64,000 nucleotides of DNA, taken from positions 124,001 to 188,000 of the IMG/VR virus record IMGVR_UViG_3300024358_000009; one strand, written 5' to 3'. The position numbers were made by a program, and so were the translations under genes. The notes below the pieces were generated by a model. The model saw only the letters and a list, made by a program, of their open reading frames with translations, had not been told where the DNA came from and did no database searches. Shown piece after piece: positions 1-64,000 of the stretch; positions within the stretch are counted from its first letter, which is position 1; each line of letters opens with the position of its first letter.

Positions 1-859
1 CGTATGATGAATAAACAAAACAATAAGATTCATCTTCTGGATTAAATTTTTCTGGATCTACAAACTCAACTCTTTTTTCTAATCCAAATCTTTCTAACCA
101 AATTTTTGTGCCAATAAAATTTATTTTAGTTTTAATTGGAAAAGCTATAATTTTACAAGCCGATTGTGCCAAGACAATAAGTTCTGCTGGAGATGAACCT
201 ACATAAACAACTTTTTTTTGATCAGCTAATTGATAAAGTTTTAAATAATCATCGGCTATAAAAGATTGATCTATTCCGTCTGGAAGAATTAAAGGAAAAT
301 CAAGTTCATCAAAATCAATTTTTTTATTATCAAAAAGTAAATTTAACTTAGGCCAAAAACAAACTAGGCTATAATAACGCATAAAAGAATTTATGCTTTC
401 TGTTATACTATTTTTTACTTCAAAATTTTTATATAGATCTTTTATGTATCTAGATGAAAATAAAAATGGACCAAATGTATTTTTTTCTAAAAAATTTGTA
501 ATGTTATAGTCAGGGCTTCTAGATTGAAAAATTGGTCCTACATAAAGTTTTAAAATTGCTACATCTATTTGATATCTAATTAATGGTTTCCATGTAGACA
601 GATTATTATAAAAAAATTTAGAAAGTTTTTGTTTTCCGTCTAAAAATAAAAAATATTCATAAGAGTCTAAAGATGAAGCTTCATATAAGAAACTTTCAAA
701 CAAATCTCTTCTGTTTTTTCCATTTATATATACTACTTTTCCGCCAAAGTCAGTTTCTTCTAAATTGCTTTTGTTTCTTGCGTTGTCAAAAACTACCAAA
801 TTGCTAAATGGTTTTGTTCCAACTTTTATTTCTGATACTCTAGGACTGCATATTTCCAT
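1..859 (-). CDS. Hypothetical protein, partial (runs off the left edge)
   Basis: ATG at 859 preceded by a GGAGGA RBS; reads MEICSPRVSEIKVGTKPF... Absent from the ORF track, consistent with no stop codon inside the window. Confidence 0.65.
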   Translation of the reverse strand, partial: MEICSPRVSEIKVGTKPFSNLVVFDNARNKSNLEETDFGGKVVYINGKNRRDLFESFLYEASSLDSYEYFLFLDGKQKLSKFFYNNLSTWKPLIRYQIDVAILKLYVGPIFQSRSPDYNITNFLEKNTFGPFLFSSRYIKDLYKNFEVKNSITESINSFMRYYSLVCFWPKLNLLFDNKKIDFDELDFPLILPDGIDQSFIADDYLKLYQLADQKKVVYVGSSPAELIVLAQSACKIIAFPIKTKINFIGTKIWLERFGLEKRVEFVDPEKFNPEDESYCFVYSSY

Positions 860-906
860 AGTATATCCTCCTACTAATATATTATATAAAAAATCCATCA
901 ATGCAA

Positions 907-938
907 CAAAAAAGGGCAGAGCTTTCGCTCCACCCTTT
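907..938 (-). terminator. Intrinsic terminator after the major capsid gene
   Basis: Minus strand reads AAAAGGGTGGAGC-GAAA-GCTCTGCCC followed by a T run. Confidence 0.75.
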
Positions 939-963
939 ATTGATTTTTATATTGGAAGCTTTA

Positions 964-1953
964 TTAGAAAGCACCCAAAAGAACACGACGATTATCGAGA
1001 ACTGCAAAGCCATGTTCGCCGAAACCGTACATGCCCATTCTACGCTGACGATGGAAAGTAGGATCTTCAAAGATCTCAATTTCCTGACGAACAGGCATTA
1101 CAAAGCTGTCACGCTTCTCAAGGTCAAGACCAACAACCAACTCGCTCTTGCCAGACAAAGATCCAGACAAGGTAGAGGTATAGTACAGCTGGTATTCCTG
1201 ACCAACGCCAAGTTCATCGATCTCATGGAGATTTACGCCAAAGATCTGTGCCAAACCATTTTCTGGAGATACAAAGATCTCACGGCGGGTAAAGTCGTCA
1301 ACCTCATCAATATCCCAAGTGCGAATGTCTTCCATCGCCTCTGGAGATACATAAAGGTCAGTCAACTTACCACGATTAATCGAGGTGCTGTTACCACCAG
1401 CATTTCTACGCATTACGGTCTTCATCAAGGCAATAAGCCTCTTGCTGAAGTATCCAGAGGTAGCAACGCTGTCAGTTACAAGCAAGTTGCGACCCTTACC
1501 AGCAGCAATGATAACATGCCAGCCATCATTGTTATTCTTGCGGGTAAAAGAAGCTTCGAGAACTTGCATTGCACGACCTACGATATCCCAACGAGCATCA
1601 CGAAGATACTTGAGGGAGAAGTCGATGGAAGCACCAACTTCATAAGTCTGAACAGTCAAATAATCGCCTTCTACATGGCGTTCAGGAATACGACCCTGTG
1701 AAGGAATAGTATAAGCGATGAAATCCTTCTCAGAACCAGGAGCCAAGAAATCCAATGGGAATTCTACGGAAGTACCTGGTTGGAAAACAACCTGTTCAAA
1801 GATGTTTCCAAGAATATCGCCCTTCAAAACGCCCTGACGCAAAGGAAGAGTAAGAGCCTTTGCAAGTTCTTTCTGAGCAGCTACAGCAACTTCATAATTG
1901 TTGCTACCAGCCTGTTCAGCAAGTTTTACCATTTCTGGAGTTGGAGTCTTCAT
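964..1953 (-). CDS. Major capsid protein (HK97-like)
   Basis: 329 aa; last gene of the terminase-portal-protease-decoration-capsid order; capsid-like C-terminus (RMGMYGFGEHGFAVLDNRRV); strong terminator follows. Confidence 0.85.
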   Translation of the reverse strand: MKTPTPEMVKLAEQAGSNNYEVAVAAQKELAKALTLPLRQGVLKGDILGNIFEQVVFQPGTSVEFPLDFLAPGSEKDFIAYTIPSQGRIPERHVEGDYLTVQTYEVGASIDFSLKYLRDARWDIVGRAMQVLEASFTRKNNNDGWHVIIAAGKGRNLLVTDSVATSGYFSKRLIALMKTVMRRNAGGNSTSINRGKLTDLYVSPEAMEDIRTWDIDEVDDFTRREIFVSPENGLAQIFGVNLHEIDELGVGQEYQLYYTSTLSGSLSGKSELVVGLDLEKRDSFVMPVRQEIEIFEDPTFHRQRRMGMYGFGEHGFAVLDNRRVLLGAF

Positions 1954-1975
1954 AATTCTATTATCTCCTCTCTAA

Positions 1976-2437
1976 TTATACGATTGGAAGGTCAATGAAT
2001 ACTTTTGCATACCCATCTGCGTCAACTCCGCCGAGGAACTGACCGACCTTTGGAGTACCAGAGGTCTGGGTATCGGTAAGATTACCGTTAGAAGTAAGAT
2101 AAGCTGAGTCACCAGCTGCTGGTGAAACACCAGAAGCAATTTTATTGGTAACAACCCAACCTTTTGTGAGAAGAGGGAGCTTTTCACCAAGAAGCTGCTC
2201 ATCTTTGTGCCAATTTCTATGCTGACGAGTAATGTCAATAGAAACCATATCGGCCAAAGAAAGACCAGCTGGAACAAGGCCGGAAGGATTAGAAGCCCTA
2301 GTTACAGTAGCTACATCATCGTTCAACGCACCGGAACCGGAAACGCTGAAAACGAGTACTTCGCCCTTTTCGATAGCAATATTGCAGATATTGCTAATAT
2401 CAGTTACAACAATGTTACGATCTGGTTTAAGAGCCAT
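1976..2437 (-). CDS. Putative capsid decoration/cement protein
   Basis: 153 aa, Gly/Ser/Thr-rich; lies between the scaffold and capsid genes. Confidence 0.65.
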   Translation of the reverse strand: MALKPDRNIVVTDISNICNIAIEKGEVLVFSVSGSGALNDDVATVTRASNPSGLVPAGLSLADMVSIDITRQHRNWHKDEQLLGEKLPLLTKGWVVTNKIASGVSPAAGDSAYLTSNGNLTDTQTSGTPKVGQFLGGVDADGYAKVFIDLPIV

Positions 2438-2451
2438 GAGAGTTTTTCTCC

Positions 2452-3894
2452 TTATTCTTCGTTCTTGCCAAGGTTTTCAATTTCAACACCAAGATATGAA
2501 GCAATCTGAGAAGCTACAGTCTGAATTGGATCTACATTATTAAGAGCAGGAGCGTTTAAAGCTACCTCTTCCTTAACTTCTGCATTTTCCAAAACTTCTT
2601 CGGTAGCAACTACTTCTGCCTTGTCTTCTTCAGCCATAGCTGCTTTTGGACAGGAGCAAGTTTCTTCTTTCTCATTCATGTCTTCTTTAGGCATCATTTC
2701 TGCTGCCTTCTTCAACATCATGAGTTCTTCATTCATCTTCTTGGCAGCTGCTTCATACTCTGCCATTTTCTTAGAAAGATAATCACTCTGTTTGGCAACA
2801 ACGCCAGCAAATGACTCATCTTCAAGGTTGTTAGTAAGAGCGACAATCTCTTCTGCTTCGGTCTTGGACATGCCAAGCTTTTCTGCAACAAGAGAAATTC
2901 GATCACTCTTCTTCTTTTCATCTTTCATCTTCTGCAACTCTTCGGTAGCTTTAGCAAGCTCCTGCTGCATAAGATTGGCCTTGGCAACAGCTTCAGAAAG
3001 TTCAGATTCAAGTTTTACTGTATTTTCAACAGCTACTTCAACCTTCTTTTCCATCTCAGTTGCCTCAACCTTTTCGACAATCTGTTCAGACATTGAAATA
3101 TTCTCCTTAACTTCTGGAGTCTCAAGACTTTCATACCCCAAATCGATAGTTTTTGCTTCGGTTTGGAGTATCACGCTTTCGGGGTTAGCCGGTTTTCGCA
3201 CAAGTCCTTTTCCAGAAAATATAATATTTCGTAAAACACGACCTATCTTCTGGTTACCGTAAACACCAGTACCGCCATACGCCCTTAAATATTTAGTTAA
3301 GAATGAAGTGGCTTCATTTCTAGCTATAATTCTAGTTCTTGCTCCATCAGTAACCGCATAATCAAAATTGCTAAACAAAGCTTCCATGGAAACAAACCAG
3401 CCACCTTTCGGTATTTCATTAACTATATTTTGTATTTGTAATTTTTTTTCTGGATTTTCCCATTCTTTATAAATTACAGCAGAAGTAACAATGTTGTAAT
3501 CTTCAGGTGCAGATTCAGCATTAATCGGCAATCCATTTTCATCTGCTGGATAACAACCAGTAATATGACCAATGATAATATCTTGATTGTGTTCTAAATT
3601 AAACGGTTTGTCTTCTGGGGTATTTCTAGCAGTCCACATTTCTTGAGAATCAAAAACATCATCGTTTTTATTCCAGCCAGTACTAACCAAAATAGACTTT
3701 AAATAATATAAGTCTTCTTGGTTTTTGTTTTCTGCTTTTGCTATTTCAGCTACTGTTCTATTAGATTTGTTTTTAACAAACTCTTGTTCTTGTGCAGAAG
3801 ATACAGAAGCCACCATATCAAAAGCAATAGAATTACTTGCTTTAACAAGTTCAGAAACACCGTCTTCAATTTCTGTTTTATATGCTTCAATCAT
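2452..3894 (-). CDS. Prohead protease with C-terminal scaffold domain
   Basis: N-terminal motifs (GWNKNDDVF, PFNLEH, VSMEA, VRKPANPES), a long acidic coiled-coil C-terminus, and position upstream of the capsid gene. Confidence 0.75.
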   Translation of the reverse strand: MIEAYKTEIEDGVSELVKASNSIAFDMVASVSSAQEQEFVKNKSNRTVAEIAKAENKNQEDLYYLKSILVSTGWNKNDDVFDSQEMWTARNTPEDKPFNLEHNQDIIIGHITGCYPADENGLPINAESAPEDYNIVTSAVIYKEWENPEKKLQIQNIVNEIPKGGWFVSMEALFSNFDYAVTDGARTRIIARNEATSFLTKYLRAYGGTGVYGNQKIGRVLRNIIFSGKGLVRKPANPESVILQTEAKTIDLGYESLETPEVKENISMSEQIVEKVEATEMEKKVEVAVENTVKLESELSEAVAKANLMQQELAKATEELQKMKDEKKKSDRISLVAEKLGMSKTEAEEIVALTNNLEDESFAGVVAKQSDYLSKKMAEYEAAAKKMNEELMMLKKAAEMMPKEDMNEKEETCSCPKAAMAEEDKAEVVATEEVLENAEVKEEVALNAPALNNVDPIQTVASQIASYLGVEIENLGKNEE

Positions 3895-4646
3895 GGTTCA
3901 CCTCTTTTAAAAATTACACCAAACCAATTAAGTATTCTTTTATACCAAGGTATATAACCATTTATATATAAATATGTTGTGTCATTACAGTACTGAGGTT
4001 TGTCTTCAAATTCCGGTAAATACTCAGTTGTATTTTTACTTTCAAATAAAATATTATCTGAATATTTATTAACTTTTATTTTATTTTTTATATCATAACT
4101 TAATGACTTTGGCCAAGCAGATTCTAATACATCTCTATGATTATTGCTTAATACTGGTGGCCAAGAGTGTTTATTATTTGTTATTGCAAAAACAGCTGTT
4201 TTCCAAGCTTCTAAATAGTCATTATTCCATTTAAATACAGATGCTAAAAAACCATCATTAATTTGTTTTTCAAAAATTTTATAAGCAACTGGACTAACCC
4301 TTGTATCTGTAGCATGAACAATGATAAAGCAACTATCTCCGTGTTCTTGAAAAATAATAGGAAAAGCTTTTCTAAAATTTATACTCTCATAAAAACTGGT
4401 ATTTCCTACTTTGTCCAAAGTTTCTCTGTAAATAATATCATGAATCAATTTCCTTTTTTTTAAATCGTCTAAAATCCATTTTTTAGAAATTTCTGGATCA
4501 GCCCACAAAATATAAATAATGGGGCTGTGTTTAAAGAAAATTCTACATCTATAGATATGCTGAACATTATCTATTAGTTCGTGATATCTACGATGCAGAG
4601 TTATCAATATTATCGGTCTTTTGTAAGCCGATTGTGTGCATTGCAT
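3891..4646 (-). CDS. Hypothetical protein, possibly glycosyltransferase-like
   Basis: 251 aa AT-rich ORF between portal and protease; start uncertain because it overlaps the portal end. Confidence 0.5.
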   Translation of the reverse strand: MQCTQSAYKRPIILITLHRRYHELIDNVQHIYRCRIFFKHSPIIYILWADPEISKKWILDDLKKRKLIHDIIYRETLDKVGNTSFYESINFRKAFPIIFQEHGDSCFIIVHATDTRVSPVAYKIFEKQINDGFLASVFKWNNDYLEAWKTAVFAITNNKHSWPPVLSNNHRDVLESAWPKSLSYDIKNKIKVNKYSDNILFESKNTTEYLPEFEDKPQYCNDTTYLYINGYIPWYKRILNWFGVIFKRGEP

Positions 4647-6720
4647 ATACAGAAGCTTGTATCTTTCTTGTTACTTCTGATGTTGGTAAATTTCCAGTTT
4701 TTTCTAAGTATTTAGCCATGCAAGTCTTAAAGAAATCTTCTACTTCAAAAGGTATTTCTATTTTTTCTTTTAATGAATTATGAACAAAAGCTTTTGTTAC
4801 TTTTTGATCTGGTTCAACTCTGCAAAGCAAAGCAAACTTTATATGTTCAAATTCATTTATTTGAGCAACAGAAAGATCCCTAAGAGTTTTCTTGTTAACA
4901 CTTTTTAAATATGCGGGCTGTACAATTTCAGCTATAGTTTTTTGGGTTTGCTCTGCCCAATTAAGTCTATCTACAAAATCTGATGCCATGGCTGGTTTAA
5001 TAGTTCTTCTCTTCCTTGGTAGCGTATCTGTCTTTCCTTGAGGTCTGCCTTGTCCAGATTCGCCCTTTGGTTGCTCTTCTGTATTTTTAGTTGGACTTGT
5101 TTGTATAGATAAACTTGCATTTGGATCTTTTATTCCAAAATATTCTGGAGATAACATACCTAATTGAGCAAATAACTTTTCAACACTTTCTTTGTGCTGT
5201 GGACTATGGAATGGTGAAGCTTTAGGAGGAAGCATATCTTGTTTTCTATAATCTCGTTCTCTGCGTAATCTAACGCTTTCTATTTCTGGTATAAGATTAA
5301 ATCTTTCCTGAACAGCTTCTTCGCTAATAATATCTCTATCTGCAAGTTCTATTAACAATCTCTTTTCAGCAGCTTCGTCGGATAAAGTTTGATGATCAAA
5401 GACTATTTGGGCTGGTAATTTAAACCCCATAGCCATTTGAACAAGTTTAATTTCTCTTTCCCAAAATTCAGTTACAACATCTCTGCCGTACTGAAGTCTT
5501 TCAATTAAAGTTCTCAAACTAATGTAGTTATTTGAAAATCCAGAACCTACTGGCAATCCTGTTAATGAAGGAGGAATACCAAGTCCTGCATAAATAGAGT
5601 TTAAGATAGGTTTATATTTTTCTTCGCCTAAGAAATTTACTAAATCTGTTTTTGTTTCAACAACATCTATTTCTGGACCCCAAATAAGATCCATGCTGCC
5701 ACCACCAACATTGTTCATAAGCATATCAGCAAGTCTGCTTATAGCTTCCTCAGTTGGTAAAATACGATGTTCTAACGAACCCAACTTCCAAAGTCTAATG
5801 TGACTGATAGCACCGTCTAATGCTGCTAAATCAGCAAGCTTCATTTTTTCTAACATTTGCAAATCTTTTAGCAAAGCATATAACATCGGCTTTGCCCAAA
5901 CTTGCCAGTCATCTCTTTTATAATAGAGGGCAACCGTTTTATTAACATCTAGTGGCATTAAAAAACCGCCACGAACAGCATAATCATCCATTTGAGTTGG
6001 CAATGATTTTATAATTTCTTTTTCAATATCAGACTTGGGATTTTTTAACTTCCTTGAAAAATTTTCTGTAACCCTAATGCCAAAACGAAAAGCTCTTGGT
6101 CCAATAAATGGGGCAATTTCTTCGCCGTATACCTCAATAGAGGTTGGATTATAAATTGTATATTCCCAAGGTACTTCTGATTGTTTGGGTTTTTTAATAA
6201 AATTCTTTTTGGTTTCAGCTGCCATTCCTTTTTGAATAATATCTATTTCTTCTGGTTTTAAAATTGCTGTTGCTCTTTTAATAATTACATTTCCAGCACG
6301 ATAAAGTAAATTAAGTATTCTTTCTGTTCTTTCGTTACCACGAATTTTTTTAAACCACTCTTTATAAAACTTTTCAATCTTTGGGTTTGGATGTACTAAA
6401 TCTACTCCTTGACAAGCAAACTCACTCATCATATCTATGGTATTACGAACTATACCTATACGCTCATACGCTTGCATACAAGCAGTCATAATATCTTTGT
6501 CTTTTACTGGTATTTGTTCATTCGGTCTAAAAAAATCGTAATCCCTACGATCAAAACCTTCACGCACAGAAATATTTGGGGATTCAACATTTTTAAAACT
6601 GCTAGAAGCAACTGTCTTCTTTACGACATGACCTTGATTATTGCTTTTTGCTATAGCTTTTTCTTTAGATTCAAGGCTGTTTTCTTCCCAAGTAACAAAA
6701 AGATCTTTTTTTTCGCTCAT
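4588..6720 (-). CDS. Portal protein
   Basis: 710 aa directly downstream of the terminase; portal-like segments (IVRNTIDMMSEF, IYAGLGIPPSL) and a GRP-containing tail. Confidence 0.8.
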   Translation of the reverse strand: MSEKKDLFVTWEENSLESKEKAIAKSNNQGHVVKKTVASSSFKNVESPNISVREGFDRRDYDFFRPNEQIPVKDKDIMTACMQAYERIGIVRNTIDMMSEFACQGVDLVHPNPKIEKFYKEWFKKIRGNERTERILNLLYRAGNVIIKRATAILKPEEIDIIQKGMAAETKKNFIKKPKQSEVPWEYTIYNPTSIEVYGEEIAPFIGPRAFRFGIRVTENFSRKLKNPKSDIEKEIIKSLPTQMDDYAVRGGFLMPLDVNKTVALYYKRDDWQVWAKPMLYALLKDLQMLEKMKLADLAALDGAISHIRLWKLGSLEHRILPTEEAISRLADMLMNNVGGGSMDLIWGPEIDVVETKTDLVNFLGEEKYKPILNSIYAGLGIPPSLTGLPVGSGFSNNYISLRTLIERLQYGRDVVTEFWEREIKLVQMAMGFKLPAQIVFDHQTLSDEAAEKRLLIELADRDIISEEAVQERFNLIPEIESVRLRRERDYRKQDMLPPKASPFHSPQHKESVEKLFAQLGMLSPEYFGIKDPNASLSIQTSPTKNTEEQPKGESGQGRPQGKTDTLPRKRRTIKPAMASDFVDRLNWAEQTQKTIAEIVQPAYLKSVNKKTLRDLSVAQINEFEHIKFALLCRVEPDQKVTKAFVHNSLKEKIEIPFEVEDFFKTCMAKYLEKTGNLPTSEVTRKIQASVYAMHTIGLQKTDNIDNSAS

Positions 6721-6769
6721 GATAATCCTACTTATTAAATTGTAATTGGATCATAATTGAATTACACCA

Positions 6770-8896
6770 TTATTCTTCGCCGGTTCTCCTAACTGCTTCT
6801 CCATAATTTCCAACTTTTTTAATACCTTGGTTAAACCATTCTGGAGCTATATACATAGACTTGTTTCCTTTTCTGCCAGATAAAGTATTAGAAAATCCAC
6901 CCAAAGCTGTATATTCTTGTTGAGTTACAGTTCTTTGAATTTGTCTGGCCGTCATATTAGCCATTAGCAAAGATGAATATCTATCTTTTCTGGTTTTGCT
7001 TCCTCTAATTTGATCCTTAAAATCAGGAGTATCCCAGCGATCTCTACCACCACCAGTTAATGTATGCACTATACTGGCAAGTTCGTCTTTCAGTTCTTCT
7101 ATTTCCATAACACAATCTTCTAGTGTGTCATATAGTTGTATATCTTTTCCTGCTGAATTGTCATATACAATACGCCCTTTATCTCTGTCATCTTCAAACG
7201 CTAAACCTAAAGAAACGCTATCAAAGAAAGGAAATAAAAGTACTTTATCTTCCATATCTTTGCGAAGTCCATGATTGGCTTCTACAACCCACTTTCCATC
7301 AGCAAAATTAACCATATTAAGAATGTGTTTTCCGGGTTTATCGTCAGAGTCTTTTCTTTTCTTAATGTCTGGATCTATAGTTCTCCAAAAAGCCACTTCT
7401 CCTGATTGGAGCTTTGAGTCATCGTGTAAAGCTTCTTCTACAGATATACCACCACCCTGACTATCTATAGCTATCTCTCTACATGGAAATAACTTAGCTA
7501 AATCCCTTATTTTTCTTGCACAATAAGAGTAGAAGTTTTGTTCCTTTGTTATGCCTCGTTTTAATTTTTCTCTATGTGCTGCCCTATTCGTTGTCCAGCA
7601 ATAGACAATCCTTCTAGTATTTTGATGTAAAGCCAAAATAATAACGGAAAAGTTATCTCTTTCAGAAGCTGGATCTACAGCCATCACATGTTCTATTCCT
7701 GGCTCACCAACTAAAGAGGCAGAAAAATTAATATCTGACAATGGACCATCAGGTTTTCCTACAACGCATGACTCTATCAAACTACGCTTGAAAAATCCTT
7801 CTGAATCAGTTGCAAATGTCGCCCCATACTCAATCATGTAATTCGCTCTTGTACTTGTCGCTTTCGCTGATGATATCTGTTTTTGATCCATGAAACCAAT
7901 TGGTAGTAACTCTACTGGTATTCTTATAATTGAGTAGTCACGCCAGTTAAAACCAGCAGGTATTGGTCCTTGGAAAAACTCTTCGAGCTTTTTTGTATCT
8001 CCGCCACTATTGATGATTGTGCGATAAGAGTTCCAGTTCTTATAGAAATGATTAAATGAATAGTAAGCTGTTCCTGAGATTATGTTTTGGTTTGCTCTTA
8101 AAGTTCTACTTTCTTCTTTTTCATTTTCTTCACTCCATAATCCAAGTTGTTTCATTAACCTAATTCTTGCTTGATCTTTAACAGATTGAGCAGGAGAAGC
8201 AGCTACTGATGAGAAGCCCCTAACAACATTCTGGTAAATTTCTTCTTTAATAGATGCGAATTCGTCAGCGATTGTATAGTTTGCTCTTTGACCACGGATC
8301 TTATCGCCATTACCTAAAGGAAGTGCAAATCCAACACTATCGCCAACGATCATGTCAAAACGATCTACTGATCTGCTTGGTCCTTGTTCACGATTGTTTT
8401 TGCCACGACCAGTTCCACATAAATCTCTATAGATATGTCCATTTACCCAAAGATTTTCCATGTATTCAAAAATAACTTTGGCCTGTCTAAATGCAGCACC
8501 AACGATTGCAATTTTACAACCTTGTGTAAATAAAAGTCGTAACATTGCATATAAACCTAAGATAAAAGACTTTCCACTACCACGACCAGCAATAAGCATA
8601 GGGAAGGGGCGATTCCAAAGCTCTTTCAAAATCAAATGCTGGAACGGCATAATTTCAATATCGAATAATAATTTACATGTAAAAGGAAAATAATCTGGAT
8701 TACGCATGATTTTTAAAAGATGCACATGCGGATTCTCTTTGTCATAATGCGTCATCACATTGAAAGGATGAATAGTTCCGATTGGCAAATCTAAAAGAGA
8801 CTCTATGTGCGAAATGTCCGCTCCGGGCCGAATGCCCTGAATTTCTTTTTCAGAAAGCATCCAAGCTTTATCAAGAACTTTCTTTAGTTTGTCCAT
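6770..8896 (-). CDS. terL: Terminase large subunit
   Basis: Walker A (AGRGSGKS), Walker B (TIADEFA) and RNase H-like nuclease motif (AVDPASERD). Likely start is MDKLKK at 8896 rather than 8956. Confidence 0.9.
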   Translation of the reverse strand: MDKLKKVLDKAWMLSEKEIQGIRPGADISHIESLLDLPIGTIHPFNVMTHYDKENPHVHLLKIMRNPDYFPFTCKLLFDIEIMPFQHLILKELWNRPFPMLIAGRGSGKSFILGLYAMLRLLFTQGCKIAIVGAAFRQAKVIFEYMENLWVNGHIYRDLCGTGRGKNNREQGPSRSVDRFDMIVGDSVGFALPLGNGDKIRGQRANYTIADEFASIKEEIYQNVVRGFSSVAASPAQSVKDQARIRLMKQLGLWSEENEKEESRTLRANQNIISGTAYYSFNHFYKNWNSYRTIINSGGDTKKLEEFFQGPIPAGFNWRDYSIIRIPVELLPIGFMDQKQISSAKATSTRANYMIEYGATFATDSEGFFKRSLIESCVVGKPDGPLSDINFSASLVGEPGIEHVMAVDPASERDNFSVIILALHQNTRRIVYCWTTNRAAHREKLKRGITKEQNFYSYCARKIRDLAKLFPCREIAIDSQGGGISVEEALHDDSKLQSGEVAFWRTIDPDIKKRKDSDDKPGKHILNMVNFADGKWVVEANHGLRKDMEDKVLLFPFFDSVSLGLAFEDDRDKGRIVYDNSAGKDIQLYDTLEDCVMEIEELKDELASIVHTLTGGGRDRWDTPDFKDQIRGSKTRKDRYSSLLMANMTARQIQRTVTQQEYTALGGFSNTLSGRKGNKSMYIAPEWFNQGIKKVGNYGEAVRRTGEE

Positions 8897-9353
8897 AGTG
8901 CTCACATACTCTCTTGAATAAACTAGATGCAACTTCTTTTCCGTATTTTCCTGCAAGGATAATCTTGGTCTTATACTTTACTTCTATATCTAAAAGTGCT
9001 TTGACAATAAACTGCGGAGTTATTTTTATATACTTATACTTACTTGGCGGAATTTGTGTCGATTGTGGAAATTTGTAAATGTCTTCCATAGTAAATTCTA
9101 AAACTATAAATGGTAATTCAAATTCTTCAAGCCTTAATAACTCGTCGTGAAATCTTTGTTGCGTAATGTTGTTTGAAAACTCGCTAAGATCACCTTTGCG
9201 TTCTATGACAAATTTATTTTCAAAACCCTCTAATGAATAATCGCCGGTTTTTAGTGTAGCGATAGTCATTCCATCACAAGATGGACCTGGGTTAAACTCC
9301 CAACCAAGCTGTTCTCTAGTGTCTTTGATTACTTTATATTTTTTGCTGTTCAT
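8871..9353 (-). CDS. ERCC4/XPF-domain nuclease
   Basis: Motifs DTREQ, LKTGDYS and VIERK. Confidence 0.85.
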   Translation of the reverse strand: MNSKKYKVIKDTREQLGWEFNPGPSCDGMTIATLKTGDYSLEGFENKFVIERKGDLSEFSNNITQQRFHDELLRLEEFELPFIVLEFTMEDIYKFPQSTQIPPSKYKYIKITPQFIVKALLDIEVKYKTKIILAGKYGKEVASSLFKRVCEHYGQTKESS

Positions 9354-10329
9354 AAAGTTGATAGTCAGACATAACCATGTCTTTAACTAACTCTTCAAAG
9401 GTGAAGGTGGGTGTCCAACCAGTCACTTCCATGATCTTTGTAGGGTTTCCACGAAGGTGTTTTACTTCAGATGGTCTAAAAAGAGACTCATCTATATCAA
9501 CATATTGCTTGTAGTTGTCAATTCCTGCAACAAGGCAAGCTTCTTCTAGAAAATCTTGAACGGAATGGGTGTTACCAGTAGCTACTACATAGTCGTCTGG
9601 CTTGTCTTGATCAACAATTAGCTTCATCGCCCTAACATAATCCTTTGCATGACCCCAATCTCTTTTAGCTTTTAGATTTCCAAGACTTAATTTAGGTAAA
9701 TGAAGACCTCTTTCATAACAATACATGAACTTTGCTGCCCACAAACTGATTTTTCTGGTCACAAAGTTGTGTCCTCTGCGTGGACTCTCATGATTAAAGA
9801 GAATTCCGCAGCTTGCATGTATGTTATATGAGTTGCGATAGCAGTTTACGAAGTTGTGTGCTGCTACTTTTGCTACTGCATAAGGACTTTCTGGTACAAA
9901 TGGAGTAGTTTCGTCTTGAGTTCCGTCTTCTTCGACCATATTTCCAAATTGTTCGGACGAACTAGCCTGATAAAACTTCGCCCAAGGAGTAATTTCCTTG
10001 AAAGCTTGCAAAACATTGAAGCAACCTAGTGCAACTGAGTCAAAAGTTAGCTTTGGTTGGTCAAAAGATATGCGAACATGTGATTGTGCAGCTAAATTGA
10101 AGACATAGTCGGGCTTTTCAGCAGACAAAATGCTCTCAATCGAGTGATAATCGGTCACATCGCCATAAACTAGACTAAAATCGGACGAATTCATCGCATT
10201 TCTTATGCGAGAAATGTTTTCAAACGATGTTCTTCGTGTAACACCTACTGTTTTGATGTTATTTTCAAGCAAATGCTCGGCTAAATACGATCCATCTTGT
10301 CCTGTTACGCCAAAAATTACTGCTTTCAT
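9334..10329 (-). CDS. gmd: GDP-mannose 4,6-dehydratase
   Basis: Motifs GVTGQDGSYLAE, NLAAQSHV, YQASSSE, SPYAVAK, FNHESPRRG and RDWGHAKDYV. Confidence 0.97.
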   Translation of the reverse strand: MKAVIFGVTGQDGSYLAEHLLENNIKTVGVTRRTSFENISRIRNAMNSSDFSLVYGDVTDYHSIESILSAEKPDYVFNLAAQSHVRISFDQPKLTFDSVALGCFNVLQAFKEITPWAKFYQASSSEQFGNMVEEDGTQDETTPFVPESPYAVAKVAAHNFVNCYRNSYNIHASCGILFNHESPRRGHNFVTRKISLWAAKFMYCYERGLHLPKLSLGNLKAKRDWGHAKDYVRAMKLIVDQDKPDDYVVATGNTHSVQDFLEEACLVAGIDNYKQYVDIDESLFRPSEVKHLRGNPTKIMEVTGWTPTFTFEELVKDMVMSDYQLYEQQKI

Positions 10330-11168
10330 GTGCTTTCCTTCTGTTCTTCCATAGTGTCAGCGTTCAAAATTGGCAAATCGGAGTTCCCATCCTCATAAAC
10401 ATGGGCAGATCCTAGTCTTTCCATCTCCTTAGATGACACATGCTTCATGATTTCCATGTGTCGCCCCATAAGTTCTCTGTTCTCTTCGTCTTGTAACTGC
10501 TTGATAATAGCTAAAAAGCTCTGTTTTGACGACTCAATTCTTGTAACTCTCTGCTCTCTAGTGGCTTTTAGGTCTTTTAGTAGTGCCTGATGCTTCTCTT
10601 CAAGCTTAATGAACTCACTAGATCGTGCTTGCTCTGCCTGTTTTGCTGCCTGAATCTGTGCTTCGAGCGATAAAACATACTCTCTGTCTTGTTCTGACAT
10701 TGCAGAACGGTCTGGAAAAGTAGAAAGATAGTCATTTTGCATAGAGACAAGCCTAGCTATCTCTTGTGCTGCACTGTATTTTGCTTTCGCATTACGGTGC
10801 ATCATAATTTCAAACTTTATAAGCAGAGAAATTTGAGTTTGTTCGGTCACTAACACATCATCTTTGAACTGAGCCATATACTGAGCGTACTTTTCTTCAT
10901 AATAAAGCAACTCATTGGGCGAAAGTTCTTCTGTTAACTGCTGCCAAGTCTTTGTTCTCTTAATATCCTTAGCTATTTCAACTTCTTTTTCGTTTAAAGA
11001 AGCCAATCGGCGATCAGCCTTGAGCATTAGTTCGCTCTGTTTAATCACTCTCTTTACTTGAGCCTCGCTCTTATTTAATAGAGTAGCAATTTCTGTAACG
11101 CCCATGGTTTTGGACAAGTTAAGAATTTGCTCCTTGTCATCACTCGTTACTGTCGTCTTCCTCGCCAT
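10326..11168 (-). CDS. HTH plus coiled-coil protein, candidate terminase small subunit
   Basis: N-terminal HTH (MGVTEIATLLNKSEAQVKR); lies upstream of terL in the same operon. Confidence 0.45.
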   Translation of the reverse strand: MARKTTVTSDDKEQILNLSKTMGVTEIATLLNKSEAQVKRVIKQSELMLKADRRLASLNEKEVEIAKDIKRTKTWQQLTEELSPNELLYYEEKYAQYMAQFKDDVLVTEQTQISLLIKFEIMMHRNAKAKYSAAQEIARLVSMQNDYLSTFPDRSAMSEQDREYVLSLEAQIQAAKQAEQARSSEFIKLEEKHQALLKDLKATREQRVTRIESSKQSFLAIIKQLQDEENRELMGRHMEIMKHVSSKEMERLGSAHVYEDGNSDLPILNADTMEEQKEST

Positions 11169-11772
11169 TAGTTCTCCACTCCGAAAGAATGTCTTTTATA
11201 TAAATTTCTAATTGTTTTTTCTTGGCCTTACTTATAGAAACACCCGCCCTCAGTTGTAAATATACCTGTCTTAATTCTACTGGAAGTTTTTCGTCTATTA
11301 ATTCTAACATTTCTTGAGTGGCGACATCATTAATAATATCGGAATCTCTTTCTATACTTTTGTCGCTAACGCTTGTGATATCACATGGTCGCATTAAGTT
11401 TTGCTTAGAGGAATTTCTTTTTTTCCAAGCTTTATATTTATCGCAGTACTCGCCATTTCCATGATCGCCCTCTTCATGACAAATTTTACAGGGCGGATCT
11501 GAGCGGTGAAATTTATCTCTTTTAAAATTAATCAGTCTGTTTTTTATATGTGAGTACAAGAAATTTTCTAGGGGGCGTTTGTTGTCGTAACGAGCCATAG
11601 CCTCCAAGCCAAATATTCTGGCTTCTTGCCTAATGTCATTTATATCGAAATAACCAAAGGAAAACCCTTGGCCTAAAATTGAAACTATCTTGTCTATTAT
11701 TGTAATTACTTCATCTACATCAAATTTTTTAGTTTTCAGTTTTAATGTTTTCTTCGATGATTTTTTCGGCAT
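11140..11772 (-). CDS. Sigma-70 family sigma factor (candidate late sigma)
   Basis: Region 2-like DIRQEARIFGLEAMARYD...FLYSHIKNRLINFKR, a Cys/His insertion and a short C-terminal helical region. Confidence 0.7.
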   Translation of the reverse strand: MPKKSSKKTLKLKTKKFDVDEVITIIDKIVSILGQGFSFGYFDINDIRQEARIFGLEAMARYDNKRPLENFLYSHIKNRLINFKRDKFHRSDPPCKICHEEGDHGNGEYCDKYKAWKKRNSSKQNLMRPCDITSVSDKSIERDSDIINDVATQEMLELIDEKLPVELRQVYLQLRAGVSISKAKKKQLEIYIKDILSEWRTNGEEDDSNE

Positions 11773-11890
11773 CTTTTGGATCTGTTTCTGTTAGTTCGGC
11801 CTTTGTTTTTTCTGCCAGATCTTCTTGTGCTTTCGTACTTAATACAGTTATAATATTTTCATCTGTCATTAAAACCTCCTGAGATGTAAT

Positions 11891-12091
11891 ATGGCTAGAG
11901 TCAGTTGGACGGAATCAATGTTGAAATTCGTAAGAGAAAATCATCATAGCATGACTGACAATCAACTTGCTCTTGCTTTATCTTCTATTATAGGCGTTCG
12001 TGTGTCAAGTCATAGCGTCAGAAACATTAGAGAAGAAAAGGGTTATACAAAATGGAAAAGGTCTTCAACCAAAGATCACCCCACATCGTAG
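11891..12091 (+). CDS. Small HTH-like protein
   Basis: Pattern W...MTDNQLALALS...SHSVRNIR. Confidence 0.5.
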   Translation: MARVSWTESMLKFVRENHHSMTDNQLALALSSIIGVRVSSHSVRNIREEKGYTKWKRSSTKDHPTS

Positions 12092-12642
12092 TAGTTGACA
12101 ACTTCTACAAAGATCCAGACTCTATAGTTCGTTTAGCAGAAGAACAGGAGTATCAGCCACAGAGCAAATACTACAAGGGCGTTAGAACGGCGGAACGCTT
12201 TTTATTTCCATATGTAAGAGAAGAGTTTCAAAGACTTCTCAATTTGGAAATTACAGATTGGTTAAACCAGCCAATGAATGGCATTTTCCAGAAGACTAGT
12301 AAGGATGACCCTCTAGTGTGGCATAGTGATAGTCAAGACTATGCAGCTGCTATTTATCTAACTAAAGATGCTCCTGTAACTATGGGAACATCATTTTGGC
12401 AAGATACAAAGTTTGGGTGTAGAAGACCGCCTAGCCATCCACTTGAGAATAAGTCCGTTCAAGAGAGTGAAATCTACACAGAGTACAATCTTTTGCATAA
12501 AGACAATTGGCAGTTAGTTGATAAAGTAGGGGCGGTTTATAATCGACTAGCTCTTTGGGATGCAAAATTAATACATTCAGCTAGTGAGTATGGTTCAATG
12601 GATCGTTTAGTACAACTTTTCTTCTTTAGCGTCAAAAGATAG
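12052..12642 (+). CDS. 2OG-Fe(II) oxygenase (DUF6445-like)
   Basis: VVDNFYKDPD start, HxD (WHSD), YNRL..W, distal His and RLVQLFFF. Confidence 0.8.
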   Translation: MEKVFNQRSPHIVVVDNFYKDPDSIVRLAEEQEYQPQSKYYKGVRTAERFLFPYVREEFQRLLNLEITDWLNQPMNGIFQKTSKDDPLVWHSDSQDYAAAIYLTKDAPVTMGTSFWQDTKFGCRRPPSHPLENKSVQESEIYTEYNLLHKDNWQLVDKVGAVYNRLALWDAKLIHSASEYGSMDRLVQLFFFSVKR

Positions 12643-12650
12643 GGCGAACT

Positions 12651-13211
12651 ATGAGAGCCTTTTGGCAATTCTGGGGAAGTTATTTTAGCAAAGAACAATG
12701 TGATGAGATTATTAACAAGGCGTTAACTATTCCGTCTATACAAGCAAGTACTTATGGGGCGGTTTCCGACCTCCGAAGTTCAAGAGTCAGGTGGATACAT
12801 AGGGGCGATTTGAGTTGGAATTGGATGTTTACGCATATAGAGAACATATTTAGAAGGGCGAATGGAGCTTTTGGGTTTGATCTTAACTATTTTCACGAAA
12901 TCCAGTTCACAGAATACGATTCAGCCTATGGTGGCCACTACGGTTGGCATGAAGACCTATTATGGGTTCCCAGAAACGATTCAGCAATTCAGCGTAAGCT
13001 CTCAATAGTCATACAGTTATCAGATCCAGCTGAATATACAGGGGGCGATCTTCAGTTTGATATGGCAGAAGAAAAGCCTGACGCTAATCATTTAAAGTTT
13101 CAAGGATCTGCTATTGTATTCCCTTCTTTTGTTAAGCATCGAGTAACACCTGTCGAAACTGGTCGTAGATACAGCCTTGTAACTTGGTACGAAGGACCGC
13201 CTTTCCGTTAA
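12651..13211 (+). CDS. 2OG-Fe(II) oxygenase, PKHD/prolyl-4-hydroxylase type
   Basis: Motifs HYGWHED, RKLSIVIQLS, YTGGDL, FPSF..HRVTPV and GRRYSLVTW. Confidence 0.9.
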   Translation: MRAFWQFWGSYFSKEQCDEIINKALTIPSIQASTYGAVSDLRSSRVRWIHRGDLSWNWMFTHIENIFRRANGAFGFDLNYFHEIQFTEYDSAYGGHYGWHEDLLWVPRNDSAIQRKLSIVIQLSDPAEYTGGDLQFDMAEEKPDANHLKFQGSAIVFPSFVKHRVTPVETGRRYSLVTWYEGPPFR

Positions 13212-13471
13212 GGGGCAACCGAGGAAGTTTAGGTAGTACATTTTGTTGTGTGGGTGGGGATTATGTTTGAACCGCCCACCCCCCCGGGGCCGGGCCGGGT
13301 CGGTAAGCTGGGCAAGATAAATACCCTAGGCAAGCCGTCGCCGTAAAGCCTTATACAATAAGCACTTAAGAAAAATAAAAAAAACAAAAAAATTTTTATC
13401 GCCATAACCCCTTACGCCATAACAACTTAAAATTATTTTAAAAATATTTTATAAAAAAAGTATTTTTGCTA

Positions 13472-13500
13472 TTGTTTTTTATTTTATTGGACGATATACT
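13472..13500 (+). promoter_or_regulatory. Host sigma70-type promoter for the ECF sigma gene
   Basis: TTGTTT-N17-TATACT preceded by A/T tracts. Confidence 0.65.
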
Positions 13501-13556
13501 AATTACATAAGCAATGCACTTCGCAATGCTAACAGTAGTGAAAAGGAATTAGAATT

Positions 13557-14045
13557 ATGACCACTTCAATCGACTATGCAAAGATTACTGAAAAGCTTGT
13601 TTCCGCACTTGGCAAGAAAATACGCAACTATGCGGACTGCCAAGACATAGCTCAAAATATCCTAGTGTATGCTTTGCAAAGTTATAACCCTGCTATGGGA
13701 TCGGCTTTTGAAACGCACTGCTTTACTGTTATGCGTGGCAAGTCCATTGATTTCCTGAGAAGTAAATCCCGCAAGGGTAATCTGGTAAGCTGGGATATCC
13801 TTGAAGCTAATGACAATAATTCAGAAAAAACACTAGCACAAGGTATAGAAATTGCCGAAAAAACCTCCAAGTATAACCTATTGGAGATTGCAGAAGAATA
13901 CTGCAACGAACAAGAATATTTTATCATCCAACGCAAGCTTGAAGGCTTCGATGGATATGAAATAGCCAATATGCTAGGGGTTAGCCCAGGATATGTTAGT
14001 CAACAATTGTCAAGAGCAATAGAGAAAATGAAGGGGGGGTTCTAG
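13557..14045 (+). CDS. ECF-like sigma-70 factor
   Basis: 162 aa with only region 2 (DCQDIAQN...SIDFLR) and a region 4 HTH (GYEIANMLGVSPGYVSQQLSRA); AAAGGAA RBS. Confidence 0.85.
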   Translation: MTTSIDYAKITEKLVSALGKKIRNYADCQDIAQNILVYALQSYNPAMGSAFETHCFTVMRGKSIDFLRSKSRKGNLVSWDILEANDNNSEKTLAQGIEIAEKTSKYNLLEIAEEYCNEQEYFIIQRKLEGFDGYEIANMLGVSPGYVSQQLSRAIEKMKGGF

Positions 14046-14100
14046 GCCGAAATCGCCGATAGGCGATCTATCCGTTAGGCGGGTACTGATGAGGCCAGGA
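14040..14100 (+). ncRNA. Hammerhead ribozyme, type II (stem II open)
   Basis: GGCC-GAAA-UCGCC(GAUA)GGCGA-UC^-UAUCCG(UUAGG)CGGGUA-CUGAUGA-GGCC: complete core plus three stems; predicted cleavage after C14068. Confidence 0.92.
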
Positions 14101-14126
14101 GTCCTTAATAGAAAAGGGAATTGACT

Positions 14127-14294
14127 ATGTTGGAAAGTACTGAGAATGTAGCAACCATGGAATGCACAACTTGCGGGTTGACCATATCGGTAGAACGGTT
14201 GACCATGCGGGTCATATCTGAGAATGAAGTGCACCCCACATGCTGTATGTGCATGAGGGAATTGGAAGAATCTGAAACCCCATTGGGGGTTTAA
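14127..14294 (+). CDS. Small Zn-finger-like protein (55 aa)
   Basis: RBS AAAGGGAA; CTTC...CMC; followed by hairpin AAACCCCC/GGGGGTTT. Confidence 0.55.
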   Translation: MLESTENVATMECTTCGLTISVERLTMRVISENEVHPTCCMCMRELEESETPLGV

Positions 14295-14522
14295 TCTAAA
14301 GGGTTTTAACCTAACCTGCCAGTCTTACCCAACCTGGCCGGACCAGCCTCGGTACGCACATAGGTAATTGTATTACTTGTACTATGCCCGCAAAAATTGG
14401 ATATCTTTATCTTATTATCCAAATATCTTTTTAAAAATATTTTATTTTTATTGTAAATAAATCTGCAAGCGTAGCGAATAAGATTATATAAGAGAGAAGG
14501 GAATAAACAAAAGGAGAATAAA

Positions 14523-14681
14523 ATGGAAATTACTTGCTTGTGCGGAATTGATAATGAGGGAAATATAAACGATGGAATTATCTGCCATATGTGCGAAGGT
14601 CAACTGGCAGGGATGATAGAAAAATGGAATATCGAACAAGCCCTAATGGAAGAATATGAAAATAATTTAGAAAAGTTCTAA
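14523..14681 (+). CDS. Small Cys-containing early protein (52 aa)
   Basis: Promoter and AAGGAG RBS; MEITCLCG...CHMC. Confidence 0.6.
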   Translation: MEITCLCGIDNEGNINDGIICHMCEGQLAGMIEKWNIEQALMEEYENNLEKF

Positions 14682-14724
14682 ATATTTTCTGGTACAGGAC
14701 GAATAAGTATAAAAGGAGATAAAG

Positions 14725-14940
14725 ATGAACGATTTTGATTTTTGTGATTCTTATGACTACTCAGCATATGTAGAAGCCTTTGAGCAAGGCGTGGATGATG
14801 TGGATTTCCCCGATGATATAGGGGAAGACATGTCCGAATATGAGGGGGATCTAACCCCAGGCGAAGGGGATTATTCGGATATCTTCGACCCAGGTGATGA
14901 GATAGTCGATGATGATGGTGATTATTCGGATTGCGAATAA
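14725..14940 (+). CDS. Extremely acidic small protein
   Basis: Own promoter and AAGGAG RBS; 71 aa dominated by D/E with no K or R. Confidence 0.7.
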   Translation: MNDFDFCDSYDYSAYVEAFEQGVDDVDFPDDIGEDMSEYEGDLTPGEGDYSDIFDPGDEIVDDDGDYSDCE

Positions 14941-15015
14941 CGCCAAGGTTTCCCAGTATATCCATAAAACTGGGGGGCAAATAGTCAACTATATTTTTAC
15001 AGAAAGGAAACGACT

Positions 15016-15315
15016 ATGTTTACGATTACTGCCGGATGTTTTAATCAGCCATGTGACCTCCAAGAGCAAATTGGGAAGTCTATTGTTATAGCTGACTACG
15101 CAAGCCCTGATGAGGCTGGCAAACAAGTTGCCAAACGAATAGGTAAAATAGTAGCGTTTAGGCGGTTTTGGCCTAAATATGTAGAGAAGGATGGTAAATG
15201 CAGAATGACTAACCTGATAACGGTTGAATATCAAAGCGATAATCATTATGCAGAGAAAACCATCTCTTCCTATCATCTAGGTAAGATTAGATCTGGGGTT
15301 ATCTTGCCAGTATAA
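15016..15315 (+). CDS. Hypothetical early protein
   Basis: 99 aa; GAAAGGAA RBS. Confidence 0.65.
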   Translation: MFTITAGCFNQPCDLQEQIGKSIVIADYASPDEAGKQVAKRIGKIVAFRRFWPKYVEKDGKCRMTNLITVEYQSDNHYAEKTISSYHLGKIRSGVILPV

Positions 15316-15380
15316 ACAAAAAAGTTTTTCCTGTTTTTTCCTAAATAAAAGCAGGGGGCAAGCGAATAAGAGTATATAAC

Positions 15381-15603
15381 GCTAGGGCACTTGCTGATAC
15401 AAGAGGGCCACTTCCTTGGTGAAAATGGGCTTATCAGAGTCTAAGTAACCTTAAGAGGATGGGATAGTTCGAGACTATCTGGCGTAACCATATAATGATA
15501 GGTATGTTTGGTGTTTAGGTGCAATCCTCCGTGAGATACGGCAAAACGAAAAACACCGTTTTTAAACCTGTTAGTGGGGATGTCTTATCCCTGCTAACCC
15601 TAC
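15381..15603 (+). ncRNA. Candidate structured ncRNA (about 220 nt)
   Basis: Starts just after the promoter at 15363; no RBS-led ORF; multiple helices, with G-U pairs favouring the + strand. Confidence 0.55.
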
Positions 15604-15880
15604 CGAAATTGGATATCTTTATCTAATTATATTCTTTTAAAATTTTTTTATTTTGTTGTAAATAATTTTACCCTGCCAGCGAATAAGATTATATAAGCTT
15701 GGTGGTAATGCTTAAACCATCTATGCGAATGAGTATAGAATGAGGGGAGCCTGGACTATAATTGGATAATCTTATCTTATTATATTATTTAAAATAATTT
15801 TATTTTTTTTGTAAATAAATCATAAGCACTAGCGAATAAGTATATATAAGAGATAACGATAACAACAAAAGGAGATTAAA

Positions 15881-16069
15881 ATGAGCAACTACAATCCATT
15901 CGTTTGCAATTTTGAAAGAGAAGTTGAGATTGCAAAAGGGATGAGTAATCAAGGTTTAATTTCGGCAATCGCCGAATGTCTAGAATGTATTTCAATAGGC
16001 TGTAATACAGATAAATATGTGGATCAAGCCAAAGTGTATAGGCAAGAGTTGGCCAAAAGGGTAAGATAA
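15881..16069 (+). CDS. Hypothetical early protein
   Basis: Promoter and AAGGAG RBS; 62 aa. Confidence 0.7.
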   Translation: MSNYNPFVCNFEREVEIAKGMSNQGLISAIAECLECISIGCNTDKYVDQAKVYRQELAKRVR

Positions 16070-16131
16070 AATAATTTTTTTATAAATATTTTAATCTTAC
16101 AAGCGAATAAGTTAGTATAAAGGAGAATGAT

Positions 16132-16815
16132 ATGAAAATGGAATTGAATACTGTTGAGATTAATACTTCTAAGACTCAGAAGATGCCATGGGAAAGTTGG
16201 GATTTACCAGCTTGGATGTGCAAGACTGGTGCTAAGTTAGTAAAGGTAAAGGGTTCTATATGTGAAGGATGCTATGCATTAAAAGGACGATACATATTTG
16301 GAACGGTGAAGAATGCAAACTTAAAAAGATTTGATCAAATAAAAGATATAAATAACTTGGAAGATTGGAAAAATTCTTTCATAAGCTTATTCAAGTCTAA
16401 GCTAAAAAGACTTTCAGCAGAAAAAAGGTTTTTCAGATGGTTTACTAGTGGGGATTTGCAATCCGTAGATATGTTAGTAGCAATTGTAAATATTGCAAAA
16501 GCTATTCCAGAAATTCAATTCTGGTTGCCAACAAAAGAACATGGCATAATAAGGGAATACCAAGCCATACATGGTGAATTCCCTGCAAATCTTAATGTTC
16601 GTGTTTCAATGTTCATGGTCAATCAGGAACCAAGTAAGGGCTTAGGTTTACCTACCAGTACAGTAGTTAATTCCCCTGATGATATGAATGATAAACATCA
16701 GAACTTGTGCCCTGCTAGTCTTGAACAATTCAACGGCAAAGCCGAGGTTAATTGTGGAGATTGCAGGAAATGCTGGGATAAGAATGTAGATAATGTGGCA
16801 TACATATACCACTAA
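16132..16815 (+). CDS. Gp88-like phage protein (Cys-rich, radical-SAM-related)
   Basis: Motifs C.TG.KL..VKGSICEGCYA, FRWFTSGD, FWLPTKE, CPA and CGDCRKCW. Confidence 0.75.
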   Translation: MKMELNTVEINTSKTQKMPWESWDLPAWMCKTGAKLVKVKGSICEGCYALKGRYIFGTVKNANLKRFDQIKDINNLEDWKNSFISLFKSKLKRLSAEKRFFRWFTSGDLQSVDMLVAIVNIAKAIPEIQFWLPTKEHGIIREYQAIHGEFPANLNVRVSMFMVNQEPSKGLGLPTSTVVNSPDDMNDKHQNLCPASLEQFNGKAEVNCGDCRKCWDKNVDNVAYIYH

Positions 16816-16868
16816 GAATTCTGGAAATAATTTTCTTTGGGAAACGAATAAGTAAGTAAGAGGTCAAT

Positions 16869-19312
16869 ATGTTTAAGTTAAGATTTCACTTGGCGAACGG
16901 TCCACATAAATATAAGTGGCAACTAAAAGATAGTGAAGGAAATGTTACCTATGTAGATCCTGAAAGTGTTAACTTCACAATGAAAAATTGTAAGTTGCAT
17001 AATAGCAAAAAGATAGCAGAAAGTATTTATTCAGGCAAAGAGAAGACCGTATGTTCTTGGATAGAATGCCAAGATATATCGATAAGGTTAAGTAGCGAAG
17101 AATTTCCTGACGAATTTTTTAATAACGAAGTAAGTTATAATCCAAGGTTGGCCCCCTTCTGGAGAAATGTAGAAGGAGAAAATATTGACGGTAAATTCTT
17201 TGAAGTGCTAGAGACAAAAGGAAGGAAGGTTTACGCATGAGTGTTGAAGAATGGTCAATCGCTGGTATGTTACTAGGTGCACTAATGATGAGCGGATCTT
17301 TACTTGTGCTAGGACTATCATGGGCAATTCAAAAGCTTGAAGAATACTGGGGGCCAATGTGATCTTTGAACAAACTATAGGTTACTTGATGTTTTTTCTT
17401 TGCGTAATGATCGCTAATTTTTTTCTTCTATTCTCAGGAGATAACTAAATGACATTAGCAGTAACGCTATTTACAGTTTATTTAGTTATTATGGCATTCA
17501 TGGGGGCAAACAAATGAAAAATAAATTTTTGTATAAAAAGTGTATTCCGTATAGCATTGCAGTTGTTTCAATAAAAGAAGATAAGCTTGTCTTAATTAAA
17601 GATAAAAATATGGAAAAAGAATTAAATGAAATAAATGAAGAATTTGAATCTGATGAAATAGAATATAATGAATTCATTAAACAAACAAACGAATGCTTAG
17701 ATCATTATTTTAGCTTGTATTATGCAAGCTAGACTTGCCAAATTAGATATCTTTATCCAAATATAATTTTAAAAATTTTGTAAATAATTTTTTATATATA
17801 GCGAATAAGAATACAGAGGGTAAACCCGCCATGGGAAACTATGGGATGGGCAGAGCCTGGACTATAATTAGATAACTTTATCCGATTATCTTTTTATAAA
17901 ATTTTTATTTTTTTTGTAAATAAATTATAACTAATCACGAATAAGATTATATAAGAGGAAACAACTAAAACGAAAGGAAAAGAAGATGGAACTTGTAAGG
18001 GAAATCAAAGATTGGGCTTTGGATAATTATGATGCTGGCGGTCATTGGATTGTTGAAACTTTTTCCGATGAGGAGATTGCCGAACAGTTCAAGACATTGA
18101 ACGAAGCTAAAAAGTATTGTGGTTTAATACAAGATAGGCACGAAGATATCTGCAACGCATAAGGAGAATGAAATGGATTTTGTACTTGAGAATGTAGGCA
18201 AGATGGTAAAATTTTGGAACTTAATGCCAGAAACCTACCAAGGTTTTGGCTATGAAGTTGAAGGAGATTGGGATTACGATGCTGAAAAATTTCAGCCAAA
18301 GTGGTTTCAGTTGTATGACGAAGAACAGGTTTTGAGGTTAGGTTATTGTCCTCCCGACCTTTTGCAATATGTCGAAAGGGCTTGCAAAGAAATTGCTGCT
18401 GACCTTGAAGCGAAAGGTTTAATAGGTGATACATTAATCGAAGAAGACGAATACACATATGAGGATTATTTAGCTGACAAGGCAGACAAAGAATATTACG
18501 AAAGGAACTAATCATGTTTAAGTTTGTAGAAAAGCTATTTGGTTTTGATAGTGGTCGAATTGAGTATCTTGAATCGAAATGTTTGGAACAATCGGAGCTA
18601 ATTAAAAACCTTGCAGAAGGATTTAAAGAACAAACATTGTTATTGCAAAAGATAAGTGAACGAAAGCAAGATATTGACTATGACAGAATTGATATAGATT
18701 ACTACGATTTGGCAAACAAGATTAATTTAAAAGCCGTAGCTAGTGGAGTAGGTCTTAAATATCTAGCAGAAGAAATTGATCTTGGCGAATTAGCCAACAA
18801 TATCAGCCTAGATGATTTAAGTAGTTATTTCAATGTGGATGAAGTAGCAGCTAACTTAGACTTAAATGAGGATGATTTTGTAGATACTATTGCAGAAAAA
18901 GTTTTGGAAAAACTTGTAAATAAATATAGGGCGAAAGCCGAATAAGTATATAGAAAGGAGATGGTCATGATTAAGTTTACTCTGACAACTAAACAATTTG
19001 AACGCAGAGGCGTTATGGCAAGAGGAAGCTCACGCTTTAAGGACGAAAGAAAAAATCCTAAAGGCGGTAGAAGTGGCGACAAAGTTAGATTTAAGAAGGG
19101 AGAATACTAAAATGGATGTTGATGTAACACTAAGTTTGGTTGAAATAAAACAAATTGTAGAATCTTTGAGATACGAAGTTAGGGTAAGCAATTACATGAG
19201 AAAACATCGTAGTGAATACGCAAACCATCTTATTGAACTATCCAATAGGTTGGAAAAAATAATGATCTATCATGCAAGGAAGGATGATAAAGTTAGATGC
19301 GAACAACCTTAG
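16869..19312 (+). CDS. Cluster of small hypothetical early genes (16869-17240, 17514-17732, 17986-18162, 18173-18511, 18514-18945 and others)
   Basis: Closely packed ORFs with RBSs downstream of CGAATA promoters. Confidence 0.65.
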
Positions 19313-19599
19313 TCAAGGTTAATGTAGAGTTTATCTTGCCAGCATATCTAAGAACTAAAGAAGAAGTGGCAAGCTATATCAACACACATCTTAAGAACAA
19401 CAACAATCTTAAGTATGTAATGCTTATCGAAGGCGATGTAGAAGATTTTAACATTCAAGCAGAAAGGTTTTAACTATGATTGATTTTCTTTGCTCAATGT
19501 ATTTTGCTTTGGAGTTTTACCAAATGGAAGTAATCTTTAACTTGTTCGGTGATAGGATTTTGCTTTAGACTTCTTAGAGGAATATTTCCTCTGCTAAAG

Positions 19600-19629
19600 A
19601 TTTTATCAACCCGCCCAAAATCCTGTCAA
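19600..19629 (-). promoter_or_regulatory. Sigma70-type promoter on the antisense strand
   Basis: TTGACA-N18-TAAAAT with an extended -10 TG. Confidence 0.65.
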
Positions 19630-20147
19630 GAAAAATCCGTAAGGATTTGCAAAATAGATGAACTTTTATGAAACTTGGTTTGCTACTTTCCCAAGGGGCA
19701 AAAAAAGTAGCACTTTTAATAATGTGCTGACAGTAAGCACTTTGTTTTCATTTATTGATATAAACTCTTTGGGTTCAATGACTTATGTTTATTTTTTAAA
19801 TTCTTCTTGTAAGGAATACTGGTATGTTTTCCTTACAAATATAGTGGGTAGGCTTGTCCTACCCCTTCTAAATTGACCGAAATTGGATATCTTTATCTAA
19901 TTGTAATTTTAAAAAATTTTTGTAAATAATTTTTATTAGCTGACGAATAAGTATATATAGAGAGGAGTAACTATTAAAATTTGAGTTATGAGTGGGAGTT
20001 CCTGCTTTCCAAAAGGAGAGGATGAGGGGAGCCTGGAAACTAATTAGATATGTTTATCTTATTATCTATTTAAGAATTTTTTTATTTTTATATAAATAAA
20101 TCTGTATGGCCAACGAATAAGATTATGTAAGAGGAAAGGAAAAGAAA

Positions 20148-20626
20148 ATGAAATATGAAATAACAAGAGAATTCATCGGTGGTTTATTGAATGGGTTAAT
20201 CATTACCCAAACCATGAATAGTGATTGTGGTTATTATGTTGGGCAAGTTGTGAAAAATCCATATGGTAACACTTCTCCATATAAAATTTTGGAAATTAGG
20301 AAATATTCTCCAATGGTCGGCGAATAAGTCTATATAGAAGAAAGGAAAGTAAAATGGAAGTTAATGTAAGGGATTCAAGAAGCGTTGCAATTGGGGTCAA
20401 ATATATTGGCCCAACCAATACAAGAGGTGCAAAGGTTAAAGCCTTTGTAAGATCGGCGACAAGGATGATACATAAAATTGAAATGCCTTGGGATCATGAA
20501 TTCGATAATTCTGTAAATTACTGCAATGCAGCAAAAAAATTGGTAGAAAAGATGCATTGGAGTGGAAATTTGGTCGGCGGTTGGTTAGGCGATCAATATG
20601 TGTGCGTATTCGAAAAGTGGAATTAA
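20148..20626 (+). CDS. Two small hypothetical early genes (20148-20327, 20354-20626)
   Basis: Each has its own CGAATA promoter and AAAGGAAA RBS. Confidence 0.65.
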
Positions 20627-20721
20627 TTTTGGAAATATTTGCCAATGGTTGGCGAATAAGTATATGTAAGGTTGAGAGTTTTAATTTATAGGGCTGAAAG
20701 CCCAAGAAAGGTTTGGTCATC

Positions 20722-21858
20722 ATGTCTAATGGTAGCATCGGTATTCGTTCTGTGCGTGGTTTTTCCGGTTCGGCTTATGCTGGTGTAATCGAAAGATTCA
20801 ACAATCGTAAGGATCATTATCATGACAGTCTTTGCACTGTTGCCGGTGAATCCGCTAGGGTTCGTCCAGTTGTAGTCGATGGTAAGTTCCAGCTTCTGGA
20901 TAAGAAGAACGAAAAGTTCTATACTCCAACAAAACACGCTCTTAGTCAATTCGCTCAGAAGACTAAGTGGGGTTCTTATACAATCAATAAGTTGGCAGAG
21001 TCTAAAGATGTACGCCATCACAATATATTGCGTGACCTTCTTGATATTTCTTTCCAAGAGTTCGGAGGAGAATATCTCTTTAGGTTCAACGATCAGGATG
21101 ATACCTGTCGGGCGTTTTTGAGTGATCGTTACGCAATCATTAATAATGGATGGGTATTGGATGAAGTCCAGAAGTTCCTACCAGCTGAATGCAAAGATGC
21201 GGTAGCTATGGATAAGTCCGGCGAAGACTTTATCAACTTCATGGTAGTGCTACCAAGTAGCCTTAAGTCTTCCGATGATAGCGACTATCAAGGTTTGATC
21301 AAGGTTAAGAACTCTGAGATTGGCACTCATCGCCTTGATGTTACTGCCGGTGTCTTCCGCACTATTTGTTCTAATGGTGCAATCGGTTGGGTTAAGCATA
21401 ACGATGTAAGTGTAGTCCATCGTGGTAAGGTAGACTTCGAGCTTTTGGCTAATCATATTCAGTCGGCTATTAGCTCACATATTCAGGCTATGCCTACCAT
21501 GATTGAAAAGCTTTTAGGTACTAAGCAAATGGGTTGGGATGGATCAATGACCCCCCTGTTTGCCTCTGTCGCTCAAACCTATAAGTTGAGCAAGAACGAA
21601 GTGGAGTCCGTTCATACGGCATGGGGTGTAGAACGCAATGAGACTCCTCAATATGCCAAGACCCTGTTCGGCGTGGTTAATAGCCTAACAAGGGGTAGTC
21701 AACGGATGGTTGAGTCTTCTTGGGAAAAGCTTAACGACATTGGTGGTGAGTTGGCCAATTACGATGAAAGTGATTGGACTGGCCTTAAAGCCAAGGCTAG
21801 GGCAATGACCTCCAAGGATGTTGAGAATGTCTTGGGCAAGGAACTATCCTTCGCCTAA
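20722..21858 (+). CDS. DUF932-family phage/plasmid protein
   Basis: Motifs RAFLSDRY, NSEIG, FRTICSNG and TLFGVVNSLT; likely start MSNG at 20722 behind a GAAAGGT RBS. Confidence 0.75.
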   Translation: MSNGSIGIRSVRGFSGSAYAGVIERFNNRKDHYHDSLCTVAGESARVRPVVVDGKFQLLDKKNEKFYTPTKHALSQFAQKTKWGSYTINKLAESKDVRHHNILRDLLDISFQEFGGEYLFRFNDQDDTCRAFLSDRYAIINNGWVLDEVQKFLPAECKDAVAMDKSGEDFINFMVVLPSSLKSSDDSDYQGLIKVKNSEIGTHRLDVTAGVFRTICSNGAIGWVKHNDVSVVHRGKVDFELLANHIQSAISSHIQAMPTMIEKLLGTKQMGWDGSMTPLFASVAQTYKLSKNEVESVHTAWGVERNETPQYAKTLFGVVNSLTRGSQRMVESSWEKLNDIGGELANYDESDWTGLKAKARAMTSKDVENVLGKELSFA

Positions 21859-21868
21859 GATAACCCAA

Positions 21869-21942
21869 GGGGATGTAGACCAACAGGCAGAGTCAAAGGA
21901 CTTAAAATCCTTCCAGTATGGGTTCGACTCCCATCATCCCTA
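21869..21942 (+). tRNA. tRNA-Leu (anticodon UAA), short variable loop, no encoded CCA
   Basis: Acceptor GGGGAUG/CAUCCCU; anticodon arm AAGGA-CUUAAAA-UCCUU; T arm AUGGG-UUCGACU-CCCAU; discriminator A. Confidence 0.92.
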
Positions 21943-21945
21943 ATC

Positions 21946-22045
21946 CCCGCCTTACCTTTCGGGCGGGTTCCCCCATCCAGCTTGTTTCGTTTCCTTTCAG
22001 GCTGGATGCCGTCTAGGGGTGGCCTTGACCTCTCCATCCCTAGAC
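21946..22045 (+). ncRNA. Three-hairpin RNA with pyrimidine-rich (anti-Shine-Dalgarno-like) loops
   Basis: Hairpins at 21946-21967, 21974-22008 and 22011-22045, each with a G-U pair that forms only on the + strand. Confidence 0.6.
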
Positions 22046-22089
22046 ATTCTTATAAATATTTTTACCTCTGTATCGAATAAGATTATATA

Positions 22090-22173
22090 GAGGTAACCTG
22101 CTTGTCTTAGCAATGATAAGCGGGTCGCTGGGGTATTTTACCCATATTATCTAAGTCTATATAGGCGTACCTC
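22090..22173 (+). ncRNA. Candidate multi-branch small RNA
   Basis: Follows the promoter at 22074; closing stem GAGGUA/UACCUC; 11-bp hairpin ACCUGCUUGUC/GAUAAGCGGGU; hairpin GGGUA/UACCC. Confidence 0.5.
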
Positions 22174-22334
22174 ATCCCCAATTCCCCTTATGGAAGGCCA
22201 AGTGGGCGGGTTTTCAGCGATTCCCTCACGCTCCTGTATATACTTATTCGTTATAGAAGCGGAAATATTTTTTTAATTTTATTTAAAATATTTTTGGTTG
22301 GTGAGCGAATAAGACTATATAAAGGAGAAAGCAA

Positions 22335-25300
22335 ATGAAGACATATCCAAAAGAGAAAGTTATAGGCCAATTCAAGGTAAAAGCCGTGGATGGATGCATA
22401 GTTAAGCCTGAGAAATGGCCTTTTGGAAGGCTTTTGATGCCATCTAGCTGGGAACCGGCAGGGCATTACCTACAAAGAGGGTGGGGAGAACATGAAGGTA
22501 GCATAGCAGTTAATGTATATATAACAGGTAGAACCATAAAGTATAACTTTAAACATGGTCACCATATAGCTATCCTTTTAGAATTTGTCGGGGATTGTGA
22601 ACCAAGTACCTACACTTACGGAATCCTAGAAGTAAGATTAAACAACGGAAGCATGGAGAGAATTGATGTAAGTCCTTGAGATATAAGGGTTTAAAAAATT
22701 TTAGAATTTTTATATTATGTGCGACCCAATTATATTGGAATATGCCCATAATACCCCCTTAAACCCTAGTCCTCTCTCCTCTGTATGGTATGTACTTACA
22801 TATACCTTATATATAAAGGAGTTATGTCAAATGCTTATATTAAGAGGAGTGTTAAAAAGTGGAGAAAAGTGGTGAAAAAGCCCAAAGAAAACCCCTCAAA
22901 TAATACATCGAACAAAGTAAATAATTCACCCTCATAAGCGAATAAGTATATAAGGAGATAGATATGAAGGATGATTTAAAGCATAGATGTGAAGACCTAT
23001 ATATAGTCGAAGGGGCATCTGCTGTTTTTGACTATTGCCAGTCTATTGACCATAAAGACTATGGGGATTGTGACCAATGCCAGACTTATGTTCCTATATA
23101 TAAAGATTGTTGTCTTCTTTGCGGAACAGAATTAAAAAGAGTAAACAAAACTGTATAGATAACGAATAAGTATATAAGAGAAGTTATACATAAGGAGATT
23201 AGACATGGCTTTTACTTGGAGTGCTTCAGAGTGTGATGAGAACAATATTAAAAATGTTCATAATACAGATCAGGATAGAATAGCTTGGGCTTGTTTAGAT
23301 ATTGGCCTGAGTGGTATTACCCTTAAGAACTATAAAGAGTTCTACAGAAGAATGAGGCTTAGGGGCGAACTGTTCAATATCTATAAGGAGTTGACGCTAA
23401 ATCACATATTTAACTGTATAGGTTTGGTCACATCTGCTGCTGATTTAAGCAAGTCTGATTTTCACAAGAAGACTATAGAGCTATTTAACTATCAGGTGGA
23501 AAGAGAAATAGCTTGTGGCCGTATCCCATAGTGTTTTTGAATTGATATAACTTGTTATTTGATAAGGAGTTATGGAAATGGTTACAAACAACACCAATAC
23601 ACATAGATACTTTGCCGAAGTCTTCTTCCGTTCTAAGAAGGGAAACCCCTGTGCATATCATCTGTATATGGATGGTAAAGATGAGGAGGAAGTATATGGG
23701 AATATAGTAGGGAAGGTAAAGAGACTTAAGTATTTTGACAGAGTAGATAGAGTGGACATAGTAAAAATGCAACCCCTTGATAAATAAGGACTTATATCAA
23801 ATGAATAATGCACAATTCGACAATGATATTCCCCCAATGATCTTTGAATTTAGGTTCACTTCCTACAACAAACAAGGTCAAGCTTATGAATCCAATAGGA
23901 TGGTCAAGGCTTGTGGTATAGATCATGCAGTAGAGAAATTTAACGAGGAATTTACAGATTGGGGAGAAGAAGTACCAAAGTGGGATTTAATGAACATTAT
24001 GGCTATTGAAAGTAAATAAATAGCTGTTAGGGCGAATATGTAAATATAAGGATGTAGCAAACATAAGGAGGGTCAAACAATGGATGATTTCAAATATTAC
24101 ATTGGTGAAATTCTAGAGATTAATTGTGGTTTTGAATACGAAACAAAGTACATATTTAAAATATATGAAGATGAATCTACAGATGAACATACAGATAGAG
24201 TAGCAATGAATTGGAGGGGCGGTAGCAAGCATGATTGGGATGTAAATGAGGGCTGTTATAGATGTAGTCATACATTTATCTTTGATTCTGGATGTAAGGA
24301 AATAAGCAAAGAAGAATTCGATGTACTATCTGAACATCTTGCCATTGTATAGAAAGGCAAATCATGGATAAGTCTAAAAAAGAACTAATACATACTGTAA
24401 TTAAACAGATAGTCGATGATACAAAACATAACTATTATGAGGGTATAACAGCATTACTTAACCATATAGATACATACAAGCTTATAGCTTTTTTACCAGA
24501 AGAAATGCATGAGAAATGGAGGGGCGATGACTTTTAAAATTTTTAGAGAAGAACTTGTACACGAAGTATTCGACATGGTTTTAAACCATATAGATAATGA
24601 TGACTATTCAGTCATATGGAAGATATTAGATCGTATGGACATATATGAGCTAGTGGCTTTATTGCCTAAAGAACAGCGTGAGAAGTGGGATAGTTCTATT
24701 GTATAAAGGAGTAAACAATGTCTTTGAATTTAAGACAACAAGTGACATACGACATATGGAACAAAGTATTTTCAAATGTAGGTAATGAACACTACCAAAC
24801 CATATGCAACATACTGGATAAACTAGATATCTTTGACCTGTTAGGCATCTTGCCCAAAGAACATCGTAAGAAGTTTGAAGGTTATGTTATTAATTCAGAT
24901 GTAATGGAGAAATAACATGGAAAGACAAGAAAAAATCAACATTTTGATGGCCCATGACATTATGCAAATTAGAGAAGATATAGAAAATGGAGATTATGAG
25001 CTTGTTTGTTCTATTCTACAGGGAGAAGGATGGGAGCAATACAATAAGCTTACAGACTACCAAATAGATGGTGAACTTGAGGACAGATTTGTTTATGTCA
25101 ATTTAAATGACAAGATTATTGATTTGGCTAATAGATTAAACGGCAAGCCTATCAAGTTAGAAACATAATACCGCCACTTATTAAAATATGGAGGTATTTT
25201 GACGAATATATAAATATAAGAAGGAGGACAGACATGAAGTTAGATATTAAAAATATGTGCGTAGTATCTGGAAAAAACAAATATCAAATTTCTTTTGATG

Positions 25301-26619
25301 ATATAAACATCGGCGATCAAGTATACAACCCATTATCAGATGTTCTAATTCATATAGATGAAGATGATGACATTGAATATGTAAATAATAATTATTTTAA
25401 AATCTGTTAATATTTTTTAGTAAACTGCGAATAAATATATAGGAAAGGGGATTAGCAATGAATGAAAAGCTAGAAGATTTGAAATGGTTAGATGGACGAA
25501 AGGTTTTAAACTTTGTTGGTATTTTACCAGACGATGAGCATCAAGAATGTATTGACTGCAAGTTCACAGGACAAGTTCATGCTGAGTTTGAAGTAGAAGG
25601 ATTGGAAGAAGCTGAAGTAGTTTGCCCAAAGTGTGCAAGCCTACATTACTACATTGTTTAGTACCTATACATGAAGGAAATCAATCATGAAAATCAAAGT
25701 ATCGGACAGGGCGATATATGGATATATACCAACAGAAAATCCAAATGTATTTAATAGAAAAAGCGTAGTATTTATAAAAGACCGAGGTTATTTATTCCAA
25801 GAAAATTCAGTAAAGATCATTAAACAAATATTGGATGGCATCGTATATGAAATAGAAGAATCAACACCATATGATGCTAAAACGATTATGTTGGAAAATC
25901 CAAGAAGGTATAGCAAGAAAAGGTTGGGCGAACTTTTTGACATTCATGTAAAAGGAAATACCAATGAAGGAAATTAAGTATATCTATGTAGATGTAACAG
26001 CTAGGGTTTGTATATCTACATACGAAGACGATAAAGAGAACTCCATCCGTGGACTTAAACCAGATTTTGTTTCTACAGTTGGTGATTATGTAGAGTGGGT
26101 AAAAGTTGAAAAAGTTAATGAATTGAAAGTTTAAGGAGCAAACATGGAAAGTAATTTGAATGAAATCGCCCAAGGTGCAATTCATGGTGATTTTTTGGCT
26201 GATGTAAGTAAAGTTGGTGAAAACTTTGTTGTCAGCATTAAACACTATAAGCATGATGAAGACCATTGCCGTGGACAAAATCAAGTAGTTGGCGAACTAC
26301 ATAAGGCTATTGGGGCATTAAACCTCAATAAGCTTGAGAACATCACGCATGGTGGCGGTTTTGCTTGTGTAAAATGTAAGTAATAAAAGTTTAAAAGGAT
26401 AGTATCATGGCTAAAGTTTCTATCAATGCTGAAAACGCTTCTAACGCTTTTTTTAATGTGGCTGATGTAATTGAGTCATTAAAAAGGTTTGACAATGTTT
26501 TGGAATCCCCTATTTCAGATGACGATGATAATGGTTATTCCATCGGCGATTGTCTAGATGACATAAAAGCATTTCTTCAACAGCTAGATGAAGAATGTAT
26601 ATCATCTGACAAAAACTAA
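22335..26619 (+). CDS. Run of small hypothetical genes, including tandem paralogues at 24364-25168
   Basis: Dense ORFs of roughly 55-115 aa with AAGGAG-type RBSs and CGAATA promoters. Confidence 0.65.
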
Positions 26620-26667
26620 TAATAAAATTAGGGTCTGTAGCTCAATAGGTTAGAGCAAGCGACTCAT

Positions 26668-27418
26668 CTGAGGTTGTCTTCTTGGTTCAAATGGTGTAAT
26701 ATAATTACAGTATTACACTATAAGGAGACAACATGAAAAGCGATGTAAGAATCTTAAATGGTTATAGACTTATATTTTTGCCAGAACACTCAAGAGCTAT
26801 GAAAAATAGCAATTGGGAAGGATATGTTTATGAACATATCGTAGTTGCTGAAGAATGTGTTGGTCGTAACTTAAAAGATGAAGAAGTTGTGCATCATTTA
26901 AATGGCAAAAGAGATGATAATAGACATCAAAATCTATTAGTTCTCGAAAGAAGCCAACACGCTAAACTTCACGCTTGGATAGACTCAGGTGCTTCTGGTT
27001 TGGAAACTGCCAGAAAGAATCGGATGAATTCAATGAAAATGTCACATAATGAACCTAAATTTTGCAAAATTTGTTTTCGGACACTACAAGATAAACAATC
27101 AAAATTTTGTGGTATTGATTGTCAATCTTTAGGAACTCGTATTGTTAATAGACCTGAAAAAAATCAATTAAAAGAAGATATTGAAAAAATGTCTTTTGTA
27201 AAAATTGGTAAAAAGTATGGTGTTTCAGACAATACGATAAGAAAATGGGCTAAGCAATATGGAATTATGCCATCAACATTGAGCCAAGCCATTGGTACAC
27301 CAATGGAAGGTGCAGAGACTAGCGGAGAGGTAAAGCCCTCTTAATAACCGCACTAGCGTCCGATATCCTTATGGGATAATGATATAGTCCATGGAGGGTA
27401 GAAATACCCACAAACATG
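26668..27418 (+). mobile_element. Group I self-splicing intron (751 nt) inserted 3' of the CAU anticodon
   Basis: P1 CAU|CUGAG pairs with CUCAG-GUG (26984-26991), U-G at the splice site; P3 AUCGGAUG/CGUCCGAU; P4 UUCAAUG/CAUUGAG; P7 from CAGAGACUA and GAUAUAGUCC; P9 GGGUA-GAAA-UACCC; terminal G27418. Confidence 0.93.
26733..27344 (+). CDS. Intron-encoded HNH homing endonuclease with Zn-finger and HTH
   Basis: YVYEHIVV...VHHLNGKRDDNRHQNL; CKIC...FCGIDC; HTH FVKIGKKYGVSDNTIRKW; AAGGAG RBS. Confidence 0.9.
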   Translation: MKSDVRILNGYRLIFLPEHSRAMKNSNWEGYVYEHIVVAEECVGRNLKDEEVVHHLNGKRDDNRHQNLLVLERSQHAKLHAWIDSGASGLETARKNRMNSMKMSHNEPKFCKICFRTLQDKQSKFCGIDCQSLGTRIVNRPEKNQLKEDIEKMSFVKIGKKYGVSDNTIRKWAKQYGIMPSTLSQAIGTPMEGAETSGEVKPS

Positions 27419-28051
27419 AATCGCTAGGTTTTCGGTTCAAATCCGAACAGACCCATTAAATAAACATTCTTTATCAACGGAGATAAATAATAATGCCCAG
27501 AACATTCCAAGCTAAGATTGTAATATTTGTCGAAGTTGATGTTCCTGACAATATGCCAGAATTAAATGTTGAAAGCTGGGTTAATTATGAGGCTAAACTT
27601 TTGGCAAATAAAATGTTGTGGGATGAAAAAACTAAATTTGAAATAGTTCATGTGGAATAAAAATATGACAAGAAAAGATTTCTTAGAACTGGTAGATAGA
27701 TCAAGGATGACAAACAGCGAAAGAATAAATGCTGGACTTCCTCTTGCAGAAGAAGATATTAGGCGAGTTCTAGATGAGTGTTATCCATATTTAAAGAAGT
27801 CAAAGGAATGGGAAAATGATAGAGATGGGTAATGGCTGGACTGTTAGCTTAAAAGACAATTCGTGTTTGAATAAACTATCATATCAAGAAAAGAAAAAAT
27901 GGTGGAATGATATAAAAAAAGTAACACCAATTCAATTTTCAGTAAAGGAAAAGGCAGATACAGCGAAGATATTATTAGAGAGAAGAACGAAATTTGAGTG
28001 GATTGTTACTAACACTCTTTTTCTTGGTCACTATCACGAAAAGAGACAAAG

Positions 28052-28124
28052 GGGCGTGTAGACCAATGGCAGAGTCAAAGGACTTAAAATCCTTCAAGTA
28101 TGGGTTCGACTCCCATCACGCCTA
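28052..28124 (+). tRNA. Second tRNA-Leu (UAA), short variable loop, no encoded CCA
   Basis: Near copy of 21869-21942 with a compensatory acceptor stem GGGCGUG/CACGCCU. Confidence 0.92.
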
Positions 28125-28133
28125 TCCTATTAA

Positions 28134-31100
28134 ATGAAAGGATTAATTATGGATGATTTTGTTTATGTGGTTAGACTTTCAGATCGTTACTACTTTGTGG
28201 GTTGGTGCAAAGTTGATGTTGTTAATTTCTGGAGAGAAATAAAGAGCATTGTAAATAAATTATATTTTGAAACCTATATAGAAGCAGAGGAAGTTGTAAA
28301 GCTTTTAAAAAGTAAAACAACTTTAAGTTGGGAAGTTAAACAAGTTAATCTGGAGGTCAAGCTATGAAAATTGATGACGCTATTAAGATGTTGCAGGAAG
28401 CAAAAGCGGAAGGGAATAAAAATATTATTTTTGCATTCTGGACAGCAGATATATTTACAAAAGTAAACGACAAGGGAGTTACTAAGAGTTATAAAGAAGG
28501 AGAAGTTTGGAAAAACTTGGTTGAGTTTATTGATAAAAATATGGATTGGGGTTATACGCACGAAGCATTACAAGAGATTATTAATGCTGTAAGAGGTGCT
28601 AAAAATGCATAAGAAACAAATTTTAGAATTTCTTGATGCAGAGACAGAGATAGAAGCTAGATCAAATATGTTTAGATATACAGAGTGCGGGGCGTTCATT
28701 GAATTCAAGGATGATCGTATTATAATTGGCTCAATTGTTGAAGGATCGGAAAATGGAACTGAATATTTTGAATTTGAATATGGCAAATTTACTGCAAATG
28801 AATTCCTAGATGCAATACAAGAAATTGAAAGACAGGCTAGTATAATCTGGGATTGGGCAAATAAAGAAGATGAGAATGGTCTTACAAATGCCGAGAAAGG
28901 ATATGATTGGCCACTACTATGATCAAAGAAGATTTTTTAAAATACCTGAATGCCAGTAATGAATACAGAGCTAGTGTTAATTTCAATTCTTATACAGAAT
29001 ATAAAGTATTCTTAAGATTTGATAAAAACTCTATTTGTTTACATACAGCAGATAATAAAAAATCTCATGTATTAGAATATGGTAAATTTACTAAAGAACA
29101 ATTTGATTTGCTCGTAGATGAACTGGAGAAGTAATGCATACATATTATGCAATTAAACATTCAAATAAAAAACCATGCATTGTTGGTATGGTTCAAGCGT
29201 GGAGAAGGGATACAGCTAATAAAATAGCAGAGGTTTGTTTTGCAAAAAGAAACTCTGACAGAGTGTATTTATATGTACAACCAAAGGGTTTTGTAGATAA
29301 AAATACAAAAAAATATATTTGGAGTAAATTTAAAAAGGTTGCTGACGAATAAATATATATAGCAAGAAAGGAGTTTGATATGACCAGCATGGAAAACAAG
29401 AAAGATTCAAAAAACAAGAAACCAAGATTATCCGATGAGGATATTCTTACTCAAGTTTTTATTCAATGTGGCCGTCCTAAAGACATAATCAAAACTGCTG
29501 TCGTTAATGTTTTTGATAATAGATATAGAGTTAATGTATGGCAAAGCATTAACAATCCATTTCTGCCAAAAGCCGGAAAGATTGTAGCAAGTTTTTTTGT
29601 GGTTGTTACTGACGAACTAGAGGTGAAAGTAATTAAATAAAGGAAATACAATGATTGAATCGCATGGAATGCTTTTAAATTATTTTTGTGTTGACCCATC
29701 TAATTATAAAAACGAAGTTCAAATAAACAACGATCTGTTTCCAGATGGCTTAACCATTAAAAAGGTTGACAATCTAACTGTTTTGTTAAAAGCAAAACAC
29801 GCAATGAAAATCTTGTTTTATCCAATTAAACTTAAAAAGTTAGAAACTGCTTGTAATAACTTAGCAAAAGAAATGAAGGAGGAATCCAATGAAATGGTTT
29901 CAAGATCATAGCAATGTTTGTGCATTAGCACGATGGCTGGCCGGACTTGGAGAGTGGGAAAATATTGGAGATATTGAACTTCCAAATGGACAAACTGTTG
30001 AGGACAATCCAGCCGATAGGCTTATTTACTTCTTTGAAAAACCTTGGAAATGGGATTCTGAATGGGAAGAATTTAAGAAATCTGGGCATTCGTAAGACGA
30101 ATAATATAATATAGGAAGGAGGATATAAAATGATTATACAAATTGATAACCAGTCTAGGCATATATTTGCTGTTGCTGCAAATTACCTTGTAGTAGACGA
30201 AGATAAGATCATTGGTGCTTTTATTACTAAGCGTGAAGCTATTGCACAAGAAAAGGTATATAAAAATGCTAAAGATGATTGCATTGATCTTGTGTCTTAT
30301 GATGCTTAATGGGTGTGGAACTGTTGAGCAATCTGTATCAACCAGCATATCTCCCTATGATTCTAGAGAGATAGAAAAAGTAAATGTGAGTTTTAGATAT
30401 ACTTATACTTTTCCAAAATAAGGAGAATAAAATGAAAATGTATCTTATTAATGGTTATAAAGATAACCAAATTCGTGCCGGACTTCTTGAAAAAGAGTGG
30501 CAAAGTAAAAATGGCACTCCTCTTGTAACATTAAAAATTATTGACCATTACAATGAACATAAGACTGTTTACAGGACTTATCATAAAAATAAATTGGCGG
30601 TAATGAAAGTTCTTGAAATGGATGACAATCTTTTATCTAAATAACTGTACTACTCATACTAGAAGGGTTGAAAATTAAATGGCTAACAAAGGACAAAGCT
30701 GGAAACAAAATCGCTCTATTACTCCAGAAGAATTTGTAAAGGTATTTACCGAAAAGGATTCTTTTGAAGAAGTGGCAGAATATTTTGGCCTTAGTGTTTC
30801 TTCTGTAAAGAACAGGGCGTACTCCTTAAAAAGATCTGGCGTAAACCTAGTGACAAAAAAGAAAAATGCCAAACCATTTTTTGGAACTCAGGGATTTGAT
30901 GTGGATTCGCTAAATAAAATCATTCAGAAGGCGAATAAATAAATAGAGGAGACTAAAATGCCACTAAAGCCAACTGCCGGTGCTGACTATTTTTTAATCT
31001 TTGGTTGTATCTTAACTTTTGTTATAGGTCTTTTTAGGAGTAATAGATATGTATAGAAGGTTCTTTATTACAACTGTAGCGTCTGTTCTTACAGCTGGCT

Positions 31101-32309
31101 TTGCTCTTGCAAAAAAGAAGGTTAGGCAAACTGTTAGCGGTTTTGGAAAAAGCCTTTCTGAAGCTATGACTGATTGCTATAGAAATGCTAGACTTGTTTC
31201 TACTTCATATCAGACTATTACTAGAAGTTCTTCTGGTAGCGGTTCTTCTTGGACTTACACTATGGTAATCGAATATGAAGACTAATTTTGAAAAGTGGGT
31301 TTTACCTAGATCAAACTGGACAATGTATGTTATCCATGTTTGTTCTAGGAAAATGCCAGAACAAATCTGGATTGAAAGATGCGGAAAAGACAGGAAATTA
31401 ATGTTTGCACAAGGTGGTGCAGGAAAAAGAGGTGACATATTAACGGAACAGAAATTGCGGAGTATGGGCTACACACTATTAAAAAAATAGCGGTTGTAGT
31501 AGTTAATGAACACGGAGAAGTTTTTTCAAAAAAAGATAATACTCAGTTTAGCATTGACAAAAACAAGGCATTCGTATTTCATTGTTTAAATGAGGTTCAT
31601 GCCGATATTGTTGTAGAAAAAACAAAGGAGCATACAGGACTTCAAAATTTGCAATGGAGGGCATATGACGAGACAGGCGAAAGCTAAAAAGACAGCAATA
31701 AAAATAGCTAAAGTTATGGCTCGACAACTAGGAAGAAAGATAAAAAACATAAGTTTTGACGATGCTGACACTATTCGTGAAGATTATTTTTCTATTTTTG
31801 GAACAGATAGATTGACACGAAGATATGATTTGGTAAGTATTGTAGCTTGAATTTTTAACACAAACCCAAAGGAGAGAATGATGGAAAGTTTTAAGAAGAT
31901 TATGCCAGTTAGCCTTTTGCTTTGTTCTTTTTACATTATGGGAAGCACATTTTATATTGTGTATCAAAATGCACGATATAACTTTATGGCAAGCATTTAT
32001 AGTGCAGAATCTAGGATTTTGCGTGACGAACTAAATGAAGTTAGATACAAGCCAGATTATGAAAGTGGTTATCGTGATGCAGTAATTAAAATGGGTACTC
32101 CAACAAGCCCAGGAGCCTATACCGATGGATTTACTGCTGCTGCAAAGATTTATCAAAACTCTAGTTATGCAGAAGGATATCACAACGCAATCAAGCAGTT
32201 TGGGTATAACGAAATTCCAAATGCTAATACTAAATTGCCACTAGATAATATAAAAACATCTTCTATTAAAACAGAGGATGTTCCTGTGAGGTTGGCTGAA
32301 GAAAAGTAA
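28134..32309 (+). CDS. Run of small hypothetical genes, including an HTH protein (30679-30942), a Tat-like exported peptide (31049-31285) and a membrane-anchored protein (31878-32309)
   Basis: Tightly packed ORFs; HTH FEEVAEYFGLSVSSVKNR; leader MYRRFFIT. Confidence 0.6.
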
Positions 32310-32324
32310 AATATAAAGTTAATT

Positions 32325-32350
32325 AATGCCCCTTAATTGGGGCATTTTTT
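32325..32350. terminator. Terminator between convergent genes
   Basis: AATGCCCC-TTAATT-GGGGCATT followed by a T run. Confidence 0.75.
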
Positions 32351-32978
32351 AATTATGGAACATCAATGGAAAATTAATAAAATGTATGTTAGTTTTATTT
32401 TCTTTTATAATTTTTGTTATGTATGAAAAGTCTGCTCCATATCCAAAAGATTTCCATTCAGTATTATTTACTAATTCCCTTTTTAAAAAATAACAACATA
32501 AATCAATAGTTCCATTTTTTGGAATTGGTTTTGTGGATTTTAATATTTTGTATAAATAAGGATCATTTTTTATTCTATGTATGCATTCAGATATAACTAC
32601 ATTGCACTCTTTTGTTAAAAATATATTATTCAATAAGTTTAATATTTTTGGATTATAGTAATTATCTTCATTTGTAAAACCAAGTATGTCACAATCTGTT
32701 TTAAGTGCATATTCTCTTCTATATTCATGGCCCCAATGATTTAATCTTTCATTAGACTCAAAACATTTTATTTTTTCCGATAAAAGTTCCAGTTCATAAT
32801 ATTTTTTTCTAATTTTTTCATCTGTTATTTTTCCATCATGAACTATATTTAATTTCCAATTTTCATAAGATTGAGATAAAAATGAATAAACTAAACAGTA
32901 TAATTTATTGATTCTATTTGGTTCATCGTTTAAATATGAAGCTACTGAAAAACCAAAACTTAAATTTGACATATGCAT
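32349..32978 (-). CDS. Glycosyltransferase family 2-like protein
   Basis: Motifs SFLSQSYENW...VHDG, WGHEYR and FTNEDNYY. Confidence 0.7.
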   Translation of the reverse strand: MHMSNLSFGFSVASYLNDEPNRINKLYCLVYSFLSQSYENWKLNIVHDGKITDEKIRKKYYELELLSEKIKCFESNERLNHWGHEYRREYALKTDCDILGFTNEDNYYNPKILNLLNNIFLTKECNVVISECIHRIKNDPYLYKILKSTKPIPKNGTIDLCCYFLKRELVNNTEWKSFGYGADFSYITKIIKENKTNIHFINFPLMFHN

Positions 32979-32998
32979 CCTTGTTTTTTGGAATGTGA

Positions 32999-33658
32999 AT
33001 GATAAATCATTTTATCGAAACTAGATTTAATTTAAAGTATTCTTTTATAAAATATAAGAAGCATTTAAATGAAAATTGGTTAAATTATAGATTAGAATTA
33101 TTTAATAAATTCTGCGCCCCATCAGTTTTAGGACAAAAAAACAAAAACTTTTTTTGGATGATTAAATGTGATTCAGAAACACCAAATGAAATCTTAAACA
33201 AAATAAAAATAGATGATAGAATACATATTTATTTTAATAAAGATGAAAATTTAAATATAAGAAAAGAAATTTCTAATTTAAACCATCCATTTGTTTTCTC
33301 TAGATTTGACAGCGATGATATTTATAGAAATGATTTTACAGAAGAAATAAAAAATAATTCTTCAGTATATGAAGACGAATATCTTATAGATATAAATTAT
33401 TCATCTTTTGATTTATCAAAAAATTTATTTTGTCAAAAAAATATTTATCCTTCTCACTTTGTAAGTATAAAAACAAATAATATTGAAAAAGACATTTATG
33501 AAGATAAACATGTTAATTATTCAAGTAAATATAAAATATTTAAAATAAAAGAAAATTTAGCACTAGAATTAATACATGGAAAAAATATATCTAATAAATT
33601 TAATGAAAATGCAAAAAAAATAGATATAAATTTATCTGATTATAATATACTGCTGTAA
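32999..33658 (+). CDS. Putative rhamnosyltransferase-family glycosyltransferase
   Basis: Motifs HFIETRFN, RLELF..FCAPSV..Q...NF.W and SRFDSDD. Confidence 0.75.
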   Translation: MINHFIETRFNLKYSFIKYKKHLNENWLNYRLELFNKFCAPSVLGQKNKNFFWMIKCDSETPNEILNKIKIDDRIHIYFNKDENLNIRKEISNLNHPFVFSRFDSDDIYRNDFTEEIKNNSSVYEDEYLIDINYSSFDLSKNLFCQKNIYPSHFVSIKTNNIEKDIYEDKHVNYSSKYKIFKIKENLALELIHGKNISNKFNENAKKIDINLSDYNILL

Positions 33659-33709
33659 ATAATTACTGACAATTGGCGAATAAATATTAAGCAACAAAAG
33701 GAGTTTATT

Positions 33710-36700
33710 ATGAAGATAGAAATGGATGGCGAAAAGTATCTTCTTTTTGCAAGTGAAAATGTGAAGCGTGTTTTTTTAAGCAATAAGGTAGCCATATTTG
33801 ATTTAGTAAAACTTTATAAAAATAAACCTTTTACTAAAACTGGCACATGTACAATTGTTAATGTTGGGAATACAAATGTCAGTATTTTAAATATAAAAGC
33901 TTTAGATTTTGAAACTCAGGAAAACATTAATTGTTTTGTGTTACATTGCGTAGGAAATTATAAAGAATTAACGCCAGTAGCAGCTAATAAATGGTCAGTA
34001 ACTCTTTATTGTGGACATAAAGCGATTATTGATGAAACAGTTGATTCGATTGATAAAGATCATAAAGTTCATTGTTTTTTATGTGAGAAGAAAAATTAGG
34101 AATGAGCTATGTCAGAACTAATTATTGAGGAATTAAAAAAAAGAATTCAAGAACTTGAAGAAAAGAATAAAAAGCTGCGTAAAGCATGTCAAAGAGCGTT
34201 TGACTTCGTTGATGACGAAGACAACAATAAAATAGTAGTTAAAATGCCTTTCTCATTTGGTCTGCATTGTGATTTAGCCGAAGCTTTAGATATTCGTGAC
34301 CTAAAAAATTTGAAGGATTAATATGGAAAAGGAAATGATAAATTTAATTTTTGCGATGTATCAGTTGTCTGGTGGGAATAATGGAGAATTGTTTGCGAAG
34401 CTAACAGTAGAAGAACAAACTGTTTTAAGGTCTATCGTTTTTTCAAAGTTATTTTTTAATACAGAGATAAAAAATGGCAATTAAAAGAAACTGCTTCTGC
34501 TGCAATAAAAAACTCAAAGGTTTATATACTAATATAGAAGATCCTCCGTATGACGCTGTATCTTTTTCATCAGATGGAAAATATGGAAGTTCTATATTTG
34601 ATCCATATGAAGAAAATGCACGAATAGAAATTTATATATGCGATGAATGTCTTAAAAAGAAAGCGAAGCTTTCTTATTATTATGAACTAGAACAAAAAAT
34701 AGAGATTAAAAATATTCAGTCTTTTGACAAGAAACTAAAACAGGATGAAGCTATTATTAAAGAAAGAACTAAAAAGTTAATAGCTGCCGTAAAGAAATTT
34801 AAGAGGATGAAGAAAAATGACAAGAGAAGAAGCTGAAATTTATTGCGAAGAAATTGGAGCAAACCCTTTGTATGCAAATGGTTATGACGATTGTATAATT
34901 GGAGTTGGAAGAATATTTCATGATTATAAAATAATCTATGACACTAATAAGATTTTACATAAAATGGTAGAAGAACAAGGCATGACAACTGAAGAAGCTA
35001 TAGAGTTTTACGAATATAATATGGTTGGTGCATACATGGGCGAAGGCACTCCTATATTTTTGGAAAATCATAATGAACAATGAGCAGTTAAACAAAATAA
35101 AAGAAACATGGAAACCAAAAGTAGATAAGCATTATGGAGAATGCTATTTGGCAAATGCAAGATGTGCAATACATTTTCTTTTACTAGAAATAGAAAGGCT
35201 AAAAAATGACATTGCCACAAGAAAGAACAAGGAGTGTGATACAAACTAGAGATTTTTTAATAGATTTAATTAATCCCAAAAAAACGCCAAAAGTTCCAAA
35301 ATACATAAGACTTTCAGCAAAAAGACTTTTAAGACATTTTCCTTGGGATTATCATTTAAAACAAATATCTAAAAAAAATCCTGATGTATTCGGTGACATA
35401 AATGACATATTTACTTTTTCTATTACTAATAATTTTAAGTTTTCTAACGATAAAAAGTATAAGAAAAAATCAAAAAATACTAAAAATCTTTGAAGAAGAG
35501 GCGAATAAGATTATAGATGAAAAGTGCGGTTTAGAAATATTAAAAGTTATTTGTTCAATAGAAAATAAAATACGGAAAATAAAATGACAGATGAAGAAAA
35601 AATTAAATTAGTTATAGAAACAAGAGATGTTTTTGGAGATCCAAGAAGATTGTGTTTGCTTCTTGTTGATGAGATTAAAAATCTAAGATTAGAACTGGAA
35701 AAAGCAAAAGCATATGACTACAGATCCTATGCACCGAATGTTTGGACGCAAGCAGGAGAAAAATATGTTTTCCTGCAATAAAAAAGATGGCAATGGATTT
35801 AAAATTGGTTTTAAGAATGGATATACTTTGTCAGTAAGATTTGGAGTAAGAAACTACTGCGAAAATTTAGGCAAAGAAGATAAGAAATTTTTAAAATCAA
35901 GTGATGCAGAAATAGCCATTATTGATCCAGCAGGAAAGCTAATGCAATTAAATGATCAAGATGCAATATTGGCAAATCAATCAGCAGAAGATTTAGTAGA
36001 AACGCTTTTTAAATATTTTATGATGAAAAATGAAACCTATTAATGTTTTTTTATTAGTGATTTTAGCATTGGTTGGAAGTTATTATAAACAATATATTTA
36101 TCACAAGGAAATTGGTGAAAAATTAATGAATAACCTTTATGAGATGGAACAAAGAGTTATACCAGACGAATCTATTAATGATGTTCCTGCTTATTCAGAA
36201 AAACAAATGATAAAGATAAAAGTAATTCATGAGTGCCAACAACTTATTTATGAGGAGTTTAAGTTATGGAAGTAACAGAAGAATTTATTCAAGAGATTGA
36301 AAAAGACATGCAATCCAATAATGGAAATTGGGTTTCTAATGAAAATGTTACCAAGCTTATTGCAGAAATAAGAAGATTGAAAGGGCTTATTAAGCCATGT
36401 TGTCAGAAAAAGAATTGCGTGAAATAGAAAATAGATTATACAGAGCAACTCCTGGTCCTTGGGTTTCTTCGTATTCTGAAAATGGAAAAACAAGCATATA
36501 TTCAGAAAGTAAGGAGCGAGCATATTTTTATCATGGAGAATGGATTGCAGATGTATCTACGGAAGAAGACTTAAAATTTTTAGTTAATTCTATAGAAGAT
36601 ATACAAAAGCTTTTGAAAGAAGTTTATAGGCTAAAGACTATTTTGGATAAAAACATGTATAAAGAAATTGTTGAAGCATTTTGTCATAAATTAAGTGGAA

Positions 36701-37021
36701 AAACAGATGACAAAAAGTGAGTTATTCAAAAGATTAAATGACATTCACATATCAAAAGTATATGTAATGTTTTCTTATGAAAATAAAGAAATATCAATAA
36801 TAAGTAATGTAATTATCATGCAAGATCAAAGTTATGTTGTTGATTGGGGCGATGATGTTTATAGTGATAAATCATACATAGTAGAACCGATATATAAATA
36901 TGATTTTCAAAATTATGATAGTGTAGATGGATTATTAACATGGGATGTATTAAAGAATAAAGTTATTATAAGTGGTGAAAAAAAGATTGTTACTCTAGAA
37001 AAATTTTCTGAAGAAGTATAG
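33710..37021 (+). CDS. Run of small hypothetical genes
   Basis: Adjacent or overlapping ORFs of 60-130 aa, several with Cys pairs. Confidence 0.6.
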
Positions 37022-37030
37022 TAAATATAT

Positions 37031-37101
37031 GGGCGGTAGTAGTTGATTCACTAGGCAGGGAAACTTCTACTAATTAGCCTTGTTGGCTAAACCGCCCACC
37101 A
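37031..37101 (+). ncRNA. tRNA-like RNA, copy 1 (acceptor stem plus ACCA, no anticodon arm)
   Basis: GGGCGGU...UAGCC-UUGUU-GGCUA-A-ACCGCCC-ACCA. Confidence 0.65.
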
Positions 37102-37114
37102 AACAAGGATTATC

Positions 37115-38023
37115 ATGGAAGAAACTTTAAAAGTTTATGATATGTTTGCTGGTATTGGTGGTTTTTCTCTGGCTTTTCAACAAGCTGGTAATTACGAAAT
37201 AACAGCCAACGCAGAAATAGACAAATATCCTAGCGAAGTATTAAAAAAGAATTTTCCATCTATACCAAACTTTGGCGATGTTACAAAAATAACATATCAA
37301 TCAAATCAGTTTGATGTGATCGTGGGCGGATTTCCTTGCACAGACATTTCTATAGCAAGTAAAACAAAGGACGGTATTTATGGAAAAAGATCTATTCTCT
37401 GGAAAGAATTCTTTAGAGCAGTCACAGAAGTCAGACCAAAATATTGTGTCATTGAAAATGTCTTTATGCTCCTTAGAAGAGGGCTTAACACAATTCTCTC
37501 AGACCTTGCCAAAATCGGGTACGATGCGACTTATACGACCATTGATGCACAATTCTGCGGAACACCACAAAGAAGACGCAGAGTTTACATTCTCGGAGTC
37601 CGTGATGGAATCTCCGCCAACGCCGATATCTTCCAACTTGGAGAGCGTAGTACAACAGAATGTGAACGAAAAGTACAGTCTGTCAAAAAAAGCTTTAAGT
37701 GGTATTTTGAGCAGAGCGAAAAAAGGGAACAAGCCTTTGCCTACTTTACTCGCCAAAGAAGTGATCAATTTGATGAATGCGGAGTATCCTCCACATTAAC
37801 TAAAAGAGATTATAAATCTTTTACAGATTTAGTAGTGTCTAAAGGAAATATACGAAGAGTAACGCCAACAGAAAGACTTAGACTGATGGGTTTTCCCGAT
37901 GATTGGCATTTAACTAATGCCTCAGATACAGATAAGTATAAATATTGTGGAATGCATGTTCCTTCAGTTAAATATATTGCGGAATGCTTAAATAAATATC
38001 ATAAGGAAACTATTAAGGATTGA
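37115..38023 (+). CDS. C5-cytosine DNA methyltransferase family protein
   Basis: Motifs I (DMFAGIGG), IV (GGFPC), VI (ENV), VIII (PQRRRRVY) and IX (RRVTPTERLRLMGFPDDW); atypical motif X. Confidence 0.92.
   Translation: MEETLKVYDMFAGIGGFSLAFQQAGNYEITANAEIDKYPSEVLKKNFPSIPNFGDVTKITYQSNQFDVIVGGFPCTDISIASKTKDGIYGKRSILWKEFFRAVTEVRPKYCVIENVFMLLRRGLNTILSDLAKIGYDATYTTIDAQFCGTPQRRRRVYILGVRDGISANADIFQLGERSTTECERKVQSVKKSFKWYFEQSEKREQAFAYFTRQRSDQFDECGVSSTLTKRDYKSFTDLVVSKGNIRRVTPTERLRLMGFPDDWHLTNASDTDKYKYCGMHVPSVKYIAECLNKYHKETIKD
37380..37799 (+). CDS. Nested alternative-frame ORF inside the methyltransferase gene (possible second subunit)
   Basis: 139 codons open in AT-rich DNA; AAGGA 8 nt before the ATG; contains YSLSKKALSGILSRAKKGNKPLP. 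Confidence 0.55.
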   Translation: MEKDLFSGKNSLEQSQKSDQNIVSLKMSLCSLEEGLTQFSQTLPKSGTMRLIRPLMHNSAEHHKEDAEFTFSESVMESPPTPISSNLESVVQQNVNEKYSLSKKALSGILSRAKKGNKPLPTLLAKEVINLMNAEYPPH

Positions 38024-38661
38024 TCATGTTTGATTTTGCAAAAGCAGCGCCAACTTTTAATGAACACATTAAAGGTCAATTATTTTGGCATGAAGATTTT
38101 TTAAGACATTTCTTGCCAGAAATTGCATCTGTATATATGGAACCAGATAGTGTGGTATATGATTTTGGGGCAAGTACAGGCAATGTTGGATTAGCATTAA
38201 GAGATAAAATAAAAGAAAGAAATATTGAGTTTTATGCTATTGAAAAATGTCAAGAAATGGAACCGTACTATATTGGTGATTATCAAAGTCTAATAATAGG
38301 CGACATGCTAGATATATGTATAAGAGAGTTTTCTTTCGCAACAAGTATTTTAGCATTGTGCTTTATTCATCCAAGTAAAAGAACTGACTTTATAGAAAAA
38401 CTTAAACACAAATGTAAGAATGGTGGAGCATTTTTAATTTTAGAAAAAATGATGCCTCATGGTGGCTATCTTGGTACTGCCTTAAATCGTATTACTTGGA
38501 GAAATAAATTAGAAAATGGCGAGTCTCTTGAACAAGTTGTATACAAAGAACTTTCTCTCAGCGGTGTACAATATCCATTGTGCGAAAAAGAACTAGAAGG
38601 ATTTAAACTTATTTGGGCGTATGGTGATTTTCGTTCTTATATTTGGACTAATGGCTTTTAA
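38020..38661 (+). CDS. CmoA-like SAM-dependent enzyme (candidate carboxy-SAM synthase)
   Basis: FDF...F.EHI start, VYDFGASTG, L.FI...R and GGAFLILEK; overlaps the methyltransferase stop. Confidence 0.7.
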   Translation: MIMFDFAKAAPTFNEHIKGQLFWHEDFLRHFLPEIASVYMEPDSVVYDFGASTGNVGLALRDKIKERNIEFYAIEKCQEMEPYYIGDYQSLIIGDMLDICIREFSFATSILALCFIHPSKRTDFIEKLKHKCKNGGAFLILEKMMPHGGYLGTALNRITWRNKLENGESLEQVVYKELSLSGVQYPLCEKELEGFKLIWAYGDFRSYIWTNGF

Positions 38662-39044
38662 TATATGGCGTATTTATATACGCTATGGAATATAGACCTT
38701 ATATAGAACTGTTGATTTGGTATATAATTTATTTTTTAATTATGTACTCTATGGAAGAAGTTCTAAATGAAAAGTAGTTATTGTCGAATAAACTAATATA
38801 ACCCTAACTCAAGGAGGATTTATGTTCAAGTTTCTTAAGAATATATTTGTAAAGTCTGAAGATCAAATCAATTTAGCTATATTAAAAACAAAGTTGCAAG
38901 ATCTAGAAATAGATAACAAGGATTTTGAAATAGTAAATAATAACTTAAAAGATGAAAATAAGGAACTTACTAATAGAATAAAAGAACTAAACATTAAGCT
39001 TGATTCAATTAAAATTATATTGGATTCTATTAACAAATAATTAT

Positions 39045-39107
39045 GGGCGGTAGCAATTTACCGTGGTGGGATAAGTTGCGTGATCTTGTTGATCAAACCG
39101 CCCACCA
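39045..39107 (+). ncRNA. tRNA-like RNA, copy 2
   Basis: GGGCGGU-A-GCAAUUUA...UAAGUUGC-G-UGAUC-UUGUU-GAUCA-A-ACCGCCC-ACCA. Confidence 0.65.
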
Positions 39108-39121
39108 AGATAGGAGATAAA

Positions 39122-39316
39122 ATGGAAACAGGGAATTTAGTTTTTACAAGAAATTTTGGAGAGTCTTTTACTATTTTCACTCCATCTGGAAACATAGTAA
39201 TAACACTTCTTGCAGATAAGATAAGCATAAATAAAGCAAAAGTAAAAATAAATGCTCCAAAAGATTTTAAAATTATGAGAAATGAAATTATCAATACAAC
39301 GAGGGATAAAAAATGA
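39122..39316 (+). CDS. csrA: CsrA/RsmA family RNA-binding protein
   Basis: LVFTRNFGESFTI...VKINAPKDFKIMRNEI matches the CsrA pattern; TAGGAG RBS before the ATG at 39122. Confidence 0.8.
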   Translation: METGNLVFTRNFGESFTIFTPSGNIVITLLADKISINKAKVKINAPKDFKIMRNEIINTTRDKK

Positions 39317-40593
39317 ACAGGCGACACTTTTTACAGCATACAACAGAATTTGCTTCTCTTGCATTAGTATCTAATCTATATGCACAGCAAGAAACCATAA
39401 AGAAAAAGGGAAAAAGACTCATTGTGCTTTGGATGAGTGGTGGCCCAAGTCATATGGATTTATGGGATTTGAAGACAGGAGAATCAACTGGTGGAGACTT
39501 TAAACAGATCAAAACTTCTGCAAACGGAGTGCAGATTAGTGAGGTATTGCCAACAGTTGCTGAACAGTTCAAACACTTGGTGGCTATTAGATCTTTGGTT
39601 ACTAATGAAGGCAGTCATGAGCGTGGCACATTCTTAATGAATACGGCCAAGCAACCAAACCCAGTAGTGCAATATCCAGCTATGGGCGCAGTTGTATCTT
39701 CTATGATTGGCTCTAAAGAGTTGCCATTACCTAATTTTATTGGAATTGGTGGAACTGCACAACGCATTGGGCCAGGATTCCTTGGCGCAATGTACACTCC
39801 TTTTGTTGTGCAAAATCCTGGCGTTCCTCCAGAAAATATAAAGCCACCATCAGAAATTGGCAATGAAGAAGAGCGTCTTAGAAGAAGGCAGAGATTATTC
39901 TACGGAATAGAAGATGAGTTTGCTGCAAAGATAATGCCTCATGTAAAAGGTGCAAAAGACAGAGAAAGTTTAGGTAATGTCGCACAATCACATGCTTCTA
40001 TATATGGTAAAGCATTTGATCTAACTATTTCGCCACTTAGAACTGTATTTGAAATAAAGAACGAAAGCCAAGCGACTATAGATGCTTATGGCGGTAGGAT
40101 GAATCAGTTTGGCATGGGATGCCTTCTTGCAAGAAAATTAATTGAGAAGGGAGTTAGTTGTGTTCAAGTGGATCTCGGCGGATGGGATAATCATAATAAT
40201 ATCTTTTCTACTATTAGGAATGGTAATGGCCCTCGGCTTGATAAAGGTTTTGGAAACCTTGTAAAAGAACTAAACGATATTGGTCTTTGGAAAGATACTG
40301 TAGTTTTATGGATGGGCGAATTTGGTCGTACACCTAAGATTAATCAAAATGGTGGACGAGATCATTGGGCAAGATGTTGGTCTATAGTAGTAGGCGGAGG
40401 TTCCATTAAGGGTGGACAAGCTTATGGTTCTACTAGCAAAGATGGTTTAGACATTAAGGATAAGCCATGCTCAATAGGCGATGTATATGCTACTGTTTAT
40501 AAAGCTTTAGATATGGATCTATCTGCTCAAATTAGAGACAACATTGGACGACCCATGGCTATTACAGAAGGAAAACCTCTAGATATCTTTTAA
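39313..40593 (+). CDS. DUF1501 family protein with Tat signal
   Basis: Motifs MNRRHFL, LWMSGGPSHMDLWDLK, CLLARKLIEKGV, GGWDNH, WMGEFGRTPKIN and GRDHW. Confidence 0.92.
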   Translation: MNRRHFLQHTTEFASLALVSNLYAQQETIKKKGKRLIVLWMSGGPSHMDLWDLKTGESTGGDFKQIKTSANGVQISEVLPTVAEQFKHLVAIRSLVTNEGSHERGTFLMNTAKQPNPVVQYPAMGAVVSSMIGSKELPLPNFIGIGGTAQRIGPGFLGAMYTPFVVQNPGVPPENIKPPSEIGNEEERLRRRQRLFYGIEDEFAAKIMPHVKGAKDRESLGNVAQSHASIYGKAFDLTISPLRTVFEIKNESQATIDAYGGRMNQFGMGCLLARKLIEKGVSCVQVDLGGWDNHNNIFSTIRNGNGPRLDKGFGNLVKELNDIGLWKDTVVLWMGEFGRTPKINQNGGRDHWARCWSIVVGGGSIKGGQAYGSTSKDGLDIKDKPCSIGDVYATVYKALDMDLSAQIRDNIGRPMAITEGKPLDIF

Positions 40594-40933
40594 AGGAACA
40601 ATCATGCTTAAAAAAAATGCAAGGATGACAAAGTGTTTAGGGTGGTGCGATAAAGAATTTTTATCACAAAATCCAATTTATTATAGAATTTGCCCTAAGT
40701 GTAAAGATAGGTATAATAAAGCAGCAGAAATTAAATCAGTTGCTAAATATAAAAAAGAAAAAGATTAACTATCTTATCAAATGTTAAGATGTGTAATATT
40801 TTTATTTTTAAAATAGTCATAGCTGATATTGATAAAAAAAATAAATCTGTTAATTTTTTGTCTTGGTTGTCGAATAAAAGAGTAGATGGTTAGTGTGTTG
40901 CTAATCGTTGTTTTTTCTTTAGGAGGAAGTATC

Positions 40934-41161
40934 ATGTTGAGTTTTGTTATGGCTATTGCCATTGCTACGAGTTCTGAGACTTTGGATGGTATCAGGCTTC
41001 GTGGTGGTTCTTCTTGCTCTAATGGAAGTTGCGGTGTTGCTGCTGCTCCAGTAGTAGAAAAGAAGGCTGAAACTTCAACAAAGCAGGAAGTAGTTCAGAA
41101 CTCTTGTGGTTCTGGCGGATGCAGTTCAAGGCATCGTGCTTTTAAGCTTCGTTGTCGTTAA
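40934..41161 (+). CDS. Small secreted Cys/Gly/Ser-rich peptide
   Basis: Own promoter; GGAGG RBS; hydrophobic leader; CSNGSC and CGSGGC motifs. Confidence 0.6.
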   Translation: MLSFVMAIAIATSSETLDGIRLRGGSSCSNGSCGVAAAPVVEKKAETSTKQEVVQNSCGSGGCSSRHRAFKLRCR

Positions 41162-41171
41162 TAAATGCAAG

Positions 41172-41200
41172 AAGGGGGCGAAAGCCCCCTTTAAGCTTTT
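41172..41200 (+). terminator. Intrinsic terminator
   Basis: AAGGGGGC-GAAA-GCCCCCTT. Confidence 0.8.
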
Positions 41201-41398
41201 AAGGAGCTATAATGAACTGCAAAACATGCAATGAAGAAATTCCAGACTATATTTACTTAGAAGAAAGTACCATAGAATGGCAATGTTTTGATTGTTCTTT
41301 AAAAGAAAATATGAAATGTGAAATATGCAATGAAATTTTAAATATAAATAAGATAGATAAGGCGAATAGTATATTAGGTGACAGTTGGATAGAAATGT

Positions 41399-41773
41399 GT
41401 GACAGTTGTGCGGAGGAATTTAATGAAGGTAGGGAGACTTACAATATTAGAAGAAGTAGAATCTAAAAAAATGCCATCTGGACAGATTTGCAAGATGGTT
41501 AAAGTTTTATGTGATTGTGGAAAAGAAAAAATTATTTATTTAAACAACATAATGAATGGAAGAACTGTAAGTTGTGGATGTTACAAAAAAGACTCTGTTA
41601 TTAAACAAAACAAAGCTAATAAAGAAACTACAATATGGGTAGAATACAAAGACGAAATAATAACATTCGTTGAATTTTGTAAAAAAAATAATCTTGATTA
41701 CTTCTTTGCTAAGAATAGATATATTATGGGGTGGGATTTGGAAAGCATCATACAAATACCAAAACTGAAATAG
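41399..41773 (+). CDS. Homing-endonuclease-derived protein without an obvious HNH core
   Basis: GRLTILEE...CDCG...SCGC N-terminal module. Confidence 0.55.
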   Translation: MTVVRRNLMKVGRLTILEEVESKKMPSGQICKMVKVLCDCGKEKIIYLNNIMNGRTVSCGCYKKDSVIKQNKANKETTIWVEYKDEIITFVEFCKKNNLDYFFAKNRYIMGWDLESIIQIPKLK

Positions 41774-43465
41774 CCATGTCATATTTTTTTAATGTTTGGA
41801 TAGAATACATCGGTTGTGATAATGTAAAGAAAAGAAAGTTTTTAAAAAAAATTAATGATTATAATGATTGTTTACCATTATTATTAGAAAGCGAGTATAT
41901 AAAAGAATACCTTTTTATGCCAAAATGCATTGTTATATTAGAGGATACATTTGGAAATGACATGAGACTAAAACCATTGTTTGAAAATGATAAGTTTTTT
42001 CTTTTGTGTGAATAATGAAAAATGTTTTTTTCAAATTAAATAACGAAAAGTTTTATGTTATAGCTGGAGATACAGCTAAACGAGAAAAAGAAAAATTAAA
42101 GTGTTCTTGGAAAACATTGCTTAGTGTTTTATGTAAAGAAAATTTTCCAAATATAAAAAAGGTGACAGAAAAAACAGAAAATAATCATATTGTTACAATA
42201 CCATTTTTTGAGGAGTTAATTTTTTTTGTAATGACAATTATGTATAAAGATAAAAAAATTTTTGTCGTAACAGCAAATGAAAAGGTTAAAAAGTTTAAAT
42301 TAAAAAAATTTGGTAAGTGGATAGCGGAATTAGAATGTGGGCATACTTTTTTAATGGATAGCGGAGTAGATGATTACAGATTTATAAAAAGAATATTTTG
42401 TCCTACATGTATGGAGAATACCGATGGTTCAGTTTTTAAATGAATTAAAAACATTTATAGAAAACAAAAGCGATGAATGCAAACTAAAACCAGAATTAAA
42501 AATTACTGAATCAAAAATTTTGTTTATTACATCAAATAACTATTTAATATCAAAATATTTTTTAGATGTATGCGAAAAGTTTTTGAATAATAAGAATTTA
42601 ATAATTACTGAAAATAAAAAAACTTGTTTGAATTTGGAAAAATCATTAGAAGATATTGTTTCTATTATAAAAGAATCGTGTCATTATGGATTTGATCATG
42701 CAATATTATTGAATAATTATGATATTTTTTTTGATGATGAAACATGTATTAGTGTTGCAAAAGAATTAATTGATTATTCTAAAAATTCAAATGATAACTT
42801 AAAAATGATTATAATTTTGACAAACAGATCAAAAACTATAGAGCCGTTTTTAATGCACAGTCCAAATCATTTAAAAGTAAATCAAGCATGGTGTCTCGGT
42901 AAATATATTTGTAGGAAAATCGAAGAAAAGAGTATGGAGCAAATACTTTCTGAAACGATTAATGCAGTTAATGATACTCTTAATTGTAAATATTATTAAA
43001 GGCATTTCTATTGGTGTGTTTATTTATTTTATGATTAAATTTTTAAGGAGAGGAATATGAAGTCTCTAAGATCTGATCTACACAGCGAAATTAGTACAAC
43101 CAGCGGTTCTTTGGTTTTAATACCTCTAGAAAAATTTCAAGAACTAATAGGTTTTTCAGACGATGAAGATTTTGAAATTGTATCTGAAATAATTGATAAC
43201 GGCGGAGATATTATAAACATAAATCCATATGTAAATTTAGAGGTAAGAAAAAGATTTACTTTAAATGCAGACGGCACAAATGATACGGTTATTCAAATAG
43301 CACCAAAAAATGAATCTAAAGACTTTGTAAGACTTTTAAACAAGGATGAAGAGACATTAGAAGAATTTTCTTTGCGTAAGAAAAAAGAATTAAAAATGAA
43401 TACCGAAGAAATGATTAAGTCATTTACAGATATTAGAAACGAATACTTAGAAAAGATGGATATAA

Positions 43466-44080
43466 ATGATTAACAAAGAAAAAATAATGCATAGAATAAA
43501 AAAAGGAAATGAATTAGCAGAATATGTAGCTAAGTATCTGAATCATAGATATGGATATAATTTTAAAAAAGTGGGATTACAAGAAGATAAAGAATCAATG
43601 ATTGATTATAGGTGTGATAAATATAATAAAACTGCTCAATTTAAATGTCGTGATAACCAATCTGACATAATTTATGAATGTTGGAAATTTATACCAAGAG
43701 AAAACAATCAATTTGAAAATGTTCCTGGTAGAGATGTAAGGACAAAAGCGGATTTTTATATTTGTTTAAATTCATCTAAGACAAAGATAATTGTTGCAGA
43801 AACGAGCAAGATTAAAGAAATAGCAAAAAATTCTATTAATGAAAAAACAATAGAAAGCGTTGCTAATATATACAAAGAGGCTAAATTAAAACCGACAAAA
43901 AGTAAATTTTTAAAATCAAATTCAAATTTGTCTGAGGTTTGTTTTAAGATAGATGAAGGAAAAGATACAAATGAATATGGAAAAATATTAATTTTTATAC
44001 CATTTGATTCAATAAAAGAAGCAAAAGTAATCGACTTAAAACCAAAAGAAAACATATTAGATGAACGGAGTTGGAACTAA
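43466..44080 (+). CDS. Putative PD-(D/E)xK-like nuclease
   Basis: Pattern G..AE...ID...QFK. Confidence 0.4.
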   Translation: MINKEKIMHRIKKGNELAEYVAKYLNHRYGYNFKKVGLQEDKESMIDYRCDKYNKTAQFKCRDNQSDIIYECWKFIPRENNQFENVPGRDVRTKADFYICLNSSKTKIIVAETSKIKEIAKNSINEKTIESVANIYKEAKLKPTKSKFLKSNSNLSEVCFKIDEGKDTNEYGKILIFIPFDSIKEAKVIDLKPKENILDERSWN

Positions 44081-45321
44081 TGCCATACTTTTCAATAGTA
44101 ACACCTACGAATAATGGACAATATTTGCCAAGACTGTCTAGGTCTTTAGCAAATCAAGCTTTTAAAGATTTTGAATGGGTAGTTTTACCAAATGGCAATG
44201 CTACTATTGATTTGGATTCTTTAAGTTTAAAACCAAGAATTATAAATTCATCCAAACCAGATTCAAAACTAATAGGTTTATTTAAAAAAGAAGCGTCAAT
44301 GGCTGGGAAAGGTCATGTTATTGTCGAAGTTGATCACGATGATGAATTAACTCCAGATTGTTTAGAAGAGTTGCATAAGTGTTTTAATGAATCTGAATCT
44401 ATAGATTTTGTTTACTCAAATTGTGCAGAGATAGACTTTAATGGAAAACCATTTGTTTATTCTGATGTATATGGATGGAGAAATAGACCATTTGAATATA
44501 ATGGAAAAAAACTTTTAGAATTGATTTCTTTTGAACCTTCAGCAGCTTGCTTTTCAAAAATATGGTTTGCACCAAATCATGTTAGAGCTTGGAAGAAATC
44601 TTTTTATGAGAAAATCGGTGGACATAATGAAAAAATGGATGTCTTAGATGATCATGACATTCTTTGCAGAACATATATACATGGAAATGTAAAACACTTG
44701 GATAAATGTCTTTATATATATTATAGGCATAAAGGAAATACATGTTATGGAGAGAAAAACGCTTTTATTCAAGAGGAAACACTAAATATACACGATAGAT
44801 ATATATATCAATTAGCAGAAAAATGGTCAGACTTAAACGGTCTTTTAAAAATAGATCTATGTGGCGGTTTTAATAGTCCTGCTGGATATAAATCTGTTGA
44901 TCTAGAAAACGGAAATATCGTACACGATTTAAATAATCCTTGGCCTTTTGAAGACAATTCTGTTGGTGTTATAAGGGCGCACGATGCATTAGAGCATTTA
45001 AAAAACCCAATCCATGTTATGAAAGAAGCTTATCGTTGCTTATCTCCTTTGGGATGGTTTTTAACACAAACTCCATCAACTGACGGAAGAGGAGCTTTTC
45101 AAGATCCAACTCATATAAGTTTTTGGAATAGTAATAGTTTTTGGTATTATACTAAAGCAGAAACCGCAAAATATATTGGAACACCAGTAAGATTTCAATT
45201 AAATAGAATTAAAAATTTCTTCCCAACAGAATGGCATAAAACTCACAACATCTTATATGTTAAAGCGGACTTATTAAAAATATCAAACGATATAAGAATA
45301 CCAGGAGAAATATCTATTTAG
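44071..45321 (+). CDS. GT2 glycosyltransferase fused to a SAM-methyltransferase-like domain
   Basis: FSIVTPT, EVDHDD and DDHDILCR in the N-terminal part; IDLCGG, HDALEHL and AFQDPTH in the C-terminal part. Confidence 0.85.
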   Translation: MELMPYFSIVTPTNNGQYLPRLSRSLANQAFKDFEWVVLPNGNATIDLDSLSLKPRIINSSKPDSKLIGLFKKEASMAGKGHVIVEVDHDDELTPDCLEELHKCFNESESIDFVYSNCAEIDFNGKPFVYSDVYGWRNRPFEYNGKKLLELISFEPSAACFSKIWFAPNHVRAWKKSFYEKIGGHNEKMDVLDDHDILCRTYIHGNVKHLDKCLYIYYRHKGNTCYGEKNAFIQEETLNIHDRYIYQLAEKWSDLNGLLKIDLCGGFNSPAGYKSVDLENGNIVHDLNNPWPFEDNSVGVIRAHDALEHLKNPIHVMKEAYRCLSPLGWFLTQTPSTDGRGAFQDPTHISFWNSNSFWYYTKAETAKYIGTPVRFQLNRIKNFFPTEWHKTHNILYVKADLLKISNDIRIPGEISI

Positions 45322-45757
45322 CAATTTTTAAAAATGCTTCTTGTTGTTCTTTCGGGCCAGCAAATTTAATTGAATTTGATCCATACTTCCTTATTAAAAC
45401 AAGCATGTGTTTGGCTATATAATTTATTACAGATTTTCCTAATTCTGAATCAGATGCATTTTCCCACACTTCTTGACCTAGCATGTGGGCAAAACCAAGA
45501 TCATTTTGTTTTGGTGCTGGATAAAACATTAAACCAAGATTATTGGGTCTAATGGTTTCATCGCCTGGCAAAATACCTAAAACCCAAGAACAAGACCACT
45601 TTCTACATATTTCCGGTCTTGTATCATAAATCATACAGCCTTTGTTTTGGTGATGACAATTTGTATATTCTGGCTTGTTTAGTTCTTGAACAATTAAAAT
45701 TGTGCAACAAACATCACAATCACTACAATGTCTATCAGCCAATGGTAAATTGATCAT
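45314..45757 (-). CDS. YkgJ-like CxxCxxCC protein
   Basis: CSDCDVCC...GCMIYDTRPEICRKW. Confidence 0.8.
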   Translation of the reverse strand: MINLPLADRHCSDCDVCCTILIVQELNKPEYTNCHHQNKGCMIYDTRPEICRKWSCSWVLGILPGDETIRPNNLGLMFYPAPKQNDLGFAHMLGQEVWENASDSELGKSVINYIAKHMLVLIRKYGSNSIKFAGPKEQQEAFLKIAK

Positions 45758-45760
45758 ATA

Positions 45761-46273
45761 TTATCCATGCCAAATTTTTTCTTCTGGACCCAAAAGTCTA
45801 GCCAAGGTAAACAAAAAATCACTCAATCTATTTATATATACAACTATTTTCTTTAGGTTTTGATGAACTTCCATTAATTTGACTAAATCAATTTCAACCC
45901 TTCTACATACTGCTCTTGCTAGATGAATTTCACAATGATTAAAAGGTATTATAAAGTTTTTCAATGGCTTTAAAAGCTTAGTCATGTCGTCAATTTTGCC
46001 TTCTATTTCTTTAATATGCTTGTCATCTATTCTTGCTTCGCCCGTAGCTATTTCAGCGCCTATATCAAATAAATGTTTTTGTATGTCTACAATAAAATCA
46101 TAAGCGTTTTGAATTTTTAATTCTAAAACATATTTTTGATTTACTAAACCTATTGAAGCGTTAAGTTCATCAACACTTCCTAACAATTGAATGTGTGGGT
46201 CAGTTTTTGGAACACGCCCAACTTTAGGCAAAAAGGTTGTTCCATCATCTCCTGTTTTAGTATAAATTTTCAT
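45761..46273 (-). CDS. pduO: ATP:cob(I)alamin adenosyltransferase, PduO type
   Basis: Motifs KIYTKTGDDGTT, GSVDELNA, HLARAVCRRVE and YINRLSDFLFTLAR. Confidence 0.93.
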   Translation of the reverse strand: MKIYTKTGDDGTTFLPKVGRVPKTDPHIQLLGSVDELNASIGLVNQKYVLELKIQNAYDFIVDIQKHLFDIGAEIATGEARIDDKHIKEIEGKIDDMTKLLKPLKNFIIPFNHCEIHLARAVCRRVEIDLVKLMEVHQNLKKIVVYINRLSDFLFTLARLLGPEEKIWHG

Positions 46274-46913
46274 TCTTGCTCCATTCCATTATTTTTAATT
46301 TTGATTCCATACCTATTTTTGTAAATGGAAAACCATGAAAACCAAATGGTTTATCAAAAAACTCAGGTCTTTTATGTTCGATAGAAAATTTAAAAGCTGT
46401 TTTAATGTCTGGGAATTTAAAACCATTATCTACTAATTCATTATATGATTGATTGCATATTTCTAAATCTTCATTGAATATAATTTGTTTATCTTTATAT
46501 TTATTAGATATAAACTCTAAAAGTTTTTTTGATCTTAAACTAAATCCGCCATTACCAACTTTATTTATGTATTCATCATTTTTCCAAGGTGCGCCTATAT
46601 AATCATATTCTAAGAATGAATCATCCCATGAGTTTGGATTTATTATAAATCCATCGTGTTGAATCACTAAAACATACTTAGTATTAATAAATTTATTCAA
46701 ATCTACTAAAATAAATTTACTATATTCTTCTTTGCTTTTTATTTTATTGACTTGTATATGTTTTATTTTGTTTGTTTTTACTTTTTGTTCATCAGATATA
46801 AAAATAGATTCTTTAAAATTAAAGAATTGCATACTATACAACATAGCTGCAATCGCTTTTTTATGATTAACGCAATCTACAGAACAAATAGTTATGTCTT
46901 CAAAAAAATTCAT
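46257..46913 (-). CDS. DUF5672-like glycosyltransferase-related protein
   Basis: Motifs VIQHDG, YDYIGAPW, VGNGGFSLRS, NED and FGFHG. Confidence 0.8.
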   Translation of the reverse strand: MNFFEDITICSVDCVNHKKAIAAMLYSMQFFNFKESIFISDEQKVKTNKIKHIQVNKIKSKEEYSKFILVDLNKFINTKYVLVIQHDGFIINPNSWDDSFLEYDYIGAPWKNDEYINKVGNGGFSLRSKKLLEFISNKYKDKQIIFNEDLEICNQSYNELVDNGFKFPDIKTAFKFSIEHKRPEFFDKPFGFHGFPFTKIGMESKLKIMEWSKNENLY

Positions 46914-47400
46914 AAAGACATATTAATCTTTTTCTATTAGAGTCAATAGATATTTTTTCAAAAGTTGGTTTTATTTCAAACCATTTCAATAATGTATTTT
47001 CATCTATATTATGATGACAGTTATTTGGTTTATTCCACTTATATGGAACTGATATTATAGCTTTGTTAACTATTTTTTTTATTTGATTAAATACTTCTGT
47101 TTGTTTGTTTTTAAAATGTTCAAAAGTTTGTAAACATATTAATAAATCAAATCTTTCTTTAAAATCCCAAGGGGTTTTTGTGCAATCAAAAACATGATTG
47201 ATTTCACTATTATATTTTGAATCTATTCTTGTTGAATTTAAACATAGCGGAAAAGATGAGCAACCTAATTCAAGAACAGACTGAGGACTTAAACTCTTTG
47301 CTAGTTCTATAGCATCATTATAATAATTCCATCTATTTATAAAATATTTATCTTCTAAACACTTTTTATTATAGTCTGCTTTTGTTATAAATTTAATCAT
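46900..47400 (-). CDS. Class I SAM-dependent methyltransferase
   Basis: Motifs SVLELG and FDLLICLQTFEH. Confidence 0.7.
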   Translation of the reverse strand: MIKFITKADYNKKCLEDKYFINRWNYYNDAIELAKSLSPQSVLELGCSSFPLCLNSTRIDSKYNSEINHVFDCTKTPWDFKERFDLLICLQTFEHFKNKQTEVFNQIKKIVNKAIISVPYKWNKPNNCHHNIDENTLLKWFEIKPTFEKISIDSNRKRLICLYEFF

Positions 47401-47789
47401 TTTTTAGGAGATTTAGTTTTAATGCCTAATTTTTTATATACATTTCTAGCTTTTGGATTATCATCTATAGCTAATATAATTTTATCTTTTATTGATTGTG
47501 CATGTTTTCTTTTAGACTCTAGCTGATCTTTTGGACTTCCACCAATGTTATTCATCATTAAGCGATTGTATTTCAATCCTGCTTTTTTTAATGATTTAAC
47601 AGTTTCTGATCTATTAGATTCTGGTCTTCCAGTAATCATATATATTTTATGATCTTTTGACAATTCATTTATATAATCAACCATTTTTTTTATTGGATAT
47701 ATACCATTTCTTAAAACGGTATTATCTATATCTACAATAACAACAGAAGATACAGAAAAAAACTGTTTAATTTGGTTTGCAATCGACAT
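47397..47789 (-). CDS. HAD-family phosphatase (PNKP phosphatase-like)
   Basis: Motifs VDIDNT, ITGR and IDD. Confidence 0.8.
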   Translation of the reverse strand: MSIANQIKQFFSVSSVVIVDIDNTVLRNGIYPIKKMVDYINELSKDHKIYMITGRPESNRSETVKSLKKAGLKYNRLMMNNIGGSPKDQLESKRKHAQSIKDKIILAIDDNPKARNVYKKLGIKTKSPKK

Positions 47790-47965
47790 TTGTTCTTCCC
47801 ATAGTTATATTTTTTGTTGCAACAACATCCTTATTAGTAAATTCCCATATTAAGCCATTATTTAATATAACTGTAAATATTTTTTCTATCTCAGTACCAT
47901 ATTCAGTTACGAGCCAAATTCTTCCTCTTCCTTTAGGTGTTTCAACTTCTAATTCTTGTCTTGGC

Positions 47966-48646
47966 TCATATATTACAATTGACATTTTTTATCTCTATTA
48001 AAGAATCTCTCCTGCATAAACTTTGATAAAGTTCTTTATCGCTTGACCATTCTTTACCTGTCCACCATTCAAAGCCATTAAACTGATTTTTATAAAGAGA
48101 ACATTCTTCATAACCGCCCATCATATAATAATAAATACACCCAGATCTTTTTGCTAAAGTGCATTCTATTAGTGTACTTATACTTCCTAAAGATAAAGAC
48201 GGTTTTTCATAATCCCAAGCAAACTGAACACCTATGAATGATTTTTTAAATAGTTTATAACAAACAAATCCTATTAGATTTGATTCATAAAAATATTGTA
48301 TAGTATTTTCTAACATTAATTCATTGTCAAAAACATGTTCACTTATAAAACCTTTTTTAGATTGATATGAATTTGAAATTCTTAAAATATCTTCATTTGA
48401 AGGTTTTCCAATTTGATATTCTATTTTTTTTGCAAGTTTTTTTGTTTTTTTATGGAATTCGATTTTTGAAAGGTTGTATCTGACACTTCGAGATTGAAAC
48501 CAATAATTATCCCAAGGCAACCATCCTTGCTCAAGCAAATCATCAAAGTTATCATTTATATCTGGGTAAGCAAAAATAGGTGTATAAATCAAATCTTGAT
48601 TTGAAACTTTTCCAAAACCATTTATATGATCAAATATAATTTTCAT
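47966..48646 (-). CDS. Bpt/ATE1-like aminoacyl-tRNA-protein transferase
   Basis: LLEQGW...SVRY N-terminal part; C-terminal WDY..PSLSLG....E...AKR.G..YYY.....YK..F pattern. Confidence 0.7.
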   Translation of the reverse strand: MKIIFDHINGFGKVSNQDLIYTPIFAYPDINDNFDDLLEQGWLPWDNYWFQSRSVRYNLSKIEFHKKTKKLAKKIEYQIGKPSNEDILRISNSYQSKKGFISEHVFDNELMLENTIQYFYESNLIGFVCYKLFKKSFIGVQFAWDYEKPSLSLGSISTLIECTLAKRSGCIYYYMMGGYEECSLYKNQFNGFEWWTGKEWSSDKELYQSLCRRDSLIEIKNVNCNI

Positions 48647-48695
48647 AATAAATACTACACCCTAATAAGCGAATAAAATGTTAAAGGAGTAAGTT

Positions 48696-49163
48696 ATGAA
48701 CATATTTGTGTTAGACAAAAACCCAAGACAAGCTGCTGAATGGCATGTAAACAAACATGTTGTTAAAATGCCTTTAGAAACGGCTCAAATGCTTTGTACA
48801 GTTCTTAATCAAAATGGAGTTAAAACACCTTATAAATCAACTCATGTCAAACACCCATGCACTATTTGGGCAGGAGAAAGCATGGGTAATTTTGTTTGGT
48901 TATGTGAATTAGGTTTAGAACTTTGTAGAGAATATACTTATCGGTATGAAAAAGTACATAAATGCGAAGCAATAATTAAAGAATGTTTAACATATGCTTG
49001 TAAAGTTCAAAATACTGAAATGACAGAATTTGTTCAAGCTATGCCAAATGAATTAAAGCAAACAAACCCAATAGATGGATATAAGAACTATTATATAAAA
49101 GCAAAATCTCATATTGCTGAATGGAAAAATAGAAATCAACCAAATTGGTATTATTTTGCATAA
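48696..49163 (+). CDS. Pyrimidine-dimer DNA glycosylase (DenV-like)
   Basis: Motifs MNIFVLD, KHVVKMPLETAQML, HPCTIW and EYTYRY.KVH. Confidence 0.85.
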   Translation: MNIFVLDKNPRQAAEWHVNKHVVKMPLETAQMLCTVLNQNGVKTPYKSTHVKHPCTIWAGESMGNFVWLCELGLELCREYTYRYEKVHKCEAIIKECLTYACKVQNTEMTEFVQAMPNELKQTNPIDGYKNYYIKAKSHIAEWKNRNQPNWYYFA

Positions 49164-49510
49164 AACCCCCATTATCTCCTAGATATTCTAAGAGATTTAA
49201 TTAAAACAGAGCCTTTTACCATAAGCCTCTACAGGGTGAATAGTAAATAGATTTGTAAAATCATCTAGGTTTGAGCGGACAGGGGGTAAGTCCATTCTCA
49301 ATTTTTGATTTACTATTACTTCTCTGCTCCATGTTGGTTTGGCTACCAACCAGAACCCTTGGGGTATTTACCCTTCGGTGATAAGCTTATTCCGGTGTAG
49401 GAATGGTCGAAAGAACCGGACATTTGAGTTTTTATTTAACGCCATTACCTTTTGCTTATCGTCTGATAAAAGTATGTTAGAATGATACGCATTAAAAAGC
49501 GTGGTGCAAC

Positions 49511-50017
49511 ATGAAAAAAATAGCAGAAACAAAAATCGCCTTAAAAAGAAATATAGTTGATTTAGTCAGAATAGAAGAAGATTCAAATCTAATAGAAGAT
49601 CCTGATTTTGGGGTTTTAAAAACAAATAACGGCTGGAAAGAACAAGAATTTATTGATTATGTTAGAAAAAAGAATACATCTATATATATTTGTCAAGTTA
49701 GCAATACTATAATTGGATTTATTGCTTTTTCAAAAGAAGATGATTTTTTAATAATAAATAAATTAGTTATAGATCCAGTTTTAAGAAAAAACGGATTTGG
49801 TTCTACATTACTTAATTTTGTTGAAAATTTAAACTTTTCAAAAATAATTGCTTATGTTAAAGAAAATGATATGGAAAGTATAACTTTCTTTAAAAATAGA
49901 GGTTTTAAAGGAAAATTAAAGTTTGATTACTTTGGAAAAGATAAAGACGCAATAGTTTTTGAAAGAGAAACAAATGAAGAAAAAAAGTCAAAATCTGGCA
50001 AAAGGAAAAATGGTTAA
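49511..50017 (+). CDS. GNAT acetyltransferase (RimI-like)
   Basis: Motifs IDPVLRKNGFGSTLL and FFKNRGF. Confidence 0.8.
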   Translation: MKKIAETKIALKRNIVDLVRIEEDSNLIEDPDFGVLKTNNGWKEQEFIDYVRKKNTSIYICQVSNTIIGFIAFSKEDDFLIINKLVIDPVLRKNGFGSTLLNFVENLNFSKIIAYVKENDMESITFFKNRGFKGKLKFDYFGKDKDAIVFERETNEEKKSKSGKRKNG

Positions 50018-50148
50018 TTGTCTTGGTTGGTGTAACAAAATGTTTTTTTCTATAGATCCAATAAACATAAGATTTTGCAATAAGTGTAAAGACAAAAGAA
50101 GAGATATGGTTTTATCAAAATTTGAAACAAAAGAATTAAAAATAAACA

Positions 50149-50454
50149 ATGATTAATTTTTTAAAATCAATATTCTTTGGAACTCCAAGATCAGGAAAAT
50201 GGTCATCGTTAAGAGATAAACTTATAAAAGAAAGCGGTGAGTGCTTGTCGTGCGGAGTAAAAAAGGAACTTACTTGTCATCACATAATACCATTTAGCAT
50301 AGATAAAACTTTAGAGCTTGAAGAATCTAATTTGGTAGTTTTATGCGAAACATGTCATTTTGTTTTTGGGCATTTGAAAAGCTGGAAATCATATAATAAA
50401 AATGTTATAAAAGACTGTAGAGATTATAGGTTAAAAGTGGAGTATCGACCATGA
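50149..50454 (+). CDS. Small HNH endonuclease
   Basis: CLSCG...HHIIP...NLVVLCETCH. Confidence 0.85.
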   Translation: MINFLKSIFFGTPRSGKWSSLRDKLIKESGECLSCGVKKELTCHHIIPFSIDKTLELEESNLVVLCETCHFVFGHLKSWKSYNKNVIKDCRDYRLKVEYRP

Positions 50455-50816
50455 GCGAACCAGTACCTGGTATATTTCAAAAAGCTGTTAATTTTACAAA
50501 AGCAGTTGTTAAACATGCAGCTACTGGATTTCAGCGTGTTCCATTAAATGTATTTCATGACAGAATGAATATATGTAACTCTTGCGAAAATAAAACTCCA
50601 GAAGGAACATGCAAGCTATGTGGTTGTTTTTTAAATATCAAAAATACATGGGCTTCTGAAAAATGCCCTGCTGGAAAATGGGATATATTTAATGCTCCTA
50701 TTCCACAAAATATAGCAGGACAGGTTAATCAAGTTAATCAAGCACAACCAAAACAAGGTGGTTGCGGATGCAATAAAAGCGCTGTTAATTTTAGTAACCC
50801 AATAGGTCCAACTTAA
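50451..50816 (+). CDS. Cys-rich protein (DUF6171-like)
   Basis: R..IC..C...CKLCGCF...CP.GKW. Confidence 0.6.
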   Translation: MSEPVPGIFQKAVNFTKAVVKHAATGFQRVPLNVFHDRMNICNSCENKTPEGTCKLCGCFLNIKNTWASEKCPAGKWDIFNAPIPQNIAGQVNQVNQAQPKQGGCGCNKSAVNFSNPIGPT

Positions 50817-50863
50817 ACAAGCAAATAATCCTCTAGTATAGTGTATTTAATACTAGGGGTATT

Positions 50864-51247
50864 ATGTCTAGAAAAGCATATAATAATTCAACAGTCGGAG
50901 AAATATCTGGTAAATATTGGGCTTTAGCTAAAAAAAACGCAAAAAAAAGAAATATAGAATTTAATATAACTAAAGAAGAAGCTTGGGATATTTTCCTAAA
51001 ACAAAATAGAAGATGTATTTACACAGGAATAAAAATAACTCATTTAAAATATTTATGCAGAAAAAACGGTAAAGAAATTTATCATTTAGGAACTGCTTCT
51101 ATGGATAGAATAGATAATGATTTAGGATACACTAAGGAAAATATTCAATGGGTTCACAAGGATGTAAATGCGATGAAATCTAATTTTAAGGAAAAATATT
51201 TCTTAAAAATTTGTAAACTTATAGTTAGGAGATTGTTATGCCATTAA
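50864..51247 (+). CDS. His-Me finger (HNH-like) endonuclease
   Basis: CIYTG...SMDRIDNDLGYTKENIQWV...N.MK. Confidence 0.75.
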   Translation: MSRKAYNNSTVGEISGKYWALAKKNAKKRNIEFNITKEEAWDIFLKQNRRCIYTGIKITHLKYLCRKNGKEIYHLGTASMDRIDNDLGYTKENIQWVHKDVNAMKSNFKEKYFLKICKLIVRRLLCH

Positions 51248-51747
51248 AAAAATGCAGCGACAATGGTAAAAACGGTTGGAAATGGGGCGATCAAGGCAAA
51301 TGCTATACTGGCAAAGAGGGAAAGAATCAAGCTATTAAACAAGGCGTGGCTATTGAAGGGCCAGAAAAGTTTGCAAAAATTATGCGTGAAAAAGCTGCTG
51401 AATGGGCTGGAAAAAGTCTTTACGATAGTTTAAGTGATGATGAAAAGGAATTAGCTAATGCATTGCTTTCTCTTGCTGAAAAAATTGGTCCTTTAGATAA
51501 AGGCGAAGGTATTTGGGTTGGTTATGAGGGCGCTTCTACTAACTCAACAAAAGATATTGGCGTAAAATGCGGTAATTGTGCGTTACATAAATCTGAAAAT
51601 GCATGTGCTATTTTAGATCAAGAAATAGAAATGGACGGAGCATGTAGATTTGCTGTAATACCACCAGGACTTGTTAAAACTAAACAGATAAATAAAGACA
51701 TAGAGGAATATTTGAATGAGGATTCTAACGGAAAATCCACTTCTTAA
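51238..51747 (+). CDS. Hypothetical protein with a Cys cluster
   Basis: KCGNC...C...GACRF. Confidence 0.5.
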   Translation: MPLKKCSDNGKNGWKWGDQGKCYTGKEGKNQAIKQGVAIEGPEKFAKIMREKAAEWAGKSLYDSLSDDEKELANALLSLAEKIGPLDKGEGIWVGYEGASTNSTKDIGVKCGNCALHKSENACAILDQEIEMDGACRFAVIPPGLVKTKQINKDIEEYLNEDSNGKSTS

Positions 51748-52207
51748 GACAAAATGCAATTTTATAAACATAAAAGAAGGTAGAAAAATAGCAAGAAGAC
51801 TTGTTGTTTTTATACAAGATTTTAATAAAAAAAATAAGAATAAAGCAGCTGGAATAGCTGCTAATCAGCTTGGAATTAATGCTTCTGTAGTAGTTGTTTT
51901 AATAAAAAATAAACCGCTAATTTTGATAAATCCAGTAATTACAGATTTTTCAAAATCAAAGTTTGCTCATGAAGAAGAGTGTTTAAGTTTTCCAGATCAA
52001 AGACTCACCGTTTTTAGACATGATTGGATAAAAGTAAAATCTGATTATTCAAAAGAAGAAATGTTTTTTGGTCAACTTGAAAACATGGATATAAACAAAA
52101 CAAATCTTTTTGAATCGGCTTTAATACAACATGAAATAGCTCATCTTTTTGGTAAAACAATTCATGATTTTCAATGGGAAAATTCACCAAGTCCTAGAGA
52201 ATGGTAA
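51716..52207 (+). CDS. def: Peptide deformylase
   Basis: Motifs GIAANQLG, EECLSFP and QHEIAHLFG. Confidence 0.9.
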   Translation: MRILTENPLLKTKCNFINIKEGRKIARRLVVFIQDFNKKNKNKAAGIAANQLGINASVVVVLIKNKPLILINPVITDFSKSKFAHEEECLSFPDQRLTVFRHDWIKVKSDYSKEEMFFGQLENMDINKTNLFESALIQHEIAHLFGKTIHDFQWENSPSPREW

Positions 52208-52899
52208 TGTTTAATTTTAAAGTAAAAACAGCAGAAGAAAATAATGACATTACTTTGTTTATAAATAAACATTCTTATAAATTAAACATAAGTGATTTAT
52301 ATGAGTTTATAACAGATTTAAACAAAGCAAAGTTTGATTTTTTAAGAAAAAAACAAAACACCGAAATAGACAAACCATCTTAAAATTTCTATAATGACTT
52401 CATAACGGAGGCAATGTTATGAAGACACATTATGCAAAAAGAAATGGTAGAACTGGTCAAAAGTTTGATACATCAATCGAAAGCATTTTATATCAAATAC
52501 TTCCAGACGATTGCCTATTAACTAAAAATGAAATACAAGAAAAGTTAAATTTATACTTTAAGCAAAAACCATCTGAATCAATTGGTCGTTTTGGATCAAA
52601 AGAGTTAGACTCTTGTATATTCAATTTGTGTCAAAAAGGTTATCTAAAAGAAATTTTTGGCATAAAGTTAGAGAAGTTCATTAAAACATTGTCATAAAAA
52701 AAAGTGTATTTAATAGCAGTCTCAATATAGGAGTCTGCTATGTCCGTATACTATGAAATATGGGGCATTCTCCCAGACAAAAAGAAAAGGTCTTTAATAA
52801 TGACCTATGAAGAAGATAAATGGCAAAGAGCAGAAAAAAAAGCTGCTAGACTTATTGAAATGGAAATGTCTGGGGTTGTTTTGCTAGAAAAGAAGACGA

Positions 52900-53952
52900 A
52901 TGAAAAAGATTAATATAGTATGTCCAGTTAACCAACTTGGATATGGAATAGTATCTACGAACATAGTTAAAGAAATTGCTAAAAAGCTCGATGTTTTTTT
53001 ATGGCCAATAGGACAAATAGACAAATCTATAAATGATTATCAATTTTTTGAAGATTTAAATAAAAAGTCTGATTTTTATGATAAAGATGCTTCAAGTTTA
53101 AAAATTTGGCATCAAAATGATTTATCTATGCATCCATCTAAAGGAATTAGAACTGCATTACCAATATTTGAATTAGAGCCACTACAAAAACATGAAGTTC
53201 ATCAAATGAATTGTATGGATATAATTTTTTTGCCAACTCAATGGGCTGTTGATATAGCTATAAACTCTGGTGTTAAAACAAAAATATTTAAAACTCCGTT
53301 TGGTGTTGATCATTCTATTTTTGATAAACCAAAGCAAGCATTAAACAAAAACAAATTTACATTTTTAAATGTTGGTAAATGGGAAATAAGAAAAGGTCAT
53401 GACATTTTAATAAAAGCTTTTCAAAAGGCATTCCCATCTGACAATGATGTTGAACTTATAATGCATTGTGACAATCCGTTTTTAAACGAAGAAGAAAGAA
53501 ATAATTGGGAAAGCTATTATTCTTCTGACAAAAGAATAAAGATTAGCCATAGATTTAAAACACAACAAGAATTATTTGAATTGATGTCATATGCAGATTG
53601 TGGTGTTTTTCCTGCTAGGGCTGAAGGATGGAATATGGAATTAGCAGAAATGCTTTCTATGGGAAAAAATTGTATAGCTACAAATGCTACTGCTCATAAA
53701 GAATTTATAAACAATGAAATATGTGAATTGGTAAATGTAGATAAATTAGTAAAAGCATATGATAATAAATGGTTTTTTGGTCAAGGATATTGGCCAAATC
53801 TTGATGACAATTTTATAAATCAATTTGCAAGTAAAATGATCAAGGTGAAAAACCTTAAAAATAATTTTAATAAAAAGGCATACGATGAAATGAAAAAATT
53901 AACATGGGAAAAAACAGCTTCGTTAATAACGGATTATATTTATGGAAATTAA
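52900..53952 (+). CDS. GT4-type glycosyltransferase
   Basis: Motifs FLNVGKWEIRKGHD and FPARAEGWNMELAE. Confidence 0.88.
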   Translation: MKKINIVCPVNQLGYGIVSTNIVKEIAKKLDVFLWPIGQIDKSINDYQFFEDLNKKSDFYDKDASSLKIWHQNDLSMHPSKGIRTALPIFELEPLQKHEVHQMNCMDIIFLPTQWAVDIAINSGVKTKIFKTPFGVDHSIFDKPKQALNKNKFTFLNVGKWEIRKGHDILIKAFQKAFPSDNDVELIMHCDNPFLNEEERNNWESYYSSDKRIKISHRFKTQQELFELMSYADCGVFPARAEGWNMELAEMLSMGKNCIATNATAHKEFINNEICELVNVDKLVKAYDNKWFFGQGYWPNLDDNFINQFASKMIKVKNLKNNFNKKAYDEMKKLTWEKTASLITDYIYGN

Positions 53953-54358
53953 AGAATTGTCATTAAATGATATATACAATGGCTATTCTGATTGCCTTAA
54001 AGAAATAGGTGTATTTTTTATAGCTAAAATAGAACTAGAAAGATTTGTTCAATATTTGTTGAAAAAGAACAGCAAAATATTTTGTTTTTATATTAATAAC
54101 ATAGTAGCTGGAACTATAACTATAGATTTATTTTCTAAAAAAAATAAAAATAGTTGCTATATTACAAATCTTTGTGTTCAAAAAAAATACAGAGGACAAA
54201 ATATATCTTATGAACTATTAGAACATTGTTATAATTTTGCAAAAGATAACATGTGCCATGAATTGTGTTTACATTGTGAATCAAATATGATTTCTTTTTA
54301 TGAAAAGAACGGATTTTTTTGTGAAGGAAATTGTATGAGGAGAAAAATAAATGTCTGA
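53942..54358 (+). CDS. GNAT acetyltransferase
   Basis: Motifs LCVQKKYRGQNIS and FYEKNGF. Confidence 0.8.
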   Translation: MEIKELSLNDIYNGYSDCLKEIGVFFIAKIELERFVQYLLKKNSKIFCFYINNIVAGTITIDLFSKKNKNSCYITNLCVQKKYRGQNISYELLEHCYNFAKDNMCHELCLHCESNMISFYEKNGFFCEGNCMRRKINV

Positions 54359-54676
54359 TTTATCTTCTATAACTTTTTTCTTAGACAAAGAAGATGTTTA
54401 CTGTAAAGTTAACCTAGAAACACTAGAAAATAATAAGGACGAGCTTGATTTAATAAAAAGAACTGGCGACTTTTTTGCTTTATTAAGTGTTGGGGCTTTA
54501 AAGCCAGTTATAGTTCATGCTTTAGCAGAGTATGGAATATTAACAAACAATAAAAGAATGACAGAAAATATATTAATTTCCTTTGAACAATCTTTGAAAA
54601 GAATATCAAACCAAAACGAAACAAGGGAAAGGCCAGTAGTATTACCAACTGAAGCTTTTTTAATAAAGGAAAAACA

Positions 54677-55492
54677 ATGATTTCTGCTGAAATAGTAGCC
54701 GATTCAATAAGCCCGTCCAATCAAAGAATAACAAGTTTTGTTTGTATTTTTCCTAGATTTATATTGTCTGAATTTAATACGCACAGAATGTTATCTAGAA
54801 ATGCTGCTAGTAGTCGTGCTATTCCAACAAAAAAGTTTTTAGAACAAATTATTAATGATCCTGTTTTTCCTGTTCATTGGGGAAAAAATCAATCTGGTAT
54901 GCAAGCATTTTTAGAATTGGATGAAGAAAAAAAAGAAAACGCTAAAAAAATATGGTTAGAAGCAAGAGATAAAATGATAGATAGTGTTTCAAAATTACAA
55001 GAACTTGGCTTACATAAACAAATAACAAATAGATTATTAGAACCTTGGTTTAATGCTACTGTAATTGTTACTGCCACAGATTATGAAAACTTTTTTAAAC
55101 TTAGAATAAATAAAAATGCTCAACCAGAAATATTTGAATTAGCTACTTTAATGAAAAAAGAAATAGATAAATCAATACCAAAAAAAGTTGACATTGGATG
55201 TTGGCACATACCTTTTGCAGATAAACACATCAATAATGTTCCAGAGGAAAAAAATCTTTTAAAAATTGGCGTGGCAAGGTGCGCTAGAGTTAGTTATTTA
55301 AATTTTGAAGGCGTAATAGATTATGAAAAAGATTATGCGTTACACGACCAATTAAAAAACGATGGTCATTGGAGTCCATTTGAACATTGTGCAACACCGT
55401 GTTCGGAATCAAATAGATCATATGGAAATTTTTCTGGCTGGAAACAATATAGAAAGTTTTTTAAAGAAGAAAATGGAAAATGCGAAAAATAA
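54677..55492 (+). CDS. thyX: Flavin-dependent thymidylate synthase
   Basis: Motifs EFNTHRMLSRNAASSRAIP, FFKLR...AQPEI and HWSPFEH. Confidence 0.9.
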   Translation: MISAEIVADSISPSNQRITSFVCIFPRFILSEFNTHRMLSRNAASSRAIPTKKFLEQIINDPVFPVHWGKNQSGMQAFLELDEEKKENAKKIWLEARDKMIDSVSKLQELGLHKQITNRLLEPWFNATVIVTATDYENFFKLRINKNAQPEIFELATLMKKEIDKSIPKKVDIGCWHIPFADKHINNVPEEKNLLKIGVARCARVSYLNFEGVIDYEKDYALHDQLKNDGHWSPFEHCATPCSESNRSYGNFSGWKQYRKFFKEENGKCEK

Positions 55493-56318
55493 AATGGTTA
55501 AAATGGGAAGACCCATTAACTCCTAAAACAAATAACGATATTAAAAATTTTGAAGAGCAAGAGCAAAAAGATAGTTTTGATCAAGAAAATGATTTTATTA
55601 AACATGTTAGAGTTATATCGACTCCGCAAGGAGTAATACCTTTGGCAGAGCATGGTCTTTCCAGCAATCTTTATAAACTTTGGGTTGGCCATACAAATTT
55701 TGACATTACTGATAAAATTGTATCTGCTATTGAAAAAATTAAAGGCGTTGAAATATTAAAAGTTTGGACTAGATATAGATTTTGGATTGGCATAGGAAAT
55801 ATGTTTGATGTCGAGAAAGTTCAAATAGAAATAGAAAATAAACTTTGTCATAAGTCTTTTCCTGCTAAAAACTTAGTTGTTAAATCATTATTAAAAGCCG
55901 TTAAGAACAAAGATGTTTCTTGGGCTATATGTTCAAATAACAAAGGTGTCTTAGAAACAATAACTGGAAAAAATGATTTAGATGTTAAAAAAGAAGTGTT
56001 GAAAAACAATTTATATGTTATAAAATGTAGTTGGCATTTTAACTAACAGGAGTAATCATGTCTGATGTAAAAACTGCAATTAGTCCAGAACAAGTAGCTC
56101 GCTCTATTAGTCTTATTGTTTCCACTTTGAAGTGGATTACCACAATCATTCCTGGCGATAGCGATGACAAAATTGTTGCTGCTGTAGTCAAACTCACAGA
56201 AGAACCTTGGTTTATTTCTGCTCTAACTTTTCTTATTAATAAATTTGATGGCGATACAAATAAGATTACTGCCGATGACTTCATTCTTGCTGTAAAGAAG
56301 GCGCAAGGACAGAATTGA
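55480..56318 (+). CDS. Two hypothetical proteins (55480-56046, 56058-56318)
   Basis: Open frames; the second has an AGGAG RBS and is amphipathic. Confidence 0.6.
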
Positions 56319-56460
56319 TAAAAAAAATATTTTGGGAAGTAATTTTTGATATTGTAACTGTAGTTATATTTGGGGCAGCAATTACTGCCCTAATTTATAT
56401 TTCTAAAAATTTTCAACCACATAAACACACGGACAAATGTTTGATAGAGGAAAACAAAAA

Positions 56461-57267
56461 ATGAAGATTATTTTGTCTTTTGCTTTAGCACTTGTTTTTT
56501 CCTTCAATGTTTTTGCAGAAAAATTTGTAATTCCAGATCAAAAAATTGTTGGTGCTGAAACACCAATTGCTCTTGGAGAACTTGTTGATTTATCTGTAAG
56601 CCCGATCAAAAGCCCTCCTCAATATTTAGTAGAAACTACTTATACTTGGAAAGTTCTTGATGGATATACCGAAAAAAGAGTTAGAGATTATAATGGCGGT
56701 GTTTTCTTTGGTGCTGGAATTCAGCCGAAAAGACTAAAAGCTCTTGTTGCCGTAACATATCTTTATGCAGTTAAAGAACAGGATAAAATTACCGAGACTG
56801 CTGCAAGAACAGCATTCTTATCTACCGATGTTCTTATCGGCGATGAAGCTCCTCCTGCACCAGAACCAAATCCAAACCCCAATCCTAATCCAGAACCAGA
56901 ACCAAATTTTCCAGAGGGAAAGTATAATCTTTCTCCATTTATTTATAATTTGACTAAAACGAAAATCAATTTATCTAAATCTGATAAGGCTAAACAGGCT
57001 AATGCTTTAGCCAAATCATTTGAAGGAATAGCTGCTGCTATTGCTGCTGGAACTATTGATGACCAAGAAGATATTTTGAAAAAGACAGCAGAAGCTAATC
57101 GCTCTTCAATTGCTGCTGTTGGTGGAGATAGGTCAAAATGGGAAATTGTTTTTAACGAAATCCAAGAAAAGCTTTATGGTCTTTACAAAGATAATAAGAT
57201 GGTAACTAAACAAGATTTTGCTTCTGCATGGCGTGAAATTGCTGCTGGATTTAAAGCTTTTAAATAA
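56461..57267 (+). CDS. Secreted protein with a Pro-rich linker
   Basis: Signal peptide MKIILSFALALVFSFNVFA; linker PPAPEPNPNPNPNPEPEP. Confidence 0.75.
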   Translation: MKIILSFALALVFSFNVFAEKFVIPDQKIVGAETPIALGELVDLSVSPIKSPPQYLVETTYTWKVLDGYTEKRVRDYNGGVFFGAGIQPKRLKALVAVTYLYAVKEQDKITETAARTAFLSTDVLIGDEAPPAPEPNPNPNPNPEPEPNFPEGKYNLSPFIYNLTKTKINLSKSDKAKQANALAKSFEGIAAAIAAGTIDDQEDILKKTAEANRSSIAAVGGDRSKWEIVFNEIQEKLYGLYKDNKMVTKQDFASAWREIAAGFKAFK

Positions 57268-57278
57268 GGTGAATTAAC

Positions 57279-58229
57279 ATGTCAGATATTTCAAAGTTAT
57301 ATACAGATGGAACAGTTAATGGTTGGGCAGGAAAAAATAATCCCGATCTTGTCAAATCAGAATTTGATCTACTAAAAGATGATGGCTCTTTTAAAGATCT
57401 AAAAATTTTTAGTGCCAGCAGAGATACTAAAGGTAAAAAGCTAATGCTTTATGATGTAGTTCGTAAAGTATTGGGCAAAGATACTGAAAATTATGGCCAA
57501 GAAATTGGTGATTGCGTTTCGTTTGGCGCTAAAAACGCAATTGAATACTTAATGGCTACAGAAAAACTAATGAAGGGCGATAGAGAAGAGTGGAATCCTA
57601 TCTTTCCTCCATATTTATATGGTACGGGGCGAGTATTTATTGGGCGTGGACAACTTGATGGCAGCGATGGTTCACTCGGTAGTTGGATGGCAGATGCTGT
57701 TATTAAGTTTGGAGTATTACGATCTAACTTCACAAATGTTCCGAAATACTCAGGAAGAGTAGCCAGTAAGTGGGGCGATAAGCCAGGCCCACCTACTGAA
57801 TTCGTTAATGAAGCAAAACTCCATCCTGTAAAGTCTGCTGCTCTAATTAAGAGTTGGGATGATCTTCGTGACGCAATTGTAAATGGTTATCCATGCACTA
57901 CAGCTAGCGACATTGGATATAACATGGAACCATCTTCTGATGGCTTTCATCGTCAGACAGATAGTTGGGGTCATCAAATGTGTGTCATAGGAATTGATGA
58001 TGGGTATAAAAATGGTTCAGATCCTTACGCTATTATTCTTAATAGCTGGGGAGATTGTCACGGCAATCTTAAAGATTTTGATACTGGTGATAGCTTGCCA
58101 GCTGGTGTTCTTCGTGTTCGCAGGAAAGATATGGAAAAACATATTCGACAGGAAGAAACATTTGCCTACTCGAACTTTGATGGATTCCCAGAACAATTAA
58201 TTGACAAAAAACTATTTATGTTAATTTAA
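57279..58229 (+). CDS. Papain-like (C1) cysteine peptidase
   Basis: Catalytic motifs Q..GDCVSF, WGHQM and ILNSWG. Confidence 0.85.
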   Translation: MSDISKLYTDGTVNGWAGKNNPDLVKSEFDLLKDDGSFKDLKIFSASRDTKGKKLMLYDVVRKVLGKDTENYGQEIGDCVSFGAKNAIEYLMATEKLMKGDREEWNPIFPPYLYGTGRVFIGRGQLDGSDGSLGSWMADAVIKFGVLRSNFTNVPKYSGRVASKWGDKPGPPTEFVNEAKLHPVKSAALIKSWDDLRDAIVNGYPCTTASDIGYNMEPSSDGFHRQTDSWGHQMCVIGIDDGYKNGSDPYAIILNSWGDCHGNLKDFDTGDSLPAGVLRVRRKDMEKHIRQEETFAYSNFDGFPEQLIDKKLFMLI

Positions 58230-58230
58230 A

Positions 58231-58794
58231 ATGATAGAACAAATATATAAAAATCATTGTAACTCTGCTAGCGATATAAATGAACATCTCCCAATACTTA
58301 AAAAGTATGGAGAAAAATGCTCGCATATAACAGAAATGGGAGTTAGGGGTATAGTATCTACATGGGCATTTGTTGTTGCAAAACCAAAAAAGTTAACATG
58401 CATAGATATAAAACATCCGAGTTCTTTTGGAGCAGAAGAAAAATTTAATAATTTAATCAATGAATGCAATTTAAATAATATAGATTTTAAATTTATACAA
58501 GGAAATACATTAGATATAAACATTGAAAACACAGATCTTCTTTTTATAGACACTCTTCATAATTACGAACAAATAAAAACAGAATTATCAAAACATAATA
58601 TAAATGTTAATAAGTTTATGATTTTTCATGATACAGTAAGTTTTGGAAAAAGAAATGAAACTGGACATGGAAAAGGTATATTGGTAGCAATTAATGAATT
58701 TTTAGATGAAAATAAAAACTGGAAAGTTGTTGAAGATTTAAAAAACAATAATGGACTAATGGTACTAGAAAAAATTGGAGATAATAATGTTTGA
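58231..58794 (+). CDS. Class I SAM methyltransferase (Methyltransf_24-like)
   Basis: Motifs ITEMGVRG, DLLFIDTLH and IFHDT. Confidence 0.8.
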   Translation: MIEQIYKNHCNSASDINEHLPILKKYGEKCSHITEMGVRGIVSTWAFVVAKPKKLTCIDIKHPSSFGAEEKFNNLINECNLNNIDFKFIQGNTLDINIENTDLLFIDTLHNYEQIKTELSKHNINVNKFMIFHDTVSFGKRNETGHGKGILVAINEFLDENKNWKVVEDLKNNNGLMVLEKIGDNNV

Positions 58795-59686
58795 TCATAC
58801 AGAAGGTTTGCAGTATGGCCGTCCAGATAAAAACGATCCAAGAAAAAAACCTGCAAAACCAGAAGAAAGAAAAAGGGGTTCTAAAAAGAACCCAAAAGAT
58901 TCAGCCAGTAAACCAAATAAGAATATAGAAGTTTCTAAAGAAACTGAAGATAAAATTAGAAAATTAATGCAAGAACACAACGCAAAAAATCCAAAGTTTA
59001 AAGCTAATATGGCTCAGTTAAAAGCTGTATTTAGGCGTGGTGCTGGTGCATATTCCACAAGTCATGCCCCAGGAATGGATAGAACTAGATGGGGTCTAAA
59101 TAGAATTAAAGCATTTCTTTATCTATTAAGAAACAATCGTCCATCAAACCCAAACTATAAACAGGACAATGATCTTTTGCCTAATGGTCATCCACGAAGT
59201 TCAAAAAAGTCAAAGTCGGGGTATTTATGGGAAGAGGTTGAACTTTCAGATGTTTTAGCAATTGTAAAAAAACAAGTTGAGGAACATTATATGTCTGAAG
59301 ATAAAAAGTCAAAAGCCAAAAATGATATTGAAAATTATTTTTCTGAAGCTGCCGAAGGATATGATGCTCCTCAATCAGCAAGAAACAATGCTAAAAAAGT
59401 CTTAGAATGGAAGCGTAAGTACGGAAAGGAATGCAAAGGCATGACTCCTGTTGGCTGGGCTAGAGCTAGAGATTTGGCTGGTAATGCCAAGCTTTCTGCC
59501 GATACAGTAAAAAGAATGGCCCAGTTCAATCGTCATCGTGGTAATTACGAAAAAGCAAAATCTAAACCAGAATATAAAACCAAGCCTTGGACTATCCCTG
59601 CTGTAGTTGCTTGGTTGGGTTGGGGCGGAACAAGCGGAGTTGAATGGGCTATTAGAGTAAGTAATTCATTAAGCAAAAAAAAGTAA
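58787..59686 (+). CDS. Basic phage protein, probably head-associated
   Basis: Segments KAVFRRGAGAY...RWGLNR and GWARARDLA...TVKRM...AWLGWGG resemble domains attached to phage head proteins. Confidence 0.5.
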   Translation: MFDHTEGLQYGRPDKNDPRKKPAKPEERKRGSKKNPKDSASKPNKNIEVSKETEDKIRKLMQEHNAKNPKFKANMAQLKAVFRRGAGAYSTSHAPGMDRTRWGLNRIKAFLYLLRNNRPSNPNYKQDNDLLPNGHPRSSKKSKSGYLWEEVELSDVLAIVKKQVEEHYMSEDKKSKAKNDIENYFSEAAEGYDAPQSARNNAKKVLEWKRKYGKECKGMTPVGWARARDLAGNAKLSADTVKRMAQFNRHRGNYEKAKSKPEYKTKPWTIPAVVAWLGWGGTSGVEWAIRVSNSLSKKK

Positions 59687-60349
59687 ATGCATATTTATTA
59701 TAGGATAAGCGATAATAGTTATAAAAAGCCAAAAATGTGTGGCAAAGATAAATGCTTGTCTAATTTTCTTTCTAAATTTAATGATTGTTCTAAAACTTTT
59801 TTAGCTGATAATGTTTCGTCAGAAGATACTTTATCTTTAATAAAAAATATACCACATCAAAAAACATCTTTGGGCAATGCCGGTTCTTTTATGGCTTGTT
59901 TAGAGGATGCTATTAATAGATTTGATGATGACAAAGTAATATACTTTTTAGAAGACGATTACTTACACAATGGAAATGTAATAGATGCTTTAAACGAAGG
60001 ATTGCTTTTTGGAGATTATGTAACTTTATATGATCATCCAGATAAATATTCTAAATTGTATAATTTTGGAGAGGTTACTAAAGTTTTAAGAAAGAACTTT
60101 CATTGGAAATATACTATATCAACAACAATGACTTTTGCAACAAAAGTGGCTACTTTAAAGGATGACTATTCATGTTTTTTTAAGTGGACTAGAAACTTTC
60201 ATCCAGAAGATCATCAAATATTTTTAGATATAAATAAAAAAGCTAAAAAATTAGTAAGTTGTATACCAGGAATGTCAATTCATACAGACTTAACCGTGTA
60301 TAATAATATAGATAAGTCTTACATTGACAACTGGGTGCAACATGTATGA
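59687..60349 (+). CDS. Glycosyltransferase-like protein
   Basis: Motifs GNAGSF, YFLEDDYLH, YDHPDKY and STTMTFA. Confidence 0.65.
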   Translation: MHIYYRISDNSYKKPKMCGKDKCLSNFLSKFNDCSKTFLADNVSSEDTLSLIKNIPHQKTSLGNAGSFMACLEDAINRFDDDKVIYFLEDDYLHNGNVIDALNEGLLFGDYVTLYDHPDKYSKLYNFGEVTKVLRKNFHWKYTISTTMTFATKVATLKDDYSCFFKWTRNFHPEDHQIFLDINKKAKKLVSCIPGMSIHTDLTVYNNIDKSYIDNWVQHV

Positions 60350-60528
60350 GTTAATATTATTTCTTGTTGTCGGTATAAATAAAGAGTGTTTCAACTTAAT
60401 AGAAGATAAAAAAGTTTTTATTAAAAAAGAACAGCCGATAATTCAAAATAAAGAATGGATTTACGATAGAAATAAAAATCAATGGAAAATTTTCAGAGAT
60501 AGATGTTTTACATGAAGGTAAAAAAATC

Positions 60529-60891
60529 ATGCAGTTGCATGAAAAATTAGAAAACGAATTTAAAAAATCAGAAGTATTCAAAAAATACGAAGCGGTTGGA
60601 ATTATAACTATACTAACTATAGTTAGCTTGGTTATAAACGCTATAAGGCTTTTAAAAGCTTGCCAATCACCAAAAGGAGTAGCTTTAATTATAAAAGCTG
60701 GCGGACCTTTAGTTAAATTGTATGTTAGAAGAAATATTTATAAAAAAATGTTATCAATAAATATCCCAGAAGAAGATGCAAAAATATTGTCACATAATAT
60801 AATTGATTTAATTCAATCAATGCCATTAGAAGATTTAGAAAATTTAATAGAAACAGTTTTTAATCAAAGTTCTGGTGAAGAAGATGAGTGA
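60529..60891 (+). CDS. Membrane-anchored hypothetical protein
   Basis: One hydrophobic helix (VGIITILTIVSLVINAI). Confidence 0.6.
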   Translation: MQLHEKLENEFKKSEVFKKYEAVGIITILTIVSLVINAIRLLKACQSPKGVALIIKAGGPLVKLYVRRNIYKKMLSINIPEEDAKILSHNIIDLIQSMPLEDLENLIETVFNQSSGEEDE

Positions 60892-61154
60892 TTACTATAT
60901 TTTTAATCGTTATGCGCCAATTAATAATGCAAGTGTTAAGTGTTCAAAATGTAAATTATCTTTTTTTATTTTAAAAGAAATTTTTGAAAAAAAAGAAGAT
61001 GTTAGCTGTCCTCATTGTAAATCAAATTTAATTAACACATCTAAAAAATAATCTTTGAAAAATTCATATTTCTTGATTGCCATCATTCAAAAGATGGTGT
61101 AAAAATTCCAGTCCAAACATAAGATCATAAAAAATTAAAAGGAAAAAAACTGCC

Positions 61155-63437
61155 ATGTCTATTACAGAGTTGCAGAAATATACAGCCATTTCTAAATATG
61201 CAAGATGGATCGAAAATGAAAAAAGAAGAGAAACTTGGGAAGAAAGCGTAGATCGTGTTAAAAACATGATGATAGAAGTATATCCAAGTCTTTCTGAAGA
61301 CATTGAAAAGTATTATGGAATGATTAAAGATCAAAAAATACTTGGATCTCAAAGAGCATTACAGTTTGGTGGCAAGCCAATACTTAAACATAATGCAAGA
61401 ATATACAATTGTTCAGCTAGCTATTGTGATCGACTTAGGTTTTTTCAAGAATGTTTTTATTTGCTTTTATGCGGTTCAGGAACTGGTTTTAGCGTACAAA
61501 AACACCATGTCGAACTTTTGCCCAGTTTTTCTGAAAACAGGCTTAAAAATCAAATTATAAGCCACAAAATACATGTTATAGATGACTCTATTGAAGGTTG
61601 GGCTGATGCTCTTGGAATACTGCTTTCTTCATATTTTGATAAACCGGTAAAAGAGTTTAAAGAATTTAAAGATTGTAATATTCATTTTGATTATTCTTCA
61701 ATTAGAAAGAAGGGCGAACCTTTAGGTTTTGGCATTGGAACAGCCCCAGGTCATGAACCTCTTGAAAAAGCTTTAAAGAATATTAAAGCATTGCTTGATA
61801 AATGCGTTTCTGAAGGATTATCTAAACTTCGTACTATTGATGCTTTTGATATAGTCATGCATTCTGCCGATGCCGTTATTAGTGGCGGTGTTCGTAGATC
61901 GGCTACTATAGCTTTATTCTCTGCTGATGATGAATTAATGATTAATGCAAAAACAGGCGATTGGTATTTTACTAATCCACAAAGAGGCAGAGCTAATATA
62001 TCTGCTCTTTTGCACAGAAAAGATTCTTCTAAAGAAGTATTTGAGAATTTATTTAAAGCTACTAAACAATTTGGTGAGCCAGGTTTTTTCTGGGCTGATC
62101 TTTATGATGCATTGTGCAATCCATGCTGCGAAATATCATGGGTAACAAGAGCTTATTATAAAAAAGATAGCGATGAATTAAAGCTTGCTTTGTTAAATTA
62201 TGATGGTCCAATTACTACAAAGGAAAACTGTAAAGACGATATGCCAGAAGATGAAGTTGGTCTTTCTGGTTGGGGATTTTGTAACCTTTCTACAATTAAT
62301 GGAAAAACGGTCACATGCCCAGAAGATTTTTATGAAAGGTGTGAAGCTGCTGCATTTATTGGAACGCTTCAAGCTTCATTTACTAATTTTTCTTATCTTG
62401 GAAAGATTACTGAACAGATAGTTAGAAAAGAAGCTTTGTTAGGTGTTTCGATCAATGGTATGCAGCATCATCCAGAAATACTTTTAAATCCAAAAATTCA
62501 ACAGCATGGAGCTAAAATAGTAAGACAAACAAATGAAAAATATGCAAAAGCATTGAAAATAAATCCAGCTGCCAGAACAACATGTATTAAACCAGAAGGA
62601 AATTCTGCTTGTTTATTAGGTTCAACATCTGGAATTCACCCAGACCATAGCCAAAAATATTTTCGTATAGTCCAAGCAAATACTAATGAAGCTCCGTATA
62701 AGTTTTTTAAATCTAAAAATCCACAAGCATGTGAAGAATCTGTTTGGTCAATAAACAAAACAGATGATTGCATTAGATTTTGTGTAGAAAGTCAAGAAGG
62801 CACAAGACTAAAAGAGTCTTTAAGCGCCACAGAACTATTAGATAATGTTGTGTCAACTTATAATAATTGGGTAATACCAGGAAAAAATGAACAATTATGT
62901 GTTTGCAAAGAAATCAATCACAATGTTTCTAATACAATACATGTGAATGAAAATGAATGGTCTATTGTGTGCGATTACATCTATAATAATAGATATTATT
63001 TGGCTGGAATATCTTTAATTGCTTCTAGTGGCGACAAAGATTATGAACAAGCACCTTTTACCGCTGTTTATACAATTGAACAGCAAGAAGAAATTTATGG
63101 AAAAGAATCTTTAGTTATAGCAAAAGAACTTTTTGATAAATATAAATCATACGAATTTAGTTCTTTGTGGAGTGCCTGTTCTTGTGCTTTAGGTTATTTT
63201 GAACCTAATAGTGATATGCAAAAAATTTATAAAAATCATATTATTAACTTTTCCAAAATGTTTAATAATGACATTAAAAAAGCTACATATGCTTTAAAAG
63301 ATATGTACAATATTGAATTATGGAATAAGTTGAAAGAAAGTTATATTAACATAGATTATAAAGATATGATCGAAGAAAGTTCTACTATTGATGTGCAAAA
63401 CGAACTGGCTTGCGCTGGAGGTTCTTGCATTATCTAG
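61155..63437 (+). CDS. nrdJ: Ribonucleotide reductase, probably class II (AdoCbl-dependent, monomeric type)
   Basis: Motifs RRETWEE, YNC, GGVRRSA, NPCCEI, FCNL, TCIKPEG and C-terminal CAGGSC; no beta-subunit gene next to it in this window. Confidence 0.8.
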   Translation: MSITELQKYTAISKYARWIENEKRRETWEESVDRVKNMMIEVYPSLSEDIEKYYGMIKDQKILGSQRALQFGGKPILKHNARIYNCSASYCDRLRFFQECFYLLLCGSGTGFSVQKHHVELLPSFSENRLKNQIISHKIHVIDDSIEGWADALGILLSSYFDKPVKEFKEFKDCNIHFDYSSIRKKGEPLGFGIGTAPGHEPLEKALKNIKALLDKCVSEGLSKLRTIDAFDIVMHSADAVISGGVRRSATIALFSADDELMINAKTGDWYFTNPQRGRANISALLHRKDSSKEVFENLFKATKQFGEPGFFWADLYDALCNPCCEISWVTRAYYKKDSDELKLALLNYDGPITTKENCKDDMPEDEVGLSGWGFCNLSTINGKTVTCPEDFYERCEAAAFIGTLQASFTNFSYLGKITEQIVRKEALLGVSINGMQHHPEILLNPKIQQHGAKIVRQTNEKYAKALKINPAARTTCIKPEGNSACLLGSTSGIHPDHSQKYFRIVQANTNEAPYKFFKSKNPQACEESVWSINKTDDCIRFCVESQEGTRLKESLSATELLDNVVSTYNNWVIPGKNEQLCVCKEINHNVSNTIHVNENEWSIVCDYIYNNRYYLAGISLIASSGDKDYEQAPFTAVYTIEQQEEIYGKESLVIAKELFDKYKSYEFSSLWSACSCALGYFEPNSDMQKIYKNHIINFSKMFNNDIKKATYALKDMYNIELWNKLKESYINIDYKDMIEESSTIDVQNELACAGGSCII

Positions 63438-63449
63438 AAAGATGTATTT

Positions 63450-64000
63450 ATGGAAATCAAAGAATTAATTAATAACAATTTAAAAAAATGGAAAATAGAA
63501 CAAGCTCAAATAGATCCATTTGGTTATTGCAACGCTAAGTGTTGGTTTTGTCCTGTTAGATATTCTCCAAATCCATCTGAAGGCAAAGTTCAGATGCCCA
63601 TAGAATTATTTGAGAAGATAATAAACAATATTTTAGAAGAAAGATCAAAAGAAGATGGCATAGTTTCAAAAAAGTTTAATGGTTTATATACAGCCCATTA
63701 TAATGAAGTTTTATTGTATAAACACTTTGAGCAAATGTTGGAAATATTAAATAAAAATAACCTTTATACAATGATATTATCTAATGGAATAAATTTAACT
63801 CCAGACAAAACAGATATAATAAAAAAACACCAAAGAATAATAAGCGGAATATGTTTAAATATACCAGCTTTTGAAGCTGAGTTATGGGAAAAAAGATCTG
63901 GAATTAAAAAAGAGAAATTTGGACAACTTATAAGCAATATAAATTACGCAAGAATGACATTAAGAGATATGGTATCAAACAAGGCTTTTTCTATACAAAT
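63450..64000 (+). CDS. Radical SAM protein, partial (runs off the right edge)
   Basis: CNAKCWFC (CxxxCxxC) and a downstream SNG motif. Confidence 0.8.
   Translation, partial: MEIKELINNNLKKWKIEQAQIDPFGYCNAKCWFCPVRYSPNPSEGKVQMPIELFEKIINNILEERSKEDGIVSKKFNGLYTAHYNEVLLYKHFEQMLEILNKNNLYTMILSNGINLTPDKTDIIKKHQRIISGICLNIPAFEAELWEKRSGIKKEKFGQLISNINYARMTLRDMVSNKAFSIQ

What the first reader, a model, noticed from the sequence alone, without database searches (positions are those of the whole stretch)
13472..48675. Self-contained sigma cascade: host sigma70, then a phage ECF sigma, then about 30 GTAAAT-N16-CGAATA promoters
Seen: the ECF-like gene has a sigma70-type promoter, while downstream units share a bipartite motif with near-invariant 16-bp spacing. 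In several cases the -10 doubles as the upstream stop codon (GAA TAA at 18945, 20327, 29352). Known: ECF promoters typically have an AAC-like -35 and a CG-starting -10. Inference: the regulon of the phage ECF sigma is readable directly from sequence and could serve as an orthogonal expression system.
Basis: partly seen in the sequence, partly recalled or inferred. Interest (0 to 1): 0.65.

Follow-up and report, generated by a model that had tools for sequence, protein, structure and literature searches.

The report
Phage ECF-type sigma factor with readable regulon
An uncultivated river-water phage of about 149 kb carries its own small ECF-type sigma factor followed by about 30 copies of one two-part promoter, and a sister phage lineage has changed the sigma's DNA-reading domain and the -35 box together, so the sigma-promoter pairing can be read from sequence; this kind of phage sigma cascade is already known.

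Summary
xTAAAT-N16-CGAATAAG occurs 28 times on the + strand between w14453 and w48648. In the whole 206-kb record it gives 48 forward and 3 reverse sites, against 1.7 in shuffles. Most sites lie 18-60 nt before a start codon. The gene at w13557-14045 is a two-domain sigma (regions 2 and 4) that passes the ECF superfamily model.

Two comparisons tie sigma to promoter. In a relative whose sigma is 59% identical, the boxes are 85-94% conserved at orthologous positions, against 45-50% for flanks and spacer. In a clade whose sigma is 27% identical, region 2 and the -10 (CGAATAA) are kept, while region 4 has diverged and every -35 is TTGAAT instead of xTAAAT.

Caveats:
- The proposed sigma70 promoter of the sigma gene is a weak match and is not conserved in the sister clade.
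- The record probably joins two variants of a roughly 149-kb genome, with the junction at w25318.
- The cascade looks longer than described: a second sigma-like gene (w11140-11772, minus strand) and a TGGTGTAAT motif before structural genes suggest a late tier.

This is a new member of a known kind.

The parts
13557..14045 (+). ECF-type sigma factor gene (P0001, 162 aa; regions 2 and 4 only)
   Evidence: Pfam r2 and r4, phrog_1740, TIGR02937 53.5 bits against cut-off 42.9. Best solved relative is M. tuberculosis ECF SigH, E 0.013.
13455..13540 (+). Near-invariant non-coding block upstream of the sigma gene; unique in the genome
   Evidence: Almost identical in the window, L008 (sigma 76% identical) and L006 (59%). 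No second copy in the record. No ECF-type site upstream of the sigma gene.
13472..13500 (+).
   Evidence: Read from sequence. 3/6 and 5/6 matches. Not listed by the consensus scan. Equivalent hexamers are not conserved in the sister clade.
13511..13529 (+). Direct repeat GCAATGC-N5-GCAATGC in the sigma leader
   Evidence: Conserved in the window, L008 and L006; single copy. Function unknown.
14121..14294 (+). 57-aa Cys-rich (zinc-ribbon-like) gene after sigma, with no ECF site between the two
   Evidence: ORF with Shine-Dalgarno. No Pfam hit; weak Lar-like PHROG hit at 0.009. No counterpart gene is called after the sigma in L006.
14453..14480 (+). ECF-type promoter, 39.3 bits
14678..14705 (+). 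ECF-type promoter, 31.6 bits; the -35 TAA is the stop of the ORF ending at 14681
   Evidence: orthologous site in L006.
15341..15368 (+). ECF-type promoter, 34.3 bits; no ORF downstream
15658..15685 (+). ECF-type promoter, 43.2 bits (best); a short non-coding unit follows
15811..15838 (+). ECF-type promoter, 41.7 bits; 42 nt before the 62-aa gene
16082..16109 (+). ECF-type promoter, 33.8 bits; before the GP88-family gene
16823..16850 (+). ECF-type promoter, 36.0 bits
17780..17807 (+). ECF-type promoter, 38.5 bits; a conserved short non-coding unit follows
17916..17943 (+). ECF-type promoter, 35.7 bits
18916..18944 (+). ECF-type promoter with 17-nt spacing (10.6 bits in the N16 matrix); the -10 TAA is the stop at 18945
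19922..19949 (+). ECF-type promoter, 42.2 bits
20092..20119 (+). ECF-type promoter, 35.3 bits
20299..20326 (+). ECF-type promoter, 37.2 bits; the -10 TAA is the stop at 20327
20631..20658 (+). ECF-type promoter, 41.0 bits; before the DUF932 gene
22052..22079 (+). ECF-type promoter, 33.6 bits
22284..22311 (+). ECF-type promoter, 26.7 bits
22917..22944 (+). ECF-type promoter, 36.1 bits
23141..23168 (+). ECF-type promoter, 32.9 bits
25406..25433 (+). ECF-type promoter, 31.6 bits; twin of the site at record position 89
27942..27969 (+). Weak candidate, 10.0 bits, inside a gene; doubtful
   Evidence: No counterpart in the other variant.
29324..29351 (+). ECF-type promoter, 29.0 bits; the -10 TAA is the stop at 29352
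30910..30937 (+). ECF-type promoter, 33.4 bits
   Evidence: Kept in variant A at record position 6977.
33655..33682 (+). ECF-type promoter, 29.2 bits; the -35 TAA is the stop at 33658
35480..35507 (+). ECF-type promoter, 23.8 bits
38763..38790 (+). ECF-type promoter, 23.1 bits
40849..40876 (+). ECF-type promoter, 25.9 bits
   Evidence: Kept in variant A at 14932.
42899..42926 (+). ECF-type promoter, 27.1 bits (-10 is CGAAGA)
   Evidence: Kept in variant A at 17005.
48648..48675 (+). ECF-type promoter, 25.8 bits
   Evidence: Kept in variant A at 22757.
15610..15630 (+). Upstream element TGGATATCTTTATCTAATTAT, 31-43 nt before the -35.
   Evidence: Also present before five L006 promoters. Function unknown.
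11140..11772 (-). Second, divergent sigma-like gene (210 aa, Cys-rich insert) near the head of the structural-gene arm
   Evidence: Sigma70_r2 at 2.8e-5 and 5e-4, below cut-off; TIGR02937 at 24.6 bits, below cut-off. Top fold matches are nearly all sigma factors but weak. 57% identical in the sister clade.
6761..6768 (-). Candidate late-promoter motif (T)GGTGTAAT, 41-48 nt before the portal gene. Also at 3913-3920 (-), 26693-26700 (+) and 61096-61102 (+, before the ribonucleotide reductase gene).
   Evidence: TGGTGTA is the top 7-mer upstream of minus-arm genes, 7 against 0.19 expected. Conserved before the portal-like gene in L006, L009 and L011..
25318..25457 (.). Junction where the record passes from the shared core into variant B (140 bp, 97% identical to record positions 1-140)

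Best explanation
The window comes from a lytic-type phage with a genome unit of about 149 kb, found in river water. Where the two gene arms diverge, the phage encodes a 162-aa ECF-type sigma factor. This sigma joins the host's core RNA polymerase, because the phage has no beta or beta' homologue. It directs the enzyme to about 30 phage promoters per genome unit, of the form xTAAATA(A/T)(A/T)TT-N-gCGAATAAG.

Region 4 of the sigma reads the -35 box (TAAAT). Region 2 reads the -10 box (CGAATAA). Transcription should start about 6-8 nt after the -10, in the conserved TATA, giving leaders of about 15-25 nt.

The promoters are densest and closest to consensus in the 9 kb right after the sigma gene, with nearly one per small gene. 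They thin out over the next 35 kb. The sigma therefore drives a delayed-early or middle class of small takeover-type, DNA-modification and auxiliary genes. The sigma gene itself has no such promoter, so a host holoenzyme must transcribe it first.

Shown here: the motif statistics, the sigma family assignment, conservation at orthologous positions, and the matched sigma/-35 change between clades. Inferred: that the sites fire, the start positions, the timing, and the nature of the host promoter.
For: 1. Motif statistics: 44 hits against 11.9 expected. 48 forward and 3 reverse sites against 1.7 in shuffles. N16 spacing in 28 forward pairs, against at most 3 at neighbouring spacings. CGAATAA is the top 7-mer upstream of sigma-proximal genes, 20 against 0.91 expected, p 2.6e-20.
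2. Placement: sites lie 18-63 nt before start codons. The first site is 408 nt after the sigma stop codon, and there is none upstream of the sigma gene.
3. Family: TIGR02937 above cut-off over the full length, plus Pfam r2 and r4.
4. Footprint: at 10 orthologous promoters in L006 (sigma 59% identical), identity is 0.85 for the -35, 0.94 for the -10, 0.50 for the spacer and 0.45-0.50 for the flanks. L006 has 14 forward and 0 reverse sites, all after its sigma gene.
5. Matched change: the sister clade L009/L010/L011/L099 (sigma 27% identical, same gene order) has 16, 5, 5 and 7 sites of TTGAAT-N16-CGAATAAT and no xTAAAT sites. The window clade has 26 and 14 xTAAAT sites and no TTGAAT sites. The protein alignment covers region 2 well, and the pairwise alignment stops before the recognition helix of region 4. 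Within the window clade the region-4 helix-turn-helix is invariant.
6. No phage polymerase: no beta or beta' homologue was found, with positive controls ringing.
7. Known ECF promoters have the same layout, with a -10 starting in CG and 14-17 bp spacers (PMC5758882).
8. The region is present in 24 river metatranscriptome runs from 22 studies.
Against: A 1,391-nt JGI contig spans the sigma gene with about 400 nt upstream, so it gives no start.

The pairing of sigma and motif rests on co-occurrence in only two clades. A second sigma-like gene always travels with the first, so co-occurrence alone does not separate the two.

The -35 lacks the AAC that is typical of cellular ECF promoters. The sigma shows no autoregulation and no recognisable anti-sigma, so it is atypical for the family. 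The host is unknown.
Confidence: 0.75

Rival explanations
1. A host ECF sigma reads the promoters, and the phage sigma does something else.
For: The layout is generically ECF-like (PMC5758882). The host is unknown. If the host is a planctomycete, as the origin of one auxiliary gene hints, it would have many ECF sigmas; this last point is from general knowledge.
Against: The -35 box differs between two phage clades in step with their own sigma's region 4. The motif is at chance level, 0-2 per genome and equal to the reversed control, in five 3-5 Mb MAGs of the candidate host lineage. The promoter array begins right after the phage sigma gene in every relative.
Confidence: 0.07
2. The second sigma-like protein (w11140-11772) reads the bipartite promoters, and P0001 reads another class.
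For: Both genes co-occur in all relatives. Assignment by co-occurrence alone cannot separate them.
Against: The second protein is 57% identical between clades whose -35 boxes differ, whereas P0001 is 27% identical with a diverged region 4. The second protein has only a sub-threshold region 2 match and no scored region 4, which fits a single-element promoter better. TGGTGTAAT is such a single-element motif and is the same in both clades.
Confidence: 0.07
3. The repeat is not a promoter. It could be a mobile intergenic cassette, a recombination site, or an RNA processing or termination signal.
For: Several copies sit in longer repeats of about 100-130 bp at 77-80% identity. Some copies carry a further conserved upstream element.
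Against: Only two short boxes at fixed spacing are conserved, while the spacer and flanks drift. The sites are strictly on the coding strand and at a fixed short distance from start codons. Some overlap the ends of coding regions. Terminator-like sites are not enriched in the region.
Confidence: 0.04
4. The host's primary sigma reads these sites directly, and the host simply has an unusual consensus.
For: The host is unknown, and some phyla have non-canonical primary promoters (general knowledge).
Against: The sigma gene and the minus-strand arm lack the motif. The -35 box differs between sister phage clades. The candidate host-lineage MAGs do not carry the motif above chance.
Confidence: 0.04

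Closest known systems
phiEco32 gp36 and phage 7-11 sigma (coliphage and Salmonella phage)
   Same: A phage-encoded, distantly sigma70-related factor redirects host core polymerase to phage middle and late promoters after host promoters act first. For 7-11 the regulon was read from the genome sequence (PMC4331800).
   Different: Those promoters are a single 9-bp element (tAATGTAtA) and a phage anti-sigma is present. Here the promoters are bipartite with N16 spacing and no anti-sigma is recognised. No detectable sequence relationship was seen.
Bacillus phage SPO1 gp28 (middle) and gp33/34 (late) sigma cascade
   Same: Host sigma A acts first, then phage sigmas take over (PMC13401047 abstract). 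Two phage sigma-like genes and several temporal promoter classes. That gp28 promoters are bipartite is from general knowledge.
   Different: Different consensus. In SPO1 the dense array of strong promoters before small takeover genes is read by host sigma A (general knowledge); here the equivalent array carries the phage-sigma motif. No sequence similarity was found.
Cellular ECF (group 4) sigma regulons, for example B. subtilis sigma W, X, M and V
   Same: Two-domain sigma. A -35 rich in A (tGAAAC), a -10 beginning with CG (CGTA, CGTC, CGAC), 14-17 bp spacers, and an A/T tract just after the -35 (PMC5758882).
   Different: The -35 ends in AAAT rather than AAC, and the -10 is CGAATAAG. There is no autoregulatory promoter and no recognisable anti-sigma. 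The regulon is a phage gene arm rather than a stress response.
Orthogonal ECF sigma and promoter toolboxes
   Same: The idea of using sigma-promoter pairs as insulated switches, with the -35 and -10 read by separable domains (PMC3817407, PMC6101570).
   Different: Those parts are cellular and tested. These parts are from phages and untested.
T4 gp55-type late sigma with a single-element late promoter
   Same: This comparison applies only to the side observation: a divergent region-2-like protein beside the structural genes, and a single short motif (TGGTGTAAT) before them. Knowledge of gp55 is general.
   Different: No sequence match to gp55 was tested or seen. The protein here has a Cys-rich insert and a C-terminal helical part.

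Membership tests
ECF (group 4) sigma70-family sigma factors | Only regions 2 and 4 are present, with no region 1.1 and no region 3 | tested here: met
   162 aa. Pfam r2 covers residues 14-72 and r4 covers 126-159, with no r3 hit. TIGR02937 matches positions 12-162 of 165.
ECF (group 4) sigma70-family sigma factors | Score above the curated family model cut-off | tested here: met
   TIGR02937 at 53.5 bits against cut-off 42.9. No equivalog or subfamily model is reached; the best is Sig70_bacteroi1 at 43 against 126. Pfam Sigma70_ECF at 15.6 is below its cut-off of 21.1.
ECF (group 4) sigma70-family sigma factors | Cognate promoters with an AAC-type -35 and a CG-type -10 at a 14-17 bp spacing | tested here: inconclusive
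   The spacing of 16 and the CG-start -10 are met. The -35 is TAAAT or TGAAT and has no AAC (PMC5758882). That the sigma reads these sites is inferred, not shown.
ECF (group 4) sigma70-family sigma factors | Positive autoregulation from its own promoter type (typical, not universal) | tested here: not met
   There is no matrix site upstream of w13557. The nearest upstream forward site on the record is about 90 kb away.
ECF (group 4) sigma70-family sigma factors | Co-transcribed anti-sigma factor (typical, not universal) | tested here: inconclusive
   The next gene (57 aa, Cys-rich) has no Pfam hit, and no counterpart gene is called after the sigma in L006. Binding was not tested.
Phage-encoded sigma cascades (SPO1, phiEco32 and T4 type) | The sigma gene is carried by a phage that lacks its own RNA polymerase | tested here: met
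   Capsid, portal and other phage genes are present. No beta or beta' homologue was found, with positive controls ringing. The T7-like search found nothing, but its controls did not ring either.
Phage-encoded sigma cascades (SPO1, phiEco32 and T4 type) | A phage-specific promoter class distinct from host-type promoters precedes a block of phage genes | tested here: met
   Sigma70-consensus sites are depleted in the same region, 31 against 55.5 expected.
Phage-encoded sigma cascades (SPO1, phiEco32 and T4 type) | The sigma gene is expressed from a host-type promoter | tested here: inconclusive
   TTGTTT-N17-TATACT is a weak match inside a fully conserved block. The hexamers found in one sister-clade member are not conserved in the others.
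Phage-encoded sigma cascades (SPO1, phiEco32 and T4 type) | Sigma-dependent initiation at the promoters | not testable with these tools

The most novel reading that the evidence does not exclude
This is a previously undescribed lineage of freshwater phages of about 149 kb, possibly infecting planktonic Planctomycetota. It would run a three-tier programme with two phage sigmas placed back to back where the two gene arms diverge. An ECF-type sigma, whose -35 specificity has switched between sister clades (TAAAT against TGAAT), would drive about 30 early or middle promoters and several small non-coding RNAs. A zinc-ribbon-bearing, region-2-only sigma would drive late structural genes from a single-element TGGTGTAAT promoter. 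The two clades would then offer a natural pair of sigma-promoter sets with different specificities.
Probability: 0.35. Interest if true: 0.6.

Novelty: new member of a known kind. Interest (0 to 1): 0.5.

Why it matters
Phage sigma cascades are textbook regulation, but few have been worked out, and almost none in uncultivated environmental phages. Here the whole regulon, its strength gradient and its specificity determinant can be read from sequence.

The natural -35 switch between two clades is a ready-made experiment on how region 4 of an ECF sigma encodes specificity.

In practice it offers two compact sigmas (162 and 177 aa), each with dozens of graded natural promoters, as candidate insulated expression parts. 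It also gives annotators a way to assign temporal classes in a common river phage that is present in 24 metatranscriptome runs from 22 studies.

Tried and rejected
The Rfam scan was started at w14460, and one script suppressed printing there.
   - ARAGORN was run on the whole window by reference, which includes the stretch.
2. Contig ends as a proxy for RNA ends. Short contigs carrying the sigma gene start about 400 nt upstream of it, so they are uninformative.
3. Close relatives in GenBank phages. Megablast found none. tblastn with the sigma and the portal gave one weak hit each.
4. Rfam at gathering thresholds found only two tRNA-Leu genes.
5. Conservation between variants A and B of the record gave only a modest contrast, 0.90 for the -10 against 0.78 for flanks, because the two are too similar. 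The L006 comparison was used instead.
6. Other copies of the sigma gene's upstream block: none found.
7. T7-like RNA polymerase search: no hit, but the controls did not ring, so this says nothing.
9. The large protein representative search and complex prediction were not used. The family scans settled the protein's identity, and I make no binding claim.

Full report
**What the window is.** The window is positions 124,001-188,000 of a 206,326-bp IMG/VR virus record.

Left of about w11,880 the genes run on the minus strand. They include a major capsid protein (w964-1953), a portal (w4588-6720) and a nucleotide-sugar epimerase. Right of that point almost everything runs on the plus strand. Most of these are small genes of unknown function, with DNA and tRNA methyltransferases, glycosyltransferases, thymidylate synthase and ribonucleotide reductase further on.

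Over the whole record the plus arm runs from about 136 kb through the record end and start to 69 kb. The minus arm runs from 69 to 136 kb. GenBank phages hold nothing close.

**The record is probably more than one genome.** Self-comparison shows that positions 1-58,947 are 70-83% identical, in order, to 149,318-206,319. The first 140 bp are 97% identical to 149,318-149,457.

- A second assembly of 221 kb holds both copies 149.9 kb apart. A third contig shows the sigma region followed by the other copy type.
- A JGI contig of 149,444 bp carries the same GP88 gene.

I read this as two co-occurring variants of a genome of about 149.4 kb, with an identical core and a diverged arm of about 59 kb, strung together by the assembler. 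The window crosses that junction at w25,318. The gene order in the window is still that of one genome unit (core plus variant B), so the finding stands. Counts over the whole record, however, count the variable arm twice.

**The observation.** The motif is real.

- GTAAAT-N16-CGAATA with up to 2 mismatches gives 44 hits against 11.9 expected.
- A weight matrix finds 48 forward and 3 reverse sites at >=10 bits in the record, against 1.7 in shuffles. Of these, 28 lie between w14453 and w48648.
- Sixteen is the only favoured spacing.
- The conserved core is xTAAATA(A/T)(A/T)TT ... gCGAATAAG-N3-TATA.
- Most sites lie 18-63 nt before a start codon that has a Shine-Dalgarno sequence.
- CGAATAA is by far the most enriched 7-mer upstream of the sigma-proximal genes, 20 against 0.91 expected.
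- Scores are highest (27-43 bits) in the 9 kb after the sigma gene, where nearly every small gene has its own site. They fall to 10-33 bits (median about 27) further on.
The TAA of the -10 ends ORFs at 18945, 20327 and 29352. The TAA of the -35 ends ORFs at 14681 and 33658.

**The sigma.** P0001 (w13557-14045, 162 aa) has regions 2 and 4 and nothing else. It passes the NCBIfam ECF superfamily model over its full length but reaches no subfamily model. It matches PHROG sigma families. Its best solved relative is an ECF sigma, M. tuberculosis SigH, but only weakly. The phage has no beta or beta' homologue, so the sigma must work with the host core enzyme.

**Linking sigma and promoters.** Two comparisons support the link.

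The first is a footprint. A Logan contig, L006, carries a sigma that is 59% identical, in the same gene order. It has 14 forward and 0 reverse matrix sites, all after its sigma gene. At ten orthologous promoters the -35 is 85% identical and the -10 is 94% identical, while the spacer and flanks are 45-50% identical.

The second is a matched change. A sister clade in IMG/VR (L009-L011, L099) has the same gene order and a sigma only 27% identical. Every one of its 16, 5, 5 and 7 sites reads TTGAAT-N16-CGAATAAT, and it has no xTAAAT sites. The window clade has 26 and 14 xTAAAT sites and no TTGAAT sites.

In the protein alignment, region 2 aligns well and the pairwise alignment stops before the recognition helix of region 4. 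Within the window clade that helix-turn-helix is invariant. So a conserved region 2 goes with a conserved -10, and a changed region 4 goes with a changed -35. That is what the standard model of sigma domains predicts (PMC5758882, PMC3817407), and it is hard to explain if a host factor read the sites.

The motif is also at chance level in five MAGs of the only host lineage I could suggest.

**What is not shown.**

- No transcription start was mapped. Details of how I worked around that stretch are in Tried and rejected.
- The first step of the cascade is an inference. The sigma gene has no ECF-type site, so another holoenzyme must read it.
- That candidate sits in an 85-bp block where every base is conserved among close relatives, so the hexamers cannot be singled out.
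- A TTGACT-N17-AATACT in one sister-clade member is not conserved in the others.
- Sigma70-like sites are, if anything, depleted across w11500-26000, 31 against 55.5 expected.

**The cascade looks longer than described.** A second gene, w11140-11772 on the minus strand (210 aa), lies second on the structural arm, after a 46-aa ORF.

- It gives sub-threshold region 2 and ECF-superfamily hits.
- It is 57% identical in the sister clade.
- It folds into a model (pLDDT 67) whose best PDB matches are nearly all sigma factors, though weak. The best overall is E 0.037. The match to the SigE N-terminal domain has probability 0.99.
- The most enriched 7-mer upstream of minus-arm genes is TGGTGTA, 7 against 0.19 expected.
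- GGTGTAAT sits about 50 nt before the portal-like gene in the window, L006, L009 and L011.

I take this as a likely late tier with a single-element promoter, but it is only partly followed up. I found no promoter for the second sigma gene.

**Comparison with what is known.** The system works like the phage sigma cascades of SPO1 and of phiEco32/7-11 (PMC13401047, PMC4331800). Its promoters look like cellular ECF promoters (PMC5758882).

As a family member, P0001 meets the structural and model-score criteria for ECF sigmas. It does not meet the typical criterion of autoregulation. The criteria of an anti-sigma partner and of an AAC-type -35 are unresolved: the -35 reads AAAT.

It is therefore a new member of a known kind. 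Its distinctive points are the size and cleanness of the regulon, the natural -35 switch between clades, and its origin in an abundant uncultivated river phage.

The use as an orthogonal expression system is plausible by analogy (PMC3817407, PMC6101570) but untested.

**Host.** The only hint is a DUF1501 gene (w39313-40593) that is 65-73% identical to genes of freshwater Planctomycetota MAGs. The nearest group has about 44-45% GC. This shows the gene's origin, not the host.

Noticed in passing
window 25318-25457; record G000 1-58,947 against 149,318-206,319: The 206-kb record holds two diverged copies (70-83% identical) of a 59-kb arm, exactly one genome unit of about 149.3 kb apart. Other assemblies show both junction types, and a 149,444-bp contig exists. 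The record is probably two phage variants joined by the assembler, not a 206-kb genome.
   Followed up: yes
window 11140-11772 (-): Second, divergent sigma-like gene with a Cys-rich insert, near the head of the structural arm. It is conserved (52-57% identical) in all relatives. Fold matches are nearly all sigma factors, but weak.
   Followed up: partly
window 6761-6768 (-), 3913-3920 (-), 26693-26700 (+), 61096-61102 (+); L006 about 3603 (-), L009 about 4242 (-): (T)GGTGTAAT lies 26-90 nt before structural genes and before the ribonucleotide reductase gene. TGGTGTA is the top 7-mer upstream of minus-arm genes. The motif is conserved before the portal-like gene across clades. It is a candidate late promoter.
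   Followed up: partly
window 15610-15630, 15763-15783, 17744-17764, 17869-17889, 19884-19904, 20045-20065: A conserved element, TGGATATCTTTATCyAATTAT (an imperfect inverted repeat GGATA-N4-TATCC), lies 31-43 nt upstream of the -35 of the strongest promoters. It is also present in L006. It could be a regulator site or an UP-like element.
   Followed up: partly
window 15369-15610, 15686-15762, 17808-17868, 19950-20044: Promoters w15341, w15658, w17780 and w19922 are followed by stretches of 60-270 nt without a credible ORF. Three of these end in a shared GAGCCTGGA(C/A)-type tail. The w17808 stretch is about 85-90% identical in L006, more than coding DNA. The w15375-15640 stretch folds with z = -2.35. 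These are possible phage small RNAs.
   Followed up: partly
window 22245-22272 (-): The only strong reverse-strand match to the promoter matrix (22.9 bits). It points against the gene flow, back to back with the forward site at w22284, and only a 38-aa ORF lies downstream.
   Followed up: no
window 13230-13330: A G+C-rich tract with C and G runs and a short hairpin sits in an A+T-rich genome, between the 2OG-Fe(II) oxygenase gene and the sigma promoter region. A similar tract lies upstream of the sigma gene in L006. It might be a terminator, an origin or a packaging site.
   Followed up: no
window 21869-21942 and 28052-28124 (+): Two tRNA-Leu(UAA) genes.
   Followed up: no
window 39313-40593 (+): A DUF1501 gene is 65-73% identical to genes of freshwater Planctomycetota MAGs, the nearest group having about 44-45% GC. 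It is an auxiliary gene of planctomycete origin and a weak host hint.
   Followed up: partly
window 45314-48520 (-): A minus-strand island lies inside the plus arm. It encodes a cobalamin adenosyltransferase, DUF5672, a methyltransferase-like protein, a HAD phosphatase and an ATE_C-like protein. It has lower G+C and reversed skew.
   Followed up: no
window 11825-11854 (+): TTGTGC-N18-TATAAT lies just before the first plus-strand gene (w11891). It is a better sigma70-type candidate than the one proposed for the sigma gene.
   Followed up: no
window 26733-27344 (+): An HNH endonuclease gene lies 1.4 kb past the variant junction and is preceded by GGTGTAAT.
   Followed up: no

What the first reader, a model, noticed from the sequence alone, without database searches (positions are those of the whole stretch)
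14040..14100. Hammerhead ribozyme fused to the stop codon of the early sigma gene
Seen: the complete hammerhead core (CUGAUGA 14086-14092, GAAA 14049-14052, AUC cleavage triplet) with stems I-III. Stem II begins in the sigma TAG stop codon and the cut falls 23 nt after it. Inference: self-cleavage separates the sigma mRNA from the downstream Zn-finger ORF and sets their stabilities. A terminating ribosome would cover stem II, so cleavage could be coupled to translation and act as a timer for the early cascade.
Basis: partly seen in the sequence, partly recalled or inferred. Interest (0 to 1): 0.82.

Follow-up and report, generated by a model that had tools for sequence, protein, structure and literature searches.

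The report
Type II hammerhead ribozyme after sigma gene
A complete, evolutionarily conserved type II hammerhead self-cleaving RNA sits right after the stop codon of a phage sigma-factor gene, but this placement is the usual one for phage hammerheads, so it is a new example of a known element, not a new mechanism.

Summary
Window 14045-14096 (+) holds a full type II hammerhead: GAAA, CUGAUGA, AUC cleavage triplet, stems II, III and I of 4, 6 and 7 bp, and a cut after C14068, 23 nt past the TAG. My descriptor scan found it once in the 206-kb phage genome. In 1500 shuffled windows no hit had stems this long. Rfam Hammerhead_II scores it 29.7 bits, below the cut-off of 37. Six distinct copies follow homologous sigma genes (52-98% protein identity). 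All stem positions pair in them, and five pairs show compensatory changes. One relative's copy scores above the cut-off.

Among 59 unrelated phage type II hammerheads the median gap from the upstream stop codon is 2 nt, and the genes upstream are diverse. The ribozyme's own conserved 5' A-R doubles as the last two bases of UAR, without clear enrichment of T before it. The downstream Zn-finger ORF is not a fixed partner: that slot is hypervariable, and one relative lacks the ribozyme.

The most likely function is constitutive intercistronic cleavage leaving hairpin-capped ends. The translation-coupled timer is untested and unlikely. Cleavage was not shown; metatranscriptome contigs contain the uncut junction.

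The parts
13557..14045 (+). Sigma-70-family (ECF-like, regions 2 and 4 only) gene, 162 aa, stop TAG 14043-14045
   Evidence: ORF list. Pfam Sigma70_r2 30.3 bits (cut-off 24) and Sigma70_r4 25.2 bits (cut-off 24.1). Homologues at 52-98% identity.
14044..14044 (+). Unpaired A two bases before GCC; also the middle base of the stop codon
   Evidence: A at this position in 57 of 68 independent phage type II hammerheads. It is position 1 of the Rfam consensus.
14045..14048 (+). Stem II, 5' strand (GGCC); G14045 is the last base of TAG
   Evidence: Pairs with 14093-14096. The pair 14045-14096 changes G-C to A-U in L008.
14049..14051 (+). Core G12 A13 A14
   Evidence: Sequence; Rfam alignment; invariant in six relatives.
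14052..14067 (+). Stem III hairpin: A15.1-U16.1 plus UCGCC/GGCGA, loop GAUA. It would be the 3'-terminal hairpin of the sigma mRNA after cleavage.
   Evidence: Fold. Three of its pairs show compensatory changes among relatives.
14068..14069 (+). Predicted cleavage site: after C17 (C14068), before U1.1 (U14069)
   Evidence: Position follows from the hammerhead consensus. Cleavage itself was not tested.
14069..14085 (+). Stem I hairpin: UAUCCG(U)/(G)CGGGUA, loop UUAGG. It would be the 5'-terminal hairpin of the downstream RNA.
   Evidence: Fold. Pair 14071-14083 is U-G, U-A or C-G among relatives.
14086..14092 (+). Core C3 U4 G5 A6 U7 G8 A9 (CUGAUGA)
   Evidence: Sequence; invariant in relatives.
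14093..14097 (+). Stem II, 3' strand (GGCC), followed by a conserved A
   Evidence: A at the second base after GGC in 46 of 68 phage hammerheads.
14103..14109 (+). Tail CCUUAAU, candidate pseudoknot partner of loop I (14074-14079)
   Evidence: A helix of 4-6 bp is possible at the same offset in all six relatives, but the statistics are weak. This is the contact type described for type II hammerheads in PMC3088659.
14113..14129 (+). Ribosome-binding region AAAGGGA and ATG 14127; conserved left edge of the variable gene slot
   Evidence: Conserved in L093, L094, L010, L011 and L096 although the ORFs differ. Homology to L093 breaks at 14129.
14127..14294 (+). 55-aa Cys-rich ORF (CxxC...CCxC), putative zinc ribbon; occupant of the variable slot
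   Evidence: ORF list. Only weak Pfam hits. Homologues in L096 and L007.
14312..14370 (+). Conserved non-coding element (hairpin with loop UCUUACC); right edge of the variable slot
   Evidence: Homology to L093, L007 and L011 resumes here. The fold is not significant.
14474..14494 (+). Promoter-like 21-mer that starts the next transcription unit
   Evidence: Seven copies on the + strand of the window, none expected by chance.

Best explanation
This is a genuine type II hammerhead ribozyme in the short spacer between a phage sigma-factor gene and whichever small gene occupies the next slot.

Inferred mechanism:
1. The bicistronic transcript folds into the three-way junction as soon as CUGAUGA-GGCC has been made.
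2. It cuts itself after C14068.
3. The sigma mRNA keeps its stop codon. It ends 23 nt later in the stem III hairpin with a 2',3'-cyclic phosphate.
4. The downstream RNA begins with a 5'-hydroxyl directly in the stem I hairpin, followed by its own ribosome-binding site.
5. Both products are therefore capped by terminal hairpins and by end chemistries that bacterial exonucleases and 5'-end-dependent RNase E or RNase J handle poorly. The two cistrons become physically and kinetically independent.

What is shown: the motif, its conservation and covariation, and its generic intercistronic placement. What is inferred: cleavage, the nature of the ends, and their effect on stability.
For: - Complete core and three helices.
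- One hit in the window and genome; 0 of 1500 shuffles give stems as long as observed.
- Six distinct sequences behind homologous sigma genes: 100% of cells paired, 5 pairs with compensatory changes, 0 of 500 shuffles as good, and slid registers only 25-41% paired.
- The L008 copy reaches 38.4 bits, above the Rfam cut-off.
- 81 viral contigs carry hammerheads of the same pattern. In 59 independent ones with an identifiable upstream ORF the median gap from the stop is 2 nt, and in 65 with an identifiable downstream ORF the median gap to the next start is 27 nt. The upstream gene families are diverse.
- The literature proposes the same role for phage hammerheads (PMC3088659, PMC6765202). Three bacterial type II hammerheads were shown to cleave in vivo (PMC8782182).
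Against: - No cleavage data. The one read-laying run failed on a filter.
- Contigs of eight metatranscriptome runs hold 31-mers from 14039-14099, nearly all of which span the cut site. Uncut RNA, or carried-over DNA, is therefore present.
- The Rfam score is below the gathering threshold.
- The tertiary contact needed for fast cleavage is only weakly supported. The window copy needs a shifted register with two G-U pairs.
- L007, a relative with 76% sigma identity, does without the ribozyme, so it is dispensable.
Confidence: 0.7

Rival explanations
1. Translation-gated timer. Ribosomes terminating at TAG 14043-45 unfold stem II, the GAAA core and half of stem III. Cleavage would then depend on translation of sigma and would time the early cascade.
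For: - The stop codon lies within 1 nt of stem II in all six sigma-linked copies.
- It abuts or overlaps stem II in 29% of other phage type II hammerheads.
- Steric occlusion by a terminating ribosome follows from known footprints of about 12-15 nt downstream of the A site (established knowledge, not tested here).
Against: - T at -3 is not clearly enriched (32% against a 25% background), while A-R at -2 and -1 belong to the ribozyme. The overlap looks opportunistic, and compaction explains it.
- The register differs among relatives (overlap of 1 nt or gap of 0).
- Cleavage is irreversible and needs one short ribosome-free interval, so occlusion gives at most a modest delay (inference).
- No evidence that the gene is early. 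No sigma-70 promoter or terminator was found by the consensus scan.
Confidence: 0.1
2. Insulator at the edge of a gene-cassette slot. The ribozyme plus the conserved ribosome-binding region give whatever ORF lands in the hypervariable slot the same 5' end and translation context, as the synthetic RiboJ element does. They may also serve as the conserved left arm for recombinational gene exchange.
For: - In phages about 95% identical in DNA, homology breaks exactly at the ATG (14129) and resumes at 14312, with a different ORF in between.
- Four relatives carry four different ORFs behind the same hammerhead and ribosome-binding region.
- Perreault et al. noted hammerheads flanking changing genes in prophages (PMC3088659).
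Against: - L008 keeps the ribozyme with an empty slot, which ties it to the sigma 3' end rather than to the downstream gene.
- There is only one hammerhead in the genome, so the slot is not flanked on both sides.
- Insulation was not measured.
Confidence: 0.3
3. Inactive relic or mere hairpins. The sequence resembles a hammerhead but no longer cleaves, and it acts only as a pair of stabilising or pausing hairpins, or not at all.
For: - Rfam score below the gathering threshold.
- Weak tertiary contact in the window copy.
- The uncut junction is present in RNA-run contigs.
- L007 lacks the element.
Against: - Every core nucleotide is invariant across sigma proteins diverged to 52% identity, while the stems covary.
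- The whole short-loop subclass scores 29-35 bits for reasons of model composition.
- No U-tract terminator is present.
Confidence: 0.07

Closest known systems
Rfam RF02276 Hammerhead_II: type II hammerhead ribozymes of bacteria, phages and metagenomes (Perreault et al. 2011, PMC3088659)
   Same: Same permuted topology, with stems I and III capped and stem II open. Identical catalytic core. Conserved A-R before stem II. Short stem II. A 3' tail that can pair with loop I. Intergenic location between phage genes on the coding strand.
   Different: Scores 29.7 bits, below the family's gathering score of 37. Loop I is short (5 nt) and stem II has 4 bp, unlike the 2-bp stem II and long pseudoknot of the consensus. 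Sits behind a sigma-factor gene of an uncultured 206-kb river phage.
Hammerheads flanking genes in prophages, and HHphage of haloviruses HF1/HF2 upstream of an early helicase gene (PMC3088659)
   Same: Phage-encoded, inside a polycistronic unit, and proposed to cut long transcripts into gene-length mRNAs.
   Different: A single copy in this genome rather than several flanking a block. No mapped transcript end here, whereas the HF1/HF2 5' end was mapped within 3 nt of the cleavage site.
Type II hammerheads of Desulfovibrio vulgaris, shown active in vivo by cyPhyRNA-seq (PMC8782182)
   Same: Same ribozyme type; one locus shown lies among phage-derived genes.
   Different: Those have direct evidence for the cyclic-phosphate and 5'-OH ends. 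This one has none.
RiboJ-type synthetic ribozyme insulators (recalled from my own knowledge, not checked here)
   Same: A hammerhead upstream of a ribosome-binding site that gives the downstream cistron a fixed 5' end with a hairpin.
   Different: RiboJ is an engineered element of a different hammerhead topology. Insulation by the natural element is only inferred.

Membership tests
Hammerhead ribozyme, type II (RF02276) | Catalytic core C3 U4 G5 A6 N7 G8 A9 and G12 A13 A14 | tested here: met
   CUGAUGA at 14086-92 and GAA at 14049-51. Aligned to the model core without mismatch. Invariant in six relatives.
Hammerhead ribozyme, type II (RF02276) | A15.1-U16.1 pair, H17 at the cleavage site, and G10.1-C11.1 closing stem II | tested here: met
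   A14052-U14067, C14068, and G14093-C14048.
Hammerhead ribozyme, type II (RF02276) | Three helices in type II order: stems III and I are hairpins, stem II is open | tested here: met
   The minimum-free-energy fold gives exactly this. The descriptor scan reports stems of 4, 6 and 7 bp.
Hammerhead ribozyme, type II (RF02276) | Helices supported by covariation in homologues | tested here: met
   18 pairs, 100% of cells paired, 5 pairs with a change on both sides, 0 of 500 shuffles as good.
Hammerhead ribozyme, type II (RF02276) | Score at or above Rfam's gathering threshold (37 bits) | tested here: not met
   29.7 bits. The homologous copy in L008 scores 38.4. Other short-loop copies score 29-35.5 bits.
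Hammerhead ribozyme, type II (RF02276) | Tertiary contact between loop I and the 3' tail after stem II (pseudoknot) | tested here: inconclusive
   4-6 bp possible at tail offset 7-8 in all six copies. Shuffled tails do as well in 3-45% of trials.
Hammerhead ribozyme, type II (RF02276) | Site-specific Mg2+-dependent self-cleavage giving 2',3'-cyclic phosphate and 5'-OH ends | not testable with these tools
   The read-laying run failed. RNA-run contigs contain the uncut junction, which neither proves nor excludes cleavage.
Sigma-70 family (the upstream gene) | Regions 2 and 4 recognised by the Pfam models above their cut-offs | tested here: met
   PF04542 30.3 bits against a cut-off of 24; PF04545 25.2 bits against 24.1.

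The most novel reading that the evidence does not exclude
Phage type II hammerheads may be built so that the upstream gene's UAR stop codon supplies the ribozyme's own conserved 5' A-R. A ribosome sitting on the stop would then hold the ribozyme unfolded, and self-cleavage would report that translation of the upstream gene has ceased. In this phage that would tie the lifetime of the sigma/downstream transcript to sigma translation. A second, milder version is that the ribozyme is a natural insulator marking a slot where genes are swapped.
Probability: 0.1. Interest if true: 0.7.

Novelty: new member of a known kind. Interest (0 to 1): 0.3.

Why it matters
The biological role of bacterial and phage hammerheads is still open, according to the 2019 review PMC6765202.

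This locus offers a clean natural comparison. The same sigma gene occurs with the ribozyme followed by a Zn-finger ORF. It also occurs with the ribozyme followed by other ORFs, with the ribozyme and nothing after it, and with the Zn-finger ORF directly coupled and no ribozyme.

The survey made here is a simple, testable regularity. Across phage contigs, type II hammerheads start a median of 2 nt after a stop codon and end about 27 nt before the next start. I did not find this stated in the papers I read.

It also shows that Rfam's threshold misses a whole short-loop subclass of phage type II hammerheads.

Tried and rejected
- **Read mapping.** Read ends at the cut site therefore could not be examined.
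- **Contig ends as a substitute.** Look-ups of the exact sigma and Zn-finger proteins returned only contigs that span the site.
- **Cultured relatives.** There is no near DNA match among phage records. The terminase is only 21-25% identical to Bacillus and Clostridium phage terminases. The sigma has one weak hit. The host stays unknown.
- **Genome scan with the sigma alignment.** It found only cellular sigma factors at 24-34% identity. The more distant sigma relatives checked in viral and metagenome contigs (23-28%) carry no hammerhead.
- **Apparent read-through protein P0002 (182 aa).** It seemed to continue through the ribozyme, but the DNA of L093 and L094 has the TAG. I read it as a gene call with a TAG-recoding table and rejected it as evidence of read-through.
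- **Longer stem II.** The extension UUCU 14040-43 with AGGA 14097-100, plus GGGGG with UCCUU, is not conserved in relatives, so I did not count it as part of the ribozyme.
- **Consensus promoter and terminator scan of 13150-14750.** It gave nothing on the + strand.
- **Fold of the right-border element 14290-14420.** Not better than shuffles.
- **Other ribozyme families.** None found in the window at Rfam thresholds.

Full report
**1. What is there**

The window is bases 124001-188000 of a 206-kb virus record assembled from river metagenomes.

The sequence at 14040-14100 reads, on the + strand, as follows:
- UAG, the stop of ORF 13557-14045
- GCC
- GAAA
- UCGCC-GAUA-GGCGA (stem III and its loop)
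- U-C, with the cut after this C
- UAUCCG-UUAGG-CGGGUA (stem I and its loop)
- CUGAUGA
- GGCC-A

This is the complete hammerhead core in the type II permutation. Stem III (14052-14067) and stem I (14069-14085) are hairpins. Stem II is open and is formed by GGCC 14045-48 with GGCC 14093-96.

ViennaRNA returns exactly this three-way junction as the minimum-free-energy fold (-24.5 kcal/mol, z = -2.2).

**2. Is it more than chance?**

- Rfam's Hammerhead_II model aligns end to end at 29.7 bits, below its gathering score of 37. E is 0.00023 for the 251-nt search, 0.058 for the whole window and 4.5e-5 for the one-family search of the genome.
- A descriptor I wrote asks for the core, a non-G at position 17, and stems of at least 4, 3 and 4 bp. 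It finds this site and nothing else in the window or the whole genome.
- It finds 26 hits in 1500 dinucleotide shuffles of the window, or 0.017 per window. None of these has stems as long as the real ones.

**3. Conservation**

The upstream ORF is a sigma-70-family protein with regions 2 and 4. Its homologues in public assemblies are 98, 76, 59, 56, 53 and 52% identical.

Five of these six homologues carry a hammerhead immediately after the stop codon. With the window that gives six distinct ribozyme sequences. On their alignment:
- All 103 pair cells of the 18 pairs are standard pairs.
- Five pairs have changes on both sides: three in stem III, one in stem I and one in stem II.
- The stem II change involves the third base of the stop codon. 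UAG with G-C becomes UAA with A-U in L008.
- No shuffle of 500 matches this, and slid registers pair only 25-41%.
- Every core base is invariant.

The L008 copy scores 38.4 bits, above the Rfam cut-off. The others score 29-32 bits. Unrelated phage hammerheads with the same short loop I score 30.5-35.5 bits, with one at 40, while those with the long pseudoknot score 45-56. The sub-threshold score therefore reflects the model, not a defect of this copy.

**4. The wider family**

A pattern fixing only the core and its immediate neighbours matched 81 viral contigs, which gave about 70 distinct sequences.

In 59 independent ones with an upstream ORF of at least 50 codons:
- The gap from the stop codon to the first paired base of stem II has a median of 2 nt.
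- 17 abut or overlap the stop, and 35 lie within 3 nt.

In the 65 with an identifiable downstream ORF, the gap from the ribozyme to the next start codon has a median of 27 nt, which is room for the tail and a ribosome-binding site.

The upstream proteins are diverse and mostly unknown. Only this one is a sigma factor.

The two bases before GCC are A in 84% and a purine in 88% of copies, and A follows the closing pair on the 3' side in 68%. T at -3 is only 32%. The ribozyme's own 5' A-R can therefore serve as the last two bases of a UAR stop codon when a T happens to precede it. Seventeen of the 22 T-containing cases are real stops.

So the 'fusion' to the stop codon is real. It is also generic, and it is most simply explained by compaction of phage intergenic regions.

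**5. The surroundings**

The gene after the ribozyme is not constant.
- The window and L096 (53% sigma identity) have the Cys-rich 50-55-aa ORF.
- L093, L094, L010 and L011 each have a different ORF behind the same ribozyme and ribosome-binding region.
- L008 has no ORF there.
- L007 has sigma and the Cys-rich ORF joined as TAATTATG with no ribozyme.

Against L093, which is about 95% identical in DNA, homology stops at the ATG (14129) and resumes at 14312. The ribozyme plus the ribosome-binding region is thus the conserved left edge of a gene-exchange slot.

The ribozyme is present on both sides of L007 in the sigma similarity series. Its absence there is most simply a loss, which is an inference.

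A 21-nt promoter-like motif occurs seven times on the + strand downstream (14474, 15679, 15832, 17937, 20113, 22305, 35501; none expected by chance). It does not occur upstream of sigma. This suggests that sigma plus the slot gene form their own unit, driven by a different promoter class. Whether that unit is 'early' was not tested, and the consensus scan found no sigma-70 promoter or terminator on the + strand.

**6. How it most likely works**

After transcription of 14093-96 the junction can fold and cut after C14068. Because the topology is type II, two things follow:
- The upstream product ends in the stem III hairpin, one base from its 3' end, with a cyclic phosphate. It keeps its stop codon and 23 nt of 3' UTR, enough for normal termination.
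- The downstream product starts with a 5'-OH directly in the stem I hairpin.

From established knowledge of bacterial mRNA decay, both ends should slow degradation. 3' exonucleases need a single-stranded 3' end. RNase E and RNase J prefer 5'-monophosphate single-stranded ends. The two cistrons would then be free to have different lifetimes.

This is the hypothesis already in the literature (PMC3088659; PMC6765202). It is inferred here, not shown.

A loop I-tail pseudoknot of 4-6 bp is possible in all six copies at the same offset, but it is statistically weak. The window copy needs a one-base shift with two G-U pairs.

**7. The timer idea**

A ribosome on the stop codon would cover roughly 14043-14057, so the active fold and termination are mutually exclusive. 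That much follows from known ribosome footprints. Several points count against a regulatory role:
- Cleavage needs only one free interval and is irreversible.
- The overlap register varies among relatives.
- T at -3 is not clearly enriched.
- One relative lacks the ribozyme altogether.

I put this reading at about 0.1.

**8. RNA evidence**

Eight river metatranscriptome runs hold the locus. They also hold the sampled 31-mers of 14039-14099, nearly all of which span the cut site. Uncut RNA or contaminating DNA is therefore present. This says nothing about the cleaved fraction.

**9. Verdict**

The site is a real, selected type II hammerhead, and so a new member of a known family. It sits in the family's usual place, directly after a stop codon. 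It is not a new regulatory principle on present evidence.

Points of modest interest:
- the natural series of with-ribozyme and without-ribozyme arrangements at one locus
- the variable slot it borders
- the regular stop-ribozyme-start spacing across phages
- the short-loop subclass that Rfam's threshold misses

Noticed in passing
window 14474-14494, 15679-15699, 15832-15852, 17937-17957, 20113-20133, 22305-22325, 35501-35521 (+): A 21-nt motif, GCGAATAAGATTATATAAGAG, occurs seven times with at most 3 mismatches, all on the + strand, with none expected by chance. It looks like a phage-specific promoter and is also present in L008 upstream of the next gene. It is absent upstream of the sigma gene, so it may be the target of a phage sigma factor.
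   Followed up: partly
window 14130-14311; L093:839-1059; L094:727-967; L010:824-930; L011:617-790: The gene slot just after the ribozyme is hypervariable. Phages about 95% identical in flanking DNA carry unrelated small ORFs there. The break points are exact, at the start codon and at a conserved element beginning near 14312.
   Followed up: partly
window 14033-14039; L112:~880-900: A run of seven G lies just before the sigma stop codon. One JGI contig (L112) has eight G, which shifts the frame and gives a 168-aa product (P0001) ending inside the ribozyme. This could be a sequencing error or slippage.
   Followed up: no
L093:269-817 and L094:166-714: The public gene call P0002 (182 aa) reads through the TAG as Q and runs across the hammerhead. 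The DNA has TAG, so the call probably used a TAG-recoding table. I did not check whether this phage recodes TAG.
   Followed up: partly
window 21869-21942 and 28052-28124 (+): Two tRNA genes, both called tRNA-Leu with anticodon UAA, are only 73-74 nt long. They lack the long variable arm usual for bacterial tRNA-Leu.
   Followed up: no
L033:324-400 (-): A pistol ribozyme (57 bits, above the Rfam cut-off) lies about 300 nt from a type II hammerhead in an unrelated viral contig. This is a ribozyme cluster of the kind described in the literature.
   Followed up: no
tails of L013, L020, L028, L031, L034, L037, L049, L051, L072, L081: In 10 of 68 phage type II hammerheads the tail right after stem II contains AUCAG, usually as (C)AUCAG. 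It is complementary to the core CUGAUG and could form an alternative hairpin that sequesters the core, either as an off-state or to release the product. The window copy does not have it.
   Followed up: no
L039:1664-1733 and 2472-2542; L049:8596-8657 and 8903-8963; L050 and L067 (2-3 copies each): Several viral contigs carry two or three type II hammerheads a few hundred bases apart, flanking single small genes. The window's genome has only one.
   Followed up: no
window 12052-12642 and 12651-13211 (+): Two adjacent genes upstream of sigma encode a DUF6445 protein and a 2OG-Fe(II) oxygenase. The pair is conserved in L007.
   Followed up: no

What the first reader, a model, noticed from the sequence alone, without database searches (positions are those of the whole stretch)
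15381..15603. Unassigned structured RNA of about 220 nt with its own promoter
Seen: transcript-sized gap after promoter 15363 with stems UAGGG/CCCUA, CUGAUA/UAUCAG, GAUAGU/ACUAUC, and GGUGUUU/AAACACC enclosing AGG-UGCAAU-CCU and CCGU-GAGAU-ACGG, then an 11-bp 3' hairpin. Several loops look T-loop-like. I cannot match it to tRNA, tmRNA, RNase P or a riboswitch. Inference: a new phage ncRNA class.
Basis: partly seen in the sequence, partly recalled or inferred. Interest (0 to 1): 0.65.

Follow-up and report, generated by a model that had tools for sequence, protein, structure and literature searches.

The report
Phage tRNA-shaped RNA fused to junction RNA
The gap in this freshwater jumbo phage holds a real non-coding transcription unit, but it is two separately evolving structured RNAs joined together: a 113-nt tRNA-shaped RNA with no anticodon that ends in CCA, and a three-way-junction RNA, neither matching any catalogued RNA family.

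Summary
The 223 nt are not one fold.

**Module 1 (15378-15490)** is a four-way junction:
- a 7-bp acceptor-like stem runs straight into a 5-bp T-like arm (loop UUCGAGA), followed by A-CCA;
- there is a 4-bp D-like hairpin and a long closed arm;
- the apical loop of that arm (UAUCAG) pairs with the D-like loop (CUGAUA), and one relative carries a compensatory change in this loop-loop pairing.

Six distinct variants exist. What follows the CCA differs between them: this junction RNA, a plain terminator, a deletion, or an ORF.

**Module 2 (15499-15568)** is a three-way junction followed by a U run. It occurs in 13 distinct variants. In relatives that lack module 1 it is preceded by a ribosome-binding site and a minimal ORF (AUG-UAU-UAA, AUG-AUC-UAG or AUG-UGA).

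The 3' hairpin belongs to a 3'-end cassette that recurs elsewhere.

Rfam and ARAGORN find nothing. The promoter is bipartite (TAAAT-N16-CGAATA) and probably depends on a phage sigma factor.

Function is inferred: module 1 is most likely a stand-alone mimic of the tRNA acceptor/T half.

The parts
15341..15368 (+). Bipartite phage promoter: TAAAT (15341-15345), 16-nt spacer, then CGAATA (15363-15368). The transcription start is inferred at about 15374-15376.
   Evidence: The motif GCGAATAAGNNTATATAA has 23 matches against 1.8 expected. TAAAT sits exactly 16 nt upstream of CGAATA at 18 of 39 genome sites. Ribosome-binding sites begin as close as 7-8 nt after CGAATA, so transcription must start within 5-7 nt of it. 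An ECF-type sigma gene lies at 13557-14045.
15378..15490 (+). Module 1: a tRNA-shaped RNA of 113 nt, comprising P1, P2, P3a/b, P4, the T-like arm and A-CCA.
   Evidence: Model R2 and alignment A8 hold 6 distinct sequences. Of 39 pairs, 94% of cells are paired and 19 pairs change on both sides. No shuffle of 500 reaches this, and slid controls give at most 2.
15378..15384 (+). P1 5' strand (acceptor-like, 7 positions). It pairs with 15480-15486. Position 1 is an A.A mismatch in five variants and C-G in L021.
   Evidence: helix 1: three pairs change on both sides.
15390..15403 (+). P2, the D-like hairpin: CUUG / CAAG with loop CUGAUA (15394-15399).
   Evidence: helix 2: 100% paired, and 3 of 4 pairs change on both sides.
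15411..15461 (+). P3a (15411-15417 with 15455-15461) and P3b (15418-15421 with 15447-15450): a long closed arm in the place of an anticodon arm. It encloses P4.
   Evidence: helices 4 and 5: six pairs change on both sides.
15426..15443 (+). P4 hairpin with apical loop UAUCAG (15432-15437). The loop forms six pairs with the P2 loop.
   Evidence: helix 3 (loop-loop): 100% paired in 6 sequences. One pair is U-A in five and A-U in L197 (CUGAAA / UUUCAG).
15463..15479 (+). T-like arm: GAUAG / CUAUC with loop UUCGAGA. It is contiguous with the P1 3' strand.
   Evidence: helix 7: all 5 pairs change on both sides. UUCGAG is invariant.
15480..15490 (+). P1 3' strand (15480-15486), an unpaired A (15487) and CCA (15488-15490).
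   Evidence: CCA is kept in all six variants (A-CCA in five, U-CCA in L021), while the sequence downstream is unrelated between them.
15499..15568 (+). Module 2:
- conserved lead-in GGUAUGUUU;
- three-way junction with stem 15510-15516 / 15551-15557;
- hairpin a at 15517-15528;
- hairpin b at 15529-15541;
- A-rich joiner;
- U run at 15559-15563.
   Evidence: Model R1. A5 (9 sequences) has 95% of cells paired and 13 compensatory pairs. A9 (14 matches) has 93% paired and 18 compensatory pairs, with 6 of 9 in the outer stem. No shuffle of 500 reaches this.
15570..15598 (+). 3' hairpin H3: 12 pairs including two G.U, with loop GUCUU.
   Evidence: It covaries (helices 4-5) and has z = -2.9. Copies of the H3 plus GGAUA-hairpin cassette lie at window 19844-19906 and after the 62-aa gene in L021.
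15611..15636 (+). Weak terminator-like hairpin GGAUA-UCUU-UAUCU followed by an A/U-rich tail. This is the recurring end of transcription units.
   Evidence: The same element precedes many promoters in the window and in relatives. The strict terminator scan does not call it.

Best explanation
**What it is (shown).** A promoter of the phage's own type (TAAAT-N16-CGAATA) drives a non-coding transcript made of two unrelated, separately conserved RNA modules and a generic 3'-end cassette.

Module 1 (15378-15490) is a tRNA-shaped four-way junction:
- a 7-bp acceptor-like stem is stacked directly on a 5-bp T-like arm with loop UUCGAGA, and is followed by A-CCA;
- a short D-like hairpin stands beside a long closed arm that takes the place of the anticodon arm;
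- the tip of that arm pairs with the D-like loop through six loop-loop pairs;
- there is no anticodon loop, so it cannot decode.

Module 2 (15499-15568) is a three-way junction closed by a stem that is followed by a U run.

**How it most likely works (inferred).**
- Module 1 is a self-contained small RNA. Conservation starts at the acceptor-like stem and stops at CCA. In relatives the module is followed by a plain terminator (L197), a deletion (L189), an ORF (L021) or module 2.
- I propose that it presents a rigid copy of the tRNA acceptor/T 'top half' with a CCA end. This would let it be handled by tRNA end-processing enzymes and then compete with, or act as a decoy for, a host factor that recognises tRNA acceptor ends or elbows.
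- In this window, module 2's stem plus U run serves at least as the 3' boundary of module 1. Module 2 is also a functional RNA in its own right, because it is conserved behind a different 5' element in many relatives.
For: **Modularity**
- nhmmer finds the two halves apart in relatives (sequences).
- The 5' module stands alone before an ORF in L021, before a plain 11-bp terminator hairpin in L197, and before a deletion in L189.
- The 3' module stands alone with its own promoter in L106, L029, L098, L112, L117, L110, L116, L109, L115, L190 and L198.

**Structure**
- Module 1: 39 pairs, 94% of cells paired, 19 pairs changed on both sides, slid controls at most 2. This includes the loop-loop helix with one compensatory swap.
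- Module 2.

**tRNA-like features read from the sequence**
- A 7 + 5 bp contiguous stack.
- The invariant loop UUCGAG.
- NCCA kept in all six variants while the flanks differ.

**5' end.** Ribosome-binding sites lie 7-8 nt after CGAATA in other genes. This places the transcription start 2-4 nt before P1.

**No known family.**

**Presence in RNA libraries.** Six metatranscriptome runs hold the stretch.
Against: - No transcript ends, strand or abundance could be measured.
- The decoy or competitor role is pure inference. No partner protein is identified, and the genome shows no CCA-adding enzyme, peptidyl-tRNA hydrolase or T4-type RNA ligase (the ligase control also rang nowhere).
- The phage's own tRNA genes do not encode CCA, so an encoded CCA here is not the local tRNA habit.
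- L021 has a 6-nt T-like loop and a C-G closing pair instead of G-C.
- The joiners (5 nt and 7 nt) are longer than in tRNA.
- The structure was derived from the same sequences on which it was counted, and these fall into only two deep lineages.
- Distribution is narrow. Nothing was found in about 1 Mb of relatives' loci or in five related genomes.
- In L021 the module sits 13 nt before a ribosome-binding site, which also fits a cis role.
Confidence: 0.45

Rival explanations
1. Module 1 acts in cis. It would be a 5'-terminal structured cap that hides the 5' end in P1, or a tRNA-like processing signal. Either would stabilise or release whatever lies downstream (the module 2 RNA here, an mRNA in L021). 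The ribosome-binding site plus minimal ORF would do the same job in relatives.
For: - P1 starts 2-4 nt after the inferred transcription start.
- In L021 the module directly precedes the ribosome-binding site of a small acidic ORF. The homologous ORF in L032 has a plain 25-nt leader.
- In the window, L167 and L193 the module occupies exactly the place that the ribosome-binding site and minimal ORF hold before module 2 elsewhere.
Against: - In L197 and L189 nothing but terminator-like hairpins follow the module, so there is no cargo to protect.
- A four-way junction with a loop-loop lock and a conserved CCA is far more elaborate than a 5' stabiliser needs to be.
Confidence: 0.2
2. Module 1 is a chargeable tRNA-like RNA. 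It would resemble a plant-virus tRNA-like structure or the tRNA-like domain of tmRNA, be aminoacylated, and act on the ribosome or on EF-Tu. Module 2 would be its ribosome-directed partner.
For: - It has an acceptor/T stack and an NCCA end.
- The long irregular arm leaving the junction recalls helix 2 of tmRNA (comparison from my own knowledge).
- The alternative 5' element before module 2 is a ribosome-binding site with a start-stop ORF, which is also ribosome-directed.
Against: - ARAGORN and Rfam find no tmRNA or tRNA.
- There is no G3.U70 and no tag reading frame.
- The unpaired base before CCA and the first pair differ between lineages (A with A.A, against U with C-G), which argues against one shared aminoacylation identity.
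Confidence: 0.08
3. The two complementary loops pair between molecules rather than within one.
For: - Six perfect loop-loop pairs are maintained by a compensatory change.
- Covariation cannot tell pairing within a molecule from pairing between molecules.
- The gene lies about 6 kb from the terminase and portal genes.
Against: - The phage has a large T4-type terminase and no phi29-type packaging genes were seen.
- The linkers around P4 allow the arm to fold back within one molecule.
- There is no direct evidence for this reading.
Confidence: 0.07
4. One reading: one ~220-nt RNA closed by UAGGG/CCCUA, with CUGAUA/UAUCAG as an internal helix.
For: Both complementarities exist in the window. The minimum-free-energy fold of the whole interval uses the outer stem.
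Against: - The outer stem overlaps the covarying P1.
- It is lost in L167 (UACGG, with no partner), L193, L189, L197 and L021.
- The halves occur separately in relatives.
- The hairpins carrying the two loops each covary.
- The whole-interval fold has z = -1.4.
Confidence: 0.05
5. Module 1 is a decaying tRNA gene or a chance structure with no function.
For: Distribution is narrow, thermodynamic stability is unremarkable, and low-stringency ARAGORN gives inconsistent models of a tRNA with an intron.
Against: - 19 pairs carry compensatory changes, including helices that tRNAs lack and a tertiary loop-loop pairing.
- The module keeps its boundaries in four different downstream contexts.
Confidence: 0.03

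Closest known systems
tRNA and tRNA-like structures (plant-virus 3' tRNA-like structures, mascRNA)
   Same: A four-way junction, a 7-bp terminal stem stacked on a 5-bp arm with a UUCGA-type loop, and a 3' NCCA. These are the elements that RNase P and CCA-end enzymes read (my own knowledge of tRNA recognition).
   Different: - No anticodon loop.
- The D-like loop lacks GG and instead pairs with the tip of the closed long arm.
- The joiners are 5 and 7 nt, not 2 and 1.
- The variable region is 1 nt.
- The Rfam tRNA model and ARAGORN at default settings do not match.
tRNA-like domain of tmRNA
   Same: An acceptor stem plus T arm, with a long irregular helix in place of the anticodon stem.
   Different: There is no mRNA-like tag frame, no pseudoknot series and no G3.U70. 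The size is 113 nt, not about 360. Neither tmRNA models nor ARAGORN match.
Phage T4 stable RNAs RNAC and RNAD
   Same: They are small, stable, phage-encoded non-coding RNAs, still described as 'of yet unknown functions' (PMC9697503). They are encoded in the T4 tRNA region (my own knowledge).
   Different: This is an analogy only.
phi29 prohead RNA (pRNA)
   Same: A phage RNA of about 120 nt with a multi-helix junction and two loops complementary to each other (PMC5066667).
   Different: - The pRNA loops pair between molecules through 4 nt, on a packaging motor that this phage does not appear to have.
- pRNA has no T-like arm and no CCA.
- No Rfam match.
For module 2 in relatives: lambda bar minigenes and bacterial start-stop / minimal ORFs
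   Same: A ribosome-binding site followed by a two-codon ORF or AUG-stop at the 5' end of a short transcript. Two-codon minigenes are known to sequester peptidyl-tRNA (PMC2490762, and my own knowledge of lambda bar).
   Different: Here the minimal ORF sits about 21-25 nt before a conserved three-way junction. The window itself has no minimal ORF, because module 1 replaces it.
Intrinsic (Rho-independent) terminator
   Same: Module 2's outer stem is followed directly by a U run (GUUUUU in the window). L197 has an ordinary hairpin plus U run at the same place.
   Different: - The 'loop' is a conserved 34-nt two-hairpin junction.
- The U run shrinks to UUU in several relatives, where more conserved RNA follows.
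- The consensus terminator scan does not call it.

Membership tests
tRNA (Rfam RF00005 / ARAGORN) | Match to the tRNA covariance model or to the ARAGORN cloverleaf at default settings | tested here: not met
   Searches give no match, even at E up to 10. In one search, default ARAGORN finds nothing, and only the lowered thresholds give mutually inconsistent models.
tRNA (Rfam RF00005 / ARAGORN) | 7-bp acceptor stem contiguous with a 5-bp T stem, a UUCRA-type T loop and a 3' NCCA | tested here: met
   Read from the sequence and counted. L021 departs from this with a 6-nt loop.
tRNA (Rfam RF00005 / ARAGORN) | 7-nt anticodon loop on a 5-bp stem, and a D loop with GG | tested here: not met
   P3a continues into P3b and P4. 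The D-like loop is CUGAUA and pairs with the P4 loop.
tmRNA | tRNA-like domain plus a tag reading frame and pseudoknots; detection by ARAGORN or the Rfam tmRNA models | tested here: not met
   There is no tag frame, and the third pair is C3-G70 rather than G.U.
Any Rfam 15 family (riboswitches, ribozymes, RNase P, Y RNA, 6S and others) | Covariance-model match | tested here: not met
   One search used gathering scores. One search (E up to 10) gave only a chance Hrs1 hit on the minus strand. One search covered the relatives L105, L106, L112 and L115.
Riboswitch (generic) | A conserved aptamer upstream of a consistent gene class, with an expression platform | tested here: not met
   What follows module 1 is an ORF, a junction RNA, a plain terminator or a deletion. 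What follows module 2 is non-coding.
Intrinsic terminator (module 2 outer stem) | A G+C-rich hairpin with a short loop, followed immediately by a U tract | tested here: inconclusive
   The stem plus GUUUUU is present, and a plain terminator sits at the same site in L197. However, the loop is 34 nt, the scan finds no terminator, and the U run is only UUU in L112 and L116.
phi29-type pRNA | Intermolecular loop-loop pairing that forms a ring on the portal | not testable with these tools
   Loop complementarity is shown. Whether it forms within or between molecules cannot be told from sequence.
Protein-coding gene | A conserved open reading frame | tested here: not met
   No ORF of 30 aa or more overlaps module 1. 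Short frames through module 2 differ in frame and length between relatives. Substitutions are compensatory in stems.

The most novel reading that the evidence does not exclude
Module 1 would be an anticodon-less mimic of the tRNA 'top half'. The phage would make it early as an anti-defence decoy for host toxins or nucleases that attack tRNA acceptor or CCA ends or elbows.

Its exchange with a ribosome-binding site and start-stop ORF in front of the same three-way-junction RNA would mean that module 2 is delivered to the translation machinery by either of two alternative 'handles'.
Probability: 0.12. Interest if true: 0.85.

Novelty: new variant of a known kind. Interest (0 to 1): 0.6.

Why it matters
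tRNA mimicry is a recurring viral strategy, but very few phage-encoded tRNA-like RNAs that are not tRNAs have been described. T4's RNAC and RNAD are still without a function.

Module 1 is a compact, well-delimited and covariation-supported fold. It keeps only the acceptor/T half and the CCA end, and it locks the rest with a loop-loop pairing. That makes it a ready substrate for structural work and for asking which host tRNA-binding factor a phage might want to occupy.

The locus also shows structured RNA modules being shuffled between transcription units through repeated promoter and terminator cassettes. It further exposes a second family: a three-way junction preceded by a minimal ORF.

Tried and rejected
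- **Known RNA families.** Rfam at gathering and permissive thresholds, on the window and on relatives, gave nothing relevant. ARAGORN with introns, with lowered thresholds and in mitochondrial mode gave only inconsistent low-score models.
- **GenBank phages.** blastn of 15300-15900 found no match.
- **Exact-pattern scans.** Scans of viral contigs returned only near-identical copies plus chance hits in coding regions (L093, L095). In the metagenome pattern scan, 61 of 66 hits were chance.
- **Model R2 (module 1).** It found nothing in about 1 Mb of relatives' loci or in five related genomes of 117-161 kb.
- **Reads.** The later family scans of the window's own genome read the whole record, which contains those places. 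L009, which starts at window 14633, served as a stand-in for the window in model searches.
- **Rejected ideas.**
  - Hammerhead ribozyme: CUGAUA lacks the essential G of CUGAUGA, and there is no Rfam hit.
  - Retron or CRISPR-type guide RNA: no RT or Cas neighbours.
  - YrlA-type Y RNA: there the ends form the other arm, and there is no Rfam hit.
  - TATATAA as a -10 box: ribosome-binding sites follow it too closely.
- **Published catalogue.** The catalogue of IMG/VR structured RNAs (PMC10690425) could not be checked for this motif, because no supplement is held.

Full report
**Setting**

The window is bases 124001-188000 of a 206-kb IMG/VR phage record judged complete. The record has about 33% G+C, a large terminase, a portal and a ribonucleotide reductase. 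Near-identical contigs come from riverine and lake metagenomes.

The finding lies in a run of short plus-strand transcription units. Each unit is headed by the motif GCGAATAAGNNTATATAA, which has 23 matches in the window against 1.8 expected.

**Promoter and 5' end**

- Across the genome, TAAAT lies exactly 16 nt upstream of CGAATA at 18 of 39 sites. The background chance of TAAAT in any 30-nt stretch is 0.12.
- In many genes a ribosome-binding site begins only 7-8 nt after CGAATA. TATATAA therefore cannot be a -10 box, and transcription must start about 5-7 nt after CGAATA, near 15374-15376.
- The phage encodes a 162-aa sigma factor with regions 2 and 4 at 13557-14045.
- A bipartite element of the form xTAAAT-N16-CGAATA resembles ECF-type promoters such as B. 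subtilis sigma-W (TGAAAC-N16-CGTATA). That comparison rests on my own knowledge and is an inference.

**Observation check**

- No ORF of 30 aa or more covers 15316-15518 on either strand.
- Rfam finds only the two tRNA-Leu genes in the window, and nothing in 15250-15900 even at E up to 10. ARAGORN finds no tRNA or tmRNA there.
- Folding energy is not exceptional: z = -1.4 for the whole interval, -1.4 for module 1, -0.5 for module 2 and -2.9 for the 3' hairpin.

**Two modules, not one RNA**

Relatives were fetched in three ways:
- through the terminase;
- through the 227-aa GP88-like neighbour;
- through the 99-aa upstream protein.

nhmmer showed that the two halves of the interval occur separately.

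The 5' half stands in several contexts:
- alone, between the same promoter and a small acidic ORF, in L021;
- absent from the L032 clade, where that ORF has a plain leader;
- fused to the 3' half, as in the window, in L167 and L193;
- followed by a deletion in L189, and by an ordinary 11-bp hairpin plus U run in L197.

The 3' half stands alone behind its own promoter in L106, L029, L098, L112, L117, L110, L116, L109, L115, L190 and L198.

**Module 1 (15378-15490)**

Hand comparison followed by a covariance model (R2) and a model-guided alignment of six distinct sequences (A8) gives this structure:

| Element | Window coordinates | Notes |
|---|---|---|
| P1 | 15378-84 with 15480-86 | acceptor-like stem |
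| Joiner | 15385-89 | NNGCA |
| P2 | 15390-93 with 15400-03 | loop CUGAUA |
| Joiner | 15404-10 | AGGGCNA |
| P3a | 15411-17 with 15455-61 | |
| P3b | 15418-21 with 15447-50 | |
| P4 | 15426-31 with 15438-43 | loop UAUCAG |
| T-like arm | 15463-67 with 15475-79 | loop UUCGAGA, contiguous with P1 |
| 3' end | 15487-90 | A, then CCA |

Counting 39 pairs, including the six loop-loop pairs, gives these results:
- 94% of cells are paired.
- 19 pairs change on both sides.
- No shuffle of 500 reaches this.
- Slid controls show 31-49% pairing and at most 2 such pairs.
- All five T-arm pairs and three of four P2 pairs are compensatory.
- In the loop-loop helix, L197 carries CUGAAA / UUUCAG where the others carry CUGAUA / UAUCAG. 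That is a U-A to A-U swap.

Caveats:
- The structure was derived from these same sequences.
- They fall into two deep lineages plus close variants.
- The alignment was fitted to the model.

**How tRNA-like is module 1?**

Features met:
- a 7 + 5 bp contiguous stack;
- a UUCGA-type loop closed by G-C (in five of six variants);
- NCCA;
- a four-way junction.

Features not met:
- an anticodon loop;
- a GG-containing D loop;
- standard joiner lengths;
- any model match.

It is therefore a tRNA-shaped mimic and not a tRNA. Conservation begins at P1 and ends at CCA, while the downstream context varies fourfold. In L197 the unit is simply promoter, module, terminator. This points to a self-contained small RNA rather than a leader serving one particular gene.

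The phage's own three tRNA genes lack an encoded CCA. The genome shows no CCA-adding enzyme or peptidyl-tRNA hydrolase.

**Module 2 (15499-15568)**

Model R1 aligns nine sequences (A5) and then fourteen matches (A9):
- The outer stem (GGUGUUU / AAACACC in the window) shows up to four pair types per position, and 6 of its 9 pairs are compensatory.
- Hairpin b (NGGU-GAGAU-ACCN) covaries C-G, A-U and U.G.
- The GG/CC pairs of hairpin a never vary.
- Overall, 93-95% of cells are paired, with 13 and 18 compensatory pairs and no shuffle of 500 reaching this.

A U run follows the stem. L197 has a plain terminator in the same place, so in the window the stem probably helps to end the module 1 transcript. 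The consensus terminator scan does not call it, and the U run is short in several relatives.

In every relative without module 1, the RNA begins with a ribosome-binding site and a minimal ORF about 21-25 nt before the junction:
- AUG-UAU-UAA in eight relatives;
- AUG-AUC-UAG in L115;
- AUG-UGA in L190 and L198.

In the window, L167 and L193, module 1 takes that position.

**3' hairpin**

H3 (15570-15598) covaries. Together with the GGAUA-UCUU-UAUCU hairpin it recurs at window 19844-19906 and after another gene in L021. It is therefore a generic 3'-end cassette.

**Expression**

Eighteen DNA runs and six metatranscriptome runs from river samples hold 15000-16200 as contigs. This is weak support for transcription.

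Afterwards I worked beside those places and sent none of their letters to any search tool as a query or as a searched stretch. The own-genome family scans did read the whole record that holds them.

**Interpretation**

Shown:
- a promoter-driven non-coding locus;
- two new, covariation-supported RNA folds;
- their modular exchange between transcription units;
- the tRNA-like acceptor/T/CCA features;
- a conserved loop-loop pairing.

Inferred:
- the position of the transcription start;
- handling of module 1 by tRNA-end enzymes;
- a decoy or competitor role for module 1;
- a terminator role for module 2's stem.

The rivals are listed separately: a cis-acting 5' cap, a chargeable tRNA-like RNA, and an oligomerising scaffold.

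**Literature**

Full-text searches found no description of such an RNA. T4 RNAC and RNAD remain of unknown function (PMC9697503). A catalogue of about 10,000 candidate viral structured RNAs exists (PMC10690425), but I could not check it for this motif.

**Verdict**

This is a real feature and a new RNA family. More precisely, it is two families, and module 1 is a new variant of the tRNA-mimic theme. Distribution is narrow, and function is untested.

Noticed in passing
window 15698-15775: A second small non-coding RNA with its own promoter (15679) and terminator cassette. It is conserved in L105 3312-3390, L106 3307-3374, L115 3131-3199, L189, L197 and L198. The hairpin CUAU/AUAG covaries to CCAU/AUGG. 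In L190 it is fused directly behind the three-way junction.
   Followed up: partly
L106 4603-4632; L115 ~4420-4450; L190 ~2625-2650; L198 ~1930-1950: In relatives the junction RNA starts with a strong ribosome-binding site and a minimal ORF: AUG-UAU-UAA, AUG-AUC-UAG or AUG-UGA. This recalls the lambda bar minigenes and bacterial start-stop elements. The window has no such ORF.
   Followed up: partly
window 13557-14045 and about 39 sites genome-wide: A phage-encoded sigma factor of 162 aa with regions 2 and 4, and a bipartite promoter TAAAT-N16-CGAATA that resembles ECF-type promoters. Relatives carry the same sigma gene upstream (L188, L190, L198).
   Followed up: partly
window 19560-19740 (compare L110 6060-6240): Another conserved non-coding stretch. 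It contains a simplified look-alike of module 2's stem (UGCUACUUU / AAAGUAGCA around GGGGCAAA, then a U run) and gives a weak R1 hit at 19665-19737.
   Followed up: no
L167 812-850 and L193 ~866-904: In these variants hairpin a of module 2 is expanded to GGUGA-UAAG-UCACC-AAUA-GGUGA. UCACC can pair with either GGUGA copy, so the insertion looks like a possible switch.
   Followed up: no
window 21869-21942 and 28052-28124; genome 4200-4273: There are two tRNA-Leu(UAA) genes and one tRNA-Met gene, none with an encoded CCA. The tRNA-Met has an unusual T loop, UGCAAGU, which resembles the UGCAAU loop of hairpin a.
   Followed up: partly
L115 1946-2003: A sub-threshold Rfam match to DUF2815 RNA (30.5 bits against a gathering score of 41.2; E = 0.037).
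   Followed up: no
Nothing was laid, and the places were avoided afterwards. A promoter-motif copy lies just downstream at 14474.
   Followed up: no
window 39313-40593; 37115-38023: A DUF1501 protein (E = 2e-92) and a C-5 cytosine DNA methylase are encoded in this phage.
   Followed up: no

What the first reader, a model, noticed from the sequence alone, without database searches (positions are those of the whole stretch)
15607..20120. Triplicated cassette: operator, promoter, variable small RNA, GAGCCTGGA, operator, promoter, ORF
Seen three times (15607-15845, 17741-17950, 19881-20125). A CGAATA promoter points into a 50-85 nt ORF-less segment (15695-15759, 17815-17865, 19958-20041). Each differs in sequence but folds into short + strand hairpins, e.g. 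CCAUGG-GAAA-CUAUGG. Each ends in GAGCCTGGA(CTAT/AACT) abutting the next operator, and two share ATGAGGGGAGCCTGGA. Inference: a small-RNA family with a constant 3' handle and a variable body, expressed at the start of infection (guide, decoy or RNA anti-defence), or a cassette-shuffling scaffold. I know no described system with this layout.
Basis: partly seen in the sequence, partly recalled or inferred. Interest (0 to 1): 0.8.

Follow-up and report, generated by a model that had tools for sequence, protein, structure and literature searches.

The report
Phage tandem-promoter cassettes with structured RNA
Three promoter cassettes in the early region of an uncultivated river phage each carry one copy of a short folded RNA element that is conserved in related phages, matches no Rfam family, and probably helps control phage transcription, although its exact job is unknown.

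Summary
The window is a ~220 kb phage from river and lake samples. It has three tandem modules, each made of a palindromic site, an A/T tract and a promoter. Between the two promoters of each module lie 50-85 nt that lack a conserved ORF.

- **Promoter class.** The consensus is AAATA-N15-CGAATAAG-N2-TATATAAG, found 20 times against 1.7 expected. It is probably read by a phage sigma factor encoded just upstream.
- **Conservation.** At least nine diverged relatives keep such tandem promoters.
- **Shared RNA core.** The segments between the promoters are not guide-like variable bodies. All carry one ~45 nt core: CCYG, a variable hairpin, an RAU bulge, then GGGGA plus a tail.
- **Covariation.** In 43 distinct copies, 93% of cells pair against 75% in shuffles. 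There are 84 compensatory cells against 22, and G-U outnumbers A-C 28 to 3, so the fold is read on the transcribed strand.
- **GAGCCTGGA.** This is one of two tail variants of the core.
- **More copies.** The window holds two further copies on the minus strand.
- **Palindromes.** These behave as oriented DNA sites, not RNA stems.
- **Databases.** No Rfam family matches, and no copy turned up in 185,579 bacterial or archaeal genomes.

Whether discrete small RNAs are made is unresolved. There is no canonical terminator, and the cassette-3 leader is not over-represented in metatranscriptomes. My best reading is a cis-acting leader element inside PeSL-like cassettes.

The parts
13557..14045 (+). 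Phage-encoded two-domain sigma factor gene (162 aa). Probable reader of the CGAATAAG promoter class.
   Evidence: Pfam Sigma70_r2 and Sigma70_r4; PHROG 'RNA polymerase sigma factor'. The first CGAATAAG promoter lies 430 bp downstream. The link between this sigma and the promoters is inferred.
14395..14482 (+). Single module: palindrome 14395-14416, A/T tract, promoter (GTAAATAA 14453-14460, CGAATAAG 14475-14482). It drives a 52-aa ORF at 14523.
15576..15591 (+). Hairpin GGGGAT-GTCT-TATCCC that closes the preceding block, 15 nt before the first palindrome of cassette 1.
   Evidence: Sequence (repeat family D14). Hairpins of different sequence stand at the same place in relatives.
15607..15628 (+). 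Cassette 1, first palindromic DNA site (AATTGGATA-TCTT-TATCTAATT).
15658..15687 (+). Cassette 1, upstream promoter P1 (GTAAATAA-N14-CGAATAAG).
15695..15759 (+). Cassette 1 leader. The RNA core element is at 15714-15758 and ends in GAGCCTGGA (15747-15755).
   Evidence: Covariance model R1: 41.4 bits, E about 1e-7. Ortholog in L147 and paralogs in five lineages.
15760..15781 (+). Cassette 1, second palindromic DNA site.
15811..15840 (+). Cassette 1, downstream promoter P2. It drives a 62-aa ORF at 15881-16069.
17741..17762 (+). Cassette 2, first palindromic site.
17780..17809 (+). Cassette 2, upstream promoter P1.
17814..17865 (+). Cassette 2 leader. The RNA core is at 17822-17864 and includes the CCAUGG-GAAA-CUAUGG hairpin; GAGCCTGGA is at 17853-17861.
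   Evidence: R1: 38.4 bits. The ortholog L018:14047-14090 has GGGCCTGGA.
17866..17887 (+). Cassette 2, second palindromic site.
17916..17945 (+). Cassette 2, downstream promoter P2. It drives a 58-aa ORF at 17986-18162.
19846..19864 (+). Strong hairpin GGGTAGG-CTTG-TCCTACCC that closes the preceding block, before cassette 3.
   Evidence: The same hairpin type recurs in L018 and L140.
19881..19902 (+). Cassette 3, first palindromic site.
19922..19951 (+). Cassette 3, upstream promoter P1.
19958..20041 (+). Cassette 3 leader. The RNA core is at 19998-20040 (hairpin CTTTCC-AAAA-GGAGAG); GAGCCTGGA is at 20029-20037.
   Evidence: R1: 41.3 bits. RNAalifold on 5 orthologs: 4 pairs with compensatory change; GGGGA and GCCT of the tail pair with upstream GGGAGTTCCY.
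20042..20063 (+). Cassette 3, second palindromic site.
20092..20121 (+). Cassette 3, downstream promoter P2. It drives a 59-aa ORF at 20148-20327.
22074..22250 (.). Convergent promoter pair: CGAATAAG at 22074-22081 (+) and at 22243-22250 (-). The overlapping transcripts would be antisense to each other.
   Evidence: The same convergent pair occurs in 8 other loci.
22164..22213 (-). Fourth copy of the RNA core, directly after the minus-strand promoter. No minus-strand gene follows.
   Evidence: R1: 33.2 bits
21926..21970 (-). Fifth, weaker copy of the RNA core. It was not in the seed alignment. It is antisense to the 3' end of tRNA-Leu (21869-21942).
   Evidence: R1: 26.9 bits, E 3e-4 with filters off

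Best explanation
Each cassette is a composite regulatory module of a ~220 kb uncultivated freshwater phage. A module consists of three parts:
- an oriented 22-bp palindromic DNA site (AATTRGATA-TCTT-TATCYWATT);
- an A/T tract;
- a promoter of the phage's own class (AAATA-N15-CGAATAAG-N2-TATATAAG), probably read by the phage-encoded sigma factor.

Two modules stand in tandem in each cassette. The 50-85 nt between them is the 5' leader of the transcript from the upstream promoter. It carries one copy of a conserved ~45 nt RNA element: CCYG, a sequence-variable hairpin, a 3-nt RAU bulge, then GGGGA plus a tail. GAGCCTGGA is one of the two tail variants.

I infer that this element is a common recognition module for a protein or for RNA polymerase. 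It would act in cis on transcripts from the upstream promoter, through antitermination, processing or stability. The downstream promoter would supply transcripts without the element. The repeated modules also serve as recombination points where genes are swapped.

Shown: the layout, its conservation, the RNA fold and its strand.
Inferred: the sigma dependence, action in cis, and the nature of the factor.
For: - Motif enrichment.
- Sigma factor gene next to the promoter cluster. Sigma-70-like sites are not enriched (24 found, 40 expected in shuffles).
- Tandem promoters with no ORF in between recur in all six lineages mapped in full: window, L018, L140, L147, L150 and L151. L156 and several IMG/VR contigs add more.
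- These relatives are diverged. Their sigma factors are 59% identical (L018) and their DUF932 proteins 68-87% identical to the window's.
- One core in all leaders: 32 distinct copies in alignment A5 show 92.8% paired cells against 75.6% in shuffles (0 of 500 reached it) and 55 compensatory cells against 18.5. Slid controls gave 38-64%.
- After a covariance-model search, 62 matches (43 distinct) show 93.0% paired against 75.3% and 84 compensatory cells against 21.9.
- G-U 28 against A-C 3, so the fold is read on the strand downstream of the promoter.
- The hairpin loop in cassette-3 orthologs is 4, 5 or 7 A long, so the segment is not coding.
- No terminator lies between the leader and the downstream promoter. 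Cassettes without a second palindrome have no hairpin there at all. Read-through is therefore the default expectation.
- All copies in the window lie within 15.7-22.2 kb.
Against: - One copy (22164-22213, minus strand, conserved in 8 other loci) follows its own promoter but has no downstream gene. It cannot be a 5' UTR, which points to a self-contained or antisense role.
- No partner protein was identified.
- No terminators that would need to be overcome were demonstrated.
- Transcript ends were not seen. The single read-laying run failed on a filter.
- The tail type correlates with the DNA site that follows: GCCTGGA with a palindrome, TGCGGWACG with GTATAAC direct repeats. Part of the conservation could therefore be at DNA level.
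Confidence: 0.5

Rival explanations
1. The leaders are discrete, trans-acting small RNAs. Transcription from the upstream promoter would stop at the second palindrome. The stop could be a weak A/U-rich terminator (palindrome followed by AUCUUUUU) or a protein roadblock bound to the site. The released RNAs would act as decoys or sponges for a host or phage factor through the shared core.
For: - The stand-alone minus-strand copy has its own promoter and no downstream gene. It is conserved in 8 other loci.
- There are 4-5 copies per genome of one conserved core.
- The palindrome is often followed by ATCTTTTT.
- Several GGA triplets occur in the conserved tail (sequence). My recollection that this resembles CsrA-binding RNAs is untested.
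Against: - No canonical intrinsic terminator was found. The palindrome folded as RNA gives only about -6 kcal/mol.
- Palindrome half-sites vary independently: G-U 16 against A-C 12, and T-T at position 4 in 13 of 35 sites. It is therefore a DNA site, not a selected RNA stem.
- Cassettes without a second palindrome have nothing terminator-like.
- The cassette-3 leader's sampled words are listed in only 6 RNA runs, while 24 runs hold 48-100% of the surrounding 4.9 kb. This is a weak test: only 5 words were sampled, and short RNAs are lost in standard libraries.
Confidence: 0.25
2. The cassettes are only DNA-level recombination scaffolds made of duplicated promoter modules, like PeSLs. The sequence between the two promoters would be a remnant without a function of its own.
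For: - The position of cassette 1 shifts relative to gene g6.
- Relative L140 lacks leader 2.
- The gene directly downstream of each cassette differs between lineages.
- The layout matches PeSLs as described in PMC4122927.
Against: - The core is conserved across lineages, and the hairpin is kept through compensatory changes.
- The fold shows a strand-specific G-U bias.
- The 19 bases GGATGAGGGGAGCCTGGAC read the same in L151 and in window cassette 3, apart from the last base. L151's DUF932 protein is only 68% identical to the window's.
Confidence: 0.1
3. The conserved ATG(A/G)GG..GCCTGGA encodes a leader mini-peptide, M(R/G)(G/R)AW(T/K)(I/L)I(G/R), used for translational attenuation.
For: An in-frame ATG (GTG in L143) followed by a 9-28 codon frame is present in the GCCTGGA-tail copies read.
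Against: - There is no Shine-Dalgarno sequence at a workable distance, whereas the genes read in this region carry AAGGAG-type sites a few bases before the ATG.
- The ATG is replaced by ATA, ATC or ATT in the other tail type of the same core.
- The stop codon position is not conserved (9 to 28 codons).
- Loop-length changes of 1 and 3 nt break the longer frame.
Confidence: 0.03
4. The leaders are origin transcripts. A structured RNA with a G-rich 3' part would form an R-loop at the following A/T-rich tract and prime replication. This compares with the T7 primary origin (tandem promoters plus an A/T-rich region), T4 oriF/oriG and ColE1 RNA II; these comparisons come from my own knowledge.
For: The order is promoter, structured RNA, GGGGA-rich tail, then a ~70 bp almost pure A/T tract with a protein-binding palindrome.
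Against: - Four or five such elements within 7 kb is unusual for origins.
- The same A/T tract and palindrome also stand upstream of promoters that no RNA precedes.
- The minus-strand copies lack the A/T tract.
- Nothing here tested replication.
Confidence: 0.05
5. The RNAs are anti-defence decoys, for example mimics of a host CRISPR repeat. From memory, GAGTTCC, a stem, then GGGGATGA resembles type I-E repeats.
For: Only a remembered resemblance of the cassette-3 type to type I-E repeats. Each copy has its own promoter.
Against: - The host is unknown, so no repeat could be compared.
- The resemblance does not hold for the cassette-1 and cassette-2 types.
- No copy of the second-tail (TGCGGWACG) form of the core was found in 185,579 bacterial and archaeal genomes. 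All 13 pattern hits were chance hits in high-GC coding DNA.
Confidence: 0.05

Closest known systems
PeSL (promoter-early stem-loop) cassettes of T4-like phages (Arbiol et al. 2010, PMC2839356; Comeau et al. 2014, PMC4122927)
   Same: - A composite, repeated intergenic module: inverted repeat, A/T-rich tract, promoter, Shine-Dalgarno sequence and start codon.
- Concentrated among small early genes.
- Associated with insertions, deletions and gene replacements between related phages.
   Different: - The promoter is not sigma-70-like; it is a phage-specific class.
- The inverted repeat behaves as an oriented DNA-binding site rather than a terminator stem.
- The modules stand in fixed tandem pairs.
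- A conserved structured RNA element lies between the pair. The PeSL text I read does not mention one.
Promoter-proximal antitermination RNA sites of lambdoid phages (lambda nut boxA/boxB; HK022 put). From my own knowledge, not tested here.
   Same: - A short structured RNA element placed just downstream of early promoters.
- Several copies per genome that share conserved bases while the rest varies.
- Expected to act in cis on the transcribing polymerase.
   Different: - No sequence resemblance to boxA/boxB or put.
- Here the conserved part is the helix base, the bulge and the tail, while the loop is free to vary. In boxB the loop is the recognised part.
- A second promoter follows the element.
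- One copy has no downstream gene.
- No N-like protein or read-through terminators were identified.
Stoperators of cluster A mycobacteriophages (PMC9283540)
   Same: - A repeated DNA site, all copies in one orientation relative to transcription, in short intergenic regions of an early gene arm.
- That arm also carries L5 gp88-like and gp82-like genes.
- A bound protein could stop transcription arriving from upstream.
   Different: - Only 7 sites were found in 64 kb.
- The sites are palindromic, not asymmetric 13-mers.
- Every site lies 61-129 bp upstream of a promoter rather than inside transcribed units.
- No repressor was identified.
T7 primary origin (tandem promoters 1.1A and 1.1B followed by an A/T-rich region). 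From my own knowledge.
   Same: Tandem phage-specific promoters combined with an A/T-rich tract.
   Different: The order differs: here the A/T tract lies between the two promoters. The element occurs 3-5 times per genome and carries a covarying RNA fold.

Membership tests
PeSL cassettes (T4-like phages) | Composite motif: stem-loop or inverted repeat just upstream of an A/T-rich tract, a promoter, a Shine-Dalgarno sequence and a start codon. | tested here: met
   The alignment of the three cassettes and the repeat families show palindrome, A/T tract, promoter, AAGGAG-type site and ATG. Definition taken from PMC4122927.
PeSL cassettes (T4-like phages) | The promoter is a host sigma-70-type early promoter (or a Mot-type middle promoter). 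| tested here: not met
   The conserved blocks are AAATA-N15-CGAATAAG-N2-TATATAAG. The sigma-70 scan found 24 sites against 40 expected and none at the cassettes' conserved blocks.
PeSL cassettes (T4-like phages) | The stem-loop acts as the terminator of the upstream gene. | tested here: inconclusive
   Half-sites vary independently (G-U 16, A-C 12, many T-T), and the RNA fold is only about -6 kcal/mol. Separate GC-rich hairpins stand upstream of the first palindromes.
PeSL cassettes (T4-like phages) | Located at insertion, deletion or replacement breakpoints between related phages. | tested here: met
   Synteny map of six lineages.
Antitermination RNA sites (nut, put) | Position just downstream of an early promoter, within the transcript. 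| tested here: met
   The core starts about 20-60 nt downstream of the start of the CGAATAAG block.
Antitermination RNA sites (nut, put) | boxA/boxB sequence, or the put two-stem fold. | tested here: not met
   By inspection the core has no boxA-like CGCUCUUA, and its hairpin loops are not conserved. No Rfam family matches the leaders even at E up to 10.
Antitermination RNA sites (nut, put) | Read-through of downstream terminators that depends on the element. | not testable with these tools
   Needs transcription assays or end mapping.
Stoperators (cluster A mycobacteriophages) | Many copies of one oriented repressor site spread through transcribed regions. | tested here: not met
   Seven sites, all in one orientation (centre TCTT, never AAGA), but every one lies 61-129 bp upstream of a promoter.
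Terminator-ended trans-acting small RNA | Own promoter. | tested here: met
Terminator-ended trans-acting small RNA | Intrinsic terminator at the 3' end. | tested here: not met
   Cassettes in relatives without a palindrome have no hairpin either.
Terminator-ended trans-acting small RNA | A discrete, abundant transcript. | tested here: inconclusive
   The cassette-3 leader's words are listed in 6 RNA runs, while 24 runs hold the region. Read laying failed.
Any Rfam 15 family | Covariance-model match. | tested here: not met
   Only two tRNAs passed at gathering score. Nothing lay on the leaders at E up to 10.
Type III toxin-antitoxin RNA | Tandem direct repeats of the RNA unit followed by a terminator and a toxin ORF. 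| tested here: not met
   There is one unit per cassette. The downstream ORFs are 58-62 aa with no family match.
CRISPR-repeat mimic (RNA anti-CRISPR) | Sequence and structure match to the host's CRISPR repeat. | not testable with these tools
   The host is unknown. The resemblance to type I-E repeats is from memory only.

The most novel reading that the evidence does not exclude
The ~45 nt core (CCYG, variable hairpin, RAU bulge, GGGGA tail) is a new class of phage RNA signal present 4-5 times per genome. One reading is that it reprograms the transcribing polymerase, as a put-like or nut-like antitermination system working with a phage sigma factor. The other is that it is released as a set of decoy RNAs that titrate one host or phage protein. 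In either case the palindromic sites would decide whether the RNA stays attached to the mRNA.
Probability: 0.2. Interest if true: 0.8.

Novelty: new variant of a known kind. Interest (0 to 1): 0.55.

Why it matters
Large uncultivated freshwater phages are almost unexplored at the level of gene regulation. This locus offers a compact, testable regulatory grammar:
- a phage sigma factor;
- about 20 promoters of one unusual class;
- an oriented palindromic DNA site;
- a covarying RNA element that matches no Rfam family and was not found in cellular genomes.

If the element acts on RNA polymerase or sequesters a protein, it would add a new RNA-based control device to the short list known from lambda, HK022 and T4. 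Even if it is only a leader, it shows that PeSL-like modular cassettes exist outside T4-like phages and with a non-sigma-70 promoter.

Tried and rejected
- **Annotated phages.** BLASTN of 15300-20200 against 50,697 phage records found nothing.
- **Close relatives.** Scans of IMG/VR with the GAGCCTGGA-palindrome junction, the sigma factor and DUF932 returned only identical copies of the same phage. Diversity came from protein homologs in Logan, ENA and JGI and from one metagenome pattern scan.
- **Rfam.** Gathering and permissive thresholds gave no family for the leaders.
- **Single-sequence folding.** Not significant.
- **Mini-ORF and the longer 35-aa frame through the palindrome.** Rejected. 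There is no usable Shine-Dalgarno sequence, the ATG is absent in the other tail type, and loop-length changes shift the frame.
- **Palindrome as an RNA terminator.** Rejected as the main reading.
- **Hammerhead-like reading of GAUGAG...GAAAC and a K-turn reading of the RAU bulge.** Considered by inspection and dropped. The required core bases are missing, and Rfam found no ribozyme.
- **Bacterial and archaeal genomes.** Only chance hits in high-GC coding DNA.
- **A closing helix between the 5' AAGCUU and the tail in the cassette-1 type.** Not consistent across members.

Full report
**What the window is.** The window is part of a phage. A large terminase gene and structural genes lie on the minus strand at 1-11.8 kb. 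A long run of small plus-strand genes starts near 12 kb, and GC content is about 33%. Identical copies occur on IMG/VR and JGI contigs of up to 221-222 kb. Twenty-four riverine metatranscriptome runs hold 48-100% of the sampled words of 15300-20200. No annotated phage record resembles the region.

**Check of the observation.**
- CGAATAAG occurs 20 times against 1.7 expected, and 18 copies are on the plus strand between 14475 and 23170.
- It is part of a longer conserved promoter-like block, (G/C)TAAATAA-N14-CGAATAAG-N2-TATATAAG.
- The palindrome AATTRGATA-N4-TATCYRATT has seven sites: 14395, 15607, 15760, 17741, 17866, 19881 and 20042.
- Exact GAGCCTGGA occurs only three times, each 4 nt before a palindrome.
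- The three cassettes align over their whole length, and the leader bodies are their least similar part.
- In each cassette the upstream promoter is followed by the next promoter after 153, 136 or 170 nt. No ORF of 30 aa or more with a ribosome-binding site lies in between.

**The promoter class.** The ORF at 13557-14045 is a two-domain sigma factor (Sigma70_r2 plus r4; PHROG 'RNA polymerase sigma factor'). An A/T-rich stretch precedes it, and the first CGAATAAG promoter follows 430 bp later. Sigma-70-like sites are not enriched in 12-24 kb (24 found, 40 expected). I infer that the CGAATAAG promoters are read by this phage sigma factor. They would then be delayed-early or middle promoters, not the very first transcripts. 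From memory, TAAA-N17-CGAATAA resembles the sigma-28 consensus TAAA-N15-GCCGATAA; I did not test this.

**Relatives.**
- Homologs of the sigma factor and of the DUF932 protein (20713-21858) led to syntenic contigs: L018 (sigma 59% identical), L147, L150, L151, L154 and L156. Their DUF932 proteins are 67-87% identical to the window's, except L018's at 96%.
- One metagenome pattern scan added L140, L141, L143 and L144.
- A promoter-pattern scan added further IMG/VR contigs that use the same promoter class.
- In every lineage mapped, promoters stand in tandem with an ORF-less stretch between them. There are usually three such pairs on the same gene backbone.

**What lies between the promoters.** The leaders first looked like several families. 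All of them share one core. The core reads CCYG (CCAT in some copies), then a hairpin whose sequence is free, then (G)RAT, one or two bases, GGGGA, and one of two tails.
- The tail GCCTGGA(A/C) is followed by a palindrome or a degenerate half-site.
- The tail TGCGG(A/T)ACG is followed by direct repeats such as GTATAAC-N2-GTATAAC.

GAGCCTGGA is therefore the last A of GGGGA joined to the first tail type. It is not invariant: L018 has GGGCCTGGA and GAATCTGGA, and L156 has GAGGCTGGA.

**Evidence that the core is a folded RNA.**
- Twenty-eight distinct hairpins stand at the same place, with a mean z of -3.8 against shuffles.
- On a MAFFT alignment of 32 distinct cores (A5), the structure 'CCY:GGG outer helix plus 6-bp inner helix' has 92.8% paired cells against 75.6% in shuffles (0 of 500 reached it). 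It has 55 compensatory cells against 18.5. Slid controls gave 38-64%.
- A covariance model built from that alignment found 62 matches (43 distinct) in 30 loci. These show 93.0% paired cells and 84 compensatory cells against 21.9. This alignment is fitted to the model, so the MAFFT figures are the more conservative ones.
- Five of the six inner pairs show changes on both sides, with up to five pair types.
- The outer helix shows only C-G to U-G changes, so it is conserved but not proven by covariation.
- G-U pairs outnumber A-C 28 to 3. The fold is therefore read on the strand downstream of the promoter, as RNA.
- In cassette-3 orthologs the hairpin loop is AAAA, AAAAA or AAAAAAA, and in two lineages the stem has a different sequence. 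This rules out coding.
- In that type, RNAalifold pairs the GGGGA and GCCT of the tail with the upstream GGGAGTTCCY. If so, much of the 'handle' is paired rather than free.

**More copies.** The model finds five copies in the window, all between 15.7 and 22.2 kb.
- Three are in the cassettes.
- One is at 22164-22213 on the minus strand, directly after a minus-strand CGAATAAG promoter at 22243-22250.
- A weaker one, not in the seed, is at 21926-21970 on the minus strand, antisense to the end of tRNA-Leu.

The 22074(+)/22250(-) convergent promoter pair with the minus-strand core occurs in eight other loci. No minus-strand gene follows it.

**The palindromes.** Across 35 regex hits in eight loci (33 are true sites; two lie in coding DNA):
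- The core GATA-N4-TATC is invariant, but it was part of the search pattern.
- The centre is nearly always TCTT and never AAGA.
- The 3' flank ATTATCTTTTTAAAA is conserved.
- The outer positions often cannot pair: position 4 is T-T in 13 hits, and position 5 is G-T in 13 and A-C in 6.
- There is no G-U over A-C bias overall (16 against 12).

As RNA the element folds at only about -6 kcal/mol. It therefore behaves as an oriented DNA site for a dimeric protein, always 61-129 bp upstream of a promoter. Whether it activates, represses or blocks incoming polymerase is unknown. GC-rich hairpins of varying sequence, often with a CTTG loop, stand 12-16 nt upstream of the first palindrome of a cassette. 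They probably mark the end of the previous transcription block.

**Small RNA or leader?**
- No canonical terminator separates the leader from the downstream promoter.
- Cassettes with the second tail type have no hairpin there at all.
- The five sampled words of the cassette-3 leader are listed for only six RNA runs. Four of these hold all five words and two hold part. By contrast, 24 runs hold 48-100% of the surrounding 4.9 kb. The leader is therefore not over-represented.
- That test is weak, because few words were sampled and short RNAs are lost in standard libraries.
- The stand-alone minus-strand copy argues that the element can work without a downstream gene.

I rate 'cis-acting leader element' at 0.5 and 'discrete trans-acting small RNAs' at 0.25.

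**Modular shuffling.** The synteny map shows three points.
- Cassette 1 stands before the 62-aa gene in the window and L147, but after it in L018, L140, L151 and L156.
- L140 lacks leader 2 and has two palindromes with one promoter instead.
- The gene directly after each cassette differs between lineages.

This matches the behaviour described for PeSLs in T4-like phages (PMC2839356, PMC4122927).

**Comparison with known systems.**
- The layout is closest to PeSLs. It fails the sigma-70 promoter criterion and adds a conserved RNA element.
- Its position resembles nut and put sites, without any sequence or fold resemblance.
- The oriented DNA sites recall stoperators (PMC9283540). Unlike stoperators, they are palindromic, few, and always promoter-associated.
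- No Rfam family matches.
- A strict pattern for the second-tail form of the core finds 15 IMG/VR loci. All have about 36% GC and the promoter upstream.
- The same pattern finds only chance hits in high-GC coding DNA among 185,579 bacterial and archaeal genomes.

**Verdict.** The finding is real and conserved. The interpretation needs correcting: the RNA is one structured family with a covarying hairpin, not a set of variable guides with a free handle. The function is open. I class it as a new variant of a known kind, namely phage composite promoter cassettes with promoter-proximal RNA elements. Interest is 0.55.

Noticed in passing
window 15363-15606 (+): A CGAATAAG promoter at 15363 runs into about 220 nt without an ORF. 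The stretch contains a long-range CTGATA...TATCAG pairing and a T-arm-like GGGATAGTTCGAGACTATC. It also contains a canonical terminator-like stem, GGTGTTT (15510-15516) with AAACACC (15551-15557), followed by GTTTTT. Parts are homologous to L140:1683-1830 and to the 5' half of the long leader at L018:12235-12320, with a compensatory change (CCGT..ACGG against CGGT..ACCG). This is a separate candidate small RNA.
   Followed up: partly
window 22074-22250 (both strands); same pair in L140, L144, L147, L148, L150, L151, L154, L156: Convergent CGAATAAG promoters lie about 170 nt apart, so the two transcripts would overlap as antisense partners. The plus-strand RNA starts with its own covarying hairpin: CCTGCTTGTC..GATAAGCGGG in the window and CCTGTATGTC..GATATACGGG in L140. 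The minus-strand RNA carries the core element.
   Followed up: partly
window 21926-21970 (-): A weak fifth copy of the core (26.9 bits) lies antisense to the 3' end of tRNA-Leu (21869-21942). No promoter lies directly upstream. It would sit on the same minus-strand transcript as the fourth copy if that transcript is not terminated.
   Followed up: no
window 19476-19880 (+): A 30-aa hydrophobic ORF (19476-19568, MIDFLCSMYFALEFYQMEVIFNLFGDRILL) is conserved in L018 and L140. About 300 nt follow with several hairpins, including a terminator-like GTGCT..AGCAC plus TTTGTTTT at 19724-19748. The stretch is also conserved in L140 and ends at the GGGTAGG-CTTG-TCCTACCC hairpin.
   Followed up: no
L018:16448-16585: An extra tandem-promoter unit that is absent from the window. 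A promoter is followed by about 95 nt without an ORF, with a closing stem CTGCGA..TCGCAG, an inner CCCTCGAAAAAGGG hairpin and TATTTTTT. It has no palindrome and no core element. This looks like a terminator-ended small RNA gene.
   Followed up: no
window 11140-11772 (-): A second sigma-like ORF (210 aa, weak Sigma70_r2 match, E 5e-4) sits at the head of the leftward structural gene block. It may be a late sigma factor. The ortholog in L018 and L151 is annotated the same way.
   Followed up: partly
window 18961-19110 (+): A very basic 49-aa protein (MIKFTLTTKQFERRGVMARGSSRFKDERKNPKGGRSGDKVRFKKGEY) is conserved in five lineages and has no family match. It is a speculative candidate for binding the RNA core or the palindrome.
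   Followed up: no
window 20653-20712 (+): The 5' leader of the DUF932 gene carries a hairpin GGGCTGAAAGCCC. Relatives have GGGCAAAAGCCC (L018) and GGGGCTAGAAATAGCCCC (L065, L128) at the same place.
   Followed up: no
window 20713-21858 compared with L018:16651-17778: The DUF932 protein is 96% identical between the window and L018, while their sigma factors are only 59% identical. This points to very uneven divergence or to recent exchange of this gene.
   Followed up: no
L046, L147:8355-8400, L151:6040-6080, L151:8845-8880, L154, L156: Cassettes whose core ends in TGCGGWACG have, in place of the palindrome, short direct repeats (GGTATAAC-N2-AGTATAAC or GTAATAC-TTG-GTAATAC) about 45 nt upstream of the next promoter's AAATA block. 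This suggests a second kind of DNA-binding regulator.
   Followed up: no
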